Shown: positions 1 to 61,644 of the stretch, one piece after another
How positions within the stretch are numbered: the stretch's first letter is position 1
How the letters are laid out: each line of letters opens with the position of its first letter
IMG/VR virus record: IMGVR_UViG_3300037424_000754
Span: 1 to 61,644 of that record
Source of the DNA: a virus
Lineage: Duplodnaviria; Caudoviricetes
Direction: 5' to 3' (one strand)
DNA length: 61,644 bases
The notes under the pieces: model-generated
What the model was told of the DNA's origin: nothing
Database searches by the model: none
Seen by the model: the letters and a program-made list of their open reading frames with translations, nothing else
Translations under genes and position numbers: made by a program

Positions 1-127
1 GCTCTCCTGGAGGAGAAAAAGCTCGGCACCATAGGAGGAACCGAAGCAAGCATCATCGCCCTGGAGCACGCCGGAGTAAAGCCCAAGTTCGGCCGCACGG
101 CGTTTGGCGTGTGGAGTCAGATGATGG
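1..127. repeat. Terminal direct repeat, copy 1 (circular assembly overlap)
   Basis: 1-127 is identical to 61518-61644; 127 is a common assembler k-mer length. Confidence 0.95.
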
Positions 128-981
128 GCCTAACCCCTCCCGGAGCCGCGGACAATGATCGCATGGAAATGGGACGGCTCATGGAGGAGCCCCTGGCGGT
201 CCGGTTCCAACGCAGGACCGGCCTGTCCACGATCAAGATCCCGATGTTGATACATCCAAATCATGAATGGGTGACAGGCCACTTGGATAGAGGCGTCCTG
301 GGGCCAGACAGAATGACCCCGCAAGGCGACCTGGAGATCAAGACGGTAGGATACTATCAAGATCGAGATTTAGAATGGTCTAACCCTGAGCAGGGCGAAA
401 TGAACAAAGTCCCGCTCGATTACCTGTTGCAGGCAATTTGGTACTTAGGTATCCCCAGGGACGCAGCGCCGGCTTTTGAGCGTGATCTGTACATAGCTGC
501 GCAGTTTGACTTCCAGGCCTTCCGGATCTACCGCTGGGAGGCTTCCCCGCAGTTTCGTACTCTCTGGAAGAGAATGTTTGAGGCGTGCCAGGAGTTCCGC
601 GAAAAGCACGTCCTTACCGGTGATCCCCCTCCGGCGGTCTCCCTTGGAGATCAAAAGCGATGGCTCGACTGGAAGTATCCAGTGGCGGGGAAAGAGATTC
701 TGACGGGCGATGCTCGGACCGTTGAGCTAGCTAAAGCCTACAAGGAAGCGGCCCGGAAGGAGAAGCTAGCGAAAACAGAGAAGGAGGGCCTAGGCGTAGA
801 GCTTGGCAAACTCATAGGCGCGGCTTACGGTATCAAGGCAGAAGCCCAAGGTATCACAGCCTCGATCCATAGACCGTCGCTAACAGAAGCTAAGATCAGC
901 TATGTACGGAAAGCGTTCCGTAGCATCCATGTAAGCGTAAAGGGCGAGGCAGATGATGACGACGGTGTAGCCGGAGGATGA
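1..981 (+). CDS. YqaJ/lambda-exonuclease-family recombination nuclease (3' part; begins at ATG 61473 and reads across the junction, about 341 aa)
   Basis: Frame continuous over the junction; N-terminal IGGTEAS, GRLMEE, HLDR..LEIKT, YLLQAIWYLG motifs; adjacent to RecT. Confidence 0.85.
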   Translation, partial: ALLEEKKLGTIGGTEASIIALEHAGVKPKFGRTAFGVWSQMMGLTPPGAADNDRMEMGRLMEEPLAVRFQRRTGLSTIKIPMLIHPNHEWVTGHLDRGVLGPDRMTPQGDLEIKTVGYYQDRDLEWSNPEQGEMNKVPLDYLLQAIWYLGIPRDAAPAFERDLYIAAQFDFQAFRIYRWEASPQFRTLWKRMFEACQEFREKHVLTGDPPPAVSLGDQKRWLDWKYPVAGKEILTGDARTVELAKAYKEAARKEKLAKTEKEGLGVELGKLIGAAYGIKAEAQGITASIHRPSLTEAKISYVRKAFRSIHVSVKGEADDDDGVAGG

Positions 982-982
982 G

Positions 983-1846
983 ATGGCAGATCCGAGAGCG
1001 ATACAAAAAGCAGGAGAGCAGACGGCGCTAGCGTTCATCCAGTCGCATAGGGCCGACTTCATCAGGGTGATCCCGAAGCACTTGACGCCCGAGCGGCTGC
1101 TAAGGATCGCGGAAAGCTCAATTCGCCGTAGCCCGGACATCGCCATATGCACGCCCGCGTCGATCGTTAGGTCAGTCATGGAGGCATCGATCCTCGGCCT
1201 GGAGCCTGGCGTGCTTGGGGACGGATGGCTGATTGCGTACAATGTGAGCGTAAAGCAGGGCGGAGACTGGCATAAGGTGAAGGAGTGCCAATTCCAGCCA
1301 GGCTACCAGGGTCTTACAAAGCTCGCCATTCAGTCGAAGTCCGTGGCGAGCATCAACGTGGGCGCGGTCTACGCAGACGACGTTCTGGATTATGCGCTTG
1401 GGTCTAGCCCGTACCTGAAACATCGTCCTAGCCTGGCCGTGAGGGCTGTCGATACCAAGGCAATCCTCTACTATTGCGCCATCAAACTGGTCAGCGGCGG
1501 CAAGCAGCTAACAGTCATGTCGCTCGCGGATGTCGAGCGCATTCGTCAGATGAGCATGTCCAAGAACAGTGACAGGTCGCCGTGGAGTAAGCACTTCGAG
1601 CAAATGGGAATCAAGACCGTCGTAAAGCGGGCCCTGAAGATGGTTCCCAAGAGCCCGGAGGTATCGCGCGGGATCGCCATGGATGATCGCCGAGAGATAG
1701 GGGAGTCTTCCAAGGATCTGTTTGTTCCCGACCTTCTTCCGGAACACATACCAGGAGAGGAGGCGCAAGAGGAGAAGGATGCGGTACAGGCGGCGGTAGA
1801 TTTACTAGGAGCGGAAGAGGCGGAGTCACCGGGCGAGAAGCCCTAA
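983..1846 (+). CDS. recT: RecT-family single-strand annealing protein
   Basis: PKHLTPERL, CTPASI, LGLEPG, FQPGYQGL, SPW..HFEQMGIKTVVKR motifs. Confidence 0.92.
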   Translation: MADPRAIQKAGEQTALAFIQSHRADFIRVIPKHLTPERLLRIAESSIRRSPDIAICTPASIVRSVMEASILGLEPGVLGDGWLIAYNVSVKQGGDWHKVKECQFQPGYQGLTKLAIQSKSVASINVGAVYADDVLDYALGSSPYLKHRPSLAVRAVDTKAILYYCAIKLVSGGKQLTVMSLADVERIRQMSMSKNSDRSPWSKHFEQMGIKTVVKRALKMVPKSPEVSRGIAMDDRREIGESSKDLFVPDLLPEHIPGEEAQEEKDAVQAAVDLLGAEEAESPGEKP

Positions 1847-1870
1847 CGCAACGCAATAGCGAGGCAGTCA

Positions 1871-2101
1871 ATGGCAGATCAGATGGTTTTCGAGCACCAG
1901 TTGAAGTTGCAGACGAGCGCGTGGGCGGTTTCCAAGGCAGAGGAACTGCTGCAATACCTGTCGGACGGAGACCGAGAATACTTGATCTCTCGGCTCCATG
2001 GTACGGCGGGCGCTCCACAGGTCGTGCGTGAGACCAAGAAGCGCGGACCCAGGAAGGACAAGGCAGAGACCAAGAAGCCCGAGAAGCCCGAGAAGAAGTA
2101 G
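1871..2101 (+). CDS. Hypothetical protein, basic C-terminus
   Basis: GAGG RBS, operon packing. Confidence 0.6.
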   Translation: MADQMVFEHQLKLQTSAWAVSKAEELLQYLSDGDREYLISRLHGTAGAPQVVRETKKRGPRKDKAETKKPEKPEKK

Positions 2102-2113
2102 GGAGGCCCGCGA

Positions 2114-2611
2114 ATGGCCCGCAAGGACAAGACGAAGGAGAAGATTTACCGCATCCTACGGCGAGAGACTAGGAGACTCCCCGTTAAGCTAACGGAAGCC
2201 GAGGTCATGGCTGCCGCAAAGCGGCTTGGGGCGATCGATGCGGAGCAAGAGGGCGCAGAGGGCGAGGTTGAGGGATACAAGAGCACGATCAAGGGATTGA
2301 ACGTGCGGCTCGAAACGCTCGCCTGTGAGGCCCGCCGCACGGCCCGCGCCATCCGCACGGGGGTGGAGGAGCGGGACGTAGAGGTCACGTGGGAGGCCAA
2401 CACCAAGACCGGAGTCGTTCAGGAGGTGCGGCAGGACACTCACGAGGTCATCCATGAACGCAAGATGACCGGAGACGAGAGCCAGGGCGTTCTGTTCCAG
2501 GAGAACGTGGATAACATCCTTCACGAGGAGCCGGAGCAGAGCGATCTTGATGAGACGTACCCGAAGGAACCGAAAAAGCTACCACCATCAGAGGATGAAA
2601 CAAAACCGTAA
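2114..2611 (+). CDS. Hypothetical coiled-coil protein
   Basis: GGAGG RBS; TAATG overlap with next gene. Confidence 0.7.
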   Translation: MARKDKTKEKIYRILRRETRRLPVKLTEAEVMAAAKRLGAIDAEQEGAEGEVEGYKSTIKGLNVRLETLACEARRTARAIRTGVEERDVEVTWEANTKTGVVQEVRQDTHEVIHERKMTGDESQGVLFQENVDNILHEEPEQSDLDETYPKEPKKLPPSEDETKP

Positions 2612-2862
2612 TGAGAGTGGCTTTCGTAGAGCGCGGGTCGCCTGGGCTGAGCATTTGGGTCTCTGAGTCGGCCAGGGAAATCCACGGCAACAGGTTCGAG
2701 GCCGCCGGATACGTGGCTCACGCTGACGGTCTATGCGCACTCCAGGCATCCGCGCTCTTCGAGTTCTATGGCGTAGGGCATATCGTTGAGTACGAGTGTA
2801 TGGTAGACGTTAAGGATTGGCTGGAGTGCGAAGACCTCCCGGCCACAACCAAGGAACCCTAA
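2611..2862 (+). CDS. Hypothetical protein
   Basis: Coupled by TAATG overlaps on both sides. Confidence 0.6.
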   Translation: MRVAFVERGSPGLSIWVSESAREIHGNRFEAAGYVAHADGLCALQASALFEFYGVGHIVEYECMVDVKDWLECEDLPATTKEP

Positions 2863-3053
2863 TGCTATTCAAGATGAGGGTGAGGCATGGGCATCATGTC
2901 CATGTAGATGTGTTTCGCCTGTACCCGGAGGGCCAGGGCGGAGCGCTGAACGGCACCCTGGTGTTTACGCCTGGCGAGTTCGTCGCTTTTCGAGCCATCC
3001 TGGCAGGCGGATCAGGAGAGCATGAGCACGGCATCGTGATCTCGGAGGAGTAA
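2862..3053 (+). CDS. Hypothetical protein (MLFKMRV...)
   Basis: TAATG overlap at 2860-2864. Confidence 0.55.
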   Translation: MLFKMRVRHGHHVHVDVFRLYPEGQGGALNGTLVFTPGEFVAFRAILAGGSGEHEHGIVISEE

Positions 3054-3061
3054 TCAAAGTC

Positions 3062-3211
3062 ATGAGCGATCTACCTATCAACGTCCGTAAGCTACTGGTC
3101 AAGATCCCCGATCCATTACTCAGGTGGCAGATCGAAAAAGCGATCCTGGCGATGGTCGCAACACGGGCTCGCCAGGAAGCGGGAGCCGACAACAGCCAGA
3201 GGGAACCATGA
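3062..3211 (+). CDS. Small hypothetical protein, 49 aa (not in ORF track)
   Basis: GGAG upstream; ATGA overlap with next gene. Confidence 0.5.
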   Translation: MSDLPINVRKLLVKIPDPLLRWQIEKAILAMVATRARQEAGADNSQREP

Positions 3212-3612
3212 ACGTCTATGTCGCAGGCCGATTTACAAGGAAGGTCGAGGTCAAAAGGGCCCAAGCGCTACTGGTGGCATACGGGCATACGATTTCGGCC
3301 GACTGGACTATGGATAGCGTAGATGGGCTAATGGGAGAGGAGCGGCTTGCGCGGCTTGCGCAGTCGGCAGCGAAAGACCTGGGGGGCGTGAGGCGCGCCG
3401 ACGCGATCCTTGTTCTTCATGATGACACCGGACGCGGCCTATTCGTGGAGCTTGGCATAGCATTGGCTGACCCTAAGAAGCTGGTGTGCGTCGTCGGCGG
3501 CCAGCGCGGATCGCACCCCCAGGGGTGCATCTTCTATTACTTGCCGCATTGCCGACACTTCTGCACGCTAGAGGGCGCAGTCAAGTTTATCACTCAGGCC
3601 GAAAGACCTTGA
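3208..3612 (+). CDS. Nucleoside 2-deoxyribosyltransferase / nucleotide N-hydrolase-like protein
   Basis: VYVAG, DLGGVRRADAILV, GLFVELGIALA motifs; start set at ATG 3208. Confidence 0.7.
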   Translation: MNVYVAGRFTRKVEVKRAQALLVAYGHTISADWTMDSVDGLMGEERLARLAQSAAKDLGGVRRADAILVLHDDTGRGLFVELGIALADPKKLVCVVGGQRGSHPQGCIFYYLPHCRHFCTLEGAVKFITQAERP

Positions 3613-3618
3613 TACCGT

Positions 3619-4338
3619 ATGAGCCATGAGATTAGGTTTGGCGACTGCCTTGACCCTGCGATCGGCCTTGCGTCGCTGGCGGACGGGAGCGTAGATCATG
3701 TGATCTCGGATCCTCCATACGAAGCGGAGGCACACACCCAGCAACGTCGAGTCAAGCACGGCGGCGGCGGGTTGGAAATGGAGCCGCTCCTTTTCGAGCC
3801 CATGTCCCACGAAACACGGATCGAGAGCGCACGGCAAATCGCGCGCGTTGTGCGTAGATGGGCGATCGTCTTCTGCCAGGTCGAGGCAGCGATGGAATGG
3901 GCATGCGCACTCACCAAGGCCGGGCTTGTCTATCGACGCACAGGCATCTGGGTGAAACCAGACGGCATGCCTCAGTACAGCGGGGATAGACCGGGGATGG
4001 GCTACGAGTCAATCGTCATATCCCACGCTCCAGGTAGCTCTACCTGGAACGGGGGCGGGCGGCACGGCGTATGGACGTTTAACAAGATCGGTGAGTTCGA
4101 CCGTAATCGCACAGGCCACCAAACCCAGAAACCACTCGCGCTTATGGAGGCCCTGGTCCGCGACTTCACGGATGAGGGTGAACTCGTTCTGGACCCCTTC
4201 GCCGGCAGCGGCACTACCGGCGTCGCGTGCAAGCGGCTCGGGCGGCGGTTCATCGGATGGGAACGGGATCCGGCGCATCATGCCGTCGCCGAGAAGCGGA
4301 TCGCCGGTACCCGGGAACAGATGCGCATGTTCGAGTGA
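3619..4338 (+). CDS. N4/N6 DNA methyltransferase (beta class)
   Basis: SDPPY, HQTQKP, VLDPFAGSGTT motifs. Confidence 0.92.
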   Translation: MSHEIRFGDCLDPAIGLASLADGSVDHVISDPPYEAEAHTQQRRVKHGGGGLEMEPLLFEPMSHETRIESARQIARVVRRWAIVFCQVEAAMEWACALTKAGLVYRRTGIWVKPDGMPQYSGDRPGMGYESIVISHAPGSSTWNGGGRHGVWTFNKIGEFDRNRTGHQTQKPLALMEALVRDFTDEGELVLDPFAGSGTTGVACKRLGRRFIGWERDPAHHAVAEKRIAGTREQMRMFE

Positions 4339-4378
4339 CCATACATGGCACTACAACACGCAAGCCTCCTGCTCTGAC

Positions 4379-4407
4379 TTGACTTGTCCCGGCGACAAGG
4401 CTATCCT
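4379..4407 (+). promoter_or_regulatory. Sigma70-like promoter
   Basis: TTGACT-17-TATCCT. Confidence 0.55.
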
Positions 4408-4429
4408 GTTTCTGGAAGGAGGGGCTAAA

Positions 4430-4690
4430 ATGACGCGCAAGAGCACGAAGAAGACCGCTGCGGGATCATGCCCGCCGATCGACATCCGGGACCGAACCAT
4501 GGCGCTCTCCGGCGGGGCCCGCATCACCACGACCTCTGGGACGTTTGGCATGATCCTAAGCGTCCGGAGCGGCGGGCGGAATGTCTGGACGGCGGTCATG
4601 TTGTCGCCGCGCGAGACCTTGGCGCTCGCCCGGATGCTGATTGAGTCGGCGGACGACATGCTGCCCGGTAAGCGAGCGGACGCCCCTTGA
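4430..4690 (+). CDS. Hypothetical protein (MTRKSTKK...)
   Basis: AGGAGG RBS, upstream promoter. Confidence 0.6.
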   Translation: MTRKSTKKTAAGSCPPIDIRDRTMALSGGARITTTSGTFGMILSVRSGGRNVWTAVMLSPRETLALARMLIESADDMLPGKRADAP

Positions 4691-4715
4691 CACTGTAGCA
4701 AGGCTATGCCATATT
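4687..4715 (+). promoter_or_regulatory. Sigma70-like early promoter
   Basis: TTGACA-17-CATATT. Confidence 0.6.
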
Positions 4716-4818
4716 ACAGGCGAAAGGGAAGATAGCTAGCCGGCTCCGATAGCAGATACCCGCAACGGTGGCAGTAAGCACGGACCATCAAGGCTAGGCA
4801 AACCAAAAAGGATTTCAC

Positions 4819-5016
4819 ATGAATACCGTAGAATGTCAGTGTGAGCATGAGGCGCACTTTGACCCCGTCAAGCGGACCCCAGATGGTAACCCGGGACACA
4901 GGTACGGCGCTCGGTTCACGGGCTACTTCATGGTGCAGGTCAGGTCGGAACGTCTTTGTCCGGACTGCGCGGCAGATTGTCGCGCCGGGACGAGGGATGG
5001 GTCAGTAGCGAAGTAA
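4819..5016 (+). CDS. Small Cys/His zinc-finger-like protein
   Basis: CQCEHEAH...CPDC; AAGGA RBS. Confidence 0.55.
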   Translation: MNTVECQCEHEAHFDPVKRTPDGNPGHRYGARFTGYFMVQVRSERLCPDCAADCRAGTRDGSVAK

Positions 5017-5047
5017 AGCGAAAACACTCTAACAAAGGGATATAGTT

Positions 5048-6175
5048 ATGGCAAACCTAACACAGGCAAGCAAGCAGTGGTCATCCCGTCCAGACGATGA
5101 GCGTTTCGTGGGGCTCTACCCGCTCCGGGATCAGATGTTGGCGTGGCGCGACACCTCGCGCTCCATGGTCGTGAGCAACAGGGACGTGCAGGCCGTTCCA
5201 GTGGAAGACACGGATCACAAGGGGCTGGTGCTGAATGTCCAGAGGCGCGGCCTGCCTAGCGCAACGGCGTTTTCTCCGTACGAGGCCATCCCGACGCATT
5301 GGGCCTTCGGCCAGCTTTGCCAGCGAGCCGGTGCTCCGTCTGGCTATCTCCGAACCCTGCCCGCCGAGATGGCGGCCGACTGCATCAATTTCGGCCTCCA
5401 GATGCGCGACGTGGACGAGCTTGGCGTGCTCACGCGAGAGAACGGCAGCCTGACCGCTGCCGCGGTTACCGGCCCCAACTACGGCCGGGTGTGGAACCTG
5501 GACGTGGTCAAGGCCCTGATCGGCCGATTCGGGGATGGGCTCACGGGTGACTTCCGAGTCCCGGGCGAGTTCGGCAAGGGCGTCGAGATCACCAAGAAGA
5601 ACACCACGATCTACGCGAGCGACCGTGACATGTTCGTTTTCTTGGCGGACGAGGATCACCGCATCGAGATGCCGAACCGGCGCTTCGGAGAGCCCGGCAG
5701 CTTCGCCCGCGGGTTCTTCGTCTGGAACAGCGAAGTGGGCGCCGCGACCCTGGGCGTCGGGACGTTCCTGTTCGATTACGTGTGCCAGAACAGGATCATC
5801 TGGGGAGCCGAAGGCTATCGCGAGATCAAGCTCCGTCACACCTCGGGCGCTCCGCACCGATTCGTCGAGGAGGTCGCTCCGGCCCTGGAGAAGTACGCGC
5901 AGTCCAGCACTGAGCCGATCACGGCGGCCCTCCAGGCTGCACGCAAGGAGCGGATCGGGGAGCCCGACAAGGTCACGGAGTTCCTGGCGAAGCGCTTCAC
6001 GAAGAGCCAGGCCGTGGCAATCCAGGAGGCTCACGAGACGGACGAGGGCGGGCCGATCGAGACCGTCTGGGACGCCGTCACGGGAGCAACCGCCTACGCT
6101 CGGCACATCTACTGGACCGACGAGCGGGTCAAGGTGGAGAGAGAGGCCGGGAAGATGCTGGATGAAGCACTGTAA
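5048..6175 (+). CDS. DUF932/DUF945-family protein
   Basis: QWSSRPDDERF, THWAFGQLC, YASDRDMFVFL, RGFFVWNSEVG, VCQNRIIWG, RHT motifs. Confidence 0.8.
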   Translation: MANLTQASKQWSSRPDDERFVGLYPLRDQMLAWRDTSRSMVVSNRDVQAVPVEDTDHKGLVLNVQRRGLPSATAFSPYEAIPTHWAFGQLCQRAGAPSGYLRTLPAEMAADCINFGLQMRDVDELGVLTRENGSLTAAAVTGPNYGRVWNLDVVKALIGRFGDGLTGDFRVPGEFGKGVEITKKNTTIYASDRDMFVFLADEDHRIEMPNRRFGEPGSFARGFFVWNSEVGAATLGVGTFLFDYVCQNRIIWGAEGYREIKLRHTSGAPHRFVEEVAPALEKYAQSSTEPITAALQAARKERIGEPDKVTEFLAKRFTKSQAVAIQEAHETDEGGPIETVWDAVTGATAYARHIYWTDERVKVEREAGKMLDEAL

Positions 6176-6238
6176 GGCGAAACGGGGCAATTTGCCCCGT
6201 CGCGCGGGGACGGGCTGCCGCGCCTGACGAGCCAGCCC
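6176..6238 (+). ncRNA. Type II hammerhead ribozyme
   Basis: GGC-GAAAC-GGGGCAA/T/TTGCCCC-GTC-GCGCGG/loop/CCGCGC-CTGACGA-GCC; loop GGGCT pairs with 3' AGCCC; predicted cleavage after C6201. Confidence 0.88.
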
Positions 6239-6255
6239 AGGGAAAGGGTAGTACC

Positions 6256-6441
6256 ATGAACTGCATGTCGCGCATCATCTGCCTGCGGGAGTTTTTCGGG
6301 ATGAAGGACGGACAGAAGCTGGTGGAGTTCAGCGCGGAGATCAAGGCGCTGTCGGAGCCGGAGAAGGAGTACCTGGCGACCACCGCGAAGGCGGAGATGA
6401 TCCGGCGCGGCTCGCACAAGCCGGAAGACTTCGGGTTCTAG
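6256..6441 (+). CDS. Small hypothetical protein, 61 aa
   Basis: Purine-rich RBS, strong GC3 codon bias. Confidence 0.7.
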   Translation: MNCMSRIICLREFFGMKDGQKLVEFSAEIKALSEPEKEYLATTAKAEMIRRGSHKPEDFGF

Positions 6442-6454
6442 GGACGAGGGGCGA

Positions 6455-6751
6455 AGACGGGCTAGGCCAAATCAAACGACCCGGGGCCGTGAGAGTCGGC
6501 CTAATCCTAAACGCAGCGTCAGCCTGGGAGAATCCAATCATCGGCGGGGCATACTAAAGCCGCCTGTTGCCTAAATCATCGGCAGGATACCCAGAGCATG
6601 AAAACCTAATCGTCGCGAATGGCTATCATAAGCCAGGGCGGCCAAAAAATCGTTATGCCGCTCCACAAGCCGGCGGGGCTCCGGTAAAATGGCCCCTGAG
6701 CGTAGGCAGTATTGCAGTGCCCGGGAGTGTCCTACGCCACTCCCGGCTTTT
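6455..6751 (+). ncRNA. Candidate structured ncRNA with repeated AAUC motifs
   Basis: Several nested stems, eight (A/T)ATC motifs mostly in unpaired regions, no credible ORF. Confidence 0.5.
6721..6751 (+). terminator. Rho-independent terminator
   Basis: CCGGGAGTG-8nt-CACTCCCGG then CTTTT. Confidence 0.7.
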
Positions 6752-6772
6752 AGCGGATACTAAAGGAGCAAA

Positions 6773-7411
6773 ATGGAAAGGGTAATAAAGTCCATGCCAG
6801 CGGCCAAGGCGATCGGCCTAGGGATCGGCAAGATCCTGAAGCGCTTCCCGCCCGAGGTCTCGATCGACGACGAGTCGCACGACTGGATGGTTCTTCAGGA
6901 TGAAGTAACAAAGATCCGGAAGAGGTCTGGCATGACGAGAAGCTTAAGGAAGACCACAAGGATTGGCCTAGACCAATTCCTGGTGCCGCGAGTCACGGTG
7001 ACCAGCCAGGTCCCGTCTCTATCGGAGCAGAGGTTGGCGAGCATGGAAAGCGAGCTAACCCAACTGCGCAAGAGGCTGACCTATCAGGCCCTCTCCGAGC
7101 GCTACGAACCTGATCCCGTCCGGCTTGGTTTTGGACCAGGCCGCCCGCTTCCGGCCGATCCCTGTGCTGTCTACGACTATCTGATCGGAATGATGCTCCT
7201 ATGCCGCATGCATCACAAGGATCCCGGAGGCAGAAAGGACAGGATCGCGCTAATCGAGCGCAGGGAAGGCGAGTACCTGGTGGGCCAGCAAGTCGGGAGC
7301 CGTGTTTCGGAATTCAGGGTGAAGGGCAGTACACTCACGCGGTACATGGGGCATAATTACATCATCATTCGCCGTCCGGGAGAATCTCGAATCTGGATCA
7401 GGGGGGAATAG
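6773..7411 (+). CDS. Hypothetical protein
   Basis: AAGGAG RBS, 212 aa. Confidence 0.7.
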   Translation: MERVIKSMPAAKAIGLGIGKILKRFPPEVSIDDESHDWMVLQDEVTKIRKRSGMTRSLRKTTRIGLDQFLVPRVTVTSQVPSLSEQRLASMESELTQLRKRLTYQALSERYEPDPVRLGFGPGRPLPADPCAVYDYLIGMMLLCRMHHKDPGGRKDRIALIERREGEYLVGQQVGSRVSEFRVKGSTLTRYMGHNYIIIRRPGESRIWIRGE

Positions 7412-7413
7412 TC

Positions 7414-7659
7414 ATGACCAGCAAAGAGCAAATGCATGCATGGAAGATGTTGGCCTTGGAGCCGCTAGAGCACTCGGCCAAGTCCCATCACCAGAAGTAC
7501 GAAATCGGCCAATCAGAGCGATACACCGGAGAGCTAAGGATAGCCCTCCATGACGCGATCATGGCGATCGAGTATCAAGAACACCTGCTGGACCTACTGG
7601 ATGAAGTCATGAGCCAGTCCAGGGACGCGCATCGTCCGAACCCAGACGTTCGACACTAG
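7414..7659 (+). CDS. Hypothetical protein (last + strand gene)
   Basis: Packed after previous gene; converges on 7662. Confidence 0.6.
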   Translation: MTSKEQMHAWKMLALEPLEHSAKSHHQKYEIGQSERYTGELRIALHDAIMAIEYQEHLLDLLDEVMSQSRDAHRPNPDVRH

Positions 7660-7661
7660 GA

Positions 7662-8051
7662 CTAGCGTCCGGACCAGTGGCCCACGATCCGTAGCGTGGC
7701 TATTACGCCCGCGCCAAAGGCAGGCACAACGATTCGGATACGGGGAGGAATCGGGGCCGGCAGGCCGCCCAGATACGTGGTGGCACCCGTTTGAGCGAGC
7801 GCCGCACCCCCAACCCCCACGCCCCATCCAATGACGATGGGGGTTGAGCTAGTACCGGACGCGAAAGCAACTAGCTGGCCGGTGCCAAGGTCCGGATCAA
7901 AAAGCTGGACGTTAGCGGAGGTCATGGCAGCGCTCGGGCTGACCTGGATTATGATCGCATCTATCGGCCCCGCCATCGGGAAGTTGAGCGCTCCAGTGTC
8001 GATCGCCGTGTTGGCTGCTCCGGTGATCTCGTAGACTTCTGCGGACGGCAT
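7662..8051 (-). CDS. Small beta-rich putative virion protein
   Basis: GGAGG RBS; end of late operon. Confidence 0.55.
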   Translation of the reverse strand: MPSAEVYEITGAANTAIDTGALNFPMAGPIDAIIIQVSPSAAMTSANVQLFDPDLGTGQLVAFASGTSSTPIVIGWGVGVGGAALAQTGATTYLGGLPAPIPPRIRIVVPAFGAGVIATLRIVGHWSGR

Positions 8052-8060
8052 ATGACCTCC

Positions 8061-9281
8061 CTATCTCTCGCTGGGTTGATCCTGGCGAGACTGCATCTCG
8101 GTTCGCGTGCGCTTCGCGAGTGACGGGTGATCCTTCGGCATGGGCTGGCCCTGGGATGCGCCGACCATGGCCTGGCGACCCTTGACCGCCAGGTAAGATA
8201 TCTGGCTCGCCACGATGAAGTTTCCCGACATCATGCCGTCCATGTCCTGGCCCAGTAGAGTCGAGAGCATCATCCGCTGGCGGTAAGGAACCTCGCGGCC
8301 CTTATTCTCTGTAAGGCTATTCACAACGGCAGCCTGCATGCGTTCGTAAAGCGCCGGGTACACAGACTGCACGGCCTGTACGGACTCCGACGTGAGCGTG
8401 CCAGCCGTCGCCTCACGCATGATGACGAATGGATCGTCTACCGCGTCCCACGCGCGCCGGAAACCCGCCAGGGCGGAGGCGGACGGCGGGATCTCCGGCA
8501 TGAGCGGGCCTGCCGAGACTGCTTGCGGCAGGACGCTTCTCAGGTGGCCTAGCGCTCGTACGGTAGTCGCGTTGGCTGAGATGGCTGTTCCGGGGGCGTG
8601 CTCTTGCCACCCCTCCGTCTGGGCGACGAGGAGATCCGCTAGTGTCTCCTCGTCGCTGGAGAGCCGCAGGACGGCCTCCATTCGCCTCGCGTAGCCCTTC
8701 CCCGGTTCGGCCCCGCTGACGGTGGGGGCCGGGGCTTCGTGGCCCTGAATCGAACCCCTGACCGCGTTCCTGGCCTGCGTGGCAAGCCTCCCGGCCACCC
8801 CAGCCAAGCGCTCCTGGATGAGTCCCAGGGCTACGGCCTGCTCGGGGATGACCCTGGGCTCGGGGGACGGGGCCTCCGCCTGCATCGCCCCGTTGGCGAG
8901 GGCGAACAGCCCCTGCGCCATCTCGCGCTCCCTGATCGCTCGTTTCGCCTCGGCCGAATCCGCGGATCCTGCCGCGGACAGCACGGCAAGCCCCTCGTCT
9001 CGAAACCGAATCGCTTCCTGTGAGCGCTGCGCCACCATCCGGGGCGACGCGCTAGGCGTGAGAATGCCTAGCTCACCGCCCGCCCGAGCCAGTCGCTTCA
9101 GCCCTTCAGGCTCAGAATCCCCGGCCCAGACCCCTAGCTTCTGGGTGAGGATCTCGGGTGTCGAGGCTTCCGCATCGAGGTTCCAGCCGTCGAGTACCTT
9201 CGCCGTACTCACATCGGCGACGAGAGCCTCGCCAGCGTATCGAGGATCGAGCCCGAGAGCTTGCTCTATACCTGGGTTCAT
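8061..9281 (-). CDS. Putative ejection/internal virion protein
   Basis: Ala-rich helical; position after nozzle/GNAT typical of podoviruses. Confidence 0.5.
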   Translation of the reverse strand: MNPGIEQALGLDPRYAGEALVADVSTAKVLDGWNLDAEASTPEILTQKLGVWAGDSEPEGLKRLARAGGELGILTPSASPRMVAQRSQEAIRFRDEGLAVLSAAGSADSAEAKRAIREREMAQGLFALANGAMQAEAPSPEPRVIPEQAVALGLIQERLAGVAGRLATQARNAVRGSIQGHEAPAPTVSGAEPGKGYARRMEAVLRLSSDEETLADLLVAQTEGWQEHAPGTAISANATTVRALGHLRSVLPQAVSAGPLMPEIPPSASALAGFRRAWDAVDDPFVIMREATAGTLTSESVQAVQSVYPALYERMQAAVVNSLTENKGREVPYRQRMMLSTLLGQDMDGMMSGNFIVASQISYLAVKGRQAMVGASQGQPMPKDHPSLAKRTRTEMQSRQDQPSER

Positions 9282-11770
9282 TTGTTACCTTTGGTGATTA
9301 GGCTCTTTGCGGCCCTTGCTCCCTGAAGTACGGGGGACGTGGACAGTAGGAAGTCCTTAACCCTGCTGGCCGCCGTAGGCTGGGGCATGGCCTTAGCGCC
9401 AGTGGGCTGGTACATGTCGCGCAGCTTCATGTAGAAGTTATCACCCGTGGTCTCTACATAATACTGATACATGCTAGGATTAGATGCCTCTATCAGCCTA
9501 GTTCGCACCCCAAGATTCCGGCGCAAAGCCATGACGCCGTTTCGCAAAGCCTCGTCCGCGTTCGGCTTCGTCAGATCGAGTCCGTAAGCCGTCTTAGCTC
9601 GTTCAACGTCTCCCTCGCTCGCCGCGCCCTTCACGCCCGTGCCGACGATTATGTGCGCAAGTTGATCGGCGTATTGCTGGATCTTGACGCCCTCCACCGT
9701 GTCGGGGGTTTGTAGGCTTTTACCCAGGTACGGGAGCGTAGACCCGACGGCCAGGCCAACGCCGCCCCCGATCAACGCTCCCGGGACGGCCCCCACGCCC
9801 ACACCGCCGGCAGCGCCCAGCCCTCCGCCTATGGCGGCGCCGCCGCCTGCCGCAGCCAGGGCGCCCTTGCCGCCAATGTCCTTCAGGGTAGAACCGATAC
9901 CCATTCGCCACCCGCCGGAGCCGGGTAGATCCGACCCCGGGCCGCCGGAGCCAGGGCCGCCCGCCTCGTCAACCGTACGGATCACATCAGCCAGACCGGC
10001 CAGGGCATCGGATATCTGCGCAATCTGCTCGATCTCCTCGCGAATGTCAGTTACCTCTTTCATCTCAAAAGACTTCATGCCGGACAGTGCAGAGATTGGA
10101 CCAGACGCTTCGTCTTCTTCCTCATCATCAACCTCGCCGCCCCTGGCGTACCCAACCATGCCGCCGTCGCTAAAGGAAGGCAGCTTGCCCGGCCTATACC
10201 CGGGCACAATCTCGGATCCTCCAGCGCCTGGCCCTGCGGCGGGCTGACGCTTCCCGCCTCCTCGCTTCCTGCGCTCCTCTTTGTCTTTGTCTATCTCAAA
10301 CTGTAAACGCTGCTCTGCTGTAGTGACTTCCTTTTCTGCGATGCTGACCTGGCGCTCTGACGCGGTGATCTTTCGTTCATCCAGCTTCGCGCCCTTCCCT
10401 TGCCGCAGGGCTTCGCTTTTTGCCTTGGCCTCATCCAGCGCCAGCCGGCGTGCTGCAACCTCGGCGGTCTTCTCTGAAATGGCGACCTGTCTCTCTGAAG
10501 TCCCAGCCCCACGCTCGTCAATGTCCAGCCGCCTGCCGCGCACCCGGGCCTCGGCTTCCGCGGTAGCCTCATCCAGCCCGAGCTTCCGCTCGGCAATGCC
10601 AGCGGTCTTTTCCGCAACGCCGGCCTGACGCTCCGTGGCAGTAGTCCTGCGCTCGTCCAGTCTGAGCCGCCGCCCACGGCGCCGCGACTCCTCTTCGGCC
10701 TCCGCTTCGTCCAGCCCGAGGCGCCGCTCTTGGACGTTCATCTGGCGCTCTTGCGTCCTGCCGGTCTGCGACCAATGCTTGGCCTGGGCCTGTAGGTACT
10801 CGCGCTGGAAGCGCCCGCCCTCAATCTGAGAACGCTTCAACTGATCTTCCAGGGACTGGCTACCAGCCTCTACGCGAGATTCGGCAGCTTTCCGCTGGAG
10901 ATCAGCGACCATGAAGGCCGCGTTTTCCTGAGCGATCGGGGCAGCGAACTTGGCCGCGTTAGCCTGAGCGATAGCCGAGGCCATATCCATTGTATCAGCC
11001 TTAGCTAGCTTGTATGCCTCCTCCTCTGTGGCCCCTTCCTGCAGGTGCATGCTATAGGAGGTCTGCAGTCTGCCGATCTGCTCCTTCTGGGCGAGTATGT
11101 CGCGCTCGATCGCGCGGTTTAGCGACTCATAACCCATGTTCGGGCCGCCGCCCTGAAGCGCAGATCCGAGACCCCCTAGGATCATGCCGATGGCCGCAGC
11201 GATCTTGCCTCCGGTGCCAGAATCAGCCCAGATGCGATCCGGGTCTATCTCGGCATTCATGATTGAGGTGCGAAGCTGCGCTCCGCGGGCCTGCCATCCA
11301 TTGAACCTCGCGAGGTGCTCATCCCTAAGCTCCATCTGGCGACGAGCAAGCCATTCCTGGGTGGCCGCCTGAGCCTGGCCGAGCCTGGCCTCCGCGTCGG
11401 CCTTACCCCAGATCGCATTTGACTGATCGGCGAAACTGTTCGTAATGGCCTCGGAATCACTCATCCTACTGGCCGGGCTGGCCGGATCGGCCATGCCTGG
11501 GGACGCCGGTCCCCGCTGCGCCAGCATGGATGGGGATTGAAGCTGGAGATCGGAGGGATCGAAGTCATCAAACATTCCGCCGCGCGCATAGCCATTGCTA
11601 GCGCTGTTCTCTGACTGTACCTCGCCGCCCTTGGCGAAATGCTGCTTGATGGAATCAGCCGTGTTGAGCAAGAGCCCGCCCTTGGCGATGAGAAACTCTT
11701 CTCCGTCCGGAGAGCGCAGGCAGAACGCTGCGTCAGTCTCTGCTATCAACTGGAACCCTGTGAGGTCCAT
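9278..11770 (-). CDS. Putative ejection protein with 46-aa repeats and Gly-rich hydrophobic segment
   Basis: AKGGEV/ARGGM/SDGGMV motifs, coiled coils, glycine-zipper-like stretch. Confidence 0.6.
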   Translation of the reverse strand: MDLTGFQLIAETDAAFCLRSPDGEEFLIAKGGLLLNTADSIKQHFAKGGEVQSENSASNGYARGGMFDDFDPSDLQLQSPSMLAQRGPASPGMADPASPASRMSDSEAITNSFADQSNAIWGKADAEARLGQAQAATQEWLARRQMELRDEHLARFNGWQARGAQLRTSIMNAEIDPDRIWADSGTGGKIAAAIGMILGGLGSALQGGGPNMGYESLNRAIERDILAQKEQIGRLQTSYSMHLQEGATEEEAYKLAKADTMDMASAIAQANAAKFAAPIAQENAAFMVADLQRKAAESRVEAGSQSLEDQLKRSQIEGGRFQREYLQAQAKHWSQTGRTQERQMNVQERRLGLDEAEAEEESRRRGRRLRLDERRTTATERQAGVAEKTAGIAERKLGLDEATAEAEARVRGRRLDIDERGAGTSERQVAISEKTAEVAARRLALDEAKAKSEALRQGKGAKLDERKITASERQVSIAEKEVTTAEQRLQFEIDKDKEERRKRGGGKRQPAAGPGAGGSEIVPGYRPGKLPSFSDGGMVGYARGGEVDDEEEDEASGPISALSGMKSFEMKEVTDIREEIEQIAQISDALAGLADVIRTVDEAGGPGSGGPGSDLPGSGGWRMGIGSTLKDIGGKGALAAAGGGAAIGGGLGAAGGVGVGAVPGALIGGGVGLAVGSTLPYLGKSLQTPDTVEGVKIQQYADQLAHIIVGTGVKGAASEGDVERAKTAYGLDLTKPNADEALRNGVMALRRNLGVRTRLIEASNPSMYQYYVETTGDNFYMKLRDMYQPTGAKAMPQPTAASRVKDFLLSTSPVLQGARAAKSLITKGNK

Positions 11771-13219
11771 TTAGTGTGCCCTCCGCGGCTTGCCGCGCCC
11801 GCGTTTGACTGCCTCGACAAACTCAGCGGCCTTCTCGGGCGCATTTTCAGACTGTGCTATGGTTCTGGGGACAACTATTTCGCCAGGAGACACCTTGGCC
11901 GTGACGGTGTCGTTGCGCGGGTCATCGCCTGGAACCATCGCCTGCCCTGGCACCATCCCGCCCATGCGCCCATCGATCGCTCCCCCGTGGGCGATGCCGC
12001 CCTTCAGGGGCATCGAGGCCATGCCTTTAGCGAACGCCGGCATAGCCTTCGCCATGCCTCCGCCTATCCCTCCGCCGGGCGCGGTCTGCTCCATGATCTT
12101 ACGATACCAGTCCATGGCGGTCATCCCGGTGCCATACATCCACTCGTCGTCCGGGTCATAGTCTGGCATACCGCTACCCATGCCATACCCGGAGCCGCGC
12201 TCTGGAACACTCCCGCCCTGGCTAAGGAAAAACGGCAAGGCCATGGCCCCGCCCTGGAGCAGGCCGCCGACCATATTTGCATTGGATTGCGCGTTCTGGC
12301 CCGCGATTCCAGCGTTGATGCCAGTGGCCTGTAGCCTGTTGGCGGCGCTGGCAGACGATGCCGCCTGCGAGTAACCGGCGTTTGCGCGAGCGATGTCGGC
12401 GTTGATCGCCTGAGCAGCCTGCTTAAGGTCTGCATTCTGGGCGGAGACGCCAGCGTTTACGTTCTGGGCCTGCATCTTGGCGCCTTGGTTTGCCAGGATC
12501 GCCTGCAAGTCAAGACTCTGGGAGCCCATTAGGTTCGCGATTCGCGCATCGTTCTGGGCACCCTGTAGCCCACCCGCCGTGCCAAGCATGGATGTCGCTG
12601 CCTGCTGCTGGCCAACCTGAAGCGCTCCGGTATTAGACAAAAGCGCCCCTAGCTGCTCCTGGGCAGCAAGCTGCTCGGCCATGCGAATCTGTGCTGACTG
12701 ATTCACCACCGATTGATTGGCCTGCGCCCCCTGCTCCTGTATCGATCTTTGCGCAAGCCCGGTGTTTATGCCGCGCTGAGAGCCTATGCTGGAAGCCATC
12801 GCCTGCTTGTTCTGCTCCAGGCCAGACTGTAACTGAAGCTGCGCCAGGCTCGGGCCCGTTCCAGCCATCTGCGCCCTAAGCGCATCCGCCAGCGTCCCCA
12901 TCTGCCCAATGGTCCCGGTCGCCGGCCCGGCTCCGCCCGTCAACTGTGCCATCGCGTTGGCAATGGCGCCCTGATAATTCGATTCATCAAGCTGCGCTTG
13001 CTTCGCCTTGAAGTCATTCAGAAACGCCTGAGCTTGAAACGAATTGACTACAGGGTTAGCGGAGAAGTTGATCCGGGCTGCGCTCACGCCAAAGGCGTTA
13101 GGATCGACGCTGAACTGATTGGTAGACCCCGATCCCTTGGCTACGCCACCGACCAAGCCGCCGACGACCCCGCCGACGGTCTTGCCGACCCAGGATGCTG
13201 CTTTCTTGATGAACCCCAT
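11771..13219 (-). CDS. Putative ejection/pilot protein
   Basis: Q/A/G-rich; GGMVPG..DTVTAKVSPGEIVVPR motif. Confidence 0.6.
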   Translation of the reverse strand: MGFIKKAASWVGKTVGGVVGGLVGGVAKGSGSTNQFSVDPNAFGVSAARINFSANPVVNSFQAQAFLNDFKAKQAQLDESNYQGAIANAMAQLTGGAGPATGTIGQMGTLADALRAQMAGTGPSLAQLQLQSGLEQNKQAMASSIGSQRGINTGLAQRSIQEQGAQANQSVVNQSAQIRMAEQLAAQEQLGALLSNTGALQVGQQQAATSMLGTAGGLQGAQNDARIANLMGSQSLDLQAILANQGAKMQAQNVNAGVSAQNADLKQAAQAINADIARANAGYSQAASSASAANRLQATGINAGIAGQNAQSNANMVGGLLQGGAMALPFFLSQGGSVPERGSGYGMGSGMPDYDPDDEWMYGTGMTAMDWYRKIMEQTAPGGGIGGGMAKAMPAFAKGMASMPLKGGIAHGGAIDGRMGGMVPGQAMVPGDDPRNDTVTAKVSPGEIVVPRTIAQSENAPEKAAEFVEAVKRGRGKPRRAH

Positions 13220-13232
13220 AGCCAGCCCCCTC

Positions 13233-13607
13233 TCAGGAGGAGCGACGTATCAGCATCTCGTAATTGCCGAGTCTAACAAACGAGTGCCGATCAATCGCCC
13301 TACGCCCGATGCCCCAATTATCCGTTAGGGCGAGAATGTAGGTGAATCCTAGCTGTTCTGCTTTGGCTATGAGCGCCCGAGCTATCTCATCAATCGCAGC
13401 GCTGCGTTCTTCCGGGGACGCCAGAGGGTTAGTTATGAACCCCTCCAGCATGCACATCTTGGAGTTCGTTTGATACATGTAGCCTGCTGCCACGCCAGGC
13501 ACTATCGCGCCGCTCGCTGGCATCATGTCAAGCGGCGGGGCGTCATCTCCGCGAATTCTATACCAAGCCGCAACCTCTGGCCAGTCGCCCGGAGTTACGT
13601 CTCGCAT
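13233..13607 (-). CDS. GNAT-fold virion assembly protein (position like T7 gp13)
   Basis: MRDVTPGDW...AAGYMY...LIAKAEQLGF; lies between nozzle and ejection genes. Confidence 0.55.
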   Translation of the reverse strand: MRDVTPGDWPEVAAWYRIRGDDAPPLDMMPASGAIVPGVAAGYMYQTNSKMCMLEGFITNPLASPEERSAAIDEIARALIAKAEQLGFTYILALTDNWGIGRRAIDRHSFVRLGNYEMLIRRSS

Positions 13608-13610
13608 TCG

Positions 13611-16600
13611 TTAGCCCTTTGTCTTCGATGCCGGGATCCTGGCGAGGCCACGGTGGACCCCGAGCCGCAGGCTGATTCCGGACAGGGTCAACCCTTCTCC
13701 TATAGTAAGCCCGTTCTGTATCTCGGTTATCGTTATCTGGATAGCCTGGCACTGCTGCTTTTTGCACTGAACCCGCCACTGAAGAACACCGTCGGTTCCG
13801 AGCCCGTTAAACACGCTCGTCTGCATCACCGTATCGTCATAGTCATAGGCCAGGTCGACCCGAAGCGTATGATCGGATTTTTGCGTCCCAAAAATCAGTA
13901 CCTCCCAGACTCTCTGGAACCCCTGCATCCCCGCCAACTGAAGCCATGGCGTCTTTAGCTTAAGCGGGATGTAGGCCCCCGCAGCGCTGTACTGGCCTGG
14001 GGTCTCGACCCAGATGCTGTCATCGCCCAAAAGCAGGGTCGGGCGCTTGTTCCACATGACCGAGCTTATGGCATCTATCCCCGTGAACACGGACCACTGG
14101 TTCATCAGGTAGTCATAGAGCAGCGTGATTCCGTTCTCCAAAACAAACATCACCCAGTTTGCGTCAGACGGTGACAGTGAACTGGTGACCGCAATGGAGT
14201 TATACGCCTCTACGTCCGCCCCGATGTAACTCGTCCCGAGGTCCCTGGTTAGAATGAAGAATCCCTTTTCCGACTTGTAAACCAGGCCGGGCGCTATGGA
14301 GGCCAGGGACTTCTTGTCCGCACATCCAGTGTCAGTCAGGATCGGAATTTCCTGGTAGCCAATGTCCCCGCCAGTGCGAGGAGGCCCGTCTCCCCGAACG
14401 TAGCTGATAGCCCTGCTCCGGAACACGATCGTCTTATCGTCCATGTTTGCTATCGCTATCGCTGGACCGGTGCTGGCCTGGAGTTTCAGCGTCAGGCGCC
14501 CGCTAAACTCAACCGGGGTGCCAGGGATGGTCTCCTGGCTGAACCAAAGCACGTACGGGTCTTCAGCGTCTATCAGCCACGTCCTGTTGCTAACCTGAGC
14601 CATCGCCAGGGGTGGGGCAGACGGATCGTTTCTTAGTACCCCGCCTGTAGTGTATAGCTGGCTGTATCCTAACAGTGCCGAGTCAGGAGTCCTGTCCACA
14701 AAGGATACGTAATCAACCGACAAGCTATTGATCGGCGGCCTGATCCCTGGCGTCACGGCACGGTGGAATGTAGTGCCTCCATCACTCGTCCTGTACGGGA
14801 CGATGAAAACCTCACGGGGAGCCTTGCTGGTAATCCTAAGTGTCGGCAACTGAATGGTGACGGCATTTGCTGCCGCATCGATCGGGTTGGCCTGAGCGTG
14901 AGTAACGGGTACCGCGGGCGCAGAAATGTGCAGCCGCCCAACCGCATCCATCCACTCATAGCAAGCGGTGTACTGGTAGACTCTCTGCCCGCCAGGATTG
15001 GGGGCTCTCAGGATCTCTGGGCCAAGATGAAATCCGTGTTCCACTATCTGAGCGCCGTCCCACATCCAGAGCACTCCGCCGCCCATGTGCAGTACGTTCG
15101 CCGCCTCGGCAGATACCGGCTGTCTATTGAAGCTTATAGACACTTCGTTCACGGTACCGGATGATCCGAGCCGCCTCTCCTGTAGCGGCACGATGGCAAC
15201 GTTATTGTCTAGGACCCTAACCTCCGGCAGCGTGGTGGTGGCATATGGGTTATTCGCTCCGTTGGGATGACCGGCGGCAGTGAACATCATCACCTTGCCG
15301 CACACGCTACCCATACTCTCCACTATGAAGTAGGTGCCTTGTATCTCGCTGTCATGCACCATCATCAGGTACAGGTCGCCGTCCACAAAGAACGGCTTGG
15401 CTGCCAACCCGAGAGACCTCACGAAATCAAACGGAATGCCAGCAAACGAGTAATCTGACTGGCACCGCATGGTCCGCGTCCAGAAGTCCTGGGCCGGTGC
15501 CTTCGCAGACGGGTGCAGCGTGTAGAACAGCCTATAGGGCTCCAGCGACCCATCATCCAGGCATATGCCTGCCAGTGACGCAACGTTAGTAGCGGCCTCA
15601 ACCGTGGCTCCGCCGTACGCATGGCCCGTATAGTCATCGGTGGTTGCAAACAAGACAATGCTGGCACCGTTCGCCAGCAACAGCATGACCCGCGGAGGGT
15701 GTATCAGGTCCGCGAACACTGATATGCCCTGACTGCATGCCATCGGAAACGTATATCTGTGCAGGACGACGAGTGAATCAGACAGAGTGTAAACACTCGT
15801 GTTGCCGCCGTCCGAGTTTACGGCGATGACCGCGTTTGGCCCGATGACCGTTACATCGTAAACGCCTTTAGTGGCGCTCGTGACGGTGGCTATATTGATG
15901 GGGATCGAGGTCACGCCGCCGTACGGGCTGGTAACGTCCATGTAGGAGCAATACAGGCTAGAGCCACGCAGGAAGAACACAACGATGTATTGCCCTAGAA
16001 CTATGCACTTTGGGGCATGATCGTTGACGGCCGGGATGTTGGACACGGACTGTGACGAGGCGATCTGGATTCCGGTCTCCTGGTCGATCACGGAATGAAA
16101 GCACCCCGTGTTGCTATCCGCGTCTTCCCACGCGACTACAGTTATCCCGCTGGGATGCACCGCCATGTCGGCATGGGACATCCTCCCGGAGACCACGCCG
16201 ATGCTTCTCTTTTGGGCCAGGATCGCTCTATTGGCCGGGGGAGCGTTGAACCCTACTCCACTGCCGACGAGCGGCACGGGACCGAGCGTATCAAGCGCCG
16301 TAGACGGATCAGCAAGGGGCCGGTCCTTGTTCTGCCGGGCCACGCCGTCGTTGACCGCCGTCCAAACGTCGCGGGCCGGCGTCCACGCATAGCTTCTCAT
16401 CCCATCGTGCAGGAGAAGCCTGTCTCCTAGCGTGTATAGCGCTAGCCCAGCGCCGAGAGCGCCGCCCCCCGCGACTTCCTTAGACAGCGGGGCGTGGCCG
16501 TTCCTCTTTTGGATGCGATTGGGCGCAACGAAGATGCTGTTTTCGAGCACAACCAGCTTGCCAGGAGCGATGTGGAACTCGTCGCTCTTGGTATCAACCC

Positions 16601-16643
16601 CGCCCGGGAATGACAGGGAAACCAGTTTGTCTTCAAGCGCCAT
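13611..16643 (-). CDS. Tail nozzle / head-stabilisation protein (T7 gp12 / P22 gp10-like)
   Basis: N-terminal FPGGVD..LENS..IQKRNG, beta-propeller character, LWFS, TGC, synteny. Confidence 0.65.
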   Translation of the reverse strand: MALEDKLVSLSFPGGVDTKSDEFHIAPGKLVVLENSIFVAPNRIQKRNGHAPLSKEVAGGGALGAGLALYTLGDRLLLHDGMRSYAWTPARDVWTAVNDGVARQNKDRPLADPSTALDTLGPVPLVGSGVGFNAPPANRAILAQKRSIGVVSGRMSHADMAVHPSGITVVAWEDADSNTGCFHSVIDQETGIQIASSQSVSNIPAVNDHAPKCIVLGQYIVVFFLRGSSLYCSYMDVTSPYGGVTSIPINIATVTSATKGVYDVTVIGPNAVIAVNSDGGNTSVYTLSDSLVVLHRYTFPMACSQGISVFADLIHPPRVMLLLANGASIVLFATTDDYTGHAYGGATVEAATNVASLAGICLDDGSLEPYRLFYTLHPSAKAPAQDFWTRTMRCQSDYSFAGIPFDFVRSLGLAAKPFFVDGDLYLMMVHDSEIQGTYFIVESMGSVCGKVMMFTAAGHPNGANNPYATTTLPEVRVLDNNVAIVPLQERRLGSSGTVNEVSISFNRQPVSAEAANVLHMGGGVLWMWDGAQIVEHGFHLGPEILRAPNPGGQRVYQYTACYEWMDAVGRLHISAPAVPVTHAQANPIDAAANAVTIQLPTLRITSKAPREVFIVPYRTSDGGTTFHRAVTPGIRPPINSLSVDYVSFVDRTPDSALLGYSQLYTTGGVLRNDPSAPPLAMAQVSNRTWLIDAEDPYVLWFSQETIPGTPVEFSGRLTLKLQASTGPAIAIANMDDKTIVFRSRAISYVRGDGPPRTGGDIGYQEIPILTDTGCADKKSLASIAPGLVYKSEKGFFILTRDLGTSYIGADVEAYNSIAVTSSLSPSDANWVMFVLENGITLLYDYLMNQWSVFTGIDAISSVMWNKRPTLLLGDDSIWVETPGQYSAAGAYIPLKLKTPWLQLAGMQGFQRVWEVLIFGTQKSDHTLRVDLAYDYDDTVMQTSVFNGLGTDGVLQWRVQCKKQQCQAIQITITEIQNGLTIGEGLTLSGISLRLGVHRGLARIPASKTKG

Positions 16644-16645
16644 CT

Positions 16646-19600
16646 CTATCCCTCTGCCCTGAAGGTTACCTCGTCTATCGTGATGTAGTATATACCGCCT
16701 GGCGTTGCCGAAGCCACGGTAGGCGTAACGAACCCGTCCGGATCGATGACGATGGAGGCGTACGAGGCTCCAACGGAAGTTACCGGGCGCGTGATCCTGC
16801 GGGATGACCTGGCCCCGACCGGCAAAACCATCATTGGCTTGCCGATGTTCGGATTAGTAGCAGAGCCCCTGAGATGAACCACTCCCGCGGAATCGATGTA
16901 GAATCCGACCTGAGACCCGGCCTCCGTCTTCCATCCGTTGATGAGCACCCCATCCTGCCACGCCTGAGCAGAGAACACTCCGCCCACCGCTACCGGCATC
17001 TTGCTTATGGCCTGGATGATCGGATTCAGGTTCTTCAGAAGCTGGTCCTGGATGGCGTTGACGACTCGATCAGAGGGGTGCTGAATTCTCGTAAGGTCGT
17101 GCCCGGACACAAGGGCTGCCCTGTCGCCGGGAGGGCCTCCCCCGTCGCCTCCGGGCGATGGCCTCCCACCGCCTCCGCCCCCTGGCGCCCCGCCTCCGCC
17201 CCCCGGGGCTCCGCCGGTAGAGCTATACGTAAACGCCGAGATGAGCGTGGTCGGCGTAGCGTTCGGGTTCGTCACCGTAACATTTACAGTGCCCGCTCCA
17301 TGCGCGGGGGTAACGACCGAGATGGTCGTGCCGTCATTCTGCACCACCGTCGCCAGCAGGCCATCAAAGTACACCTTGACGCCGGTCGCGAAGTTGGAGC
17401 CGAAGACAGAAACGCTGTTGCCACCCAGCACCGAACCGATGGCAGGCGACACCTGGACCGGGACGGCCGCCGACTCTCCCGTAGATGGTGGAGTTTCGTA
17501 GGTGTATGCAGCCCCTAGCACAGCCTCGACCTCTCCAGGGTTAGTCACCACAATGTCAACAGTCCCTGCGGCGTGGGGAGGGGTGACGACGGCGATAGCG
17601 ATCGTGTCCCGAGCATTCACGATGGCGGCCGATCCTCCAAACGTCACGGTTAGCCCGGCAGCGAAGTTAGACCCGAAGATCACCACCGTATTGCCGCCGG
17701 TCGTGGCCCCCGTGATTGGCAGCAAGGATACTGGAATCGCAGGGCCTGGAGATGGCGGCGGGGCTGGCTCCTCATACGTAAAGCCGCCGGCCAGGGTTCC
17801 GGGCACCTCCCCAGGATTGATTACAGAAACGTTCACCACGGCCGCCGCGTGCGGGGGAGTAAAGACCGCGATTGCTGTGGCCTCCAGGGACACGATCGCT
17901 GCACCCGTACTGTCGAATCGGACCTCCGCCCCGGCAACGAAGTTCGTCCCGCTGATCACGGCCGCCGTGCCGCCCGCGGTCGTGCCTGTCGATGGTGTAA
18001 CGGCCGTAGGGACCGCTACCCCAGACGGCGGCGGCGGGGGCGGAGGAGGCGCCTCGTAGGTAAAACCACTGACCAGCGTACCTGCCGAGGCTCCCGGGTT
18101 CGTCACCGCCACATCAACGGCGCCAGCGGCGTGGGCTGGAGTCACAACCGTTATAGACCCAGCGGCCACGGCCGTAACGGTCGCGGATATGCCTCCAAAC
18201 AGAACGGTGGCACCCGTTAGGAAGTCCGTTCCGGTGATGACTACCGTATTGCCACCATCAGTGGAGCCTGTGGCCGGTGAACACGCAAGCGGGTTGGCTA
18301 CTGTTACGGGAGGAGGAGGAGGCGCCACGTACGTAAATCCAGACGGCAGCACCCCGTCCACAGCGCCCGGGTTCCGTAGCGTCACATTCACTGCGCCGGC
18401 AGCATGCGGCGGCGTGAATGCCGCAATCGAAGTAGTGTCAACCGACACGAGGGTGGCAGCCGTGGTATCGAAGAGTACGATCACCTCGGGATGGAAATTG
18501 GTTCCGCTGATCAGCACCGCGTTACCGCCCGCCGTCGATCCGGAGGCCGGAGAGAGCCCGGTCGGCTGGGCAGGACCAGTGACTCCGCCCGTTCCGGCCG
18601 TCAATATCTCGGCTGCGGCAATCGCCCAATAGAAAGCTGGCTCCGTACAGCCCACCGTCGTTGTGCCGCCGGAGGGGGCCTGAACTAGCTGGCCAACGGC
18701 CATGCTAACGAAGGCGTTATTTTGAAAGTCAAGCTGCGTATTGGCCCTTGGGCTCACCCCGAAGCTGCCCTGCCCATCGACCATTCCTATCACCGCTCCG
18801 GACTGCTGAAGCATCCCGGGCATGCCCAATTGAAGAACACTTCCGCTCCCTGTTGGGCCATTCGCCCCGGCCGACACTCCAAAGCAACTGGTGACGCTGG
18901 CCGCTCCACTCACCGTCCCGAACCTGGCGTAGGCCGTCAGCAACACGTCAGTCGTGTTGCCTGCTGCCGGCTGGGCGATGATCGTTCCCTGAGAGAGCGC
19001 AGAAGAAGCCCATGCGGCCCAGATTTGCACGCCCTCGTGCCCTGGCGTCTGGCTCGTGAATACGGCCTCCCTGATCTTGGTCCACGCGAGCCCCAGCCCG
19101 TTGATGGTCCATGGCGTGGCATTTGTATTGTTCCTGGTGTTCCAGATCAGGACAACATACACGAGCCTATTCGCCGCAGCCGGAGGCGTCTGGAGAACCA
19201 GGGACTGTGTAGATGCGGTGTGCTGGACCGACACAGGCCAGCTTGGTTCCATAGGCGGGCCAACTGGCACTAGCGGAACGAATATGTAGGTGTAGCCCTC
19301 CGACAGCGTGGTAGACTTGAAGTCTGGGTTGGTAACCGTAACGTTCGAGACGCCTAGACCAGGAGGCGTAACACAGATGATCTGTCCCGACGTTACGTCG
19401 AGAATGGTCGCAGCGTTGCTGCCGAATATGACCGTAGCCCCGCTAAGGAAATTGGTCCCGTGGATCGTGACCTCCGTCCCGCCGGCTTCGGCCCCCAGGG
19501 TTGGTTCGATCGATTCGATCGTTGGAGCCGGATTCCCGCCAATCGGGCCACCGCCGCCGATGTCGTGGATGCGCTGCCCAATCTGAATGCGATTGGCCCA

Positions 19601-21100
19601 GAATACATCAGGGTTCGGACTGGTGTACGGGTTCGGGAACATTTGCTGGGCCAGGGTGCGCCCAAGAGGATCCCCCAGACCCTCCAGGATCTTCAAATAT
19701 TCATAGTCCTGATAGCCCGCTCGGATCATCTTCATCCGCATGGATGCGAGCGGGATGTCCGTCGAGCCGCCAATCCTGCCGGTGGTGCCAGGATAGAACA
19801 AGGTGCCGTCGCCGTTGCCGGTGTACTCGTAGATGTCGGCCCACGGATCGCCGGTCGTGTAGGCAAACCCGGTTTCAAAGTATAGCTCTCCGGTCGCCCG
19901 GTACAGATGACAGAGCCAGCCCATCATGCGGGCTCTGAGTGGAGAAGCGTCAACCATGTAAGAGGCCCAGCCCGTGAAGTACGAGCTAGACCCGCCGCAC
20001 CCGTGACTCATGCAGCTTTGGTACAACCAGACCTCGCGGATCGACTTGCCTGCCAGCCATGAATCGTAAGACCCACGCTGATTGCCGGCGAATGTGCCGC
20101 TCTTGTCGTGGATGAAGTTGATCACGGGCACGAGGATGTCGATGGAGTTCTGAACCCCATTGTCCAGGGCCTCCCGGATCGTGGTAGTGACCAACGTCTT
20201 GAAATTGGCGTCAATGCCGTGAATCGTGTTGGCTCTAGACGGGATCTGGCTCCACGAACAAAACTGCGGCGGCTCATCGCATGTGTAATCAAACGCCTTA
20301 GAGAACCGGCCAACGGACTTTAGATAGTTGACTACGGCGGCCCGATGGTAAGGCATCGGGTACACGGAGCTATACTCCGCTCCCTGAAGTTGAGTGTTGG
20401 CCGTTCCGGTGACCAGCGGTCCGTGGTAGGTCGTGTACGAGCCGATAGAGCTATCCCCGGTATCAACCCCGGAAACAGCCATCCTGTGGTCCAGGGCCAA
20501 AATGGAGTAGCGCTGTCGAAGCTGGTTCCACGCGGCCTGATTGCCAGAGATACCGCTGTGTTGGGCCGGCAGGACCGGATACGTCAAGGCAAAGAAGCTG
20601 CGGAGAGAAGACGTGGAGGGGATCCCGAAGCCCCAGATCGTTAATGAGATGCTGACATTCACGTCAGCCTGACCGCTCAGATTGACAACAGCGGTTCCGT
20701 TATAAACACCAGACGTGGCGTTGGCCGGGATGTGAATATCAATCCAGACGCACTGCGTACTGTTGGATGAGACCGTAAACGGAAAAGCGTTGCGGGCCTG
20801 CCCCACAACATCATCCAACTTAGGGACCATGATGTCGGGGGTCTGGCCCGTCCATCCGTCCGGCGCAGACACCTGCGGACAGTTTACAGTCCTGTTGCGG
20901 AAATAGTGGATGTTGCCTGACGGGACGGGGCCGATTGATGCAATGTTGACATCCGTGAACGTCCCAGAGCCCGTGAGTATAAGCTGAAACGCTACGAATT
21001 CGTTCCTGGCGCCATGCAGAATGACACTGTTCCCGGCAGGCCACCCCGCGTTAGGGCGAACCTTCTGTAGATCATTCGCAACGCCGACTGTAATTGCCAT
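16646..21100 (-). CDS. Multidomain tail-associated protein: GH123/DUF4091-like + 6 IPT/TIG + beta domain + C-terminal fibre-like segment
   Basis: GARNEFVAFQ, DEPP, NGDGTLFYPG, SMRMKMIRAGYQDYEY; six P..G...GG..V.I.G.(N/D)F...TPP repeats. Confidence 0.75.
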   Translation of the reverse strand: MAITVGVANDLQKVRPNAGWPAGNSVILHGARNEFVAFQLILTGSGTFTDVNIASIGPVPSGNIHYFRNRTVNCPQVSAPDGWTGQTPDIMVPKLDDVVGQARNAFPFTVSSNSTQCVWIDIHIPANATSGVYNGTAVVNLSGQADVNVSISLTIWGFGIPSTSSLRSFFALTYPVLPAQHSGISGNQAAWNQLRQRYSILALDHRMAVSGVDTGDSSIGSYTTYHGPLVTGTANTQLQGAEYSSVYPMPYHRAAVVNYLKSVGRFSKAFDYTCDEPPQFCSWSQIPSRANTIHGIDANFKTLVTTTIREALDNGVQNSIDILVPVINFIHDKSGTFAGNQRGSYDSWLAGKSIREVWLYQSCMSHGCGGSSSYFTGWASYMVDASPLRARMMGWLCHLYRATGELYFETGFAYTTGDPWADIYEYTGNGDGTLFYPGTTGRIGGSTDIPLASMRMKMIRAGYQDYEYLKILEGLGDPLGRTLAQQMFPNPYTSPNPDVFWANRIQIGQRIHDIGGGGPIGGNPAPTIESIEPTLGAEAGGTEVTIHGTNFLSGATVIFGSNAATILDVTSGQIICVTPPGLGVSNVTVTNPDFKSTTLSEGYTYIFVPLVPVGPPMEPSWPVSVQHTASTQSLVLQTPPAAANRLVYVVLIWNTRNNTNATPWTINGLGLAWTKIREAVFTSQTPGHEGVQIWAAWASSALSQGTIIAQPAAGNTTDVLLTAYARFGTVSGAASVTSCFGVSAGANGPTGSGSVLQLGMPGMLQQSGAVIGMVDGQGSFGVSPRANTQLDFQNNAFVSMAVGQLVQAPSGGTTTVGCTEPAFYWAIAAAEILTAGTGGVTGPAQPTGLSPASGSTAGGNAVLISGTNFHPEVIVLFDTTAATLVSVDTTSIAAFTPPHAAGAVNVTLRNPGAVDGVLPSGFTYVAPPPPPVTVANPLACSPATGSTDGGNTVVITGTDFLTGATVLFGGISATVTAVAAGSITVVTPAHAAGAVDVAVTNPGASAGTLVSGFTYEAPPPPPPPPSGVAVPTAVTPSTGTTAGGTAAVISGTNFVAGAEVRFDSTGAAIVSLEATAIAVFTPPHAAAVVNVSVINPGEVPGTLAGGFTYEEPAPPPSPGPAIPVSLLPITGATTGGNTVVIFGSNFAAGLTVTFGGSAAIVNARDTIAIAVVTPPHAAGTVDIVVTNPGEVEAVLGAAYTYETPPSTGESAAVPVQVSPAIGSVLGGNSVSVFGSNFATGVKVYFDGLLATVVQNDGTTISVVTPAHGAGTVNVTVTNPNATPTTLISAFTYSSTGGAPGGGGGAPGGGGGGRPSPGGDGGGPPGDRAALVSGHDLTRIQHPSDRVVNAIQDQLLKNLNPIIQAISKMPVAVGGVFSAQAWQDGVLINGWKTEAGSQVGFYIDSAGVVHLRGSATNPNIGKPMMVLPVGARSSRRITRPVTSVGASYASIVIDPDGFVTPTVASATPGGIYYITIDEVTFRAEG

Positions 21101-21103
21101 GGG

Positions 21104-22021
21104 CTACTCCATGTACTCGTCGCCCGACTCTTCTTCGGCTCTAAGGTCCACTATGGTCGAGGGCTCGTTAGCGTCTCGATTGGCCGCTATCTCCTCGACC
21201 CTGGCCGCCATATCGGCCTTCAGTCCTATGAAGATGGATGCGTCTGTCTCGCGCTTGTTCATCGCCATGATGCACGCATGGTGCATCACGTACTCTTCCC
21301 ATCCGGAGATCCCATCGACAACGTCTGTCTCCCGAGTCAGCCTAGGCATCCTGGGAACATAGAGCATCCGCAGGATCGTTCCGGCGCCCGGGGCCGGCGA
21401 CAGCCACAGCCAGTTGTCATTGAGTCTATACCTGACCTTGTCGTGCCCGTAGCGGTTCCTGCCGGCATGGGCGAACCGATGGATGGGAATCCAGCGCTGC
21501 CCAACCAGGCGATCGACCCCGAGGAGCTTGAAAAGGTCCGGCGGGAGAGGGTAACGCTCCGTGATGCCGTCGGCCACGAAGGCATACGGATCCGTGACGT
21601 TATAGTCATTGTCATAGGCTGTGACTAGTTTGTCGTATAGCTCGAAGGCTCCAGCGTTGATCCAGTCATTCCATTCCGACTGCTCGATGAAGTCTGAATT
21701 AACGGTGTCTGTCCTTTGCTTGCACTTGGTCCTGATCGAGGCCAGAGAGGGGCCATCTACAATGCAAATGCTTCGGGTGATGATCTCGCCACCAGAATCC
21801 TCCGCCTGCACCACGTCGATCGTGCCAGGGATCTGACCAGCGCCGTAAGACCCTAGCTCGGCGCCAATGGATGCGAGGGACCCGCTGTTCTGTGTAACGA
21901 TGGACCACGCGTGGGGAGGGCCGAATCCGCCAGCAACATAGAACTGGATTTGACCGCCGGCCGTCGTCTTGGGGTTGGACGGCAGAATGAGGCCAGGCAT
22001 CGTGATTAGAGGGTATGACAC
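21104..22021 (-). CDS. Head-tail adaptor (T7 gp11-like) with N-terminal Ig-like extension
   Basis: LASIR...WIN.G..ELY, YPLPPDLFKL, YVP motifs; synteny. Confidence 0.6.
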   Translation of the reverse strand: MSYPLITMPGLILPSNPKTTAGGQIQFYVAGGFGPPHAWSIVTQNSGSLASIGAELGSYGAGQIPGTIDVVQAEDSGGEIITRSICIVDGPSLASIRTKCKQRTDTVNSDFIEQSEWNDWINAGAFELYDKLVTAYDNDYNVTDPYAFVADGITERYPLPPDLFKLLGVDRLVGQRWIPIHRFAHAGRNRYGHDKVRYRLNDNWLWLSPAPGAGTILRMLYVPRMPRLTRETDVVDGISGWEEYVMHHACIMAMNKRETDASIFIGLKADMAARVEEIAANRDANEPSTIVDLRAEEESGDEYME

Positions 22022-22030
22022 GTCAGGCTC

Positions 22031-24091
22031 CTACAGCGGCACCACGGTGATGATTGCAGGTGAGGCAGTCATTAGGGACGGGAACAGGATGCTTCTTATA
22101 ACCATCGGGCTGACCGACCACACGTCTGCGCCGATCATGATCGTCCCTGGCGCGAACACAACCGCTAGAAGCTCAAACGCAATCTGAGACTGCGAGGCAA
22201 CCTTCACAAGCCCGATGTTCGCAAGGGCGGCGTCGGGCGGTCTCAGGTCCTGTCTCGGCCCGGAGAACCACGGGATCCCCATGGTTCCGGAGACGGTGGC
22301 CGGCAGGAAGTACGGGTCAGTCACCGCGACCCAGAACGGCTTGGCCTCGGGGTTGAAGATGTGCAGACGCACCCTGAATGGCACATTGACGTATGCGGTC
22401 CCGGGCGCGGAGATGAAGCAATAGCGCTCCAGCGGCCCTAGCCCGGTCGGATAGGTCTCGGCGCTCCGGATCGGGTCCCAGGGCGGGCGAGCAAAGAACT
22501 CAGGCAGGGTGGGTGGAGGCGGGAAGTCCGGGGCCGGGACGATGATCGGCTCCAGGGACCTCGGCTCATCCGAGCGCGGAGGGTTCCAGTCTGGCCGCGA
22601 GAAGGCGTCGGGAAGAACCGCCGGCAGAGGCCACGGAGGCAGAACAGTCGTCTGCTCGTGCGGCCCGACCGTGTAAGAAATCCACCCCTTCTCTGGATCC
22701 CACACGAACCGTAGGAACCCTGGAGGCCCCTCGAAGGCCCACAGGTCTGGCACCGGATCTGGGGTGGCAGGGTAAACCTCCTGGAACCCGTGCCACAGAG
22801 AGGGCGGCAGAGGCCGCAGGAAGGCCTCCGGCAAGAGCGGAGGAACCGGGATCTCCGGGACGATGACCAGGAAGATGCTGGGCGGTCGCGGCTCGACCAC
22901 CACGCCCCGATCCGGGTTCCACGCCGTGCGGATGTACCTCTCCGGCAAGAGCGGCGGAGGAGGCTGGTCTGGCAGGACGACCCAGTATGTCTCAGGGCCG
23001 ATCGGGCTGTTGACGTGGCTTCGCTCCGGATTCCAAATCGGGATGAGCCAGTCCGGGCCCAGGTACCACGATGTCACCGGAGGCGGAGGCTGGCCGAGCG
23101 GCGGGGTTATGACCTCGATACCGGAACGCCAGGTTTGTCTCGGTTCAGGGTATCGATCCAGAACCAGGGACGATGTTTCGGCGGGTTCACTGAACCCCAG
23201 CACCTCAATCGCCTGTGCCAGGTAATCTGTGCCGATTCCATCCGCACCGAAGGTGATGGTACCGGTCCCCGTCCCGAGAGCGTAACGACCCCCGGCCGCG
23301 GTGTACCCGGCGGAACCGTCCACCAGGCTCCCGTCCCAAAGTGAATACGGATACTCAGCCAGGGTCGCGCCAGCGCCCACCAAGGAAATCAGAAGCGCGC
23401 TGCTGGAGTTGGATCCTGACAGCGACGTGGCCCGCGGCCCGCTCCCGCCCCCGAGCAGATGCGTTACGGCCGACGCGCCAAAGCATGACGCCAGGCTCGT
23501 TCCACCGAACATGGTGCCGCTGAACGCATAGGCCACAGCCTGCACCGACTTGGAGGCCGAGCTACTCGTTTGAACCGTGATGCTTCCGGCTGGCAATGCC
23601 GCCGACGCCCAGGCCGCCCAGATGTCAGCCGTAATGGCGCCAGTGATCGCATCGGCGGCAGCAATCCTGGTCCACGCGAGCCCCAGGCCCGTGACCGTAA
23701 CCGGGAAGGCCGTGCCACCGCACTGGCCGGACACGCACAGAGCAATCAGCCTGTTTGTACCAGACGTGGCCGGAGCGCCAAATACCAGATTTGGGCTACC
23801 GTCTGCTACAAGGTTCCCGGACGCCGGCCATCCCGGATCGATTGACGGGCCCGCCGGGAGAAGACCGGCAACGGCGAACGAGCTAGGCTGCTGAGCAGTT
23901 GCGTTTGAGGCTAGGACCGGGACAACGCCCTTGATGGCGCCAGGCCCCGGGGGCACAACGATAGCGTCCGCCTCCACGTTGACGGTAGAAGAGGCAGCGA
24001 CGTTGATGATCGCATCCGCCTCTACCGTCGTCGGGCCTGTGCCCGTGGCGAGGATTGCGTCTGCCGAAACGTTAGAGGTACCTAGCGGCAT
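22031..24091 (-). CDS. Putative virion accessory protein: beta domain + Pro/Trp repeats + Ig-like C-terminus
   Basis: Shares GLGLAW..IWAAW domain; repeated R..W(N/D)P.R. Confidence 0.6.
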   Translation of the reverse strand: MPLGTSNVSADAILATGTGPTTVEADAIINVAASSTVNVEADAIVVPPGPGAIKGVVPVLASNATAQQPSSFAVAGLLPAGPSIDPGWPASGNLVADGSPNLVFGAPATSGTNRLIALCVSGQCGGTAFPVTVTGLGLAWTRIAAADAITGAITADIWAAWASAALPAGSITVQTSSSASKSVQAVAYAFSGTMFGGTSLASCFGASAVTHLLGGGSGPRATSLSGSNSSSALLISLVGAGATLAEYPYSLWDGSLVDGSAGYTAAGGRYALGTGTGTITFGADGIGTDYLAQAIEVLGFSEPAETSSLVLDRYPEPRQTWRSGIEVITPPLGQPPPPVTSWYLGPDWLIPIWNPERSHVNSPIGPETYWVVLPDQPPPPLLPERYIRTAWNPDRGVVVEPRPPSIFLVIVPEIPVPPLLPEAFLRPLPPSLWHGFQEVYPATPDPVPDLWAFEGPPGFLRFVWDPEKGWISYTVGPHEQTTVLPPWPLPAVLPDAFSRPDWNPPRSDEPRSLEPIIVPAPDFPPPPTLPEFFARPPWDPIRSAETYPTGLGPLERYCFISAPGTAYVNVPFRVRLHIFNPEAKPFWVAVTDPYFLPATVSGTMGIPWFSGPRQDLRPPDAALANIGLVKVASQSQIAFELLAVVFAPGTIMIGADVWSVSPMVIRSILFPSLMTASPAIITVVPL

Positions 24092-24100
24092 GCCGGCCCC

Positions 24101-24619
24101 TTACGTTTCATCCCAAAGCCACACGAGACGCCCAGGGGACGAGACGCCCGCGGGGGCGCCCGGAAGCACAGCCACAGCCAAGACTAGGTAGGTCTGAGTG
24201 CCTGGTCCCGTAGCGCTCCCCACGTTCCATGTACCGGGGACCAGTGTTATAGAATCGCCTCCGTCTGCAATCGGGGCGGCATCAATAAACCCTGTCGGCG
24301 GAAAGGGCTTAGGCCCCGTTTTCACGGGCCGCATGTAGGACGAGGCCGTGCGGTAAGCTAGCCTGAAGAACGCAGACTGTGCCCCGAAGGATCCATCCCA
24401 GTACCAGCGGATGTTGCTGACGGTCGAATACGTTCCGCTCACTACATGCAGGCGAAACCATTTCTCATAGGAATAGCCCGGGCCGGACTGATATGGCACA
24501 ACGGGATGCTGAGAGCTAGATGCGGCGGTGGTGTTCTTCGCCTGAAAGTAACAATCAGCCTCTCCGCGATCCGTACCGGTCGAGGTCGGGTACTCGAAAA
24601 GATGAACGACGGCAGTCAG
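24101..24619 (-). CDS. Putative virion protein, paralog of the C-terminus of 24978..26270; probable CTG start
   Basis: EYPTSTG, EKW.RLHV.SG.YS, SATGPG, VWL.DE shared; homology extends upstream of GTG 24499. Confidence 0.6.
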   Translation of the reverse strand: MTAVVHLFEYPTSTGTDRGEADCYFQAKNTTAASSSQHPVVPYQSGPGYSYEKWFRLHVVSGTYSTVSNIRWYWDGSFGAQSAFFRLAYRTASSYMRPVKTGPKPFPPTGFIDAAPIADGGDSITLVPGTWNVGSATGPGTQTYLVLAVAVLPGAPAGVSSPGRLVWLWDET

Positions 24620-24639
24620 GACCTCGGCTCCACATACAG

Positions 24640-24978
24640 TTAATCAGCGTTCTTCTTCGTTACCATGGTCACAAGCCCATCCTGCGTGAGCATGATCCTG
24701 ATCCTCATCGGGCTGTCGCTGGCCGGAACTATGATATCCACGCCAGGCAGCGACCACAGGCGATCTCCGTTCCCGCAAACAGCATGAGTCGTGAACGGCA
24801 CCGCCATGACTCCTGGTTCAACGTTCGCCACCACAACCTTCATGAAGGGGTCGCTGGTCTCAACCGACAGGCTCGCAATCTCCATGTCAGGAAATGATCC
24901 GTTTCTCTCTATCACCTCGTCTCTGCTAACCATCACTCCGGCGCGATCGCATACCGTCCAGTCCGTTACGCGAGGCAT
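24640..24978 (-). CDS. Hypothetical protein
   Basis: TAATG coupling with upstream gene. Confidence 0.6.
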   Translation of the reverse strand: MPRVTDWTVCDRAGVMVSRDEVIERNGSFPDMEIASLSVETSDPFMKVVVANVEPGVMAVPFTTHAVCGNGDRLWSLPGVDIIVPASDSPMRIRIMLTQDGLVTMVTKKNAD

Positions 24979-26270
24979 TAGCTCACCTCATCGAACAGCC
25001 ACACGTACGACTCTGAGGATAGTATGCCGCCCGCTGCCCCCGACTTGACCCCCAGGTCGAGAACCAAGTACGGCTGATTCGCCCCTGGGCCTGTAGCGCT
25101 GGCAGAATTCCACTCTCCAGCATTGATCGTGAGCGCGGCGCCTGGCGAAGTGAATCCCTCCGCGTTTGTGAACCCAGCCGCCGGAAACGCCACGTCATCG
25201 GCCGGACGAACCGGGGAGGCGTAGGTCGGTGGCGTTCCAGTCACCAGCCTGTAAGACAGCCGGTAATTGGCGGCGCTACCGCCCATAGTCCCGGTCTTGT
25301 AAAATCTCAGGTTGGATAGGCTGCTGTACGGGCCGCTCATCACGTGCAGGCGCAGCCACTTCTCGCGAGAGAACGAATAGCCGGACACGGGAACCGTGAT
25401 CGCGTCCGACGTTCCAGATCCCGTTGCGTCCGTGCCTGTCCTGAACCTGACCCTGGCGGCCGAGATGTCTACCCCGGTAGATGTAGGGTATTCGTGCGGA
25501 TGAGCGTTAACCTGGGAGATTGCCTCATCCAGCCACGGGGGAGTAGCGACGAACCCACGCCCATAGAGAAAGCGCTCTCTGTAGGCGTACCCAACCTTGC
25601 GCGGCACCTCGTTCCCGTACAGCGCCGGAGACAGGACCTCTGGGCTGAAGATGACGGCAACGATCTCTCTGTTTGTGTTTGTAACGTCAATCGTAAGCGA
25701 AGCGGTCTGCGCACCCAAGGGCGGGTTGATGCGGTCAGCGAGAACATTTCCGGTGTTGGCGGCCCCCCTAATGGTGTATCCAGAGCCAGCGGTCCACGTT
25801 CTGCCGGCCGAGGTACCGCCGAACTCAACAGCCAGGCAATGTGGGTTTAGGACCGTAAAAGACGATGTCGTGATGACCGTGCCGGTGACGGCGTCTGACC
25901 CGAACCCTCCGATGCCGGCAAACGGGCTGCTCCTGTGCGCGCCCGAGTATTGCGAAGCATTGCACCTACGGTAGGCCCCGATCTCGCCCCAATCCACTGT
26001 CACCTGGTTAGATGCGTTCCCGAGGATGTTATTAGCGTAGTAAATGGCCGCGGTCGGGCCAGCCCCCGTGGGCTGTGCAGCGAAGGCTGGCGGATCGCAA
26101 TTGATATACGTGTTGCCGGCCGTGTCCGTGACGGTCGGTCGCGGTTCATCGTTATTCCAAACCGCACCCACCACGATCAGGTTGCCGGCGGTCGCTACGA
26201 ATGCGGGCGTAGTCACAGACGCCACGCTTGTGGCGTTGGCAAGCGCTGAGTTTACAAACGCAATAGTCAT
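24978..26270 (-). CDS. Two-domain beta-rich putative virion protein
   Basis: GNLIVVG..TDTAGNTY domain plus paralogous C-terminal domain. Confidence 0.65.
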   Translation of the reverse strand: MTIAFVNSALANATSVASVTTPAFVATAGNLIVVGAVWNNDEPRPTVTDTAGNTYINCDPPAFAAQPTGAGPTAAIYYANNILGNASNQVTVDWGEIGAYRRCNASQYSGAHRSSPFAGIGGFGSDAVTGTVITTSSFTVLNPHCLAVEFGGTSAGRTWTAGSGYTIRGAANTGNVLADRINPPLGAQTASLTIDVTNTNREIVAVIFSPEVLSPALYGNEVPRKVGYAYRERFLYGRGFVATPPWLDEAISQVNAHPHEYPTSTGVDISAARVRFRTGTDATGSGTSDAITVPVSGYSFSREKWLRLHVMSGPYSSLSNLRFYKTGTMGGSAANYRLSYRLVTGTPPTYASPVRPADDVAFPAAGFTNAEGFTSPGAALTINAGEWNSASATGPGANQPYLVLDLGVKSGAAGGILSSESYVWLFDEVS

Positions 26271-26276
26271 TTGGTC

Positions 26277-26747
26277 CTATGGCGCATACTGAATAAACCG
26301 AACTGTGAATGATGCGCCGGCGGACTGCACGAAGATGCCCATTGCCGGCTTGACCTCGTCCTGCCACACGCCCTTGTCCGCCTCCGCCACGTCGCAGTCC
26401 GCCGCCACTTGACCGGACGATGATGCCCCACGGAAGACGAAAGCCCTGACGCTGGTCGAGTTATTGATGATTCGCACCTTGTATCGATTGGTGAGCGCGG
26501 CAGGTCTACCGGACAGCCCATCATCCACGCGGACCCAGGTGCCAGAAACGGGGACCGTTACGGTCGCCTCAGTGATCGTACCGGCAGCCATGTTAGCAAT
26601 CCCCCTGTCCTTGATCTCTTCCAGTGTATCCCAGATGAAGTTAACGTCTGTGTCTAGAAGGTACTGGCTATTGGTGTCTCCCGGCGGAACGACGGTCGTA
26701 AACGTCTTGTCGGGAGGGATCGGAATGTCACCATCTAGATAAGGCAT
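26277..26747 (-). CDS. Putative virion protein with M.YLDGD N-terminal module
   Basis: N-terminus paralogous to 30466..31413. Confidence 0.6.
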   Translation of the reverse strand: MPYLDGDIPIPPDKTFTTVVPPGDTNSQYLLDTDVNFIWDTLEEIKDRGIANMAAGTITEATVTVPVSGTWVRVDDGLSGRPAALTNRYKVRIINNSTSVRAFVFRGASSSGQVAADCDVAEADKGVWQDEVKPAMGIFVQSAGASFTVRFIQYAP

Positions 26748-26762
26748 ATGCCCTCTCGCGCT

Positions 26763-29700
26763 CTACGGTACCGACATCCCAGCCAAGAAGAAATCCAGCA
26801 TCCTGTAGCCGGTCGAATGGACCGTGTTTCGGTCGTTCGCGTTTGCTGGGTTGAGGCCGTTAGCCGTTTCCCAGGTGTCCGACATCCCGTCCAAGTCTGC
26901 GTCAGGATACGGGGTGCTCCCCGTGATCGTCGAGGGGGTCCCGTCAGTAGGGTACTGGCTAGGACCAGTATTGGTGCGATACTCCTGAACGACCCTGCTG
27001 TCGTTGCTGTCGTAAGCGGTCACCCAGGCACCATTTGCAGTGAGTCGACGAGATGCGCCAACCGGAAACGGCACGGTGGTGGTGGTCAGGCCCATGCTTG
27101 TCTCTAAAGTAGAGACCGGCTCCGGGACGATAGGAATGCTGGTTGATGTTAATTGCGTCGTGCGGCGAAATGCGGTATTCAGCGGCCCGGTATCAGCGCC
27201 ATTCTCCGAGCTTGCTACCCCAACCATATCAGTCCATTCGCTTGATGTGGCTCCCGGGTCTGGATGACGGGGACCACTGTTCCCCGACACATAGAGCGAT
27301 GGGTTACCAGAATAGGCTGGGTCGTTTCGCCAGATAAACTCCCGAATACCAAGCGATGGAGCTTTTGGCCCAAGTTTGTAAATATTGCTAATCAGATCGG
27401 CCCGGATCGCTCCACCTAACTGAGTGCCGCGAAAGCCGTAATTGTATACAACGTTGTTTATCCACTTGACCTCGCCAACTGTCATGTTCGGGTTACGATG
27501 GCTGGCTGTGCCTAGAAAATTGTGATGATAATCGAGATTGACCATGCCCGAGTGTATTCCGGAGCCCACGGCCGCCCCGGCAGCGCCGTTAGTGGCGTGT
27601 ATGATTAGCGGCTCTGTGACGATGTTCCATGAGTACGTAATGTCACGAAGCGCCGTAGTGAAAGACCAGGTGTTAATGTTCTCGTCCTCCGTCCAGTAGA
27701 ACGAGTTATGATCTATCACATTGAAACGTCCGCCGTCCTGTATCTTGAATGGCGCCCCGCTCTGGATTGTCTCGCCTGTCTCAATTGTCTTCCCGTGACG
27801 AAAACGCATGTAGCGCATCACCACGTTGTTTGCCTTGCTGATCAGTAGCGAACCGGTGAACGGCCCGCCCGTCTCGCCTGCCTTGGCTGCTCTAACCTGA
27901 ATCCCGCCGGGAGATGTTTGCCCAGCAATGGTGATGTTAGCGTTTGTGATTATCATGGTGCTCTGTAACACGATCGTGCCGGCCACCCTGAATACGCACG
28001 TCCTGGAACCCGTAGCCTGGATACACGCTCGAAGCGTGTTAGCGCCCGAGTCCGCAAGGCTCGTGACGTAAATGATGGATCCACCCCGGCCCCCGACCGA
28101 CACGCACCCGGAGCCTTGACACCCCGGGAAGGCGGCCAGCGGGATAGGCGCCGCCACGGGCTCGTAAGCCCCGATCGACGGAGGAGTCGGCCTGGTCTCT
28201 CCCTCGTAATCTACATCAGGCTTCTGGTTCGGATCCCCCTCTCCAACGAGCGGAGAGCCGGGGCCAGGGCGCAGATTCGTTGGCGCACTAACAAACAGCG
28301 GGTTGGCGTTGATCGAATTCGCCCCAGGGTTCGACCCGACGTTATAGCACAGGTTGTAGTCAGGAGAAGCCACCCCGGCGCCAATGCTGAAACACGCTCC
28401 GCCGGTGGAGTATGCGGCATTGTTTCTGAACACGTGCCCCGTACCATCCTTGCCCACGGAGTATGTTCCGTTCGTGCTGGCCTGGTTCGTATAGACGGTA
28501 TTGTTCCTGATCACATTGTTAGCGCTATGCGCATCTCCGCCTCCGCTGTCGTAATAGCGCCCCGCCACGCCGAACACATAGTCGTTGGCCGCATTGGTCT
28601 TCACGGCGACGTTGTTCTCAACCAGGCAGCCCTGGCAATTCAGGATATCGAATGACCTATCACCCGCGTTGTATGTCTGGTTCCCCCTAACCGTCAGGGA
28701 CGAAAGCAGTTCCGTGGTAGTGTAGCCCGGCGCTGTCGAGATGCCGTAGCCTCCCGGAGCGGCCACTCCTCCGGAGAAATCTATGTAGTTATCCTCTATC
28801 AGTGTACCCGTGTGGCGACCATGCACAACTATGACGGCACCGGGCGTATTCGCTGGCGCGTGGATCTCATTGCATTTGATGATCTCGTCAGTGCCGCCAG
28901 GCGCAGCAAGCTGACCGCCGAAGTAGATCGTGTGATCGAACGTCGTAAGCAGATTGCCGTTATTCCACATGTAGTTGCTGATGAGCCAGTTACCCGCGGA
29001 CCCACCCAAGAACGCGCCACTCCTGGTGTTCAGGATGCGACTGCCTATGATGCGCCAGTTGTCAGCGGGCGGGCTACCGGCCGGGTAAAAGGCGTACCCG
29101 TAGGACCCGTCCAATTCCATGTTACAGAACTCCATGTCATTACTGCCGGCCAGGCCCTGAAAGCCAAAATTGTCAGAGCCCGATAGCCGAATGTTCTTGA
29201 ACCGGTAATGAGATGCAATATTGAACAGGCTGATCTGGCCGGTCATCCTCGGCCTGCCCTCTGTTCCCACGTTCCAGGGCGCCGTGTAGTCGCGAACAGT
29301 CAAAGGGCTGGCCTGAGTAGCGTTTGCGTTTTCCCACTGCCCAGCGGCCGAGCCAAAGCTGCCGCCTCGGCAAAATGCGATGGTCTGCCCGGCAGGCAGC
29401 GTGCTGAACAGTGTTCGCGCATTGCCTACGGTACGGCGCGCGAGAGCCGGCGTTAGGCCGGAATTGGTGTCGACCCCCACCGTGCAGCCCGACGCGGCGC
29501 CCGTCTGACAGTCGCAATAATACCGTACCGTGCCCTGTAGCGGCTCCTCTTTGCACGCCGCCCATTCACATGATGTGGTTGAAGTATTCGTACAGGGGGC
29601 GCCAGCCGCGCTGACCCATGTAGATGAAGGCGGCGGAGGCGGAGGAGGGGGCGTGCTGATAGTGTACGTGGCGGACGAGGGACGGCTCCTCTCCCTGGGG

Positions 29701-29966
29701 AACTGAGGCCATGCAACACAGATGATGGTCTGGGTTGTCCCCACACTGAGTGGCCCCGTGTATCGCTGACCCTCGATGTGCTGGGGGGCCGACCCGTCTA
29801 CGCTGCAATAGATCGGAGATCCCGTGCTGGTAGTCGTAACCGTAACCGTTTGTGTCGACGTGTACGAGCCGCCCACGGGCGAAAACGTGGGGGCATGAGC
29901 CCGCGGGATGACGGACCATCCCGCGGAGATCAATGCCGCAGCTACGGCTGAGACCACCAGGTGCAT
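26763..29966 (-). CDS. Fn3-associated domain + right-handed beta-helix + PL1-type pectate lyase
   Basis: APTFSP.GG.Y; parallel beta-helix Asn ladders, SIGAYE; AFPG.QG.G...GGRGG..YVT.L.DSG..TLR, VIDH, HRNP, DGMSDTWE..NGLNP. Confidence 0.8.
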   Translation of the reverse strand: MHLVVSAVAAALISAGWSVIPRAHAPTFSPVGGSYTSTQTVTVTTTSTGSPIYCSVDGSAPQHIEGQRYTGPLSVGTTQTIICVAWPQFPRERSRPSSATYTISTPPPPPPPPSSTWVSAAGAPCTNTSTTSCEWAACKEEPLQGTVRYYCDCQTGAASGCTVGVDTNSGLTPALARRTVGNARTLFSTLPAGQTIAFCRGGSFGSAAGQWENANATQASPLTVRDYTAPWNVGTEGRPRMTGQISLFNIASHYRFKNIRLSGSDNFGFQGLAGSNDMEFCNMELDGSYGYAFYPAGSPPADNWRIIGSRILNTRSGAFLGGSAGNWLISNYMWNNGNLLTTFDHTIYFGGQLAAPGGTDEIIKCNEIHAPANTPGAVIVVHGRHTGTLIEDNYIDFSGGVAAPGGYGISTAPGYTTTELLSSLTVRGNQTYNAGDRSFDILNCQGCLVENNVAVKTNAANDYVFGVAGRYYDSGGGDAHSANNVIRNNTVYTNQASTNGTYSVGKDGTGHVFRNNAAYSTGGACFSIGAGVASPDYNLCYNVGSNPGANSINANPLFVSAPTNLRPGPGSPLVGEGDPNQKPDVDYEGETRPTPPSIGAYEPVAAPIPLAAFPGCQGSGCVSVGGRGGSIIYVTSLADSGANTLRACIQATGSRTCVFRVAGTIVLQSTMIITNANITIAGQTSPGGIQVRAAKAGETGGPFTGSLLISKANNVVMRYMRFRHGKTIETGETIQSGAPFKIQDGGRFNVIDHNSFYWTEDENINTWSFTTALRDITYSWNIVTEPLIIHATNGAAGAAVGSGIHSGMVNLDYHHNFLGTASHRNPNMTVGEVKWINNVVYNYGFRGTQLGGAIRADLISNIYKLGPKAPSLGIREFIWRNDPAYSGNPSLYVSGNSGPRHPDPGATSSEWTDMVGVASSENGADTGPLNTAFRRTTQLTSTSIPIVPEPVSTLETSMGLTTTTVPFPVGASRRLTANGAWVTAYDSNDSRVVQEYRTNTGPSQYPTDGTPSTITGSTPYPDADLDGMSDTWETANGLNPANANDRNTVHSTGYRMLDFFLAGMSVP

Positions 29967-29991
29967 GGCTGCCCTCTCCAGGGTCAGGAGC

Positions 29992-30438
29992 TTACTCCTG
30001 GAAGACGAGCGTCACGTACCCCGAGAGTGAAGGCGCAACCGCCGGCAAAATCCCGTATCCGTTATTCGCCGTGGCCGGAGTAACGAACTCCTCACCAGGG
30101 GCCGCGAACCACCGCACGGTAGACCGCTGGTTGAAGGGCATCTGGAAGAAGACTGTAGACGCCGTGTAGGTCGGCTCGGCGGAATGCGCCCTGCCAGCCA
30201 CGCACGTCGCCGCAGCATCCGCTGCGTCCAGCGACACCACCGTCACGGCGGTATTCGTACCGGCCGCCGTGCAGCGCTGAAACTGAAGACGCACAGCCGT
30301 GTCGCCCGGAGTCCCGTCGACCCCAGCGAACACCTCGATCGTCTTCGATCGCTTCTGGCCTGAACCTGCCCCCACGAGCGACGCGACGGTCGCCGTGGTT
30401 GAAAGAGTCGCGTTACATGGTGCGGAATAGGTAGCCAT
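29992..30438 (-). CDS. Putative virion protein, paralog of 33046..33615
   Basis: Shared TYSA, R.(T/S)(A/T)AGT..TAV, D...AA motifs. Confidence 0.6.
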   Translation of the reverse strand: MATYSAPCNATLSTTATVASLVGAGSGQKRSKTIEVFAGVDGTPGDTAVRLQFQRCTAAGTNTAVTVVSLDAADAAATCVAGRAHSAEPTYTASTVFFQMPFNQRSTVRWFAAPGEEFVTPATANNGYGILPAVAPSLSGYVTLVFQE

Positions 30439-30465
30439 GTTTTGATTCTCCTCTACTGCGGTTAA

Positions 30466-31413
30466 CTACACTGGCGCTGGCAATATCTCTGCTGCGTTCA
30501 CTGCTCTGGCATTGATCGGTCCACCCCCGACCGCTCCACTTGCTCCAACTATTCTGTCGCCTCCAGTCGTACCCGTGTAACGATAGACCTCTATGCGCGC
30601 ACCCGGAGTAGATGAGGCGACCGAGAAGACTACAGCGTTCCCCGATGCCGCGATAAGCTCGGCCTGGAACGCCCATGCGATGGAGGAGAGCAACAGGCTA
30701 TTAACGGTCGTTCCGGCAAGCGTCACAAACCCGGCGCCACTGGTAGCGCTGCCCGAAAGAGCACCGAAGCTATTGGCTGCGCTCGAAGCCCCAGACTTGG
30801 CACCAGACAGGGCGTACAGCGTGATGGACATGGTCTTAGCCAGCGTCTGACCGCTCGCGACCGAAGCCGTCACGTTGCTGGATGACGTAGCGGAGTTAGT
30901 CCAGGCTGCCCAGATCGACGCATTGACATAGTTCGAGTAAAGCGTTTCCTTGACCTTGACCCATGACAAGCCAAGCCCGTTAACCGTCACAGTCGTATTG
31001 GTGGCGTTAATGCAATTCACCACCGCCACAAGCAGCTTGCCGCTTTGGATGACCGGAGGCACCACGGACACGCCCGTGGCCGTGCTCCCCTGAATGTAGT
31101 TCGTCATGGGGAAGCCCGAATCCACAGATGGCGGACTAGTAGTGGTAGGAGGAGGCGGAGGCGGCGGTCCCCCTCCTCCCCCGCCCCCCGCCGCGATGAG
31201 GGCGTCAATTCGTGCGTTGGTCGCGGTAATCGCGTTATTCGCGGCAGCGATCTGTCCAGAGATGGTCCCGAACCGCGTGCGAATTTCGCTCAGGGCATTC
31301 AGGATGAAATTGATGTCGCTTTCTTGAAGGTAATTGGTTGGATTCGCGCCGATCGGAAGCGTGTTGATGAACGCCTTCAGCGCTGGAATCGGATCACCGT
31401 CAAGATACGCCAT
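30466..31413 (-). CDS. Putative fibre/decoration protein: YLDGD module + short coiled coil + G/P linker + beta domain
   Basis: Domain sharing with 26277, 22031 and 16646 genes. Confidence 0.6.
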   Translation of the reverse strand: MAYLDGDPIPALKAFINTLPIGANPTNYLQESDINFILNALSEIRTRFGTISGQIAAANNAITATNARIDALIAAGGGGGGGPPPPPPPTTTSPPSVDSGFPMTNYIQGSTATGVSVVPPVIQSGKLLVAVVNCINATNTTVTVNGLGLSWVKVKETLYSNYVNASIWAAWTNSATSSSNVTASVASGQTLAKTMSITLYALSGAKSGASSAANSFGALSGSATSGAGFVTLAGTTVNSLLLSSIAWAFQAELIAASGNAVVFSVASSTPGARIEVYRYTGTTGGDRIVGASGAVGGGPINARAVNAAEILPAPV

Positions 31414-31701
31414 CTAACTCTCCACCCCTATTGCCTTCAACATCGCGCCGCGTCGCTCTATCTCTTCTAGTCTCTTTTCCCATGGCGTACAGGACGCCTT
31501 GGCGGAGCATTCTTCGCAGACTGGCCTATGGCAACAACCACATCGTCCAAGGCGTACAACGACCTTGCCATCAACCGGAGGGCGAACGTAAGTAACCTGC
31601 TGACAATGCCCGCACGTAGAGGTGTCGGCCTCTCCGCCCTGGAGCATGGGCGTGGGCCCGGATTCTTGATAGTAGCCATAGTGTTTAACTGGTCCGCGCA
31701 C
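31414..31701 (-). CDS. Cys-rich zinc-finger protein
   Basis: CGHC, CGCC, CEEC. Confidence 0.6.
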   Translation of the reverse strand: MRGPVKHYGYYQESGPTPMLQGGEADTSTCGHCQQVTYVRPPVDGKVVVRLGRCGCCHRPVCEECSAKASCTPWEKRLEEIERRGAMLKAIGVES

Positions 31702-31706
31702 GTTCT

Positions 31707-32036
31707 CTACTCCGACTCATCGTCATGCCGGCCGCTACGCCGGCCCGGGTCCCGGTCGTGACCGTAGAATACGTCCTTAGCAATATTTGAAACCTCGTTC
31801 TTCAGTTCACTCAGGTACCTTAGCACCGTATCGTGCCGCTCGTCGTAAAAGCGCCTTTCGTCCATGTTGTGCTTTCTAATCCTGGCGTCAACCCAGCCCA
31901 TGATGCCCATCACCGCTGCCACCACCGCCGCCAGCACGATGAGTGTATACTGGATGGAGGTGTCTATCGCCTGTATTTGACCTAGCGTTGATAACCCAAT
32001 CACCACTAGACCTATTCCCAGGAAGACCGGGCTCAC
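31707..32036 (-). CDS. Two-TM membrane protein (holin/antiholin candidate)
   Basis: Two hydrophobic helices and charged tail; start set at GTG 32036. Confidence 0.45.
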   Translation of the reverse strand: MSPVFLGIGLVVIGLSTLGQIQAIDTSIQYTLIVLAAVVAAVMGIMGWVDARIRKHNMDERRFYDERHDTVLRYLSELKNEVSNIAKDVFYGHDRDPGRRSGRHDDESE

Positions 32037-32050
32037 GATCGCACCCGCGG

Positions 32051-32785
32051 TTATCTCACGTCCCACCGAATACCAGCGCCTACACTCGGCCCACGATGAA
32101 TGTCGTGCATGGCCTGAGAAGAAACCCACCATCGCCGAAACACCCGACGGTCCACTCCTAGATATGCCCCCGTAGGCTCCGGGTTCAACCGCGACCAAAG
32201 CGCACCTGCTCTCATTGACCAAGACGGGATCCTTTCCGGTCCTGTACCGTTGCCCAATTCGACCACGGACGACAGCCTGGAGTCAAACGGAGCCTTCGCG
32301 ATCTCTTCCGTACGATCTGGCAACACCTTGTCCAGAGCTACGTTTCCATTCACAAACAGATTACCGTACTTGCTTCTTAGGTCCACAACGACAACGCGGA
32401 ACCTAACATCGTCCCCGTCCTTCAGCCTGCACTCGGCAACCTGCCCCTCCGGTATTCTGCCTGCCTCGTCCACGGGCCCAATCTTGGCCGTTTCAGACTG
32501 CAAGCGAGCCAGCCGTTCAACGCTTACCTTGGCTACGTTCTTCGTTCTCTTCAGTTGACCGCGAAGGTCTTCATCAATGGCAGCCAAGGCCGAATACTTT
32601 TGATTCAGTACCTTGGCTGCCACCCTCTCCGCCACTAACTGGTTCTCCAGCCTTGCCTTAGTGGCCTCATGATCCTGGAGAAGCAGATCGTAGCTCCTCC
32701 TCGACTGCGCGTATGCGCGCAGAGACAGGACCACGACAACGGCCGAGCACGCCACCGCCGCTATCGTGATCCATCCGTTCTTCAT
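32051..32785 (-). CDS. Spanin-like protein (N-terminal TM, coiled coil, C-terminal beta strands)
   Basis: Architecture and location between two membrane genes. Confidence 0.4.
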   Translation of the reverse strand: MKNGWITIAAVACSAVVVVLSLRAYAQSRRSYDLLLQDHEATKARLENQLVAERVAAKVLNQKYSALAAIDEDLRGQLKRTKNVAKVSVERLARLQSETAKIGPVDEAGRIPEGQVAECRLKDGDDVRFRVVVVDLRSKYGNLFVNGNVALDKVLPDRTEEIAKAPFDSRLSSVVELGNGTGPERIPSWSMRAGALWSRLNPEPTGAYLGVDRRVFRRWWVSSQAMHDIHRGPSVGAGIRWDVR

Positions 32786-33030
32786 GTCTCTCTCGGCGGG
32801 ACGATCGACTTGGGGTTATCCTTCTGATTGTTCCATTCACCGGCCTTCATCGCGAACACGGAAGCAACCAGAATGCCGTAGATCCACCGCTTCGGTTCCC
32901 ACTCCATGAGCGTTTCAGGCGAGGCTCCGGTCATGATCTGGAACAACACAAACACGGCCACCGCACGGAGGCGATGCACGTTCTTGCGGTACCAGCGCAT
33001 CCATCTGGAGACGAACACCGGCCATTTCAT
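32782..33030 (-). CDS. Small membrane protein (holin candidate)
   Basis: Two hydrophobic segments; ATGA coupling. Confidence 0.45.
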   Translation of the reverse strand: MKWPVFVSRWMRWYRKNVHRLRAVAVFVLFQIMTGASPETLMEWEPKRWIYGILVASVFAMKAGEWNNQKDNPKSIVPPRET

Positions 33031-33045
33031 GGCGCCCCCGATTGC

Positions 33046-33615
33046 TTAGAACGTATCTTCTTCCCAGGTCACATTCACGTCGTAGACGGAGCCCGACTCG
33101 CCGGTCGCGTACAGCACAAAAAGCTCGGTCGCTGACTGAATCATGGGGGGCTGAGTGCCGTCCGCACCAAACCGCCACTCGACGATCGGGGCGATGCCAC
33201 CCGCGACTTCCGTCAGCGACGGGATCACGATCTGCGCCTGCCGGATGATCGCATTGGTGGTACCAGGCGTACCGTAGGCCGCAGTCCCCACGGACGAGAC
33301 CGTGACGGACGGGGCCGCAGCCGTTGAGTCGTGCTTGCACTGCGTAGGAACCGCCGTCAGAACCGCCGTGGAAAGCGTGCCAGCCGTGGACCAGCGCTTC
33401 AGGGTGAAAACGCCTCGCCCCAGAGCCGTCGCCATTCCTGACACGGACATGTACTTCAGTCTGCCGTAGACGCCCGCAGCGCCGGCCATCACCAGGACCT
33501 CGGTGATGGTCGTAGCGGCCGGCGTGAAGTTGACGAGAGACGCGCTGTAGGTCTTCCCAGAGTAGATTGGGTAGATCTTGTTAGCGCCGAGTCCGTCCCG
33601 AACGTAAATAGCCAT
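33046..33615 (-). CDS. Putative virion protein
   Basis: AGGAG RBS, beta-rich. Confidence 0.6.
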   Translation of the reverse strand: MAIYVRDGLGANKIYPIYSGKTYSASLVNFTPAATTITEVLVMAGAAGVYGRLKYMSVSGMATALGRGVFTLKRWSTAGTLSTAVLTAVPTQCKHDSTAAAPSVTVSSVGTAAYGTPGTTNAIIRQAQIVIPSLTEVAGGIAPIVEWRFGADGTQPPMIQSATELFVLYATGESGSVYDVNVTWEEDTF

Positions 33616-33630
33616 CTTGTCGCTCCTCTA

Positions 33631-34128
33631 TCAAGAAAGAACACCGACCAGTGCATGCGCGGTGTTCTGATTGGACGTGAAGTCAAGCGACCCCACGTTG
33701 GTGTCCACTGAATCCAGGATGAGGCCAGACGCCGTGGGCGCCTGCTGCCGAGGGTTGACGGTGACGAATGCGGTAGAGGCCGTCACGATCGTGCCGCTCG
33801 ACAGAATCACGAGCGCACCGATCTCAGCGTTTACAGGCGAAGCCCCCGGCGCTTCGGCCCCGAATGCAACGAGACCGAACGGAAACACCAGGGACGAGGC
33901 GGCGTTCACTGTCACCGGGACAGAAGGGACCCCGCCCGCCGGCCCGCCCCCGCTGCTGATAGAGGGTGGATCGAGCTTGACGGAAGCATGCCGCGTCCCT
34001 GGGTACAGATGGATGCGACTAACCGTAACCGGATCGGCTCCCGCAGGGCTTGAAACCACCACCGCGGCCTGGATCTTCTGGCCGCTCGTGATGGACGATC
34101 TATCTAGACTGACGGCGGCAGTTGCCAT
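33631..34128 (-). CDS. Ig-like putative virion protein
   Basis: Paralog of 34352..34723. Confidence 0.6.
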   Translation of the reverse strand: MATAAVSLDRSSITSGQKIQAAVVVSSPAGADPVTVSRIHLYPGTRHASVKLDPPSISSGGGPAGGVPSVPVTVNAASSLVFPFGLVAFGAEAPGASPVNAEIGALVILSSGTIVTASTAFVTVNPRQQAPTASGLILDSVDTNVGSLDFTSNQNTAHALVGVLS

Positions 34129-34131
34129 GGG

Positions 34132-34359
34132 TTACGCCTCCGCTATTCCAACATCGGGATCGGGCTCAATGGCTTCGACATCCTCGGCGTTTGCGATTCG
34201 GATCGCCGCCCTGAGCGCCGCCGCCGCCTTGCTCGGCTCTCTCGCGTGAGTAGCCTTGATGAATTCGTCCATGACGATCTCGAGGTCGCTCACGGCATCA
34301 GGGGATGCTCCGTTAGCCTTCAGTTGAGAGAGGATCGTCTTGATAGGATTCTCAGGCAT
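34132..34359 (-). CDS. Small helical hypothetical protein
   Basis: Operon packing. Confidence 0.55.
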   Translation of the reverse strand: MPENPIKTILSQLKANGASPDAVSDLEIVMDEFIKATHAREPSKAAAALRAAIRIANAEDVEAIEPDPDVGIAEA

Positions 34360-34723
34360 ACGGTAGATCCTTTGTGACGGTGAATGCGACGATCGCGGGC
34401 TGGATCACTGAGCCGTCAGCGCAGTGGACTGTAGCCCCGACATCCACGGTCGCATCCGAGCCAACCCTGGGCGTCAGGAACCGGATTGCGATTTCGTAGG
34501 CCGTGCTACCGCCCGCTGCGACCACGGCGGTCGCAACACTGAGCCTGGGAGTGCCGAACTGAACCGGCGCGGGCTGGGTCGTGCTGCCCCTGTATGCCCA
34601 TGGAACGATGCCGAGCACGTTCACGTCCGTTGCCGAGCTATTAGAGACAGTGAGTGTAGCGGTTGCGGTCTGCCCTGTGATCACGGTCGCGTCACCCGTA
34701 GCAATCTCTGCCGTCATGGCCAT
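34352..34723 (-). CDS. Ig-like putative virion protein
   Basis: AGGAG RBS; GQ...L.VS..V.V pattern. Confidence 0.6.
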   Translation of the reverse strand: MAMTAEIATGDATVITGQTATATLTVSNSSATDVNVLGIVPWAYRGSTTQPAPVQFGTPRLSVATAVVAAGGSTAYEIAIRFLTPRVGSDATVDVGATVHCADGSVIQPAIVAFTVTKDLPYA

Positions 34724-34731
34724 AGGGCTCC

Positions 34732-35121
34732 TTAGAACACGTCCGTATTCGCGAGGGTGATGTGCAGGTAAACGGTCTCACCGTCGCCAAGCTCAGTAGC
34801 GGACGGAGATGCCGTGTCGGAGAAGACGACCTGGATCGTCTTCAGCCCATCCACATCCTCGGCGATCAGGCTCATCACCGGAGAGGGAACGATGCCGTCC
34901 GCATCCGCGTGGAAGTTCTGCATGAACAGGAACCGCGGATACTTGTCATCCAGGGTGACGGTGTAATTGCCCGCGCTATTACGCGCGATGCTGGCGATGC
35001 CCTTGGAGTAGGCCGTCACCAGCGTGGGAGCACCCGTAGCCCCGATGGTAACCTTGGCGTATAGGTCGACGACCTTCTTTTCAAGCTGGAGCCTGAACTG
35101 ATTGAAGCGACGATTGGACAT
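34732..35121 (-). CDS. Putative capsid decoration protein
   Basis: Directly after capsid gene; GIASIARNSAGNYTVTL motif; ATG 35121. Confidence 0.5.
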   Translation of the reverse strand: MSNRRFNQFRLQLEKKVVDLYAKVTIGATGAPTLVTAYSKGIASIARNSAGNYTVTLDDKYPRFLFMQNFHADADGIVPSPVMSLIAEDVDGLKTIQVVFSDTASPSATELGDGETVYLHITLANTDVF

Positions 35122-35162
35122 GTTCTCTTCCTCTTTCACCCCGCGTGTAGCGGGAGGTTGGA

Positions 35163-35197
35163 ATTAAGCCGCTCCCGCCTCCCCAGGAGGGAGCGGC
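35163..35197 (-). terminator. Hairpin after capsid gene (weak terminator or processing stem)
   Basis: GCCGCTCCC...GGGAGCGGC then TTAATT. Confidence 0.45.
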
Positions 35198-35209
35198 CTC
35201 GCTTCTCAG

Positions 35210-36433
35210 TTAAGCCCCGAGGATGATCTGCCCGTTCCAGCCAGGCGCGTTGCACGCCTGGAAGTAGTAAGAAACCCAACGGGTCTCAAGAGCATCCGCG
35301 CCGCCGAGCCGCAGCATGTCCTGGCCGTCGCCGCGGAAGACGTGCGGCACCTCGTTCACGCTGCCCAGGGTCCAGGTGTTCTGCTGGAGCAGGTAGCACC
35401 GCAGGCCGGGGCAGCTTCGATCCGGGAAGATGTCCACCGGGCCCTTGTGCCCGTTGAGCGTGATGCCCTTGAACGAGATGGTGCCCATGCTCATCGAGAC
35501 GTACTGGACCTTGGCGCCCAGCGAATTGTCCAGGGCCTCATAGCTCGTGAAGTTCGTGATGCCGAGGTTAGTCTTCGCGCCTTCACGCGCGAGGAACTTG
35601 GTCCCACGGATCAGGGCCTCGTCGATCGGCTTATTGCTCTCGTCGCTCGACATACCAAACAGCCGGTTATCGAACGACCGATCCACGCCGTAGAAATTAT
35701 CACCAGAGGTCGGGGCCGTGGTAGGATTCCAGCCGTCCAGCCCGGTGATGTTGGCATTGTTATCGCCCTCCAGGAGCAGGAAGTCACCAGCCGCCCATGA
35801 GGTCGGGGTAGCGGCGGCTCCACTAAACCCGGACGCCGCCACGGTAATCACGCCAGTCCTGCGATTGATGTGAGTGACGTAGCCCTTGGCGGCCCGCGGA
35901 GAGGCGCCGCCGTCCGTAGCGTTGGCCTGGAGCACCTGATTGCGATTGAAGTGGACCACGCTCTCCGGGTCATCCAGGGTGATGACGCCAGAGGTGATAC
36001 CGCCGGACGCGATCTTGCCGATGGAGCCCGTTCCGGAACGGAACAGGGTAGAAGAAATGGTCTCCGTGAGAGTCCGCAGCGCGGAGTCGTTCTTCAGTTT
36101 CGCCAGGGAAAGGAACGCGGTGCTGTCCCCCTGGGTCGACTCCACAAGCTCATTGGTGATGGTCGCAACCTTGTACTTCGGCTTGCGAGTCATCATGAAG
36201 GAGGCGGACTCAGCGGCCTGCTGATTCGCCTGCGCAACCGAGAAGTCTGCCGACACGCCCTGTGAATCATTCCAGATGGTCGGCCACGGAACCACCTTGC
36301 CGCCGCAGCTTTCGTTCTTTGAGATCATCCCAAACCAGGGATTGTCATCGTATGAGAAATACTGGATGTTCTGCGGGCCGTACAGTTCCTTCAAAGCAGC
36401 GTTAGCCGCCGCCATGTCCAGATAGGCTGACAT
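35210..36433 (-). CDS. Major capsid protein
   Basis: 407 aa, AALKELY start, LFRSGTG, ITGLDGW, ..CNAPGWNG end; follows scaffold; strong codon bias. Confidence 0.75.
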   Translation of the reverse strand: MSAYLDMAAANAALKELYGPQNIQYFSYDDNPWFGMISKNESCGGKVVPWPTIWNDSQGVSADFSVAQANQQAAESASFMMTRKPKYKVATITNELVESTQGDSTAFLSLAKLKNDSALRTLTETISSTLFRSGTGSIGKIASGGITSGVITLDDPESVVHFNRNQVLQANATDGGASPRAAKGYVTHINRRTGVITVAASGFSGAAATPTSWAAGDFLLLEGDNNANITGLDGWNPTTAPTSGDNFYGVDRSFDNRLFGMSSDESNKPIDEALIRGTKFLAREGAKTNLGITNFTSYEALDNSLGAKVQYVSMSMGTISFKGITLNGHKGPVDIFPDRSCPGLRCYLLQQNTWTLGSVNEVPHVFRGDGQDMLRLGGADALETRWVSYYFQACNAPGWNGQIILGA

Positions 36434-36503
36434 TTAGCACTCCCGGGGTCGCGGCTCGCGCGCCCACAACGAATTACGTCACCGGGAGTTACGTCGGGCC
36501 TTG

Positions 36504-37730
36504 TTACCCGCGCGTAGCTTCGCGCTCGCTCTTCACAGCCTTGAACTTGGCTATTGCGCGCGCCATGCGCTCCTCGTCGGTGAGAAACACCTTCTCACCA
36601 TTCACCGGAGCGCCGCCCTGCGTGACGATCTGACTCGTGATCGTGGGATGCTGCCCGAACGGGATTCGCTGGAACACGCCTCGGGCCGGCTGTGCTTCTT
36701 CTTCGGCTGGAGACGTGGGCTGGTTTTTTGCGGGGGCGCTAGGCGCCTTGGTGGGCGAGGGTGCAGCAGGTGTGATCGGCTGATACTTTGACTTGAAGTA
36801 ACTCGTCTCTAGCACAGCCTCTGACTTCTTGCGGTAATACTCTTCCAGTAGTTCTGCGGCGCGTTCGCGCGTTAGCAGTTGGCCCTTGGCCTGGCTCGTG
36901 TCCTTGCCCTGGGTTTCAAGCTCTGCGCGTGCGGTCTCTAGCGTTTGCTGATAGTGCTGGATGATTAGCTCTGGTACTTCGTGCTCGACCTCCAGGCGCG
37001 TGATGAGTTCGTACTTGTCCGGAGTCGCCTTCACGAATTCAACGGTCTGCTCCTTGAACTGCTCTAGCTCGCGACTGGTGCGGGCTTCCTCGGCCCTACG
37101 GGCCGCAGTCTCCGCTTTCGCGCGCTCTTCTGCATCCCGCGTATCGCGGGCCTGCATGTCCTTGCGAAGCTGCTCGACCTCGGCCGCGCGGGCCTCGCGC
37201 TCGGCTTGAATCTCCTGCTCGGGGAGCGGCTTCTTAGCGTTCAACATCTGGCGGGACGCACCTTCATAGGTGTGGCCCCCGATCTCCAACCATCTCAGCG
37301 GGTCCGCGCGCGCCGTTTCCATCCTCGTGCGCATCTGCGCGATCTCGGCCTGGGCGGCAGCGATCTTGGCCTCCGTCTCCTTCACGCGGGCCTCACGCTC
37401 CTGGGCCTGTCGGTTCAGGACGCGAGCGCGCTCCGTAAGCTGCCGCTCCCTGTGTGCCAGGTTGGCGAGCCGTTGAGTGATCTTTAGCTCTTCGGGGGAG
37501 GAAGCGGGCTCGGTCTGATCGGCGGCCTTGTCTCCGGTTCCCTTGGTCTCGGCCTTCTCCGGGGGCCTGGCGGCCCCTGCCGCGGGTTCCTTTGGCTTCT
37601 CCTCACCAGCATGTGCCCCCGTAAACTGCCCCGCCTGGCCGGCCACGGATCGCGTAAATCCGCCGAAAGCCGTAGGTGTGGTGACCTTCTCGGTCTTCTC
37701 TTCTCCGGCGGGGATCGCGGGCAGGGGCAA
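36504..37730 (-). CDS. Capsid scaffolding protein
   Basis: Charged coiled coil with disordered termini, immediately upstream of capsid; TTG start with GAGG. Confidence 0.65.
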   Translation of the reverse strand: MPLPAIPAGEEKTEKVTTPTAFGGFTRSVAGQAGQFTGAHAGEEKPKEPAAGAARPPEKAETKGTGDKAADQTEPASSPEELKITQRLANLAHRERQLTERARVLNRQAQEREARVKETEAKIAAAQAEIAQMRTRMETARADPLRWLEIGGHTYEGASRQMLNAKKPLPEQEIQAEREARAAEVEQLRKDMQARDTRDAEERAKAETAARRAEEARTSRELEQFKEQTVEFVKATPDKYELITRLEVEHEVPELIIQHYQQTLETARAELETQGKDTSQAKGQLLTRERAAELLEEYYRKKSEAVLETSYFKSKYQPITPAAPSPTKAPSAPAKNQPTSPAEEEAQPARGVFQRIPFGQHPTITSQIVTQGGAPVNGEKVFLTDEERMARAIAKFKAVKSEREATRG

Positions 37731-37757
37731 GGGCTAAGCCTCGTTAGGGTTTCCCCT

Positions 37758-37786
37758 ACCGTAACGCAAACCGCCGGTCGGTGCAA
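37758..37786 (-). promoter_or_regulatory. Candidate promoter of scaffold/capsid operon
   Basis: TTGCAC-17-TACGGT. Confidence 0.4.
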
Positions 37787-37836
37787 GACATGGCATGTAG
37801 CGTCACCAACGACGCAGCGCTCTGCCATCCCGGCCC

Positions 37837-38103
37837 CTATTCAGGGACCGTCCAGCGCTCGTGAGCGCAGTCGGGCGAGCAGAAGTGCTCCTGATTCCGC
37901 CCCACCAACACAGCGTCGCCTCCGCACGCCCTACACGCGGAGCGCCCGGTGCCGCCGCAGGCGTAGCATCGCTCGGAGAAGTAGACGAGCCGGCTCTTGC
38001 GGTCATACCTGGAGAAGTCCAGTTCGCCCCTGCCCTTACACTCCGGGCAGTTGAGCCTCGCCAGGTCCCACGGCGCTACCTCTACGTTGCCCGTGCGCTT
38101 CAT
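37837..38103 (-). CDS. DnaJ-type zinc-finger protein
   Basis: CPECKGRG, CYACGGTG, FCSPDC. Confidence 0.6.
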   Translation of the reverse strand: MKRTGNVEVAPWDLARLNCPECKGRGELDFSRYDRKSRLVYFSERCYACGGTGRSACRACGGDAVLVGRNQEHFCSPDCAHERWTVPE

Positions 38104-38483
38104 GGCTCATCCCGCCCCACGCTCGGATCCCATGTCTGGGGGCTGTGCTCATGGATGAACACGAGTCGCCCGTGCGCGTAGGCGCGCCAGATCATGTCAG
38201 CGGTCCCGGGGCTCCTCCCGTCCCAGACGGCGATTAGGGCATCAGCATAGCAGGCCATTTCCTCGTTGCGGAGAGGCCCGCCCCTCCGCCCCAGGCGGCT
38301 CCAGTCGGCGGGGAATCGCTTGACCGGGATGCCGCGTGAAGCGGCCCACCGCTCCCCTAGCCGGTCAACGCCGGGCGCGGTACCGCTCACAAGCTCTCTG
38401 ATCTCAAGGCCCGACCCGATGATGGCGGCATTCACCACGGCTGCCGAGCGGATGCTCCGTGAGCCAGCGACGATGACTTTCAT
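38100..38483 (-). CDS. SLOG-family (YspA/DUF2493-like) protein
   Basis: MKVIVAGSR, GTAPGVD, PADW..G..GG..RN..M, WDG.S.GT. Confidence 0.85.
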   Translation of the reverse strand: MKVIVAGSRSIRSAAVVNAAIIGSGLEIRELVSGTAPGVDRLGERWAASRGIPVKRFPADWSRLGRRGGPLRNEEMACYADALIAVWDGRSPGTADMIWRAYAHGRLVFIHEHSPQTWDPSVGRDEP

Positions 38484-38783
38484 TTTTATAGCCCCTTTCG
38501 TGTCCCCGGACACAGCGAACGGCTCCCCGTTAGGGAGCGTACTGAAGGTCCCTCATACTAAAGAGTGAATTTTACTACCATCGGGTGAACCCTGTCGGCA
38601 TGACCCCTGCGTGACTTTTTTACAGAATTTAGAGTGCCAAGCAATCACGTCAGGAAACCCTTGTGCCCGTAGCTAGTAACACCGACCAAAATCATACTAT
38701 GAGTAGAGTTCGTTTACACCCTCGATTTTTACCACTGCGTAACAGCCTATATTGCTGAGCTAAAATCGTTGGGGGACAACAGA

Positions 38784-38896
38784 GTGCCACAGCGCCGCTG
38801 CGTTACAAGCCCCTCTGGCGCGCAGCCCGAACCGATGGGAGAGGCGGGCACCCGTAGGGTGCCGCCCGATCTCTCCTTAAGGCGGCACTCTGCGGA
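38784..38896 (-). repeat. Dispersed element copy A (inverted relative to 57769..57882)
   Basis: Shared TCCGCAG.GTGCCGCCTTAAGG, GGCGGCAC.CTA.G.GTGCCCGCCT, TGT.ACGC.GCGGCGCT.TGGCAC. Confidence 0.8.
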
Positions 38897-38999
38897 ATGG
38901 GGTTTTTTGGCCAAAAAGTGACACGCACCTACAGTGACGAAATTCCGTAGAGTGCCAAGGCGTCTGGTAAATGCACCCGGAGAGGGCGCATAAAATGAG

Positions 39000-39397
39000 C
39001 TACGGATGGGTGCTTGGCGTCTCTTGGACGCGGAGATCCTCGGGCCACTCGGAGGGCTCAGCACCCTTCCGACCACGAAGCCCCACGGTTCCGCCGGCAG
39101 CGACGGGGCTGGATCCAAGCTGCTTAACAAACACGGGCACGCCCGCTGCGCGACACTGCTGAACGATGGACCTGATCCAGGCGAGGTCGCACGGGCGCGC
39201 CCTGGGGCCGCTCTCGCCGCCCACGATGACCCAGCCTACCCGCGGGTCTGGGCTGTCGAGCACATCCAGCCTTGCGTAGGTGTCGAGCCGCCCCGGGTAA
39301 GGGCCGACCCGCGTCAGATCGAGCGGCCCGATGAGCGGCTCGGCCGAGACGAAGCGGACCACGGCAGGTATCTCCAGGAGCCATGACAGGCGGTAGA
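39000..39397 (-). pseudogene. C-terminal fragment of DUF5131 (gp37/gp68-like) protein
   Basis: LLEIPAVVRFVSAEPL, WVIVGGESGPRARP, GVPVFVKQLG; N-terminal Cys part absent. Confidence 0.75.
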
Positions 39398-39676
39398 GTC
39401 GTTGGGTAATGTCTGCGCAAGCCCGCCCCAGGCCGCCTGGCAGCTACCATTGTCCACGATGAAGGCCAGGGAGAACACCTTGATCCCGGACTGCTGTTGG
39501 ATGGTGAGCAGGGTCTGGCTGTTCGTAAGCCCCATGTCGATATAGGGCGCGAAGGTGTGGCTTACGGTTCCCGTGGCACCCGTACATCTCGCGGCCAGGG
39601 CCCTGCACGCAAAACACAACGCCGCCGCGACGATGAGAAAGTAAGACACCAAGTAAACCTTCATCGTCTTAGTCAT
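39398..39676 (-). pseudogene. Truncated secreted GH18 chitinase-like gene
   Basis: Signal peptide, FAPYIDM, SGIKVFSLAFIV..CQAAWGG; breaks off before any DxDxE motif. Confidence 0.6.
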
Positions 39677-39690
39677 GATCGAGCCCAGCC

Positions 39691-40995
39691 CTATGGACAC
39701 AGCGAGCGAGTATCGACAACATAGCCCTGTATCGGCCCCGCGGAGTCACCCCACTTCGAGCCGAAAAAGACGCGCTTGCCGTCTTGGCTCGGAACAGCGT
39801 GCGGCGACGTACCAAGAGGCATGCGATGGTGGGCTAGCCGGTAATGCCGACCGTTTGTCCCGAACGCAACGATCTCGCCTACGGCGCTCCCTGTCGTGCT
39901 GTAAAGCCCGCCAATAGCCCAGCCAATTACGGCGCCAAGCCGCACGGACCCTGCATGATAAGAGCCTGCTCCAGTATCCCAGATCGCAGACTGACTTCCA
40001 TCTGACAATTTATACCTGACGCCGTTACCCGAGATTGCGTACTCAATGCCATCAGATCCGGTCGTCATGTCGTAGTGCCCCGCAGCGAATTGAGCGCGCC
40101 GCGTCAAATTCACCGCACCAGTAGTCTGGTTCCAGTCGAGAACCGCTGTCTCTGCGGAGCTACGCGATACGATGATGTACGTGCCTAGCGGACTAATGGA
40201 CACCCAGTCAAGCGAAGATATTCCTACGCTCGCGATAGTAATGTCAGCCGTTTTCTTGACGGCGCAACCAGGGGTGAGCGTGGTCATACACGCCGTCATG
40301 TCCACCACAAAGAAATACGGAGGCCCGGATGTGCCCTGCCCTACGCTAACTATGACCCATCTGCCATTCTCCGAGATGTTGCCTTCGGCCGGCCCAAAAC
40401 CAACCTGTACGCTGGACGCCAGACCCCCAGAGTAAACAGTTGTCTTAGCGTTTGTGCGAACATTCCAGAACACGATCGATCCGCTGTCGTCATCAACCTG
40501 TACTGCGGTGTCTGGCAGCTTAGGGTGCCAGCGCCGGTCAAATACGTCAGCCGCGAAACGCCCCTCTCCTATCGAGATAGGCTGGTAAGTGTCGCCATCC
40601 AAAAAGATGGGCGCGGCCCCAGGCTGATTGGTCATATCGATCTGAAGGATCGATCTACCCTGTGAGTCTGGCGTACTCCAGGCTGGAGCTTTTGGATAAA
40701 TGCTGTACGCCTCATCGCTCCATGTCTGGCCCGTGGATCCTATGGCGCTTCCAACGTCTCCGGTAACACGGATGATCTGTGTGCCAAAGGCCGGATCCGT
40801 TATGCTTTGCAAATATGCCGGCTTCGTGAGCGCTCCCTGCGCGTGCGTACCCGTGTCCGTAACCAAAGCATCGCAGTATGGCGTGACGGCCGGGGCCGAC
40901 GAAATGGGCGTGCATCTCGCGGCCAGGGCTCTAGATGCCAGGCCCAAGGCAATCACTGCGCTTACGGCAAGGGCAACCTTCATGATTCTGGTCAT
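39691..40995 (-). CDS. Secreted beta-propeller protein
   Basis: Signal peptide, DPAFGT.I.RVT, RLAHH, PHAVPSQDGKRVFFGS.W. Confidence 0.7.
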   Translation of the reverse strand: MTRIMKVALAVSAVIALGLASRALAARCTPISSAPAVTPYCDALVTDTGTHAQGALTKPAYLQSITDPAFGTQIIRVTGDVGSAIGSTGQTWSDEAYSIYPKAPAWSTPDSQGRSILQIDMTNQPGAAPIFLDGDTYQPISIGEGRFAADVFDRRWHPKLPDTAVQVDDDSGSIVFWNVRTNAKTTVYSGGLASSVQVGFGPAEGNISENGRWVIVSVGQGTSGPPYFFVVDMTACMTTLTPGCAVKKTADITIASVGISSLDWVSISPLGTYIIVSRSSAETAVLDWNQTTGAVNLTRRAQFAAGHYDMTTGSDGIEYAISGNGVRYKLSDGSQSAIWDTGAGSYHAGSVRLGAVIGWAIGGLYSTTGSAVGEIVAFGTNGRHYRLAHHRMPLGTSPHAVPSQDGKRVFFGSKWGDSAGPIQGYVVDTRSLCP

Positions 40996-41152
40996 GTCAT
41001 GCTCTCCTGTTGGCCGTGCAGGATGGTGCTTGCTCTAATGATGTAGTCCTGGGCATCGTTAAGCGTGACAACATACCCGGGGCCGCTGCATAGGGCATGC
41101 GAGAGGGTTGTCGCATAATTGGTCCCATTCAGGGTGATGACTGTTGGGCTTG

Positions 41153-41356
41153 TCAACGTAGGGGGCGCCGTGGTCGTCCCTGGTCGCGCCCGGAGAGGGC
41201 GGCCCTATCTCTCCGCCCCTGCTCCCGAACCGCCTCGCGGTAGGTGCGCCCCGTGCCGCACTCTGTCGCGGGCATCCACCACCCCTCGTCGTCCACGCTC
41301 CACCCCTGCGCCTCCAGGGCGGCCCTCTCCTCGGGGGTCGGGAGGTAGCGGCTCAT
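41153..41356 (-). CDS. Hypothetical protein
   Basis: ATGA coupling. Confidence 0.5.
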   Translation of the reverse strand: MSRYLPTPEERAALEAQGWSVDDEGWWMPATECGTGRTYREAVREQGRRDRAALSGRDQGRPRRPLR

Positions 41357-41562
41357 GCCGTGTACCCCCGCAGCGATCTCAGGGCAGCCATCATCGCGAT
41401 CACGTCACCCTCGGCCATCGCCCTCGCCGCCGCGTCCAGATCGGCGCGCATCATCGCCAGCGCGATGTCGCCAGTTCCGCCGGACAGTTCCATGTACACT
41501 GGCATTACCTCGTCCCGCACGCGGGTTATCTCGCGGGGTAGTTCTTCGCCAAGCGTTCTCAT
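41353..41562 (-). CDS. Small hypothetical protein (MRTLGEELPRE...)
   Basis: ATGA coupling, AGGAG RBS. Confidence 0.6.
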   Translation of the reverse strand: MRTLGEELPREITRVRDEVMPVYMELSGGTGDIALAMMRADLDAAARAMAEGDVIAMMAALRSLRGYTA

Positions 41563-41870
41563 CGCTTCTCCTTTTCCTCTAGGCCGAGGCGGGCCAGGGC
41601 GCGGCACACCGGGCACCAGGCGTGCTCAGGCAGGTACTCGGTTAGCACATCGGGGCAGGCAGGAACGATCTTCCCCTCTCGGTGGGCCCGCCAAACGAAC
41701 ATACACGGCAGGCGGTACCGCATCAGTCGTGCCTCCTTCTCCACCGCAAGCAGCGCGCGTAACTCCGCCGCCAGCGCCCTGTTCGTCTCCGGGTCTCGCT
41801 CCAGGAGCCCCGGCGCACCCGGGCGGAGCAGGTAGTCGGACAGCATCGGAGCGATTCTGGTCTTACCCAC
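41559..41870 (-). CDS. Cys-containing hypothetical protein
   Basis: Operon packing; CPVC. Confidence 0.5.
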   Translation of the reverse strand: MGKTRIAPMLSDYLLRPGAPGLLERDPETNRALAAELRALLAVEKEARLMRYRLPCMFVWRAHREGKIVPACPDVLTEYLPEHAWCPVCRALARLGLEEKEKR

Positions 41871-42477
41871 GGTCAACCTCCTCGTCCTGGGCGGCGCGGG
41901 CGCGGATCTGAGTGAGCATATCGATCGCCTCCTCATTGCCCATCGCCGTGAGCGTCACCAGACAGCGCGCCGTCTCCTTTAGCCTCGCCTCAGCCCCCCT
42001 CGCCCTCTCCTCGGCCGCCTCGGCGCGGCGCTCGGATACGCTGGTCCGTTCCAGCAGGGTCCCTAGGCGCTCTCGTGCAGCGGGGTACGGCTCGCCCTTT
42101 AGCCCGGCCGCATCCAGCGCCGCGACGAGGGGGTAAACGTGCTCGCTCCAATTCACGGTCTGGCACCCGATGATGCTGTTGCGTATTTCACTGATCTTCG
42201 CGAGTGCAGTCGCCAGCCGGTCGCGCTCGAAGCGGAGAGCGGAGACCTGATCCATGAGGCAGCGGCGACACGTGCAGGCGTCGGGGCCGATGGTGTCCGC
42301 GTCGCAGTTCCAGTCGGTCGCCTCGGGCTGCTCTCCGGCCGGCGCCGCCGGAGCCTTCGCGGCGCCCGGAGCGCAGTCCTCGCAGCACGGCGGGTGCATC
42401 CGACCATCAGGCCCCGCATGGCAGTGACAGCGACCCCCGCACCTCGTCGTGGCCGCCGGCGCCGCCGCGCTACCCAT
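41863..42477 (-). CDS. Cys-rich coiled-coil hypothetical protein
   Basis: CHCH..CCEDC, CTCRRC, NWSEHVYPLVAAL. Confidence 0.55.
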   Translation of the reverse strand: MGSAAAPAATTRCGGRCHCHAGPDGRMHPPCCEDCAPGAAKAPAAPAGEQPEATDWNCDADTIGPDACTCRRCLMDQVSALRFERDRLATALAKISEIRNSIIGCQTVNWSEHVYPLVAALDAAGLKGEPYPAARERLGTLLERTSVSERRAEAAEERARGAEARLKETARCLVTLTAMGNEEAIDMLTQIRARAAQDEEVDRG

Positions 42478-42703
42478 TGCCCACCACCGCGAACTCCTCG
42501 TAGGCGGCGAGCGCAGCGTATGCGGCCTTGCACCACGGATGCGGATCGCCACGCTTTACGCCGTCCGGATAGCCGGCGTCCGGATCGGTCTCGAACCACT
42601 GGTGATCCAGCATTTTGCACATATCCCTGAGTGCCTTAGCGAGGGAGGCACACTGTGTTTCGCTAGCCGTCAGTCGATCAGTCACGCTACCTTCGCTAGG
42701 CAT
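42470..42703 (-). CDS. Hypothetical protein
   Basis: GGAGG RBS before ATG 42703. Confidence 0.5.
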   Translation of the reverse strand: MPSEGSVTDRLTASETQCASLAKALRDMCKMLDHQWFETDPDAGYPDGVKRGDPHPWCKAAYAALAAYEEFAVVGNG

Positions 42704-42956
42704 TGGTCTTGCCTCCTCTCGCAATGTCTGGTAGCTCCGTCGGCATAGGGAAACCGTCACACCTACCGTCCGCCGGCCACAGCACGAGTGCCGTCCCAGC
42801 CATGCAACAGCCGGAGCGTGGAGCGCCCACCGTGCGCATCGCCCACTGCACGTCGAGTGCATAGCACGCCGACAGCGCCAGCCTCCCGCACCGGAGGCAG
42901 TAGCGGCCAGCGACGACGACGGGCTGCGGGGGCGGCTTACGTTCACGTCTGGTCAC
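42696..42956 (-). CDS. Cys-rich hypothetical protein
   Basis: AGGAG RBS, GTGA overlap. Confidence 0.45.
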   Translation of the reverse strand: MTRRERKPPPQPVVVAGRYCLRCGRLALSACYALDVQWAMRTVGAPRSGCCMAGTALVLWPADGRCDGFPMPTELPDIARGGKTNA

Positions 42957-43636
42957 GGCTTGGTCTCCTTTGTCTCTGGCTCCCCATCCCACCAGCAATT
43001 GCAGTGCGTCCCGTCCTCTCTCTTGGGGCAGGGCGACTCGTCCTCACCAGAGTAACCACACGAGCAGCACACGCCACTGCTTACCTGTTTCGCCTGGCAC
43101 TCGTACGGTTGGCGCACTCCCGGCGCAGGAAAGGTTTTGCTGCAAGTCGCCATGCGGCAGGTGGCGTACCCGGTGACGACATTGGCGTCGGCGGCACTTC
43201 CGCAGTCCGGGCACTTGGCGAGAAGAACGCGAAGACGGCGAACCTCAATCACCAGGGCGGGCACGGATTCAGCCATCCGATCGAGAGACGCGAACGGATC
43301 ATTAGCCCCCGAGATCCACTCGATGGCCCGGTGCTCTACCTCATTCAGCGATTCCTCGTTCAACGTCTCCACTGACACCTTCATCACACGCAGCCTCTCC
43401 GCGGTGCTCTTCGTGCTAGCCTCGGCGGCCGCCGCTCTCATCTGCTCCGCCTCGACCGTCCCACACCCAGCCAGTTTCGCTGGCCCTCCGCACTCGGGGC
43501 ACCGCAGAGGCCCCACCGCCGGGACCTCCGCGTCGAGGATGGCGCGGAAGCGCATGGCGTACGAGCGCACAGCAAAATCGCCATACCTTTCCATTTCCTC
43601 TGCCAGCTTCCTGATCTTCTCGATCGCGTCGTTCAT
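42953..43636 (-). CDS. Multi-zinc-finger hypothetical protein
   Basis: CPECGG, CPDCG, CCSCG. Confidence 0.55.
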   Translation of the reverse strand: MNDAIEKIRKLAEEMERYGDFAVRSYAMRFRAILDAEVPAVGPLRCPECGGPAKLAGCGTVEAEQMRAAAAEASTKSTAERLRVMKVSVETLNEESLNEVEHRAIEWISGANDPFASLDRMAESVPALVIEVRRLRVLLAKCPDCGSAADANVVTGYATCRMATCSKTFPAPGVRQPYECQAKQVSSGVCCSCGYSGEDESPCPKREDGTHCNCWWDGEPETKETKP

Positions 43637-43857
43637 GGCGGTCCTTTCCATACTGGGAGGGGGTGGTCCTTCTTGGCCCTCCTGAGCGCCTCCACTGCCT
43701 GTTCGCCGGCCTCGATAGCCTCCTTTATATTGGAGTCAGGGACCCATGGGCGATCGTGAACCCTGAATGCCAAGACAGACGTAACGGCGGCAGACCACAG
43801 ATCGCTTTCCTTTATAAGCCACAAATACACAAACCGGCTCTCCGTCTCCCTTTCCAC
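43633..43857 (-). CDS. Hypothetical protein
   Basis: Operon packing. Confidence 0.45.
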   Translation of the reverse strand: MERETESRFVYLWLIKESDLWSAAVTSVLAFRVHDRPWVPDSNIKEAIEAGEQAVEALRRAKKDHPLPVWKGPP

Positions 43858-43869
43858 GCTAACGCCTTT

Positions 43870-44079
43870 CTAGACCAAGCCCATCTTCCTGGCCCACCAG
43901 CCCTTAACCATGAGCCTGCCCGTGTTCGCCTTCATCGAGTAAACCTCAGAGTCATCATGGATCACAGACTTCGGGACCCAGACTTCCTCCTCGCCCTCTA
44001 GCATACAAAGCAGAGCCTTGTCTGTTTCCTTGACCGCCTCGGCGTCGGCGTTCCACGTATCGTCCCAGGCGTCGTTCAT
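43870..44079 (-). CDS. Small phage protein (ETDKALL..EEVWVPKSVI)
   Basis: Motif style common in phage hypothetical proteins; ATGA coupling. Confidence 0.6.
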   Translation of the reverse strand: MNDAWDDTWNADAEAVKETDKALLCMLEGEEEVWVPKSVIHDDSEVYSMKANTGRLMVKGWWARKMGLV

Positions 44080-44411
44080 CCCTTGGTCTCCTTCCCCTTG
44101 GGGTTGTACCGTCTGAACGCCTCGTCCTTTGCTTTTGCCTCCTCGTATTTCTGCAACAGGAACTCCCTGGTTTGAACAGCCTTCATGTAAAGCTCCGTCG
44201 GCTGCGGGCGCACCGGCCTAAGGTCGTCGCTCCATTGATGATGCGCGCAAGTGCGCCTGTCACTACACGCACAGCCGCCCCAATGCTCGCCTTCAACGTC
44301 AAGCCTCGGCATGGAATGGACGGAGCCGCAGAGCGCACACAGGAACCGCGAGCAGCCATCCGACTCTAGATGGTGCGCCTCGCACTTGGAGCACTTCGGC
44401 AGCCTTTCCAT
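44076..44411 (-). CDS. Cys/His-rich hypothetical protein
   Basis: CSKC..HH, CALC. Confidence 0.5.
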   Translation of the reverse strand: MERLPKCSKCEAHHLESDGCSRFLCALCGSVHSMPRLDVEGEHWGGCACSDRRTCAHHQWSDDLRPVRPQPTELYMKAVQTREFLLQKYEEAKAKDEAFRRYNPKGKETKG

Positions 44412-44427
44412 TATCGGTTACGCCTTT

Positions 44428-44634
44428 CTAAGTGGCGAATCTGACCGCGTCTCCGTACGATTCGTGCCAGTGCTGCGGCGCCTTGACATAGGTTATGCTC
44501 CACGCACCACACTTAGAGCACTTCCAGCGAAGCGCATGATCTTCGCCCCTAAGCCACAATGTCGAGCTAAAGACGCCTGGTTGAGTCGGCAGGTAAAACA
44601 TCGGCTCGTGCTTGCACTCGGGCATAGCTGTCAC
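44428..44634 (-). CDS. Zinc-ribbon mini-protein
   Basis: CKH...CSKCG. Confidence 0.5.
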   Translation of the reverse strand: MTAMPECKHEPMFYLPTQPGVFSSTLWLRGEDHALRWKCSKCGAWSITYVKAPQHWHESYGDAVRFAT

Positions 44635-44637
44635 CCC

Positions 44638-45057
44638 CTAGAATGGAATGTCATCCGGCGCGGGAGCCGCGGGAGCCGCGCTCCCTGTCTCCGGTTCCTT
44701 CTCGTCTGCGGCGGCAGGCACTCGATCGCTCTTACCGCCCAGGAACTTCACCTGCTCTGCGACCACCTTGGTCCTGTATTTCTCCTGACCGGATTGCTTG
44801 TCCGTCCACTTGTCGGTCTTAAGGCGCCCCTCAACATAGGCTTGCCGGCCCTTGGCTAGGTACTCGCCGCAAAGCTCAGCCAGTTTGGACCACGCCTCGA
44901 TGTAAACCCATTCCGTTTCCTCCTTCTTCTCGCCGTCCTTGGTCTGCCATCGTCGCGTGGTGGCGAGAGAGAAGGAACAGATGGCGGTTCCCGTTTGCGT
45001 GTACTTGACTTCCGGATCTTTGCCTAGGTTACCAATTAGAATCACCTTGTTAATCAT
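44638..45057 (-). CDS. ssb: Single-stranded DNA-binding protein
   Basis: NKVILIGNLGKDPE, YVEGRL, C-terminal DDIPF. Confidence 0.97.
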   Translation of the reverse strand: MINKVILIGNLGKDPEVKYTQTGTAICSFSLATTRRWQTKDGEKKEETEWVYIEAWSKLAELCGEYLAKGRQAYVEGRLKTDKWTDKQSGQEKYRTKVVAEQVKFLGGKSDRVPAAADEKEPETGSAAPAAPAPDDIPF

Positions 45058-45391
45058 CGTCCCTGCGCTCCGTCATGGGCACATGGCCCACGCACCACCA
45101 TGCTCCGTAGATTCGGAAGTGAGGCCCGTACGTACAATACGGTACGGTACACTTCCTGGGCTTCCTCTGCCTGCCTAAACCCGCCCTGCCAAGCGACGTC
45201 AATATGGACATGGCGGCCGAGTCCGGCATGAGGCGCCTGCCTGCCTCTATCTCCTCTATGTCATCCTCCTTCAAACCCGCGAAGTATGCCATACCGGACA
45301 GGGAATGTCCCAGGCTTTCGCGGATCATTCTCCAGACCTCGCCGTCTCTCTCGTACGGAGGCTTACTCTTCAGCGTCGATATCCTTGTCAT
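45050..45391 (-). CDS. XRE-like HTH protein with C-terminal Cys/His motif
   Basis: IRESLGHSLSGMA..AGL...IEEIEAGR. Confidence 0.5.
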   Translation of the reverse strand: MTRISTLKSKPPYERDGEVWRMIRESLGHSLSGMAYFAGLKEDDIEEIEAGRRLMPDSAAMSILTSLGRAGLGRQRKPRKCTVPYCTYGPHFRIYGAWWCVGHVPMTERRDDD

Positions 45392-45728
45392 GGAACAGGT
45401 CGGCCTCCTCAAGCTCTGAAGCGATATCTTCAAACGGCAACCCGTCGTCATTCCAGCTAGCGATTGAAAACTCGTTGGAAGCTGAAGCAATGCCAACCCA
45501 TTTCCTCACCCCATCTGGCATCTCAATGCGACTGCTGTCCGGCCCTAGACTGAAAGTATACACATCCCCTTGGCTAGGCCACCAAGAGCCTTTGCCCGTC
45601 TCCCTGCGGTACACTTCACACGCCACACCCAGGCAGCAATAGGTGTCCTGAGTCTTGAGCGCATACCGCCCCTGCTTGAATTCACCGCTCCTTAATGCCT
45701 TGATCCACTTCCTGGCGTTCTCGTTCAT
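45363..45728 (-). CDS. Phage hypothetical protein
   Basis: KWIKALRSGEFKQG..CCLGVACE..ND...F.DIA motif. Confidence 0.65.
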   Translation of the reverse strand: MNENARKWIKALRSGEFKQGRYALKTQDTYCCLGVACEVYRRETGKGSWWPSQGDVYTFSLGPDSSRIEMPDGVRKWVGIASASNEFSIASWNDDGLPFEDIASELEEADLFHDKDIDAEE

Positions 45729-46017
45729 GGCCTTATCTATCCTCGTCTTGTTAATAGCCTTTCTCTGGCCTCCAAACGAAACATCTGGCGAATCGTATAG
45801 ACTTCCCAACCAATCATCGACAACGGAGCGCAGTTGCTCACCGTGATCAGTCGATCCCTCCTTTCCCTGTATGGAATAATTAGCGCCGATGGCTTCGCGA
45901 GATCCCATTCAGCCAAGGCACGCCTGAAATTCATGATGAAGCAGTCGGCATCGTGTCGTATGCCTAAGCAAATGTCGTGGGCCTCACGCGATATGCCGTT
46001 CGAGAGTCGCCTGTAAG

Positions 46018-46254
46018 CTACCTTCCGCCGAATGGGCATGGTCCACCGTGTGCGTATCGCCCGCAGATAGGGCAATGAATCGGTTTTTCTTGTGCTGGGG
46101 CTGGCTCAAACCCAGGACACCCGCAGCCCGGCGCATTACAGCCTGAGCTTGGTCTGAGCAAATACGGAGCAGTAGGCTTAAATCCGTGGAGACGGTAGGG
46201 GTGTGAACACCTACCACAATCTGCAACATCGCTTATGGTGGACTGCGCAGCCAT
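46018..46254 (-). CDS. Cys/His-rich mini-protein
   Basis: CGRCSH..H, CGC, CPICG; start uncertain. Confidence 0.45.
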   Translation of the reverse strand: MAAQSTISDVADCGRCSHPYRLHGFKPTAPYLLRPSSGCNAPGCGCPGFEPAPAQEKPIHCPICGRYAHGGPCPFGGR

Positions 46255-46318
46255 AGGGTCGCCAGATCGGGGCCATTTTACGCTGACCCCACCCACATTT
46301 AACCAATGCAACTGTTAA

Positions 46319-46450
46319 CTATTTGTGAACAGAAGGCTCCCCTAACTTTTTGGTTAGCCAACCGAATCCCAACACAACCGCTGCGATTACTCCGACCCAC
46401 GCGAAAACCAGCATGAGCATGACGAACAGCATCGCGAAATAGTCTGCCAT
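46319..46450 (-). CDS. Single-TM 43-aa protein (not in ORF track)
   Basis: MADYFAMLFVMLMLVFAWVGVIAAVVLGFGW, directly after a promoter. Confidence 0.5.
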   Translation of the reverse strand: MADYFAMLFVMLMLVFAWVGVIAAVVLGFGWLTKKLGEPSVHK

Positions 46451-46475
46451 GGCCTTTGCCCGCCCTTCTGCGCGC

Positions 46476-46505
46476 AGTATAGGGCAGGCTATACGCAAGA
46501 GTCAA
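46476..46505 (-). promoter_or_regulatory. Sigma70-like promoter
   Basis: TTGACT-18-TATACT. Confidence 0.55.
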
Positions 46506-46572
46506 GTCCGGTGCGGCTGCCCACGGACCAGCAGGCTCACCGCTCCTCGGGGACCGGGGCTCCCGTTGAACC

Positions 46573-46833
46573 CTAGGTCTTGCCGATGAGGCGCGCGCGG
46601 CATGCCGGGCAGGTGATCCATCCGCTCACGGGCTCGTGTACGCTATAGTAATCCTGAGACCGTCCAAGGTGCGCGTAGACCGTATCCGTGAACATCTTGC
46701 CCTGGTCTGCCTTGAACACGTCCTTACACCGGCAGCACGCCACGATACTCGGCTCCTTTCGACGGAGCATCACACTCCTGAAGGTCAACAGTTCACTGTC
46801 CTGAAGATGCTTGATCTTGGTAGCCACGGCCAT
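46573..46833 (-). CDS. Zinc-finger hypothetical protein
   Basis: CCRC...CPAC, GGAGG RBS. Confidence 0.55.
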   Translation of the reverse strand: MAVATKIKHLQDSELLTFRSVMLRRKEPSIVACCRCKDVFKADQGKMFTDTVYAHLGRSQDYYSVHEPVSGWITCPACRARLIGKT

Positions 46834-46848
46834 CCCCTCCCCAGGGGC

Positions 46849-47538
46849 CTAGACCCACCCCTTGTTCTGGTTGATCGCCTTTTTCAGATACGGGTCCACG
46901 TCAGGCTGGCGCAAGAGCCATCTTAGGTAGTCTGCCGGGACATCTCGGATCGGCACTCCCTTGTGCTTCCCGTTGGGCATCTTGGATGGTAGCCGGGCCT
47001 TTTCCGAAACGACCCAGAGATCATGCCAAACCACAACGGCGGTCAATTTGGCAAGCACCCGCTCCAGCAGGATCAGTGTATTGCGGACATCACACACAGC
47101 GTCATGCGCTCCATGCAGGCGCCATTTAGCGTGTTCACGGTCCAGATGGTACATCATGGCCCCTAGGCCATGGGAATCGGCCTCGGGCCACAGCATCCTG
47201 GAGAGGGCGAGCGTGCAGATACGCCTGACCCTTGGCTCACCTAGCACCCTCCAGTCAAAGTCAATGTTATGCCCTATGATGTAATCAGTGCCCGGCGCTT
47301 CGTTGAGAATACGAAAGCCTGCGCTCGGAGGGCGCCCCTCTAGCTCCTCGTCGAGGATGTGGTGTGTCGCAAGAGCACCAAGCTCGATCGGCTTGCTCGG
47401 TTTCAAGAGGGTCACCTTGTAGTCGCCATCCCAGCCTGAAGTCACGTCACCCGGAGCCTCAAACACCCGCCAGGCAACCTGTATCGGCTCGGGGCTCTTG
47501 ACCCCGGTCGTTTCCGTGTCAATCACAATGGCACTCAT
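46849..47538 (-). CDS. DEDDh 3'-5' exonuclease (ExoX-like) with C-terminal DUF3820-like domain
   Basis: IDTETTG, GHNIDFD, AHDA..DV, MPNGKHKG..I.DVP.DYL.W. Confidence 0.88.
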   Translation of the reverse strand: MSAIVIDTETTGVKSPEPIQVAWRVFEAPGDVTSGWDGDYKVTLLKPSKPIELGALATHHILDEELEGRPPSAGFRILNEAPGTDYIIGHNIDFDWRVLGEPRVRRICTLALSRMLWPEADSHGLGAMMYHLDREHAKWRLHGAHDAVCDVRNTLILLERVLAKLTAVVVWHDLWVVSEKARLPSKMPNGKHKGVPIRDVPADYLRWLLRQPDVDPYLKKAINQNKGWV

Positions 47539-48077
47539 TCCGAAAACTCCCCAGATACGGATACGCTCTCCCCTTCTAAAGGGAGCACGCATTCAGATGA
47601 TCCGCTGCAATCGCCGCCCCAGCCCAGAAACTCACCGTCTATGAACGGGACCCCGTGTAGCTCGATCTCGTGCCCGCTCTCGATGTCGAACTCGCACGAT
47701 GAGTTACTGCAATGCCGCACATTGCTGCTCACATCCAGGACGATCATGGTAACCGAGCCAGGCCCATCCGCCAGGATGCAGACATTCGTGCGCCCCTCCT
47801 CGGCCGGAGCGCAGGCTGCGGGCTCTACCGCCGGCCCGTCGGGTTCGGGCGGCGACACGGGCGGAGGGGGAAGATGCGGCACGGGCGCGGGGGCTGGCGC
47901 TGGTGGTGATATGGGTCTCGGATCGGGGGTTGGAGGTGGCATAGGCGCTGGCGGTAGGGCTGGCTCGTCGGGCGTAGGCTCGGGCGCTACCGGAGCATCG
48001 GGCTCCGGGGCAGGTTCAGGTTCGCCGCCACCACAGGCAAGCGCCGAGACCATCAAGAATACAGACAGGCATCTCAT
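47535..48077 (-). CDS. Lipoprotein with Pro-rich linker and InlB B-repeat-like domain
   Basis: Lipobox ALAC; F.GWGGDCSG...C. Confidence 0.7.
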   Translation of the reverse strand: MRCLSVFLMVSALACGGGEPEPAPEPDAPVAPEPTPDEPALPPAPMPPPTPDPRPISPPAPAPAPVPHLPPPPVSPPEPDGPAVEPAACAPAEEGRTNVCILADGPGSVTMIVLDVSSNVRHCSNSSCEFDIESGHEIELHGVPFIDGEFLGWGGDCSGSSECVLPLEGESVSVSGEFSE

Positions 48078-48094
48078 CTCACTGAATTTCCTAA

Positions 48095-48180
48095 TGGTTG
48101 AGGAGGGAATCGAACCCTCTGGACCCGCAGGGGATAGCAGATTTACAGTCTGTCCCGGCGCCGTACCGGACTACTCAACC
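48095..48180 (-). tRNA. tRNA-Tyr(GTA), no encoded CCA
   Basis: Acceptor GGTTGAG/CTCAACC plus discriminator A, anticodon loop CTGTAAA, long variable arm, T-arm GAGGG-TTCGATT-CCCTC. Confidence 0.85.
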
Positions 48181-48199
48181 CTTCTGGCGACCGTCCTCC

Positions 48200-48411
48200 A
48201 AAATGCGGCCCACTGGCCCTGGCGCCAGCGAACCTGCCTTCGAGGGGCGATCAATAGCCCAGGGCCCCAGCCCTAGCAAGCGGCCCGCCAGCCTTGGCAC
48301 TGGCGGGCCCGCACCGCGAGGCAATCGAATACTTCCTGCCAAGGTGCCTCGCTTTACTCTTGGTCGGCTTCGCGCGAACGAAGCCGAACACCCTGCACCC
48401 GGCGACCCAAC
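48200..48411 (-). ncRNA. Candidate structured ncRNA with kissing loops
   Basis: Four strong hairpins; loops CCTTGGCA and TGCCAAGG are complementary. Confidence 0.6.
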
Positions 48412-48417
48412 ATGGCG

Positions 48418-48446
48418 AACATGGCACGCGCCGGTCATCCTGTCAA
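48418..48446 (-). promoter_or_regulatory. Candidate promoter for ncRNA/tRNA
   Basis: TTGACA-17-CATGTT overlapping the portal stop codon. Confidence 0.45.
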
Positions 48447-50440
48447 GCCGTTTGAGGCAGCAAAGTGGAAACAGGCGCTTTCGCCGGCCTGGCCTGGGGC
48501 GTCCCTCCCTGGCCCTGCGGCTGCCCGCTCGCCTGGATAGACTGAGCTATCTGGGCCTGCCGCACCGCCTCGGCCTCTGCCGCCTGCTTCCCCTTCTCCT
48601 CTAGGGCGAACACTCCCAACATGAAGCGCCGCAGCTTTTCGAGGCTTCGCTCATCTGCCGCCTGTAGTTTAGCGACGTTGTAGTATTGGCGTCCCAATTC
48701 GTTCGCTAGGGCCAGGTCGTCGAACGGCTCGGGAGCATAGAAGAATCCATCCTCGTCGAGCATCCGCTCGATCTGCTCAGTCAGGAAATCCTCCGCAGAG
48801 GTAGCCAGGCTCTCCGCCATCTCCAGGTCTGGCATGTCCATCAGGCGACGGCCGACGCGCGGAGAGATCCATCCCGCCTGAACCCATTCCTCAATCGTAG
48901 CCATGCGGCCCGCCGGCTCGTTAGGTAGGGATGAGACCGGGAAGCACTGCATGATGTAGGAGTCTTCCTTCAGGTTAACGTCGTTGAAGTCAATCTCCTT
49001 CGTCCTGGTCCCCCTCATTGGCGCGATGACCTTATACTTCCCTCCAATGTCCTTGACGGTCTCGATCGAGAGCCTGGCGAGGTCCAGGAATAGGCGTTCG
49101 TAAGCCTGGCCTATCGTCATGAAGCGGTCAGTTTGTAGGTCGTTGTACTCCCTGAGTGCCTTACCGCTATTCAGGCCCGCCGGCTTCTGGCCCATGCTCG
49201 CCATTTGCGAAACGCCGGCCTGCTCGAAAGCGTGTTGCCAGATGCTGTACAGGTGAGAGAACACCTCCGGCTGCACTAGCTGCGGCGTGGCAAACGACGG
49301 CGGCTGAGTACCGGCGTACTCCACCACGGAGCCGATCTGGTTCGTCATATGAGACTTCACGATTCGTGAGCCCATCTGCAAGAAAACGCGGAGAGTCCCG
49401 CCCTTCCAGAACGACTGCTGAATCGTCCTAAGAATCGTGTTGATCTCTAGCTGGTTGTTCTGAAGCTGCTCCGCGAGCCCTTGACCCCAGAAACCGTAAG
49501 GTCGAGGAGACCACTGGAACCGAGCGAACGGGAACGAGTCACGCTTCCACTCGCGCGAGTAGACGACGCATCCCTCAATCGTTAGGCAATGCAGTCCATC
49601 CCCCGCATCTGGACCGCTGGGCAAGTGCCATGACTCGCGCAATTCCACTGTGTCGGCCAGGTACTGATCGGCCTGGTCTGGGTTCGCCAACGGGGCGTCA
49701 CGGATGGCGTCAAGCACCTTGTTGCGATGCCCATCTTTTTCGTCCCGGAGCCATGAGGCTGCCGTCTCCAGAAGAACCGCGCGATCTACGATCGTAACCC
49801 GATGCAGACTCCGGGGGTGACCATAAAAGCCGTCGAGGTCGTCTACGTGTAATTCAGCCGCCATCACACGTTCAAACTTCACTCTGCGGTTGTAAGCGCA
49901 AACATGGATGACGCCGTCGCCCCAGATACCACCGTCACGGAAAGCGAGAGGGCCAAGGGCATATGCGTCGTTCTCGTAAAACACGCCCTCCACGAACTTG
50001 GTTAGGCTCTTGGCCCGGCGCTGCATCTTGTAGTCGCCGCCGGAGGTCTGGAACAGGGGGCGCGGCTTGTTCTTGGCGATCCGGGCGGTAACGGTGTCCA
50101 GGGACGCCTGAACACAGTTCCAGGTGATCCGATCGTGCAACCATGGCTGGATGGCGGTCGGAGTCTGAATCTGGGCGCCCAGCCGTCCGGTTAGCGCCAT
50201 GTTGCCGTACAGGCGCGCGCCGATCACAAGCTGTAGACGCCTACTCTCCTGCCGCTGCTTTATGAATTCTAGAACGTGAGTAACGGCGCTCGCGAGATCA
50301 TCGTGCTTCTCGGTCCACCATCTAGCGTTAGCGCGCTTGCCACCACGGTCCCGGGGAGGCTCCCCGTTCCGGCTCATCTTTGTGTAGTCGATGGTCTGCA
50401 CAGGCTTGCCCCCTGGGAACCAAGTCCCAGGGGCAAGCAT
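48443..50440 (-). CDS. Portal protein
   Basis: 665 aa; WN.VQ...D....I...KPRP, FWGQGLAE.L...Q..IN, SG.AL, Gln/Ala tail; podoviral portal pattern. Confidence 0.75.
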   Translation of the reverse strand: MLAPGTWFPGGKPVQTIDYTKMSRNGEPPRDRGGKRANARWWTEKHDDLASAVTHVLEFIKQRQESRRLQLVIGARLYGNMALTGRLGAQIQTPTAIQPWLHDRITWNCVQASLDTVTARIAKNKPRPLFQTSGGDYKMQRRAKSLTKFVEGVFYENDAYALGPLAFRDGGIWGDGVIHVCAYNRRVKFERVMAAELHVDDLDGFYGHPRSLHRVTIVDRAVLLETAASWLRDEKDGHRNKVLDAIRDAPLANPDQADQYLADTVELRESWHLPSGPDAGDGLHCLTIEGCVVYSREWKRDSFPFARFQWSPRPYGFWGQGLAEQLQNNQLEINTILRTIQQSFWKGGTLRVFLQMGSRIVKSHMTNQIGSVVEYAGTQPPSFATPQLVQPEVFSHLYSIWQHAFEQAGVSQMASMGQKPAGLNSGKALREYNDLQTDRFMTIGQAYERLFLDLARLSIETVKDIGGKYKVIAPMRGTRTKEIDFNDVNLKEDSYIMQCFPVSSLPNEPAGRMATIEEWVQAGWISPRVGRRLMDMPDLEMAESLATSAEDFLTEQIERMLDEDGFFYAPEPFDDLALANELGRQYYNVAKLQAADERSLEKLRRFMLGVFALEEKGKQAAEAEAVRQAQIAQSIQASGQPQGQGGTPQARPAKAPVSTLLPQTA

Positions 50441-50448
50441 AAGACCGT

Positions 50449-50709
50449 TTACGGCTGCACGTCAAACAGATCCTTTGGCCATCCGCCGCAGTAATATGCC
50501 GGCCGGTCCCCGATCCCGCAGCGTTGACACTCGCGCGGGAATCGCAGGTATTTCACCGTAAGCGGCCCCGCAGAGGTGTAGTACGTTTCGCCATCGTACT
50601 CCTCGCAGTCGTACCACTCCTCCGGGGTTAGGCCATGAGCCTGGAGACCCGCCGCGAACGCTTCAGACCCTACGTCGAGCTTCGCCCGTCCCTTCATAGC
50701 GGTCTCCAT
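50449..50709 (-). CDS. Hypothetical protein with CxxC
   Basis: Operon packing; start uncertain. Confidence 0.45.
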   Translation of the reverse strand: METAMKGRAKLDVGSEAFAAGLQAHGLTPEEWYDCEEYDGETYYTSAGPLTVKYLRFPRECQRCGIGDRPAYYCGGWPKDLFDVQP

Positions 50710-50918
50710 GGGCATCGAGCATCATGCTTCTTGTCCGGATTGAGGCATCGGCACCCGTCCTTGATGGCGGCCCTAATAGCTATTCCCTCCACGCTCGGAA
50801 CCGGAGGCCAGGCCATCTCATCACAGATCCTCGCGCACCGCTCCGCCGTGTCCATCATCTGAGAGAGCAATAGTCCCGATAAGCGCTTCGTTAGCTCATC
50901 CAGGAGTGCCTCATCCAT
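50694..50918 (-). CDS. Hypothetical protein (ERCARIC..AIR)
   Basis: Operon packing. Confidence 0.45.
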   Translation of the reverse strand: MDEALLDELTKRLSGLLLSQMMDTAERCARICDEMAWPPVPSVEGIAIRAAIKDGCRCLNPDKKHDARCPWRPL

Positions 50919-50923
50919 GCCAA

Positions 50924-51181
50924 TCACCATCCTTTATCTAGCTTGCTTTGCGACCTGGTCGCCCGGTCCACCAGGCTACGAACATGCTTCTCCGCCGAAG
51001 CCCTGGGCAATCTCTCTCCGGCCAGCCACTCCCCGGCCATGATGCGAGGCCATACACCTTCCTTTTGCCACTTACTCCTCATCTCCTCGCACCATGGATG
51101 ATCAACGCATCCCTTGCCGTTAGCCTTCAGGCAAAAGACGATCTTCTTTCGGATCCGAATCACAGAGTCATAGTCGAACAC
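50924..51181 (-). CDS. Hypothetical protein
   Basis: Operon packing. Confidence 0.45.
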   Translation of the reverse strand: MFDYDSVIRIRKKIVFCLKANGKGCVDHPWCEEMRSKWQKEGVWPRIMAGEWLAGERLPRASAEKHVRSLVDRATRSQSKLDKGW

Positions 51182-51182
51182 G

Positions 51183-51368
51183 CTATGTACTCGCGGTCTT
51201 GCATTCCATGCACTGGACGAGCTTCACGCTGGGGCGTCTGCTCTTCACGGCATATACGCCCTTCGGTGCCCTGGCGATGATCCTTGTGTAACAATAGCCC
51301 TTGCCGTGGCACACGGGACAAACAGGCTCATCCCGATCCCTTACCGGTAGACTGTGCTCCTGCCCCAT
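51183..51368 (-). CDS. Zinc-finger mini-protein
   Basis: CPVCHGKG...CMEC, GGAG RBS. Confidence 0.55.
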   Translation of the reverse strand: MGQEHSLPVRDRDEPVCPVCHGKGYCYTRIIARAPKGVYAVKSRRPSVKLVQCMECKTAST

Positions 51369-51377
51369 TGGCTCCCC

Positions 51378-51536
51378 TTAGAAGATTGCTAGTATCAGGA
51401 TCGATCCTGCCAGCGCAACGCCGAGCGCCACCATGTATGCGGTTCGCTCTCCCCAATACATGATCGGCCAATCACTGATAATGGTTACGATCATGCATAT
51501 CAGGCACAGCGTGAGCAGCAGCACCAGCAGCGCCAT
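51378..51536 (-). CDS. Two-TM 52-aa membrane protein (not in ORF track)
   Basis: MALLVLLLTLCLICMIV... Confidence 0.45.
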   Translation of the reverse strand: MALLVLLLTLCLICMIVTIISDWPIMYWGERTAYMVALGVALAGSILILAIF

Positions 51537-51557
51537 GGTTTTCAAGTTAGCTCCCGA

Positions 51558-51619
51558 GAAGAAAAGGCCGGGGTTCGGCAGGGAAAGGATTAACCCGCCA
51601 TCTTAACGGGCACCCCGGC
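51558..51619 (-). terminator. Large hairpin plus U-tract
   Basis: GCCGGGGT...ACCCCGGC-CTTTTCTT. Confidence 0.45.
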
Positions 51620-51736
51620 TGGCCCGGCGACAGTCAGGGGCCGCTCTGGCTGCCGACCCTACAGAGAAATCCGATGATCAGGGCCGCCAGGCATGTTGCT
51701 ACGTAGATCCAGGCGTACACGCTCACTCCCATCATC

Positions 51737-52048
51737 TTATGAGTAAGCCATCTCATCGCTCGCCCTCTGATCGTGACGGCCTTTATCGACATCAGTATGA
51801 GGCGGGATCCACTTCCCGGCCCGGGTGCATTTCCAGCCGGCCGCCTTTCTGGCTCTTCGGTGTCTATTGGTCGCATCCAGTTGTCCTTGCTTTCTTTTAG
51901 CAACCATCGTAACCGGGAGAAAATCCAGCAAATACTCAACCGCCTTTGTCACCTCCGGAAGCGCTCCGGTTTGCTCTAGACGATGCAGTTCCTGGGCGAT
52001 GATCTCCAGCACCTCGTCTGCGCGCCAGGTGGTTCCCTTATTCCTCAA
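51737..52048 (-). CDS. Hypothetical protein
   Basis: Operon packing. Confidence 0.5.
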   Translation of the reverse strand: MRNKGTTWRADEVLEIIAQELHRLEQTGALPEVTKAVEYLLDFLPVTMVAKRKQGQLDATNRHRRARKAAGWKCTRAGKWIPPHTDVDKGRHDQRASDEMAYS

Positions 52049-52521
52049 TTCCTTACCACTCCTTTCATAACGATTGCTCTGACTCGATCTAGGACGAGCC
52101 CCCTCTCCGCTGGCTTCAGCGGCGCAAGCTCATCCCACCACCACCCTAGATCATATCGGGCCCTCTCCCGTAGCGATCTGCCCACAGCCAGGCCGCCCAG
52201 AAAAGCAGCCTCAATCAGTGGGTACCGCTCGAACATCGTAGTGGCCTCCCAAAGCTGTCGCTCGCGAGGCCAGCCAGGGTGCGCGCTCTCCACCAGGGCC
52301 GTGAAGTCCGCAAGATGCCTAGGGGGCGACCAGTTGTCAAGGCTATGATCGGGATCCGGGGGTCGCGTAGGTGCGTTTACCAGGTCGTGCTCCCTGGCGC
52401 CGCCCTCTTTCTGGTCTTTTTGCTCTGCCTTGATCTTGACGATCTTATCCTGCTGTTCGCCTCTGACCTGATCCTTCTCCGTTCGGCTCTCTATTGGCCG
52501 TCTCTTCCACTGTTCGGTCAT
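52045..52521 (-). CDS. Hypothetical protein
   Basis: Operon packing. Confidence 0.45.
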   Translation of the reverse strand: MTEQWKRRPIESRTEKDQVRGEQQDKIVKIKAEQKDQKEGGAREHDLVNAPTRPPDPDHSLDNWSPPRHLADFTALVESAHPGWPRERQLWEATTMFERYPLIEAAFLGGLAVGRSLRERARYDLGWWWDELAPLKPAERGLVLDRVRAIVMKGVVRN

Positions 52522-52825
52522 GGCCTATCCATTTCTTAGGCCCAGGATCTTCCACGGTCGCCGGGCCGCTACTGCACAGACTCGCGTTACAGCCATGCAT
52601 ACATCCATCGGGCATGTGAGCCACAAGCATGTGCGTACACGCACACCACTGCGGTTCGGGCGGCTCCGTATCCTCCGGCATAGCAGGCGCGGGCGCAATC
52701 TCGCCCCTCATGATGGAGGCAGCAGCGACCATCTCGAACAGCAGATCCCCGTCCTTGAACACGTGAACGCCGTTCCGACGTAGAACGTCCGCGATGCGTC
52801 CAATCTCCTCCAGGCTTAGGCCCAT
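52445..52825 (-). CDS. Hypothetical protein with Cys/His motif
   Basis: LRRNGV..F..G..; CACTH..H...CMHGC. Confidence 0.5.
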   Translation of the reverse strand: MGLSLEEIGRIADVLRRNGVHVFKDGDLLFEMVAAASIMRGEIAPAPAMPEDTEPPEPQWCACTHMLVAHMPDGCMHGCNASLCSSGPATVEDPGPKKWIGHDRTVEETANREPNGEGSGQRRTAG

Positions 52826-52831
52826 AACGCA

Positions 52832-53341
52832 TCAGTCCGCGTCGGGGAGAAGGTCGTACTCGTCCATGCTCTCTCTCGGCACGCCTCTGCGCTCCCGAAT
52901 CCTGTCATCGAGAGAAGCCGCGGGGGCCGCCACGTCAGGTGTGACTGTAGGCACATGAGGCACCGCAACGGGGACTGGGTTAGGGTTTGCCTGAACGAGG
53001 GGACGCACCCCGTGACATAGTTCGTCGATTCTACGGGACAGGGCGACAAAATCCTCGCGGAGGCGCCTCTCTAGCTCCGCAATCCTGCCACGGAGGGCCT
53101 CCAATGACAAGTTAGACACATAAGCCATGTCCTGGTTCATCATGGGCGCCCTATCTGCGATGATCTTGCTGGTTGTCTCCTCCAGGTGCTTCATTCTCGC
53201 CATCATCTCGTCCCAGGGCGAAGTGTAGGCCGTTGGTGCGTCCGATGTGGACGCTACCGCCTGCATCAATCGCGCAGATGCCCATGGCTTAATGTAAGAG
53301 CACGTAGGGCAGTCCCCTGCGATGTCGATATGGACACACAT
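52832..53341 (-). CDS. Coiled-coil hypothetical protein
   Basis: TAATG coupling at 53341. Confidence 0.5.
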   Translation of the reverse strand: MCVHIDIAGDCPTCSYIKPWASARLMQAVASTSDAPTAYTSPWDEMMARMKHLEETTSKIIADRAPMMNQDMAYVSNLSLEALRGRIAELERRLREDFVALSRRIDELCHGVRPLVQANPNPVPVAVPHVPTVTPDVAAPAASLDDRIRERRGVPRESMDEYDLLPDAD

Positions 53342-53664
53342 TATCTCACCTTTCTTGCCTTGATTTGAGTGTCTACCTGCGTTCTCAGCCGGACCACTTC
53401 TTCCTGTAGGTCGAGCAACATCTTTTGCACGTCGCCTGTTTCCATGAGCCTGGCTATAGTGCTCACTCCGCACCACAGGGAATTGGCTACCTTGGGATCG
53501 AGTTTACCCTTCTCCAGCTTCCGAAAGGCGATAATGGCCCGCCACTTCAGGTCGCCTAGGCTCTCCAGGCGCCAGTAACGCTTCCCGTCCTGGCTCCTGG
53601 GTGGGTAAGGGTCGCCGGAATGTATCGATCGTTCGCCCGGCTCTCGACCTCGGCTGTCGGCCAT
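53341..53664 (-). CDS. Hypothetical protein, possible terminase small subunit
   Basis: LEKGKLDPKVANSL..L.E...L..L.E helical pattern; near terminase. Confidence 0.3.
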   Translation of the reverse strand: MADSRGREPGERSIHSGDPYPPRSQDGKRYWRLESLGDLKWRAIIAFRKLEKGKLDPKVANSLWCGVSTIARLMETGDVQKMLLDLQEEVVRLRTQVDTQIKARKVR

Positions 53665-53667
53665 CGC

Positions 53668-54030
53668 CTACTCCTCGCACGTCTCCAGGTACTTTTGGGC
53701 AAGCTCTTTAATTTGCTTCAGGCTCTCATCGGGAGCCAGTATCCCGCTTGCTCGCGGTCTTGCTAACTGGTCATAGGTTAGCACCGGGGCGTCATAAGAC
53801 GCTATGAGTCGCATGACCATCCTGGCCTGCATCTCCCGATCCGGAACCGTGTCCGACTCCAGGGGCCTCCCTTTTTCAAGTCGCTGCATCAGGGCTTCTG
53901 CTATCTCCACGGCCCTGTTAACCAGCATCTCAGGCGACCAATGCCGGGCGCAGACCTGAGCGTTTGATGCCAGCCCCTCTACGGCAAGCAGCACGGCCGA
54001 CTCGAACGTCGCTGCGTTACTCGCGATCAC
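53668..54030 (-). CDS. Hypothetical protein
   Basis: Operon packing. Confidence 0.45.
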   Translation of the reverse strand: MIASNAATFESAVLLAVEGLASNAQVCARHWSPEMLVNRAVEIAEALMQRLEKGRPLESDTVPDREMQARMVMRLIASYDAPVLTYDQLARPRASGILAPDESLKQIKELAQKYLETCEE

Positions 54031-54268
54031 ACTCGATCTCCCTCCAGGCGCACATCTGCGCCTCCAGCGCTTTTCGTGATGGACAGGACAGCATGTGAAG
54101 ACGATACCTCGTCCGTATGACCTGGAAATGATCCTGTCCTGAAGCCTCGGGCGTTGTGTTGGCTAGATGGCGGTCTGCCTGCTGAATTTCCTCGCCGCAG
54201 ACACATGGACTGCCGACCATGAGGGCGGTCAAGAACACTCGCAATGGCACGTCTTCCCATCTACCCAT
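54017..54268 (-). CDS. Cys-containing hypothetical protein
   Basis: Operon packing. Confidence 0.45.
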   Translation of the reverse strand: MGRWEDVPLRVFLTALMVGSPCVCGEEIQQADRHLANTTPEASGQDHFQVIRTRYRLHMLSCPSRKALEAQMCAWREIECDRE

Positions 54269-54271
54269 GGC

Positions 54272-54604
54272 CTACGCTCCGACCTCCCGAGAGCCCGCCT
54301 TGCGCATCTTCCGGGCAAGCGGCCCCTTCGCCTTGCCGCGGGGTTCCTTCGCCGCAGGCTTCGCCCTGGGGGCAGGGTCCCCGTTGACGGCGATGCCTCG
54401 CCTCACGAGCACGGCCTTGCCGGCCTTATTGTCGAACACACAGCCGACCCCGAACTTCGCCACGACCTCCGTCTTCGTTCGCATCCCGGTCGTGGTAATG
54501 ACGAACAGCGGAACCCGGCGAGCCCTGTTGTCGGCAACCCACCTGTAGATGACTCCGCCCTCCCAATTCGTCACCGCCACGTCTGCCTTCTTTTCCTTCG
54601 CCAT
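54272..54604 (-). CDS. Highly basic small protein
   Basis: GGAGG RBS, own promoter, K/R-rich tail. Confidence 0.7.
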   Translation of the reverse strand: MAKEKKADVAVTNWEGGVIYRWVADNRARRVPLFVITTTGMRTKTEVVAKFGVGCVFDNKAGKAVLVRRGIAVNGDPAPRAKPAAKEPRGKAKGPLARKMRKAGSREVGA

Positions 54605-54635
54605 GATTCAGCCAACCTCCTGATTGGGTTACGAA

Positions 54636-54664
54636 ATCCTAACCATATCGAGCAAGGGTGTCAA
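54636..54664 (-). promoter_or_regulatory. Sigma70-like promoter
   Basis: TTGACA-17-TAGGAT. Confidence 0.65.
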
Positions 54665-54667
54665 GCC

Positions 54668-56260
54668 CTACAGGATGCCCGAGCCCCAGCCGCCAGTCTC
54701 CTCCCAGCCGCTCATCTGTTTTTCGTTGGCCTGTTTGTTTTCTAGAGCCTCCTCCTCCATCCTCTGCATGCGGTCCGCCTCTCGCTTCTGCCATTCGGCG
54801 GACCCTGCCGGCGGGAGCTTGGGCTCATTCTGGTGCAGGTATGTGTAGCACCACCGCCAGTTATACAAGGCGCCATCGCAAAGATGGTTGGGGCAGCCGG
54901 GGTGTTCCTTTCTCGAGCCAGGCGGGGCATTAGGGTCCCAAATCAGCCCCTCCCATTCGTCAGCCAGGGACAAGGATTCATGGTGCTCCTTCTCATCGTT
55001 TTGAACCCCATCAGCGGCTTCCAGGTTTAGCTGTATGTTCCCTAGAATTAGCTCAGAGTTCATGATCTCGATGAAGTCTTCTTTGCCCCTCTTATCGGCG
55101 GCCTGGAGCGGCAACCCGTGGCGCCTGCGCATCTCCTCTACGGCCTGCTTATTTGCTCCGTCGATTACGAGGTAGCTAATCTGGCCGCCCTCCTTCTCGA
55201 CGATCCCGTAGAACTTCCGTATCCGGTTTGCCACGTCCGTAATGTCCATCTTCCACTGCTTCCAAGTCTTGATGATGAACAGGATGGGGCTATAGTCATG
55301 ATAGGCCGTTAACACGAATGCGGACGGGTCTGGGAAATACCCAAGATCCACCCCAAGCACATAGTGCCACTCTCCGCTTCCGAATACAGGGAGATCCTTA
55401 AACACGTTCCTGGACGGATCGTACTTGTAACACCTGGCTTCTAGGTCGATGACCCATTCGCCTAGATACATCTGACGAAAGCCCGGAGTCTCGACTACCC
55501 TCGGGTTGGCCGCTATTCGTTTGGCTATCTGCTCAGAAAACTGAGCAGCCATGTACGGATTTTGATGAGTCGTCCAACTATGCCCGCTCCATCCTGGCTC
55601 CCTCTCGCTCTCCGGGCTTACGTAGCCAGCCTTGGAGCCCTTAGTGACCTGGTGAAAGAAACCGTTGACGTTATTCCCTGGGGTCCCGATTAACGCTATC
55701 GAGCCGCGCAGGTCGGCTACGGTAGGCAGGAGCGTATCGTAGACGAACGGCTTAAGGTCAATTCGCCAGTCCTGGGCCTCGTCTATCGTGATCTTTCGGT
55801 TCTTGCCGCCTAACTGCTTTCGCTTCTCCTTCTCGTTGGCGTCCGCCCCTACAAGCTGAATGCGAGCGCCGTTAGGAAGGACAGCCTCAAGTCTCGACTC
55901 ATTGAACTTGATCCCTATGTTGTATCGGTCGTCCAGGTTCTTCAGCACGTCGACCCAGAACTGATTCCTCGCCGTCTCCCTGGTGAGCCCCAGGAATAGG
56001 TACTTGGCCCCCGGGAAGCTTCGGGCGTCGTCGATGTACTCCCCGCCTACGCTGTAGGTCTTGGCTGCACGCCGAGTACATAGCGCCCATTTCAATTGCG
56101 CTGGGTCTTGGACGAACGCCAGGGATTCAGGAAAGAATCCCTGTAGAACGTCCGGAATCTGAGGGAGCACGTTAGCGATGCCGGTTTCAACCTCGGCATC
56201 GGCAGCGATGGCCTGTACCTTACGGTACTCCCTCATCACCCGGCTGCGAAGCCCGCTCAT
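54668..56260 (-). CDS. terL: Terminase large subunit
   Basis: TRRAAKT (Walker A variant), ITIDEAQ (Walker B), GTP coupling motif, YLGEW, LGVDLG, HLCDGALY. Confidence 0.9.
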   Translation of the reverse strand: MSGLRSRVMREYRKVQAIAADAEVETGIANVLPQIPDVLQGFFPESLAFVQDPAQLKWALCTRRAAKTYSVGGEYIDDARSFPGAKYLFLGLTRETARNQFWVDVLKNLDDRYNIGIKFNESRLEAVLPNGARIQLVGADANEKEKRKQLGGKNRKITIDEAQDWRIDLKPFVYDTLLPTVADLRGSIALIGTPGNNVNGFFHQVTKGSKAGYVSPESEREPGWSGHSWTTHQNPYMAAQFSEQIAKRIAANPRVVETPGFRQMYLGEWVIDLEARCYKYDPSRNVFKDLPVFGSGEWHYVLGVDLGYFPDPSAFVLTAYHDYSPILFIIKTWKQWKMDITDVANRIRKFYGIVEKEGGQISYLVIDGANKQAVEEMRRRHGLPLQAADKRGKEDFIEIMNSELILGNIQLNLEAADGVQNDEKEHHESLSLADEWEGLIWDPNAPPGSRKEHPGCPNHLCDGALYNWRWCYTYLHQNEPKLPPAGSAEWQKREADRMQRMEEEALENKQANEKQMSGWEETGGWGSGIL

Positions 56261-56261
56261 T

Positions 56262-56468
56262 TCACAAAAGCCCCGTCCAGGCGAGCACGGCCGCGCACAC
56301 CGTTACGACGCCAAAGCCAATGAACCCAACCGCCATGGCTACGGCCAGCCTGCGATCTGCGTCAGCCATGACCCTCATTAGTTCATCGTCCCCGCGTCCA
56401 ACCGCCGGCCTCTTCCTTGGACCTTGGCCTGCCCTGAGCGCACCCTCGATTCCCGTTAGCCACCCCAT
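56262..56468 (-). CDS. Small membrane protein
   Basis: C-terminal hydrophobic helix. Confidence 0.5.
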   Translation of the reverse strand: MGWLTGIEGALRAGQGPRKRPAVGRGDDELMRVMADADRRLAVAMAVGFIGFGVVTVCAAVLAWTGLL

Positions 56469-56472
56469 CCGG

Positions 56473-56769
56473 TTACTCGGCCTTGATTGATGGGGGCGTT
56501 CCGGCCCTGTGAGCGTTACGGAGCCTTGCGTCGGTGTCAGGATGCTGCTCGATTAGCTCCACGTCGCAGTAGCGGATACTGCCCCACGGCACGAGCATAT
56601 ACACCGTGGTCGCGCCAGTTGGCTTATCGAGAACCTTCTTAACCACCACGCCATTCTGGGTTTCCGTGAATCCGATCCTGCTATCCGTACCGTATATGGC
56701 GCGATCGGAAAGCGCCCCAACGCCACCTGAGTCTGCCGCCATGTGAATCGCCTTGATCATGTATTGCAT
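56473..56769 (-). CDS. Hypothetical protein
   Basis: RBS, LVPWGSI motif. Confidence 0.6.
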   Translation of the reverse strand: MQYMIKAIHMAADSGGVGALSDRAIYGTDSRIGFTETQNGVVVKKVLDKPTGATTVYMLVPWGSIRYCDVELIEQHPDTDARLRNAHRAGTPPSIKAE

Positions 56770-56785
56770 TTTTGGTTCCCCTTGG

Positions 56786-57325
56786 TCACTTCATGTATGG
56801 GTTATACACCGGCCCTGGACGGTAGATACGCCTCCGACCGGACGAGTCTCCCGGGTCCGGCTCATCGTGGGCTGCGGGCCATTTTCGGAGCAGGGTTTCA
56901 GCACCCCGCCAGCGTGCTTCGCCCGTGGTTCGGTCGAATCGATCCTTCGTGTGGTGAGTGAAGTAACACCGCATCGGGTCCGGGACTGTGGCGGTTATCA
57001 GTTTCGTGGCGATCCCTAGCTGCCGCCATGCCTCCTTAACGAACAGGTAGTGAACTATCGGCATGTCCGCCGTGTCTTCTTCCAGCACGATGTATCCGTA
57101 GATCGTGTCATCGCTTTCTGGATCATGACCGATCGTGACGTGAGTGCCATGACGACACAGGATCTGCTCTATGGTCTCCCTGTTGTACATGTCGTAAACG
57201 GTCCTGTGGATCAGGCGCGCGAAATCGCTTCCCTTGTAGTAGCTCCTTTGCCAAGTCTGCATGATGAACGGTGCGTCGTCTGCCCGTTCACGCCTCATTC
57301 CGATCTTTAGGTCCCTATGGGTCAT
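56786..57325 (-). CDS. GNAT acetyltransferase
   Basis: IYGY..VHYLFVKEAWRQLGIATKL acetyl-CoA motif. Confidence 0.75.
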   Translation of the reverse strand: MTHRDLKIGMRRERADDAPFIMQTWQRSYYKGSDFARLIHRTVYDMYNRETIEQILCRHGTHVTIGHDPESDDTIYGYIVLEEDTADMPIVHYLFVKEAWRQLGIATKLITATVPDPMRCYFTHHTKDRFDRTTGEARWRGAETLLRKWPAAHDEPDPGDSSGRRRIYRPGPVYNPYMK

Positions 57326-57671
57326 CTATCCGTTTCTCCAGTCCGCTCTCCATGTCGAACTCCCGAAGGTACCACCTTCCCGTTTTCTTGCTCTTGCTCC
57401 ACCCATGCACGTGGATGAACCACCCTACATCAAAAAGGATGACCAAGTCATCCCGGTGCTCGCCTTGTATCTTGGCGATCCTAGCCTGCATGTTACTGCC
57501 GGTCGTTGTCTGTACACCTATCGTACCATGCCTGTTCACCGCCAGTATGTCGATGAAACCGAAGAGGTCCTGTCGAATCTTGGCGAATGCGTTCCATTTC
57601 TCTGTGATGCCGACAAGCCCCCCATGTCGCTTAAGCAGGTAAGCCTTCGATCGAGAGGTCGGTGAACTCAT
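57315..57671 (-). CDS. PD-(D/E)xK endonuclease / resolvase-like protein
   Basis: E.WN...R.DLFGFIDILAV...GVQTT. Confidence 0.6.
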   Translation of the reverse strand: MSSPTSRSKAYLLKRHGGLVGITEKWNAFAKIRQDLFGFIDILAVNRHGTIGVQTTTGSNMQARIAKIQGEHRDDLVILFDVGWFIHVHGWSKSKKTGRWYLREFDMESGLEKRIDDP

Positions 57672-57768
57672 CTAGTCCTTTTGTGGCAAACGCGCCAGGG
57701 TGTCTTGTTACGCTGCGATTTTAAGCATTCAATTACAACCGGCCGACCGAACGACTCAAACGGGTGAA

Positions 57769-57882
57769 TCCGCAGCGTGCCGCCTTAAGGGACGGACTGG
57801 CGGCACTCTAAGAGTGCCCGCCTTGTCCCTGTATACGTGCGCTGCGTTACAGGGCCTCTGTTACGCTGCGGCGCTCTGGCAC
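57769..57882 (+). repeat. Dispersed element copy B, downstream of primase-helicase
   Basis: Matches reverse complement of 38784..38896. Confidence 0.8.
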
Positions 57883-58028
57883 CTATGGATTTTATTGAGC
57901 TTTTCGGGACCACATTGATCGGGACGAACACCCTCTGTGGGTGAAGTGTAAAAACAAGGGGTACCGGGACAGGCCTCGCGCCAAAGGATGTTACGCTAAA
58001 TTGTAAATATTTCCCCGTTCGGGTATGG

Positions 58029-60110
58029 CTAGTCATCGTCACCCTCCGGGGTTGTTTTGCCTTCCTTGGGCACATAGGCGTTGAGCGCCTTCTTGTTCTT
58101 GCCGTGGGAGCGAGGGATCGCTTCAACCCAGTCCAGTTTTATGAGGAGTTCCAGGGCAATCCTCGCGGAGCGTCTGGTGAGCCCGGGGAGAGGCTTCTTG
58201 TGTAGCTCACCCATGGTGAACCCTTCCGGCGGGAGGAGCGCGAGCAGCTTCACGGCGTCAGCCCTGACCTTCTCGTCGCCGGTCAGCGCTCTAAGGTAGA
58301 TGCCACCGCATGACGCTTCCACGGGCTGCCAGACGACCTGCTCCGCTTTTCTACAGTGCGTGGACTTGCCGTGAGTCATAACTACCGGAGCTAACGGATC
58401 CTGTTCGTCGCTGTTCTTGGGTTCTGGCCTGGTGAAGTTTACGATCGAGCGAACGGCGTCCGACAGCGCTCCGCCTCCTCGGCCCGCGTAACTATCGGTT
58501 GTGTCATCCCGGGCGGCCTGTTTACTGACATGGCGAACGATGCCGACCGATGCCCCGGAGCCTGTAGCGATCTCCTCAAGCGCGTTAGCGAAGGCTGCCT
58601 GAACACGGTTCGCGTTCTCGTCACCGTCCGCCAGCCGAGCCGCCGTCTCCAGGAAAACGAGAAAGGCACCGTTAACCATCTCGGTTAGCTTCTCGACGAT
58701 GAGTGTTCGGGGGCCGGGGGTGCCATACTCCATCATCATCAACGTTACGCCCCGGAGGTGCTCCCGGGTCAGGAAGAATGCGTTATTGCGAATGCATTTC
58801 GTAGCTTCCGCGCGCGCCTCTCCGATCGGGATGGCTTCGAGCCAGGCTCCAACGCGAAGGGCGACAGTCCGCTCGTCATCCTCTGCCGTGATGAAGACCG
58901 CTTTGCCCTTAAGGGCAGGCATCGGCCCGAGCCGCCGGCCGGTCGCAACGGATAGGCATGCCGCTAACGCTAGGGTAGATTTAAAAATGGCGTGCTTACC
59001 GGTCCATTCCACGACTTCGCCTCGGGGGGCGATCGGGTTGATGGCGTATTCTATGGGGGCGTACTTCGTGTCGAGTATCTGGCTGCCGGAAATGAAATCC
59101 GGGATGATGTGCGGGGGCCTGGATTTGTCTATTGCCTTTAGCAGTATGTCGAGGGCCTCAGATGGCCCCGCTTTCTCCAGTATTTCCCCGATGTCCTTGT
59201 ATCCTTTCACTGAGACGCGGCGGCACTTCCCGGGACCTAGCGCTTTCAGGATCGCGTCGGACGCTTCGTTCCCTGGTTCATCCCAGTCAAGCGCAAGGTA
59301 TACAAGTTTCTGCGTCTTTAGCTTCTTCGCGGTGACCTGGGCTAGGCTGACGCCCGGCATGGCTACTATTGATGCGCCAGCCTCCCCTCCTACCTCGGCC
59401 GCGAGCCCCATCGACAGGGCCGCCAGGGCGTCGCGCTCCCCCTCGACCAGGATCGTCGTTCCATCTTGAACCAGGGTACTCTCCCGGTACAGGGACGTAG
59501 GCTGACCGGACGGGACCCGCATGAACGTCTTAGGTCCATCAAGCGACCTACAGTTAGCGAACGTCCACTGTCCGTTTAGCTGATAAGGGTACACCAGCCA
59601 TCTGCGCGTTTCGTGAGCCCCGGCGACGAGAAGCCCAAGGCGGCTACCCTTGATCACGTCTTCATTGAACTTCAGGGTCTGTTTTACGTACTGCAAAAGA
59701 GGCTCATCCGCCAGCAGGGCCTCATGCATCGCCTGAACCTGTTTATCTGTAAGTGGACTTGGCCTGTTCTTTTTTTGGGGCTCCTTCCCCGGGCTCGGAG
59801 GGAACAGTTGACGGACATCGATGCCGAGCGCATCGAGCACGGCCGGCGTTTCACATCCCGCATGACAGTGCAGGAGAATCCGGCCGCCCTCGCTTTCGGT
59901 TACGGAGAGGCTTGGCGATCGATCCTCGTGGGCGGGGCACAGGGCAAGATACCCGTCCCCCATTTTCTTGACCCCGGTCAGTCGCGATAGAACGTCCTGC
60001 ACGGCAAGGGATGCCGTCGCTGGCGGGAGGATCAAGCTGGACCCCTTCTTGCCCGGGTGCTGGGGCAGAAGATGGAAAAGTGGACGTGCCCCGTCCATGA
60101 AGCGTCGCAA
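58029..60110 (-). CDS. Primase-helicase: CHC2 zinc finger + TOPRIM + RepA/AAA_25-type helicase
   Basis: CPAHED..PS..HCHAGC; VEGERD, LDWDEPG, KD; GKHAIFKS, AED, HVSK, RGGGAL.D..R; true start may be TTG near 60035. Confidence 0.88.
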   Translation of the reverse strand: MRRFMDGARPLFHLLPQHPGKKGSSLILPPATASLAVQDVLSRLTGVKKMGDGYLALCPAHEDRSPSLSVTESEGGRILLHCHAGCETPAVLDALGIDVRQLFPPSPGKEPQKKNRPSPLTDKQVQAMHEALLADEPLLQYVKQTLKFNEDVIKGSRLGLLVAGAHETRRWLVYPYQLNGQWTFANCRSLDGPKTFMRVPSGQPTSLYRESTLVQDGTTILVEGERDALAALSMGLAAEVGGEAGASIVAMPGVSLAQVTAKKLKTQKLVYLALDWDEPGNEASDAILKALGPGKCRRVSVKGYKDIGEILEKAGPSEALDILLKAIDKSRPPHIIPDFISGSQILDTKYAPIEYAINPIAPRGEVVEWTGKHAIFKSTLALAACLSVATGRRLGPMPALKGKAVFITAEDDERTVALRVGAWLEAIPIGEARAEATKCIRNNAFFLTREHLRGVTLMMMEYGTPGPRTLIVEKLTEMVNGAFLVFLETAARLADGDENANRVQAAFANALEEIATGSGASVGIVRHVSKQAARDDTTDSYAGRGGGALSDAVRSIVNFTRPEPKNSDEQDPLAPVVMTHGKSTHCRKAEQVVWQPVEASCGGIYLRALTGDEKVRADAVKLLALLPPEGFTMGELHKKPLPGLTRRSARIALELLIKLDWVEAIPRSHGKNKKALNAYVPKEGKTTPEGDDD

Positions 60111-60242
60111 CCAAGCGCCAGCTTAACAGGTCGGAATTTCTGGGAGCACGGAGTCACCTTACCCGTCCCGGGGGCAGGAGGCGAGGCCCCTTGCGGTGCT
60201 CTCTCCATGTGCTTAGGGTGGGCTATCCGGGGAACTTTCATC

Positions 60243-60272
60243 TTGACAGGCGCCGCGAGGGTCCGGTATATG
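60243..60272 (+). promoter_or_regulatory. Candidate promoter for + strand operon
   Basis: TTGACA-18-TATATG in the divergent intergenic region. Confidence 0.45.
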
Positions 60273-60283
60273 GCCTAGACTAT

Positions 60284-60565
60284 ATGACAAGCGAAAGTGG
60301 AGGCCCCCGCCGGCCGGCTCACAGGCGAACGATATCAGACTTCCGGGCCGATGAGCGTATGCAGGCGGCGAAAAGAATAGGGCCTCGAATCCGCGCCCTG
60401 CGCGAGAAGAACGGCATTTCACTAACCGCCCTAGCTCAGGCGGCCGGTAGGGACTCGGCGGCCCTAAGCCGTATAGAGATGGGCCGAGCATGGGTCATAC
60501 GGTTTTACGATCTGATACGGCTGGCTGATTCACTGAAGGTGGACGTGGGGGATCTGTTCAAATGA
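60284..60565 (+). CDS. XRE-family HTH regulator
   Basis: IG.RIRALREKNGISL..LA..AG....LSRIE.G...LA..L.V...DLF. Confidence 0.85.
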   Translation: MTSESGGPRRPAHRRTISDFRADERMQAAKRIGPRIRALREKNGISLTALAQAAGRDSAALSRIEMGRAWVIRFYDLIRLADSLKVDVGDLFK

Positions 60566-61251
60566 CGACGGTGTATAAGCTGACCGACGGAGACATGCGG
60601 ACGCGCGGGGGCTTCCAGTGGAAGCTTGGGGAGGAGAAAACTGCCCCAGGAACGGGAGAGCTTTGCACGAACGGATGGCTGCACGCCTACACCGATCCGC
60701 TCCTCGCCGTGCTCTTGGCCCCCGTTCACGGTGCGGAAAAGTACACCAGGCTGTTCCGGGCCGAGGGTGAGGTCGGGGCCACGAACCACGGCCTGAAGGT
60801 CGGCTGTGATCGGATGACCTTGGTGGAGGAGATGAAGCTGCCGGAGGTGACGACGGAGCAGCGGATCCGATTCGGGATCCTGTGCGCGCGGAAGGTCTGC
60901 CGGGACCCAGGATGGAGCGCATGGGCAGAGCGATGGCTCTCTGGCGAGGATCGCACCCAGGAGGCGGCGGAGCGGGCGGAGTCGGCGGCGAGGGCGGCGG
61001 CGGGGGCGGCGGCGGAGTGGGCGGCGAGGGCGGCGGAGTGGGCGGCGGAGCGGGCGGAGCGGGCGGAGGCGGCGGCGGAGGCGGGGGCGGCGGAGGCGGC
61101 GGAGCGGGCGGCGGAGGCGGCGGAGCGGGCGGAGGAGGCGGCGGCGTGGGCGGCGGAGGCGGGGGCGGAGGCGGCGGCGGCGTGGGCGGCGGGGGCTGGG
61201 GGCGCGGCGCTCGACCTGATCGGCCTGGCGCGCGAAGCAGTCTCGATTTGA
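60562..61251 (+). CDS. Hypothetical protein with Ala/Glu/Trp low-complexity repeat
   Basis: YKLTD..T....QW, LC..GWLH.Y..PLLA; ATGA coupling. Confidence 0.7.
   Translation: MTTVYKLTDGDMRTRGGFQWKLGEEKTAPGTGELCTNGWLHAYTDPLLAVLLAPVHGAEKYTRLFRAEGEVGATNHGLKVGCDRMTLVEEMKLPEVTTEQRIRFGILCARKVCRDPGWSAWAERWLSGEDRTQEAAERAESAARAAAGAAAEWAARAAEWAAERAERAEAAAEAGAAEAAERAAEAAERAEEAAAWAAEAGAEAAAAWAAGAGGAALDLIGLAREAVSI
60961..61200 (+). repeat. GCG/GAG-based low-complexity tandem repeat
   Basis: Repeated gcggcggag / gagcgg / gcgtgg units. Confidence 0.85.
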
Positions 61252-61264
61252 GCAGGAGTGAGCT

Positions 61265-61480
61265 ATGAGCGCAACCAAGCGAACGAAAGCGATAGCAGAC
61301 TGGCACGAGGCGACCGAACGAGCAGAGGAGGCATGGGAACGCGCTCGCATGGCTCTAGAAAAAACATGGAATGAGATGAAGCGAGCCGTGTTCGCGGAGA
61401 TCCGGGCGGAAGCGATTGCACGGGAAGTGGAGGGATCCGTGGCACAGGCAGCGGCGCCCGAGGAGCCGGACCATGAGTGA
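61265..61480 (+). CDS. Small helical hypothetical protein
   Basis: AGGAG RBS; overlaps YqaJ start. Confidence 0.6.
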   Translation: MSATKRTKAIADWHEATERAEEAWERARMALEKTWNEMKRAVFAEIRAEAIAREVEGSVAQAAAPEEPDHE

Positions 61481-61644
61481 TCTGGGCCACCCGGATCAAG
61501 AGGCGGCAGAGCACAGGGCTCTCCTGGAGGAGAAAAAGCTCGGCACCATAGGAGGAACCGAAGCAAGCATCATCGCCCTGGAGCACGCCGGAGTAAAGCC
61601 CAAGTTCGGCCGCACGGCGTTTGGCGTGTGGAGTCAGATGATGG
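61473..61644 (+). CDS. 5' part of the YqaJ-family exonuclease (MSDLGHPDQE...)
   Basis: ATG at 61473 after GGAG, in frame with position 1. Confidence 0.8.
   Translation, partial: MSDLGHPDQEAAEHRALLEEKKLGTIGGTEASIIALEHAGVKPKFGRTAFGVWSQMM
61518..61644. repeat. Terminal direct repeat, copy 2
   Basis: Identical to 1-127. Confidence 0.95.

Follow-up and report, generated by a model that had tools for sequence, protein, structure and literature searches.

We asked what lies between the stop codon of a DUF932-family gene and the small gene that follows it in a virus genome, and what an RNA element at this position would do to the message that spans both genes. The window, i.e., the whole stretch of DNA analysed here, carries direct terminal repeats and, at 61,644 bp, represents a complete virus record, the genome of a tailed phage. 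An earlier note on this DNA had read the interval as a self-cleaving RNA, a type II hammerhead ribozyme. According to the ORF list and Pfam, the positive strand carries all the credible genes from 1 to 7659; Pfam and PHROG assignments include a YqaJ-like exonuclease, RecT, an N6/N4 DNA methylase and the DUF932-family protein, together with small ORFs. From 7662 onward the genes are long and lie on the minus strand, and two of the six that were scanned gave weak PHROG matches, one of them to a 'virion structural protein'.

The gene upstream of the interval (5048-6175, positive strand) encodes 375 amino acids and ends with a TAA stop codon at 6173-6175. Its product scored 22.4 bits against Pfam DUF932, slightly below the cut-off of 23, matched PHROG 1362 with an E value of 1e-43, and was 51% identical to a Synechococcus virus S-ESS1 protein annotated as DUF932 domain-containing. 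Searches for a structural relative gave nothing above noise: the DUF932 profile returned only chance-level rows from the PDB sequences (best E 0.019), the AlphaFold model (pLDDT 81.4) had no Foldseek match at E<=0.001, and the top VIA-align Z score of 6.0 fell inside the stated noise range. Residues 36-145 of the model gave weak OB-fold-like rows, which may serve as a lead. In their titles, abstracts and passages, the papers that mention DUF932 assign it no function.

A scan of the whole window on both strands against 4227 Rfam families gave a single match at gathering threshold, Hammerhead_II (RF02276), located at 6175-6241 in the positive strand and covering model positions 1-66 of 66, with an E value of 5.3e-6; when the record was searched as a genome, the same match was again the only one. 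The model that the earlier note had named as a check of its reading thus returned 45.0 bits, above the gathering score of 37. The note had also placed the start of the ribozyme directly after the DUF932 stop codon; this placement was right, except that the Rfam match begins at A6175, the final base of the stop codon.

All the parts of a hammerhead were found in this segment. Stem II is formed by three pairs between GGC (6176-6178) and GCC (6231-6233), and the core residues G12 A13 A14 lie at 6179-6181. The stem III hairpin (6182-6200) has seven pairs and a loop AAUUU; it is closed by the A15.1-U16.1 pair (A6182-U6200), followed by C6183-G6199 and GGGGC/GCCCC (6184-6188/6194-6198), and an eighth pair, A6189-U6193, is possible. 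The hammerhead numbering on the Rfam alignment puts the predicted scissile bond between C17 (C6201) and G1.1 (G6202). Next comes the stem I hairpin (6202-6223), whose strands GCGCGG and CCGCGC (6202-6207/6218-6223) form six pairs, all G-C or C-G, around a 10-nt loop at 6208-6217, and then the core segment CUGACGA at 6224-6230 (C3 U4 G5 A6 N7 G8 A9, with C at N7). Five nucleotides of loop I, GGGCU (6212-6216), can form five Watson-Crick pairs with the 3' tail AGCCC (6234-6238), a putative pseudoknot with a duplex energy of -7.5 kcal/mol. The order GGC-GAAA-stem III hairpin-UC-stem I hairpin-CUGACGA-GCC corresponds to the type II permutation, in which stems I and III are capped and the ends of the molecule lie in stem II.

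These assignments agree with the core segments read in the earlier note (GAAAC 6179-6183, GUC 6199-6201 and CUGACGA 6224-6230), and with its stems I and II and its five-pair loop-I interaction. Its stem III, given as GGGGCAA/TTGCCCC, was right for the GGGGC/GCCCC pairs; its two innermost A-T pairs are mutually impossible, because the loop would be left with 1 nt. We also compared the segment with the acceptance rules given in the Methods of PMC3088659, which fix C3 U4 G5 A6 G8 A9 G12 A13 A14 A15 U16 H17 and bar mispairs next to the core. The conserved core was complete (13/13 positions: CUGACGA 6224-6230, GAA 6179-6181, A6182, U6200 and C6201), and the core-adjacent pairs were canonical: G6231-C6178 (10.1-11.1), G6202-C6223 (1.1-2.1) and A6182-U6200 (15.1-16.1). 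[quoted passage not shown] The type II topology with a pseudoknot of the bacterial and phage kind, as claimed earlier, was thereby borne out both by RF02276 and by the Methods of PMC3088659. As judged from its sequence, the segment 6175-6241 of the positive strand is confirmed as a genuine type II hammerhead with full consensus, for which cleavage is predicted, and it is a further member of the Rfam Hammerhead_II family as Perreault et al. 2011 define it.

The plain minimum free energy (MFE) fold of 6175-6241 (-34.3 kcal/mol, z score -1.03) was not the hammerhead fold; it lengthened the stem III hairpin at the cost of stems I and II. The hammerhead fold reached -28.6 kcal/mol without the pseudoknot, to which the pseudoknot duplex adds about -7.5 kcal/mol. 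That the MFE fold failed to recover the hammerhead is expected, because the core is non-canonical and the structure contains a pseudoknot; since the two folds differ, some misfolding is possible. Stem III was also considered as an intrinsic (rho-independent) terminator and rejected: the GC hairpin is directly followed by GUCGCGCGG, so that the U-tract is absent. A role in circular RNA or splicing was dismissed because the genome holds only one hammerhead.

Downstream of the ribozyme, a 61-aa gene (orf61, 6256-6441, positive strand) would come first among the cistrons of the predicted 5'-OH product. It is preceded by a G-rich Shine-Dalgarno-like run at about 6240-6248, its GC content by codon position is 0.52/0.37/0.95, and nine distant homologs of 54-98 aa were found with 47-57% identity. 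Together with the third-position GC of 0.95, these homologs make it look like a real gene, as the earlier note had proposed. No family was matched by orf61 in Pfam or PHROG; a word-indexed search returned orf61 alone, and a search of viral contigs gave no relative. Across the DUF932 loci examined, orf61, orf212 and orf81 had zero tblastn matches. The downstream ncRNA that the note had placed next found no support: the 331-nt spacer at 6442-6772 gave a fold z score of -0.41, no sign of a structured RNA and no Rfam match at E<=5, and the remaining Rfam rows for 4500-8500 at that threshold were noise. A structured ncRNA at 6442-6772 is thus unsupported by either folding energy or RNA-family match.

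Putative transcription signals were sought on both sides of the ribozyme. A promoter-like site in the positive strand at 4687-4715 (TTGACA-17-CATATT, with a TG extended -10) could drive an orf65-DUF932-ribozyme-orf61 transcript; it is a weak lead, because the promoter scan gave four sites where 2.2 +/- 1.3 were expected. An inverted repeat (I9) at 6721-6751 in the positive strand folds into a terminator-like hairpin, CCGGGAGUG/CACUCCCGG, followed by CUUUU, and is a weak candidate for the 3' end of the downstream product, because the consensus terminator scan did not call this hairpin; that scan found no site in the positive strand from 3528 to 9000.

To place this copy among its relatives, we searched with a pattern made of the core, the stem II of the window's copy and the AGCC tail. 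The pattern matched 86 IMG/VR contig stretches, for which 80 loci were listed; among the matches listed, the fetched loci held at least 124 family instances, at least 98 of them distinct (125 counting the window's copy), and many loci had 2-5 copies in tandem. We added the window's copy to the 98 distinct viral type II hammerheads, aligned the resulting 99 rows and tested 14 stem pairs; because the search pattern biases the sample and some of the phages are related, these rows lack independence. Paired cells amounted to 97.6% as compared with 74.9% in shuffled alignments and 27-47% in slid controls, and there were 238 double-sided changes as compared with 56 in the shuffled ones, seen in nine of the 14 pairs. 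Five pairs were invariant, three in stem II and two in stem III: the stem II pairs and C15.2-G16.2 are fixed because the search pattern required them, and A15.1-U16.1 because it belongs to the core. For loop I and the 3' tail, the best helix averaged 4.22 bp, against 3.25 +/- 0.07 with shuffled loops. The aligned sequences therefore show strong covariation for the type II family, at the family level rather than for this locus, because no ortholog of this exact ribozyme was found.

In the same alignment, N7 was C in 17/99 rows and U in 82/99, and a C followed AGCC in 13/99. The closest copy among the matches listed, in locus L068, showed 90% identity across 41 nt and had the same stem I, pseudoknot and C at N7; its flanking genes are unrelated. 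Placement relative to genes was a trait of the family. In the window the ribozyme follows the DUF932 stop with a gap of 0 nt, and the ATG of orf61 (6256) lies 18 nt past AGCC. Across the family, 41 of the 112 distinct contexts had an ORF of at least 50 codons that stopped 0-3 nt short of the ribozyme, against 525 of 20000 random positions, and a start codon with a Shine-Dalgarno-like motif occurred 10-29 nt past the tail in 92 of the 112 contexts (window included). The tight stop and start placement in the window is typical of viral type II hammerheads. The flanking genes were mostly small and unannotated; Pfam families seen among them include HU, DUF3164, GemA and ArdA, and the commonest family accounted for at most 3 of 90 upstream proteins (window's included) and at most 1 of 71 downstream proteins. 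This agrees with PMC3088659, whose main text describes the genes flanked by hammerheads as varied.

The same site was then inspected in relatives of the DUF932 gene. We collected homologs with 44-62% identity in two rounds, 36 loci in round one and 68 further loci in round two, the latter from the best 80 of at least 581. None of 32 related DUF932 records reached the Hammerhead_II cut-off, and the 74-nt ribozyme region had no BLAST match in 50,697 annotated phage records. What most relatives had at this position was a plain hairpin: a perfect GC hairpin of at least 6 bp starting no more than 30 nt past the DUF932 stop was present in 23 of 30 contexts in round one (500/3000 at random) and in 34 of 50 in round two (499/3000 at random), i.e., in 57 of 80 distinct contexts overall. 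A T-rich tail followed only 3 of these hairpins in round one and 13 in round two. The stem III hairpin of the window occupies the same position as the plain GC hairpin of the relatives. Upstream of DUF932, a hairpin of at least 6 bp lay within 110 nt in 21 of 29 contexts (891 of 2000 random windows), and one of at least 8 bp in 17 of 29 by manual count (266 of 2000).

Because the Rfam cut-off misses divergent hammerheads, we wrote a descriptor comprising the core and three helices in all three permutations, with strict and relaxed settings. In round one we applied it to the whole records of the 32 relatives and the window (1,328,738 bases). The strict setting gave two matches, the window's copy and a type I hammerhead in record G013 (locus L014, 2914-2966), which would cut 38 nt upstream of the DUF932 ATG; three shuffles of 1.33 Mb gave none. 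The relaxed setting added a type II copy in record G020 (locus L021, 2907-2972), with stem II GGUC/GACC and pseudoknot UGAU/GUCA, which shares one base with the TAG of the preceding ORF and has its 3' end 29 nt upstream of the DUF932 ATG. Two further weak matches with 3-bp helices lay elsewhere, at the rate seen in shuffled sequence (two per three runs). In each of three full genomes, with about 80, 45 and 88 ORFs, the only credible hammerhead adjoins DUF932. Rfam scored the L014 copy at 17.6 bits and did not match the L021 copy, which shows that its cut-offs miss divergent hammerheads at DUF932 borders.

Further copies came from other DUF932 loci. In the independent set of 68 loci from round two, L224 and L228, which share a sample and do not differ in their ribozyme sequences, were taken as one lineage and contain three type II copies: one lies a gene upstream, one directly before DUF932 has an 8-nt core variant (25.7 bits), and the downstream one starts 1 nt past the DUF932 TGA, scoring 35.8 bits, narrowly below the cut-off. 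The two copies flanking DUF932 in L224 have near-identical downstream segments containing the ribosome-binding site (RBS). Locus L244, from the same set, has two copies above the cut-off, but these lie 1.2-1.8 kb away on the upstream side of DUF932 and do not adjoin it; in locus L112 a type II copy precedes a DUF932 homolog of 30% identity. Counting the window and about 100 DUF932 loci, hammerheads border DUF932 in four lineages, with 5 of 8 distinct copies so placed, and L112 adds a distant homolog; in two lineages, the window and L224/L228, a type II copy abuts the DUF932 stop. The link between hammerheads and DUF932 is sporadic but not random, in statistics that are post hoc and exploratory. 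No paper in the literature searched combined 'DUF932' with 'ribozyme', and in the main text of PMC3088659 'DUF932' has 0 occurrences and 'stop codon' is absent; the supplements of that paper, outside our coverage, may bear on the matter. Relative to this literature, the recurrence of hammerheads at DUF932 borders and the alternation of hairpin and ribozyme at one orthologous position are new.

Taken together, the best reading, to which we assign a probability of roughly 0.75, is that the element is an intercistronic mRNA-processing ribozyme of the positive-strand early-gene block, with both transcription and cleavage predicted. Sequence and structure, family membership, placement, family covariation and the hairpin of the relatives are observed; transcription, in vivo cleavage and effects on RNA stability at this locus are inferred. 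RNA polymerase would transcribe past the end of DUF932 into the gene that follows; the hairpins of stems III and I would fold, the 3-bp stem II would then close, and the pseudoknot (6212-6216/6234-6238) would dock stem I on stem II. Self-cleavage would follow between C6201 and G6202. Of the two products, the upstream one would be a DUF932 mRNA whose 3' end, a 2',3'-cyclic phosphate, lies 1 nt past the stem III hairpin; the downstream product would begin with a 5'-OH G within the stem I hairpin and carry orf61, with its RBS immediately 3' of the ribozyme, and may end at the 6721-6751 hairpin, giving an RNA of about 550 nt. In bacterial RNA decay, a 3' hairpin impedes 3' exonucleases, and a 5'-OH or a 5' hairpin impedes the 5'-end-dependent enzymes RNase E and RNase J; the proposed stability effects rest on this general knowledge. 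Cleavage would thus uncouple DUF932 from the cistrons that follow it and leave a protective hairpin on both new ends. The ribozyme would be a self-contained counterpart of the plain hairpin found at the same place in most relatives, doing in one step what that hairpin does together with host nucleases, while transcription still continues into orf61.

One alternative is that cleavage is gated by translation, so that the RNA is cut only when DUF932 translation is low and the element sets the ratio of coupled to uncoupled message. A ribosome terminating at the DUF932 stop would cover the 5' strand of stem II, the GAAA core and half of stem III. Such gating would suit the 0-nt gap in the window and the 0-3 nt abutment in 41/112 viral type II contexts, against 2.6% of random positions, as well as the one-base overlap of the L021 copy with a TAG, the downstream L224 copy at 1 nt from its stop, and the alternative fold that competes with the active one. 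The downstream side is as tight, however, with a start codon at 10-29 nt in 92/112 contexts, so that compaction of phage genomes accounts for the abutment without any gating; in addition, neither a ligand-binding nor a switch element was visible in the sequence, and the ribosome-footprint argument is drawn from general background knowledge. We consider a regulated switch of this kind unlikely.

It is also quite unlikely, in our estimate, that the ribozyme is a selfish or drifting intergenic cassette, often accompanied by an RBS, which spreads by recombination and has no role in the expression of DUF932 or orf61. Its sporadic occurrence (0/32 relatives at the Rfam cut-off) would fit such a cassette, as would the closest ribozyme among the matches listed, between unrelated genes in L068, the three paralogous copies in L224, where the pair flanking DUF932 shares near-identical downstream RBS segments, and the inconstancy of the flanking genes across the family, seen here and in the main text of PMC3088659. 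A drifting element would not be expected to keep core and pseudoknot intact with no degenerate position, and the family covariation points to purifying selection on structure. Moreover, hammerheads of different topology recur at DUF932 borders and relatives conserve a hairpin at the same site, which argues that the site has a role. That role might be filled by the stem III hairpin alone, as a 3' stabiliser or weak terminator, with a hammerhead core inactive in vivo: a plain hairpin suffices in 57/80 relatives, and the MFE fold extends stem III over stems I and II. Against this, stem III is not followed by a U-tract and hence is no intrinsic terminator, and the Rfam E value and the absence of matches in shuffled DNA exclude that a full core of 13 positions came together by chance with three helices and a pseudoknot of 5 bp. 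We consider this hairpin-only reading very improbable. The same figures bear on a resemblance by chance with no ribozyme at all. Given a 45-bit Rfam match with an E value of 5e-6, where the same Hammerhead_II model reached at best 14.8 bits over 1,267,094 bases of the 32 related phage records, and zero strict-descriptor matches in shuffled DNA, chance resemblance is effectively refuted on sequence evidence.

Keeping to the intercistronic processing ribozyme as the preferred reading, we tentatively extend it to a broader one, possible though doubtful on present counts, in which phages repeatedly 'insulate' DUF932, mostly by strong hairpins, in place of which, or in addition to which, several lineages independently acquired hammerheads. 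Of the copies seen, those of type II lie 3' of the gene in the window and L224 and 5' of it in L021, L224 and L112, and the one of type I, in L014, also lies 5' of it. Type II would be favoured between cistrons, as its cut falls between two hairpins and needs neither a host RNase nor a terminator, and the one-base overlap with the stop codon would tie the cut to clearance of the ribosome. Taken alone, this copy is one more example of a known ribozyme; its added value lies in the context and in a natural comparison at one site. With a plain hairpin in 57/80 relatives and a hammerhead in the window and L224/L228, the processing and stabilisation hypothesis can be tested by swapping the elements. 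Should the 'insulation' reading be true, this natural comparison of hairpin and ribozyme at one orthologous site could be used to test the role of phage and bacterial hammerheads.

Among known systems, intercistronic and 3' stem-loops shield upstream cistrons from 3' exonucleases, and intrinsic terminators are likewise comparable. The DUF932 RNA after cleavage would resemble them in ending with a GC hairpin, as does the same site in 57/80 relatives; unlike them, the RNA would generate its own 3' end, 1 nt past the hairpin, without a U-tract or a host RNase, and transcription would continue. Phage type II hammerheads have been known since 2011, and the review PMC6765202 describes the role of bacterial hammerheads as still unproven. 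The window's copy is like RF02276 as described in the main text of Perreault et al. 2011 (PMC3088659) in its core, permutation, 3-bp open stem II, loop-I/3'-tail pseudoknot and phage or prophage context. Its own traits relative to the type II family are the 5-bp GGGCU/AGCCC pseudoknot, the C at N7 and the 6-bp stem I with a 10-nt loop. According to the same text, the cleavage rate of type II hammerheads that have this pseudoknot is about 1 per minute in 0.5 mM Mg2+, and activity is lost once the pseudoknot is broken; to judge by its sequence, the window's copy holds everything that such a fast hammerhead needs.

In vivo evidence comes from Desulfovibrio vulgaris, where cyPhyRNA-seq detected self-cleavage of three type II hammerheads, with 2',3'-cyclic phosphate and 5'-OH products (PMC8782182). 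As described there, these copies share with ours the type II topology and a position beside hypothetical or phage-like genes; they differ in being chromosomal loci of a cultured bacterium with direct evidence, whereas the case made here is one of sequence. The HHphage variant of the haloviruses HF1 and HF2, also in the main text of PMC3088659, lies 13 nt upstream of a helicase start codon, with a mapped 5' end near the cleavage site. Like ours, this hammerhead directly precedes a start codon among the early genes of a lytic dsDNA virus, but it belongs to an archaeal virus, has another core variant and topology, and is located at the 5' end of the transcript, not between cistrons.

Further parallels in that text are the tandem hammerheads in prophages of Agrobacterium tumefaciens (beside ardA), Azorhizobium caulinodans and Clostridium scindens, which are also intercistronic in a polycistronic phage message (PMC3088659). 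Prophage arrays of this kind cut polycistronic transcripts of about 2 kb in vitro and, in one case, in E. coli (PMC3088659). Unlike these arrays, the window has a single ribozyme, in a complete phage genome and on the 3' side of its gene, and the gene flanked is DUF932. The L224/L228 lineage, with copies on both sides of DUF932, matches the prophage tandems described in PMC3088659 exactly, and the role proposed there for those tandems, as the one proposed here, is the processing of a long message into gene-length mRNAs.

The genes on either side of the type II hammerhead differ in composition from the rest of the phage genome. GC3 was 0.84 in the DUF932 gene (5048-6175) and 0.95 in the 61-aa gene orf61 (6256-6441), far above the genome ORF mean of 0.695 (sd 0.076, n = 70), which suggests either a strong bias linked to expression or a DUF932-ribozyme-orf61 module of separate origin. 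The gene orf61 encodes a member of a small protein family (~60 aa, unnamed; consensus ..S..I.ILK.FFGFK.GQ.L.EF..E.KALS..EK.ELA.), with nine representatives among 1.84 billion proteins and none found in IMG/VR contigs. For the DUF932 protein, the AlphaFold model (pLDDT 81.4) gave no clear match to solved structures; its residues 36-145 bore a possible, weak likeness to the OB-folds of RPA and Cdc13, at a Z of ~5 that lies inside the noise range.

Downstream of orf61 there is a non-coding spacer of 331 nt (6442-6772), in which no recognisable RNA family was found. Four of the 15 AATCRTYR motifs in the window are on its positive strand, at 6536, 6574, 6608 and 6648, i.e., 34-40 nt apart and each beside a short hairpin; these repeats could be protein-binding sites or part of an origin-like region. 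Further along, a promoter-like site (TCCACA-17-TAAAAT, 6662-6690) is located 30 nt 5' of a GC hairpin with a 9-bp stem and a CUUUU on its 3' side (6721-6751), just before the ribosome binding site of the downstream gene orf212, and the two could form a terminator or attenuator arrangement.

Inspection of DUF932 relatives in IMG/VR revealed hammerheads upstream of this gene as well. In L014 a type I hammerhead (2914-2966, positive strand; 13650-13702 of the whole record, G013) presented a perfect core (CUGAUGA, GAAA and GUC) and helices of 4, 3 and 6 bp, and scored 17.6 bits with Hammerhead_1 and 23.1 bits with RAGATH-1-hammerhead in Rfam, both well under the cut-offs. Its predicted cut would fall 38 nt 5' of the DUF932 ATG, and a 118-codon ORF on its 5' side apparently ends within the stem II loop. 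L021 carries a type II variant (2907-2972, positive strand; 50507-50572 in the minus strand of record G020) without any Rfam match, which begins on the final G of the upstream TAG stop codon and ends 29 nt 5' of the DUF932 start. Its stem II has 4 bp (GGUC/GACC), its stem III contains an internal loop like those of loci L095 and L110, and its 4-bp pseudoknot (UGAU/GUCA) covaries. Three paralogous type II hammerheads are arranged in series on the positive strand of L224 (2377-2444, 2916-2975 and 4103-4161), with identical copies in L228. The second and third bracket the DUF932 gene, each with a near-identical ribosome binding segment on its 3' side, and in the first two the 8-nt core CUGAAAGA replaces CUGANGA.

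Among the matches listed, L115, L052, L086, L090 and other viral contigs contained four to five type II hammerheads within a few kb, every one of them between small ORFs. The closest to the window's copy, also among the matches listed, was the type II hammerhead of L068 (1673-1732). The two copies have the same stem I (GCGCGG/CCGCGC) and pseudoknot (GGGCU/AGCCC), and both carry a C at N7, the variable position of the core, whereas stem III is wholly different and the neighbouring genes are unrelated; this combination hints at a movement of ribozyme modules between phages.

Follow-up and report, generated by a model that had tools for sequence, protein, structure and literature searches.

The window, that is the whole stretch of 61,644 nucleotides analysed here, is a complete and circularly assembled phage genome from soil or sediment (~61.5 kb), and it carries two related elements in inverted orientation that probably, although by no means surely, are replication origin sites of the iteron type, to which the winged helix of the phage helicase would bind as in SaPI/PICI Rep-ori and P4 alpha; in this interpretation the copy remote from the helicase gene (element A) would serve either as a further origin or as a cis site comparable to crr. 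A replication-linked role at the level of DNA, as the first-pass annotation had proposed, is supported by sequence comparison, since genomes that are otherwise unrelated share the helicase gene and the element together.

The reverse complement of 38784–38896 (element A core, + strand; covariance model 114.4 bits) aligns to 57769–57882 (element B core, − strand; 130.8 bits) at ~74% identity and over a spacing of 19 kb, and a blastn search of the genome with copy B finds copy A on the opposite strand (74% identity, E 2.4e-14). None of the other inverted repeats among the 262 of the window is as long as this pair (I1, arms of 89 nt, 71%), and when the two entire gaps were aligned locally with indels allowed, the same element coordinates came back with a score of 84, compared with a mean of 19.4 and a maximum of 30.5 in 200 mononucleotide shuffles, all of which confirms the relationship first claimed for the two elements. 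Element B runs in the sense of the helicase mRNA and begins 146 nt past the stop codon of the primase-helicase gene (58029–60110, − strand), within a gap of 357 bp that extends from the helicase stop to the next gene (gap B, 57672–58028). Element A lies in a non-coding gap of 486 bp without a third-position GC signal (gap A, 38514–38999) and shows the helicase-sense polarity on the + strand, inverted with respect to both B and the flanking genes. The first-pass annotation had thus placed both copies correctly, B just downstream of the primase-helicase gene and A in a gene-free gap put at ~480 bp, and its statement that the flanking genes are all on the − strand holds for the neighbours with family matches. 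The elements themselves are non-coding: the A/B alignment has indels of lengths not divisible by three, and all three matched frames of B contain stops, which speaks against a decayed duplicated gene as the source of the similarity.

Both copies keep the palindrome CCTTAAGG, the pair GTGCCGCC...GGCGGCAC and a central hairpin (GGCACCC-GTA-GGGTGCC in A, GGCACTC-TAA-GAGTGCC in B), just as had been described, and in the cores of the window CCTTAAGG adjoins GGCAC. Element B, with its palindromic motif pair GGCACTC-N3-GAGTGCC, also contains the block CCTTAAGGCGGCAC and, at its helicase-proximal end, the motif AGGTGCCA; an exact 11-mer, GCAGCGTAACA, is found in gap B at 57706–57716 and 57859–57869 (−). 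The C-G to T-A swap between the two hairpins, previously called compensatory, is present, but it converts both half-sites of B to AGAGTGCC; a variant form of a repeated binding motif is hence an equally good reading, if not a better one. All six occurrences of this 8-mer in the window fall inside the two gaps, those in gap A at 38631 (+), 38781 (+), 38884 (−) and 38949 (+), the first and last of which lie outside the repeated core; gap A also holds the GGCACCC/GGGTGCC pair at 38848–38863, and the 500-bp bin 38500–38999 is the sole one in the window with at least six GTGCC/GGCAC sites. The layout of A is fuller than that of B, with motifs flanking an AT-richer stretch on both sides: GC content is 0.48 in the left flank of gap A (38514–38780) against 0.60 in the genome, and in gap B it is 0.65 in the core and 0.49–0.51 in the flanks.

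Six metagenome loci (L005–L010) have only the helicase half and the element in common with the phage: when their ORFs of at least 50 aa were compared by blastp with all window ORFs, the helicase (61–69% protein identity) was the single match, and their layout is island-like. The element is present in all four of these loci that extend beyond the helicase stop, ~20 nt after the stop and in the orientation of B, with the four comprising two near-identical pairs and hence two independent relatives. The repeat motif, AGAGTGCC in the phage, reads GGGTGCC in the relatives, which display 7 GGTGCC/GGCACC sites in ~155–190 bp: three tandem copies at 9–10 bp spacing, then a palindromic pair and inverted copies. 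One of the two extra-core copies of A aligns with a copy that the relatives have 56–70 nt beyond the core and that B lacks. In the right-hand core A is no closer to B (76% identity) than either is to L006 (74% for both) and the same blocks are kept throughout, by which both copies look to be under constraint. The first-pass annotation had suggested searching relatives for the pair; no second copy was seen in the stretches available, up to ~4.4 kb either side of the element, and the role of A thus has no comparative support. Among ten distant helicase loci with downstream sequence, three hold a 7-mer 5–9 times in the 400 bp past the stop (L018, 9; L019, 9; L004, 5), and in L018 and L019 the motif copies stand in both orientations about an AT-richer centre in which CTTAAG adjoins a motif copy, much as CCTTAAGG adjoins GGCAC in the window; the other seven have no clear array in these 400 bp, stop placement being unreliable for L012 and L013 (stop inside the match). 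As to the neighbourhood of the close relatives, the helicase gene is preceded in L010 by genes for an integrase and an AlpA-like protein, and followed in L009 by a weak TerS-like ORF and an HK97 capsid gene.

The proposed initiator, the product of 58029–60110 (matches to Zn_ribbon_DnaG, Toprim_2 and AAA_25), fuses three parts: a DnaG-type primase (Zn ribbon and Toprim), an AAA_25 helicase resembling RSF1010 RepA and, at the C-terminus, a predicted winged helix. A family profile of the helicase half matched 1g8y (RSF1010 RepA; E 1.7e-5) as the only entry among PDB sequences, which supports the kinship suggested at the outset. The predicted winged helix (58032–58349, −) was modelled by AlphaFold2 on a 7-sequence alignment with a mean pLDDT of 74.6 and an H1-H2-H3-wing topology; the top Foldseek rows are PadR/MarR/ArsR/HxlR winged helices at weak E-values (4e-3 to 0.1), and VIA-align ranks the winged helix of Rpa2 first (Z 9.1, rmsd 2.0 over 63 residues). 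This C-terminus is conserved in the relatives; the corresponding tails in L018 and L019 show no significant similarity to it (hhalign E 0.29 and 0.012). The motifs may be read by this winged helix or by another protein. No family A DNA polymerase, the sole polymerase family searched, was found in the genome, which fits an initiator-only replication module.

Given the arrays of direct and inverted short repeats around each element, the arrangement resembles double-stranded iteron origins. According to PMC9371898, SaPI Rep helicases bind 6–12 penta- or hexanucleotide iterons directly downstream of rep via a C-terminal winged helix, with pri and rep fused in SaPI5, and PMC6092414 places PICI origins directly 3' of the initiator gene; the phage resembles both in having the putative origin 3' of the initiator-helicase gene with short repeats in both orientations, and the SaPIs in a putative self-loading initiator helicase with a predicted C-terminal winged helix, to which the primase is fused in SaPI5. 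However, the phage helicase is AAA_25/RepA-like whilst SaPI Reps are SF3/MCM-like AAA+, and the phage element resides in a 61.5-kb phage, twice, inverted and 19 kb apart; furthermore, its centre is a GC-rich nested palindrome with AT-richer DNA only on the flanks, whereas SaPI/PICI origins have an AT-rich spacer at the centre, which counts against an origin assignment. In P4, the alpha protein joins a helicase to a primase of DnaG type and to a winged helix through which it binds the origin repeats (PMC2777425 and PMC4234260), and replication needs a further cis region apart from the origin, the 'cis required region for replication' or crr (bioRxiv 10.64898/2026.03.30.715334). The phage likewise unites DnaG-type primase, helicase and predicted C-terminal winged helix in one polypeptide, although the alpha helicase is SF3, the phage helicase matches only RSF1010 RepA in the PDB, and the phage repeats have no sequence similarity to those of P4. 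The ori and crr of P4 carry the same repeats and are several kb apart. A ~100-nt structured element directly 3' of a primase-helicase-winged-helix gene is also the arrangement of pRN1 and Bordetella phage BIP-1: according to PMC4234260, the 100-nt stem-loop 3' of the pRN1 rep gene is required for replication, and origins of this type need an intact stem-loop and can be moved within the replicon. These systems differ in possessing a prim/pol primase, an SF3 helicase and origins without iterons, whilst the phage displays iteron-like repeats and structure together.

A role in transcription, with each copy acting as a structured leader fed by a promoter, as a small RNA or as an operator/terminator cassette (B read in sense, A read from the + strand as an antisense or independent small transcript), appears unlikely to us. 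Five of the nine TAAAAT hexamers of the window lie within the two gaps, one just 5' of each element on strands that give the same polarity (57889–57894, −, 6 nt upstream of B), and the sigma-70-like match GTAACA-16-TAAAAT at 38739–38766 (+) aims into A, with 2 promoter-like sites found against 0.1 expected; however, the scan returned no match in gap B, finding no −35 for the hexamer there, and the relatives have the element directly against the helicase stop, with no promoter. In case of RNA folding, sense B (z −3.45) and sense A (z −2.40) beat their shuffles and antisense A (z −0.77) does not, and the consensus structure has G-U in 8 cells and only 1 C-A among the unpaired cells (hand count), such that the complementary strand would pair less well. 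Against this, both strands fold about equally as DNA, and an RNA structure leaves the tandem 9–10 bp copies and the unpaired copies at 38631 and 38949 unexplained; there is no canonical terminator after either copy, and the sole Rfam match for the elements (mir-1207, E 0.57) is at chance level.

The first-pass annotation had instead envisaged single-strand initiation sites as at RSF1010 ssiA/ssiB, in which each strand would have its own priming hairpin that the RepA-like helicase lays bare and from which the phage primase starts strand-displacement synthesis, a model that we hold to be more doubtful still. What stands of this model is the helicase kinship and the dyad symmetry, which is nested and pairs 93.5% of cells (82.5% in shuffles, with none of 500 reaching 93.5%): A and B have unlike sequences in their outer stems, which pair in both, the two copies place the same polarity on opposite strands, one strand is favoured by the G-T pairs (hand count), and 9 of 31 pairs are changed on both sides, although covariation from four sequences that also served to derive the structure is weak evidence. 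The IncQ RSF1010 oriV shares with the phage the RepA type of helicase, iteron-like repeats and inverted elements that can form hairpins on complementary strands; yet, according to PMC8567376, ssiA and ssiB are two 40-nt hairpins in one oriV on which the RepB' primase, of archaeo-eukaryotic type and separate from the RepC initiator, acts after RepC binds the iterons, whereas here primase (DnaG-type), helicase and winged helix are fused and copies of ~115 nt are separated by 19 kb. Direct-repeat arrays moreover favour duplex binding, and the relatives have one copy only in the stretches seen. That A is a relic, an origin core brought to 38.8 kb by an old duplication or recombination with only B or neither copy working, we consider improbable: the second copy is seen in this genome only, and A adjoins a DUF5131 gene (39111–39431) whose truncation to profile positions 131–217 of 243 suggests a past rearrangement nearby, but A has diverged from B as much as from other genomes, still keeps its palindrome, CCTTAAGG, GGCGGCAC and pairing, and has exact motif copies beyond its core, one of them aligned with the relatives' copy. 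Highly improbable, finally, are sites of recombination (a 19-kb inversion) or of packaging, for which the inverted orientation, the central palindrome CCTTAAGG and the large terminase gene 1.5 kb downstream of B (54668–56260) could be cited: the genome gave no hit to the Phage_integrase or Resolvase families, gene orientation is uniform both within and beyond the segment bounded by the copies, and the element of the relatives follows the helicase gene, not a terminase gene. The inversion that the first pass had asked about left no strand-switch joint at A or B in a single contig-level run colinear across 38400–58300, a comparison in which rare forms are invisible.

Returning to origin sites as the preferred reading, each element is a ~115 bp GC-rich core of nested dyad symmetry with AT-richer DNA on its flanks and with AGAGTGCC or GGGTGCC copies in both orientations, which the fused primase-helicase would bind as iterons by means of its C-terminal winged helix. 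The protein would assemble on these motifs, the dyad-symmetric core and AT-richer flanks would open, the RepA-like helicase would load itself at the opened site and the DnaG-type primase domain would lay the first primers for the host polymerase. GC skew, another check proposed at the outset, gives no origin signal over the window because it tracks gene orientation. The position of B directly 3' of the initiator gene, the sole one seen in relatives, would be the ancestral one, and A would be either another origin or a helper site in cis for the same primase-helicase, comparable to crr; the inverted orientation of A may be of little weight or may set the polarity of loading. If the elements are origin sites, one of them would stand at the usual place, beside the primase-helicase gene, whilst the other, at a distance of 19 kb, would be unexpected.

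The two related elements, A (38784-38896, +) in the gene-free gap at 38514-38999 (gap A) and B (57769-57882, -) in the gap at 57672-58028 (gap B), had been described by the first-pass annotation as an inverted pair, and this is borne out by direct alignment and by blastn (74% identity, E 2.4e-14): its arms lie 18,872 nt apart, and it exceeds all other inverted repeats of the window in length. Gapped local alignment of both whole gaps matched 38784-38896 to 57882-57769 with a score of 84, while the maximum reached in 200 mononucleotide shuffles was 30.5. A coding explanation for the pair was rejected, as the alignment contains frame-breaking indels and B exhibits stops in all matched frames; gap A also shows no third-position GC phase. 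No Rfam 15 family matched either gap at gathering score, and at E values up to 1 the sole match for both gaps was mir-1207 (19.3 bits vs a gathering score of 90). Searching both gaps by blastn against 50,697 phage records gave no match, exact-pattern scans for the core returned 0 hits in viral_contigs (strict and degenerate pattern) and 0 in genome_contigs, and a covariance model of the element (R1) detected only A and B in the window and no copy in the 12 other loci. GC skew, which had been suggested as a check, is silent on any origin: its turning points at ~7.5 kb and ~60 kb coincide with the gene-strand switch.

The genes of the phage fall into two blocks: - strand genes occupy the stretch between about 60110 and 7662, and + strand genes that from about 60191 over the junction to 7659. 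The - strand block contains the fused primase-helicase (58029-60110; Zn_ribbon_DnaG, Toprim_2 and AAA_25), the large terminase (54668-56260), an SU10-type portal (48443-50440), a tRNA-Tyr (48095-48180), a DnaQ-like exonuclease (46849-47592) and the major head protein (35210-36433). Within this block, gap A is adjoined by a DUF5131 fragment (39111-39431, -), a truncated gene remnant that covers profile positions 131-217 of 243 only, and is followed directly downstream by a YspA/SLOG-family protein (38100-38513, -) and then by a small protein with a DnaJ-type CXXCXGXG zinc finger (37837-38103, -). Near 39110 there is another shift in third-position GC phase, which suggests further decay. The + strand block holds an XRE-type HTH protein (60191-60565), a YqaJ exonuclease, RecT and a DNA methylase; Phage_integrase, Resolvase and DNA_pol_A had no family match in the genome. 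Two further features were observed around this block: a type II hammerhead ribozyme match at 6175-6241 (+) (RF02276, 45 bits vs a gathering score of 37, E 5.3e-6), located at the 3' end of a + strand ORF (5048-6175) with a weak DUF932 match, and a dense GGCGG(A/C)G-type repeat array at 60924-61242 (19 overlapping copies, periods of 9-15 nt) within long ORFs that overlap on opposite strands (60505-61566, -; 60562-61251, +). The record, whose classification is that of a 100% complete virus genome with direct terminal repeats, carries an exact 127-bp terminal direct repeat (bases 1-127 = 61518-61644); the same genome is found as a single colinear 61,547-base Logan contig in one public DNA run, probably its source, and in no listed RNA run. 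The extent of the end repeat thus varies with the assembler, and a circular assembly of ~61.5 kb is indicated rather than true physical ends.

The product of 58029-60110 comprises 693 aa and combines a DnaG zinc ribbon, a Toprim domain and AAA_25 (Pfam), with its closest homologues (56-65% identity) matching the helicase half only. RSF1010 RepA (1g8y) was the only sequence match in the PDB, with E values of 0.0017 (single sequence) and 1.7e-5 (profile) over a span of just 80 residues. For the last 106 residues, a fold of H1-H2-H3 plus beta wing was predicted with a mean pLDDT of 74.6 (7-row alignment), and winged helices dominate both structure searches performed with it: the best Foldseek rows were PadR, HxlR, MarR and ArsR winged helices, albeit weak (E 4e-3 to 0.1), whilst VIA-align placed the Rpa2 winged helix at the top (Z 9.1, rmsd 2.0, 63 residues), followed almost exclusively by other winged helices. 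This predicted C-terminal winged helix is the candidate domain for reading the short repeated motif of the elements.

Close relatives of the helicase came only from a metagenome scan, which yielded six loci (L005-L010) with helicases 61-69% identical to that of the phage; a single-protein helicase search of viral_contigs gave no relatives, and a helicase alignment search gave two distant relatives only in viral_contigs and none in genome_contigs. In an all-against-all blastp of the ORFs from these six loci against those of the window, the helicase alone was in common, and the GC content of the relatives is 68-72% vs 60% for the phage. The element is present ~20 nt after the helicase stop, in the orientation of B, in 4/4 loci that reach past the stop (L008 and L010 end within the helicase gene); since L005 closely resembles L006 and L007 resembles L009, the four element-bearing loci represent two independent relatives. 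All follow the same order after the stop: three tandem copies of GGGTGCC with 9-10 bp spacing, then a palindromic pair (GGCAC-N-GTGCC), then the conserved block CCGTCCCTTA(A/G)GGCGGCAC, and finally more direct and inverted motif copies 56-70 nt downstream. What surrounds the motif differs from genome to genome, reading AAGGGTGCC in L005/L006, ACGGGTGCC in L007/L009 and AGAGTGCC in the phage. A second copy was seen in none of the relatives over the stretches available, so that the role of A is judged from this genome. Upstream of the helicase, L010 encodes a tyrosine integrase, an Arm-DNA-binding-domain ORF and a weak AlpA-like ORF (L010:740-4037), and downstream of the element L009 encodes a weak TerS-like ORF and an HK97-type capsid gene (L009:923-2765); judged by gene content, these layouts look integrative and island- or satellite-like. 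In L007 (1316-1477) and L009 (437-598) a separate ORF of 53 aa, which overlaps the end of the main helicase ORF, encodes the winged-helix tail; both contigs show this frame change.

The motif itself is confined to the two gaps in its exact form: 6/6 AGAGTGCC sites in the window fall there, including two (38631 and 38949) outside the repeated core, of which the copy at 38949 aligns with the downstream motif copy of the relatives. With one mismatch allowed there are 58 sites vs 60 expected genome-wide, a count that is uninformative at that scale. Gap A contains 7 GTGCC/GGCAC sites and the relatives 7 GGTGCC/GGCACC sites in both orientations; the weakest array is that of gap B, with 2 exact AGAGTGCC copies and 3 one-mismatch copies (57774, 57870 and AGGTGCCA at 57875-57882). 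The GC content of the cores is 0.65-0.69, compared to 0.48-0.51 for the flanks and 0.60 for the genome. Element A exhibits the same core as B and, in addition, further motif copies to either side of an AT-richer stretch (GC 0.48 for 38514-38780), which is flanked by the motifs at 38631, 38661 and from 38781 onward. A second motif, GCAGCGTAACA, occurs in exactly two copies, both in gap B (57706-57716 and 57859-57869, -), and constitutes the outer stem of B; two-mismatch variants lie in both gaps (38734, 38797, 57841 and 57989), and with up to 2 mismatches there is no overall enrichment in the window (15 vs 13.8 expected). GTTACGC is found 13 times in the window vs 5.0 expected.

Comparison of the right-hand core gives 76% identity between A and B and 74% each for A-L006 and B-L006. 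A is thus about as far from B as from L006 and yet keeps every conserved block, which argues, at the level of sequence comparison, for selection acting on A as well. A nested dyad symmetry is common to the four distinct sequences and comprises an outer stem and three hairpins: one on the left, a long one in the centre and a small CCTTAAGG one. In the shared structure 93.5% of cells are paired vs 82.5% in shuffles (0/500 reach 93.5%), both-side changes are seen in 9/31 pairs and slid controls pair at 35-51%, figures that amount to modest evidence because the structure was derived from the same four sequences. The outer part of the central stem differs inside this one genome, reading GGAGAG/CTCTCC in A vs GGGAC/GTCC in B, and still pairs in both elements. 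The C-G to T-A swap between the elements, originally taken as compensatory, does fit base pairing, and it fits a variant of the binding motif equally well: both half-sites in B become AGAGTGCC.

Among the distant helicase loci (ten with post-stop sequence, helicases of 23-42% identity, stop placement unreliable for L012 and L013), a 7-mer is repeated 5-9 times within 400 bp after the helicase stop in 3/10 (L018, 9; L019, 9; L004, 5) and 2-4 times in the others. L018 contains nine GTGCCG/CGGCAC sites in 245 bp, starting 36 bp after the stop, and L019 nine GTTCCG/CGGAAC sites in about 200 bp; in both, the copies are found in both orientations around an AT-richer centre, where CTTAAG sits beside a motif copy. 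No second motif cluster was found in 14.4 kb of L019, and the last 100 residues of the L018 and L019 helicases gave no significant hhalign match to the winged-helix profile of the window. The arrays directly after the helicase stop consist of GATCGTGCCGG (L018:3897-4141), GATCGTTCCGG (L019:4936-5138) and CCATCGC (L004:2207-2339), and L018 and L019 also carry a small hairpin of the CTACCTaaAGGTAG type.

By analogy, B is best read as a candidate origin next to its initiator gene, a reading prompted by clear precedents in SaPI Rep, PICI, P4 alpha and pRN1. Excerpts of the respective papers describe SaPI Reps whose C-terminal winged helix binds 6-12 short iterons immediately downstream of rep, with pri and rep fused in SaPI5 (PMC9371898), PICI origins immediately 3' of the initiator gene (PMC6092414), P4 alpha as a DnaG-type primase plus helicase plus winged helix that binds origin repeats (PMC2777425, PMC4234260), a stem-loop of ~100 nt in length, located 3' of the rep gene, that is needed in pRN1 (PMC4234260) and P4 crr as a second cis region for replication (bioRxiv 10.64898/2026.03.30.715334). 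The phage resembles SaPI and PICI in that the helicase stop is followed at a distance of 146 nt by the B core, in its short repeats in both orientations (the criterion being 6-12 with at least 2 per side, for which gap B is the weakest case) and in the C-terminal winged helix of the initiator, here a predicted fold only. It departs from them in that A is not immediately 3' of the initiator gene and that the helicase is AAA_25 and RepA-like rather than an SF3/MCM-like AAA+. As to the AT-rich centre that SaPI/PICI have between the repeat sets, the picture is mixed: the core is GC-rich with AT-richer flanks only, whereas the motifs of gap A do enclose an AT-richer stretch and L018 and L019 possess an AT-richer centre. 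P4 alpha likewise unites DnaG-type primase, helicase and winged helix (predicted here) in one protein, although its helicase is SF3 and that of the phage AAA_25. Initiation at such a site would involve binding of the motifs by the initiator, followed by melting, self-loading of the helicase and priming. In P4, ori and crr are two separate cis regions that share the repeats of the initiator and are both needed for replication; the phage has two regions with a common motif and core, and crr would be the nearest known analogue of its second, distant cis site.

The first-pass annotation had instead proposed strand-specific priming hairpins in the style of RSF1010 ssiA/ssiB. The RepA-type hexameric helicase speaks for this model, with a match over 80 residues only, whilst size, spacing and primase class speak against it: the elements are ~115 nt long and 19 kb apart, whereas IncQ plasmids have two 40-nt hairpins on complementary strands in one oriV, and the phage encodes a DnaG Zn ribbon and Toprim rather than the RepB'-type archaeo-eukaryotic primase that in IncQ works beside a separate RepC initiator. 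As a mode of action the model keeps a low probability. A quite improbable reading is that A and B make up a single split, strand-asymmetric origin whose halves lie 19 kb from each other on opposite strands; each element would be promoter-fed and structured, with its helicase-sense strand folding, and one continuous strand would be initiated at each by the fused DnaG-primase/RepA-helicase. This would represent IncQ ssiA/ssiB logic, physically separated, at phage scale and with a primase of another class. In a related and similarly improbable scenario, the phage and its island-like relatives with integrase, AlpA-like and capsid genes would use a common helicase-origin module, and one could fire the origin of the other.

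An RNA or single-strand role of the elements, which could coexist with an origin, is possible given that their sense strands fold better as RNA than the antisense strands and that G-U counts (made by hand) favour the sense strand. In addition, 5/9 TAAAAT hexamers in the window lie within the two gaps, each element being closely preceded by one on the strand that matches its polarity, and a promoter match (9 of 12 positions) is directed into A; the promoter scan, however, found none in gap B. Recombination between A and B is unlikely: the genome lacks a match to either recombinase family, and the 61,547-base contig shows no joint at A or B, although contigs cannot show rare forms, starts or ends.

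To our knowledge, the replication origins of uncultured phages have almost never been located, and here comparative linkage leads to a concrete candidate: one defined protein domain, one 8-mer and two loci. The combination of a self-loading helicase that ends in a winged helix with an origin directly 3' of the helicase gene is known from the SF3/MCM-like initiators of SaPI, P4 and pRN1; if the reading of B as an origin beside its initiator gene were confirmed, this layout would extend to the fusion of a RepA/SF4-like helicase with a DnaG-type primase, and A would make the phage, next to P4 ori/crr, the second natural example in which one initiator uses two distant cis sites. Should A be a relic, the finding would shrink to an ordinary origin beside its initiator gene. 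The occurrence of the module in island-like elements with an integrase, an AlpA-like gene and a capsid gene hints at replicon exchange between phages and satellite-like elements.

Follow-up and report, generated by a model that had tools for sequence, protein, structure and literature searches.

The 262-nt non-coding gap between the portal-like gene and the only tRNA gene of an uncultured phage (positions 48181-48442) contains a statistically unusual cluster of hairpins, with a genuine candidate for a kissing-loop contact, in a core domain of 121 nt (48276-48396). The cluster is an orphan, which belongs to no known family, is not tied to portals and is located at a mosaic junction before an acquired tRNA. 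The reading that we tentatively prefer, at somewhat less than an even chance, is that of a cis-acting hairpin cluster on the minus strand, which marks a transcript boundary and forms the leader of the tRNA precursor.

The stretch of DNA analysed (hereafter the window) is classified in its record as a complete 61,644-bp phage genome with terminal repeats, and a 127-nt exact direct repeat at its two ends (1-127 and 61518-61644) agrees with this classification. From 7.6 kb onward nearly all genes lie on the minus strand and are closely packed, with a median intergenic gap of a few bases, and the gap studied here (in a region of 66% G+C) is among the largest of the genome. Its upstream neighbour in the direction of transcription is an ORF of 665 aa (48443-50440, minus strand), which matches the SU10_portal family PF23899 (E 2.3e-10, 40 bits, for a cut-off of 30) and the portal family phrog_1216 (E 4.7e-6); the genes for the terminase large subunit (phrog_5653) and for a primase/helicase are found further upstream. 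On the other side, a tRNA-Tyr with a GTA anticodon (48095-48180, minus strand, by ARAGORN; Rfam tRNA-clan match at 48096-48180) starts 1 nt past the gap, which is therefore directly upstream of it and on the same strand. The next gene is a 180-aa ORF (47535-48077, minus strand), for which neither a Pfam or PHROG family nor a relative among viral contigs was found, and whose translation suggests a lipoprotein, given an N-terminus of that type and a linker rich in proline; this ORF is followed by an RNase_T-type exonuclease gene (PF00929, phrog_192). Both the size of the gap, in such a compact genome, and the common minus-strand orientation of the gap, the adjoining genes and the tRNA count in favour of a transcript boundary.

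A first-pass annotation of this DNA had described four stems and a complement between two loops in the gap, and all of them proved to be exact, both on reading the sequence and in a repeat search. Three of the stems make up the core. Hairpin A (48361-48390, minus strand) has nine perfect pairs (48364-48372/48379-48387) and an inner U-G pair confined to the minus strand; hairpin B (48316-48352, minus strand) has eight perfect pairs (48316-48323/48345-48352) closing a 21-nt loop; and hairpin C (48282-48309, minus strand) has ten perfect pairs (48282-48291/48300-48309) closing an 8-nt loop. These G+C-rich hairpins are placed 56-161 nt past the portal stop codon. The loop of hairpin C (48292-48299) is CCTTGGCA as listed, and the loop of hairpin B ends in its exact reverse complement, TGCCAAGG (48337-48344). 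Read on the minus strand, the hairpin C loop is UGCCAAGG (48299-48292) and the complementary segment of hairpin B, CCUUGGCA (48344-48337), corresponds to the first eight nucleotides of the loop, which abut the 5' arm with no gap. All 27 pairs of stems A-C and all eight kissing pairs are of the Watson-Crick type, and the duplex between the two loops, taken by itself, has an energy of -12.6 kcal/mol.

In order to compare these features with chance, perfect hairpins (stems of at least 8 bp, loops of 3-25 nt) were enumerated in the window and in 300 dinucleotide-preserving shuffles of the whole genome. The window contains 40 such hairpins, against 23.4 +/- 4.6 in the shuffles, and three of them are packed into 48282-48387, while three non-overlapping hairpins within 110 nt were observed in none of the 300 shuffles. 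Complementarity between the loops of neighbouring hairpins was equally absent from the shuffles when at least 8 nt were considered (0/300), and rare for at least 7 nt (4/300) and at least 6 nt (10/300); genome-wide, a single pair of neighbouring hairpins has complementary loops, even with the 6-nt threshold. The folding energies of the core agree with this, the minimum free energy (MFE) being -65.7 kcal/mol on the minus strand (z = -3.70) and -58.4 kcal/mol on the plus strand (z = -3.85), with no shuffle as good among 300 in either case, while the z-scores of the whole gap go from -2.2 to -2.45. The repeat search, the shuffles and the folding scores thus agree that the hairpins and their complementary loops are real and beyond chance, as first proposed. 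The 8-mer CCTTGGCA is not over-represented in the window (4 matches, 2.44 expected), and the idea of antisense targets of the loop was dropped for this reason. Outside the cluster, the longest perfect hairpin (32578-32622, with a 12-bp stem and a 21-nt loop) is inside ORF 32051-32785 (minus strand), and two overlapping 8-bp hairpins come after it, at 32631-32682.

The predicted ensemble is less uniform than the list of stems. Hairpins A and C are formed with high pair probability on both strands (0.98 on the minus and 0.96 on the plus strand for A; 0.98 and 0.90 for C), whereas hairpin B, in its context, reaches only 0.52 on the minus strand, against 0.98 on the plus strand, which counts against a minus-strand boundary element. 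The helix that had been proposed to close the domain (48276-48280/48392-48396, 5 bp, one of them G-U) does form in the MFE structure of the isolated core, but its probability within a 321-nt context is 0.02 on the minus and 0.07 on the plus strand. Similarly, the fourth stem (48215-48222/48259-48266), although exact over its 8 bp, has an ensemble pair probability of 0.00 on the minus strand and 0.07 on the plus strand. This tRNA-proximal side is occupied on the minus strand by two hairpins, a small one (48260-48275) and one that is long, irregular and rich in G-U pairs (48186-48259), the latter stopping 5 nt short of the tRNA. On the portal side of the core, the MFE structure has a weak irregular hairpin (48399-48434, minus strand), in which an 8-nt direct repeat occurs in tandem (48409-48416 and 48418-48425) and which folds no better than shuffled sequences (z = +0.12 on the minus strand).

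The preference for the minus strand that had been deduced from the closing helix persists in a mild form only. It comes from G-U pairs, which are found on the minus strand alone and make up four of the 39 pairs of the minus-strand model (the inner closing pairs of hairpins A and C, and one pair each in the closing helix and in a helper helix of 3 bp); the core itself is equally stable on the plus strand. The tRNA-proximal segment (48181-48275) is more informative, with z = -2.10 on the minus strand (a fold equalled by 6 of 300 shuffles) and -0.58 on the plus strand (82 of 300). Since the fold of this segment is specific to the minus strand, and given the G-U pairs and the minus-strand neighbours, an RNA transcribed from the minus strand is the natural reading of the gap, in which we infer both the strand and the transcription itself. 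The core tells nothing about the strand, because its stems and kiss are purely Watson-Crick, and it could equally be an element that works at the DNA level, either as hairpins in single-stranded DNA or as a protein-binding site, in which case it might prime replication, act as an origin or provide a recombination joint where the gene block described below begins. The nearly identical z-scores of the two strands suit this explanation, as do the break of synteny at the gap, the nearby exonuclease gene and the replication-type genes of the block; moreover, clusters of hairpins serve as single-strand priming signals in phage G4 and in plasmids. We nevertheless consider it quite unlikely, given that the region is G+C-rich, with no A+T-rich stretch and no iterons, that the GC skew has no turn near 48 kb, that no second copy of the element was found anywhere in the genome, the far end of the block included, and that nothing similar was found among 72,556 plasmid records.

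Coding capacity does not account for the gap. An 87-aa ORF that fills it (48175-48438, minus strand) extends 6 nt into the tRNA-Tyr, has no Pfam or PHROG match and has a G+C content by codon position (0.69/0.69/0.60) unlike that of the genes (0.63/0.44/0.73 for the portal and 0.63/0.43/0.68 for the exonuclease), and was rejected as a gene on these grounds. Concerning expression signals, the TTGACA promoter that had been placed over the portal stop exists as a hexamer (48441-48446, minus strand, across the TGA) and could be a -35 box, but its best partner 17 nt downstream, CATGTT (48423-48418), agrees with a -10 box at three of six positions, and a promoter scan of 47400-49000 gave no site. A terminator scan of the same region gave none either, and none of hairpins A-C is followed by a U-run, which counts against a boundary element. 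In the whole genome, however, the sigma-70 promoter and U-tract terminator sites are at the level of chance (15, 14 and 14 found, against 12.6, 12.8 and 12.6 expected), so their absence from the gap decides nothing. Single perfect hairpins also follow other genes of this phage (for example 35168-35197, just past the capsid-like ORF), which counts in favour of a boundary element.

The first-pass annotation could not place the RNA in a known family, and the comparison with Rfam 15 bears this out, given that nothing in the gap reaches a gathering score. With a threshold of E<=10 over 47900-48700, the sole match in the gap was Bp2_287, dismissed as noise with 11.7 bits against a cut-off of 70. For the self-cleaving ribozymes (hammerhead, twister, twister-sister, pistol, hatchet and HDV-like) there was no Rfam match in the gap, nor was the CUGA motif found on either of its strands when read by eye. 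The same scan found a full-length type II hammerhead ribozyme (RF02276) at 6175-6241 on the plus strand (45 bits, with a gathering score of 37), and so the method works on this genome; this ribozyme has both the CGAAAC and the CUGAnGA cores and begins at the last base of ORF 5048-6175 (plus strand). As judged by these models, the gap holds no recognisable ribozyme, riboswitch, pRNA, ROOL, GOLLD or tRNA-like RNA. A tRNA remnant was rejected, as ARAGORN and the Rfam tRNA clan give only the tRNA-Tyr; the resemblance of 48318-48329 to the T-arm of this tRNA (11 of 12 positions) is at chance level, with an estimated 0.4 such matches expected per 601-nt region. A leader-trailer pairing across the tRNA (48220-48236 with 48017-48033; 17 nt, 82%) was likewise set aside, some 0.6 being expected by chance by our estimate. 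No family of known relatives was found for the element, although a published catalogue (PMC10690425) that comprises 10,006 candidates for structured RNAs in viruses might list it in its supplements.

The first-pass annotation had called any link to DNA packaging speculative and had proposed a search for homologues downstream of related portals. Such a link is not supported by the relatives of the portal, which were collected from four loci in viral contigs (IMG/VR) and six JGI metagenome loci (two of these six being the same contigs again), all with 48% identity or less. No tRNA is present at any of the seven loci that have downstream sequence, none of them has the gap, and in all five relatives with ORFs listed the next ORF is at most 61 nt from the portal stop; a covariance model built from the core as a single sequence (R1) had no match in these loci. 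Consistently, no tRNA was found in three records, namely a complete 39-kb relative (G001) and two fragments, loci L007 and L010 being left out. In G001 and in a second relative (L002), tblastx against the window gives the order terminase, portal and then, directly, the homologues of the window ORFs 36504-37730 and 35210-36433, which by position are scaffold- and capsid-like. Hence, in our phage, the gap opens a block of ~10.7 kb (37731-48442, minus strand) that is absent from these relatives and that comprises the gap, the tRNA-Tyr, the 180-aa ORF, the RNase_T exonuclease and about a dozen small ORFs; a counterpart with at least 40 bits was not found in the complete genome of G001. Compared at the sequence level with these two relatives, the block interrupts the string of structural genes in this phage only. 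The position of the gap at a break of synteny removes the comparative support for a link with the portal or with packaging, and the direct contact of portal and scaffold/capsid-like homologues in the relatives speaks for a boundary element.

The same break of synteny would also fit a cluster with no selected function, a by-product of the mosaic junction that was left, for example, by template switching or by a recent rearrangement in a G+C-rich spacer before an acquired tRNA. In none of the collections searched was the element found outside this genome, its position is exactly at the rearrangement boundary, its mismatch-free stems fit a recent origin and the whole gap has only modest z-scores. 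This explanation is doubtful in our view, because 262 nt of useless DNA would seldom persist in a phage genome this compact, the three-hairpin cluster and the loop match were each absent from all 300 shuffles, and a single template-switch event does not produce three independent stems.

The uniqueness of the element was observed in every collection that we searched. Model R1 matched only itself in 67 sources totalling 451 kb, and in 151 genomes sampled from a single bacterial phylum its scores did not exceed 28.5 bits, this sample being centred on the genome of a chance 22-nt match; that match, the only one given by a pattern scan of genome contigs, lies in a Reyranella MAG and was judged to be chance, as it lies inside a 163-aa ORF and only a hairpin is common to both. 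Exact and degenerate DNA patterns of the element had no match among the viral contigs of IMG/VR in any of four scans, and blastn against the GenBank phages matched only 60 nt of the tRNA (in Bacillus phages, with 80% identity). The relatives of the exonuclease, which are found in phages of proteobacteria, were followed at 58 loci (52% identity or less): none has an upstream tRNA and 57 have no tRNA at all, the only one nearby being a tRNA-Val (L064), located downstream and on the other strand. One sequencing run, of DNA and probably the source, contains the stretch, while no RNA run is among those listed; across the gap the contigs of this DNA run gave only the source contig, with no variants. 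As no homologue was found, there is no covariation to draw upon, and this counts against the boundary element as well. Regarding the phage itself, its capsid-like ORF (407 aa, 35210-36433, minus strand) has no tblastn match in 50,697 GenBank phage records and its portal has a single match there, with 25% identity, which places it in a lineage without cultured relatives.

Taking these results together, the hypothesis that we tentatively favour, a transcript boundary and pre-tRNA leader, would work as follows. The gap would be transcribed on the minus strand, as a spacer between the terminase-portal genes and the tRNA-Tyr; hairpins A, B and C would fold into a compact domain, after which the G-U-rich hairpin would precede the tRNA. 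Read-through could then be halted or delayed by the cluster, or the portal mRNA protected by it at the 3' end, and the RNA of the gap would constitute the 5' leader of the pre-tRNA, to be removed by RNase P. The 8-nt pairing between loops B and C might lock the two hairpins together, in a pseudoknot-like manner, making the domain more compact. A reason for such an element is given by genes of different kinds on one strand that need separate transcripts, or by a tRNA that needs a leader. Besides the strand and the transcription, the boundary function and the formation of the loop-loop helix are the parts of this hypothesis that we infer, and a boundary role by itself leaves the 8-nt match between the loops unexplained.

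The kissing loops are a candidate for either a pseudoknot or a dimerisation contact, and the geometry bears on the choice. On the minus strand the kissing segment of hairpin B abuts its 5' arm, and the kiss would thus stack on stem B; by geometric reasoning, a straight stack of B, kiss and C (~27 bp) would not be bridgeable by the 6-nt linker between B and C, which means that the fold would be bent if the pairing is intramolecular, or that the pairing would take place between molecules. The latter would be a property of a different kind of RNA, a discrete and stable small non-coding RNA, which RNase P would cut out of the tRNA precursor or which would start at the TTGACA hexamer, and whose complementary loops would pair within the molecule (as a tertiary lock) or between molecules (as dimers or rings). 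Several observations agree with it: the perfect 8-nt loop complement that no shuffle reproduced and its stable duplex, the compact and well-folded core, the short B-C linker (which would favour pairing between molecules), and the perfect -35 hexamer with a half-matching -10 box at the start of the gap. We hold it to be unlikely all the same, since Rfam links it neither to pRNA, ROOL and GOLLD nor to another family, and since it has no homologue with which conservation could be displayed, no site in the promoter scan, and perfect strand-symmetric stems that carry no RNA-specific signature in the core.

The location directly upstream of a phage tRNA also agrees with a small non-coding RNA, by analogy with the ROOL and GOLLD RNAs, structured non-coding RNAs which according to PMC12286853 are encoded by phages and prophages, in many cases close to tRNA islands, and form homo-oligomers. 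The present element is likewise encoded in a phage beside a tRNA gene, but it is unrelated to them by Rfam, and its gap of 262 nt and core of 121 nt are far below the size of GOLLD, many members of which exceed 800 nt (PMC12286853). The comparison with the phi29 pRNA (RF00044), which the first-pass annotation had drawn partly from the adjoining portal gene, rests on a phage RNA with two mutually complementary loops that pair hand in hand between molecules; here an 8-nt loop complement is present, which may pair within or between molecules. In contrast, the gap has no RF00044 match either at the gathering score or at E<=10, the relatives of the portal lack the element, and this phage has a terminase large subunit of the phrog_5653 family and the 127-nt direct terminal repeats. 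The packaging set-up of phi29 differs from the terminase/direct-terminal-repeat type. It is very improbable, in our estimation, that the 121-nt core is a self-assembling RNA in which loop C, kept by the 6-nt linker from its own hairpin B, pairs with hairpin B of a second molecule to give dimers or closed rings, as a miniature, unrelated counterpart of the phi29 pRNA or of the ROOL/GOLLD cages, made together with the only tRNA of the phage.

Other known systems resemble the element in part. In phage T4, the tRNA cluster includes species 1 and 2, stable structured RNAs of unknown function that are co-transcribed with the tRNAs and released by tRNA processing; the element would likewise be a structured RNA beside a phage tRNA. 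Intrinsic terminators and protective stem-loops at 3' ends share with the cluster the G+C-rich perfect hairpins after a stop codon at a module boundary, but our hairpins have no U-run, and three hairpins with complementary loops exceed what a terminator needs. As for the junction riboswitches (purine and lysine classes), they also have hairpins that emanate from a junction and are held by loop-loop pairs, but the element has no Rfam match to them, its closing helix is nearly absent from the ensemble, and it is placed upstream of a tRNA instead of an mRNA, which leaves nothing for a riboswitch to control.

Two further repeated features were observed elsewhere in the genome. An element of ~110 nt occurs twice, in opposite orientations (38790-38910 on the plus and 57755-57875 on the minus strand), with 84% mean column identity. 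Both copies have the same perfect 8-bp hairpin stem, preceded by a near-copy of its complementary arm, so that the arms might pair in alternative ways; on the plus strand, the first copy has a T-run after it and a promoter-like site before it (38739-38766). This repeated element could represent a small RNA, or else a regulatory site. Additionally, GGC-rich repeats with spacings of 9, 12 and 15 nt are found at 60924-61242, inside ORF 60505-61566 (minus strand), where they would encode a repetitive protein segment, rich in Pro/Ala or in Gly depending on the frame.

The synteny adds one new point to what had been noted before, namely that the gap is the upstream edge of a ~10.7-kb block. Should the cluster be no more than a boundary element, it would illustrate how a block of genes that interrupts the structural operon of an uncultured phage is kept insulated, which would help annotation but be otherwise ordinary. 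At present the element is a single orphan sequence, and its worth is that of a well-defined candidate rather than of a finding. If the two loops do pair in nature, then a very small natural RNA, encoded beside a phage tRNA, would fold or assemble by means of an 8-bp kiss. The self-assembling RNAs already described from such a setting, whose function is unknown, are large, and one of 121 nt would lend itself to study.
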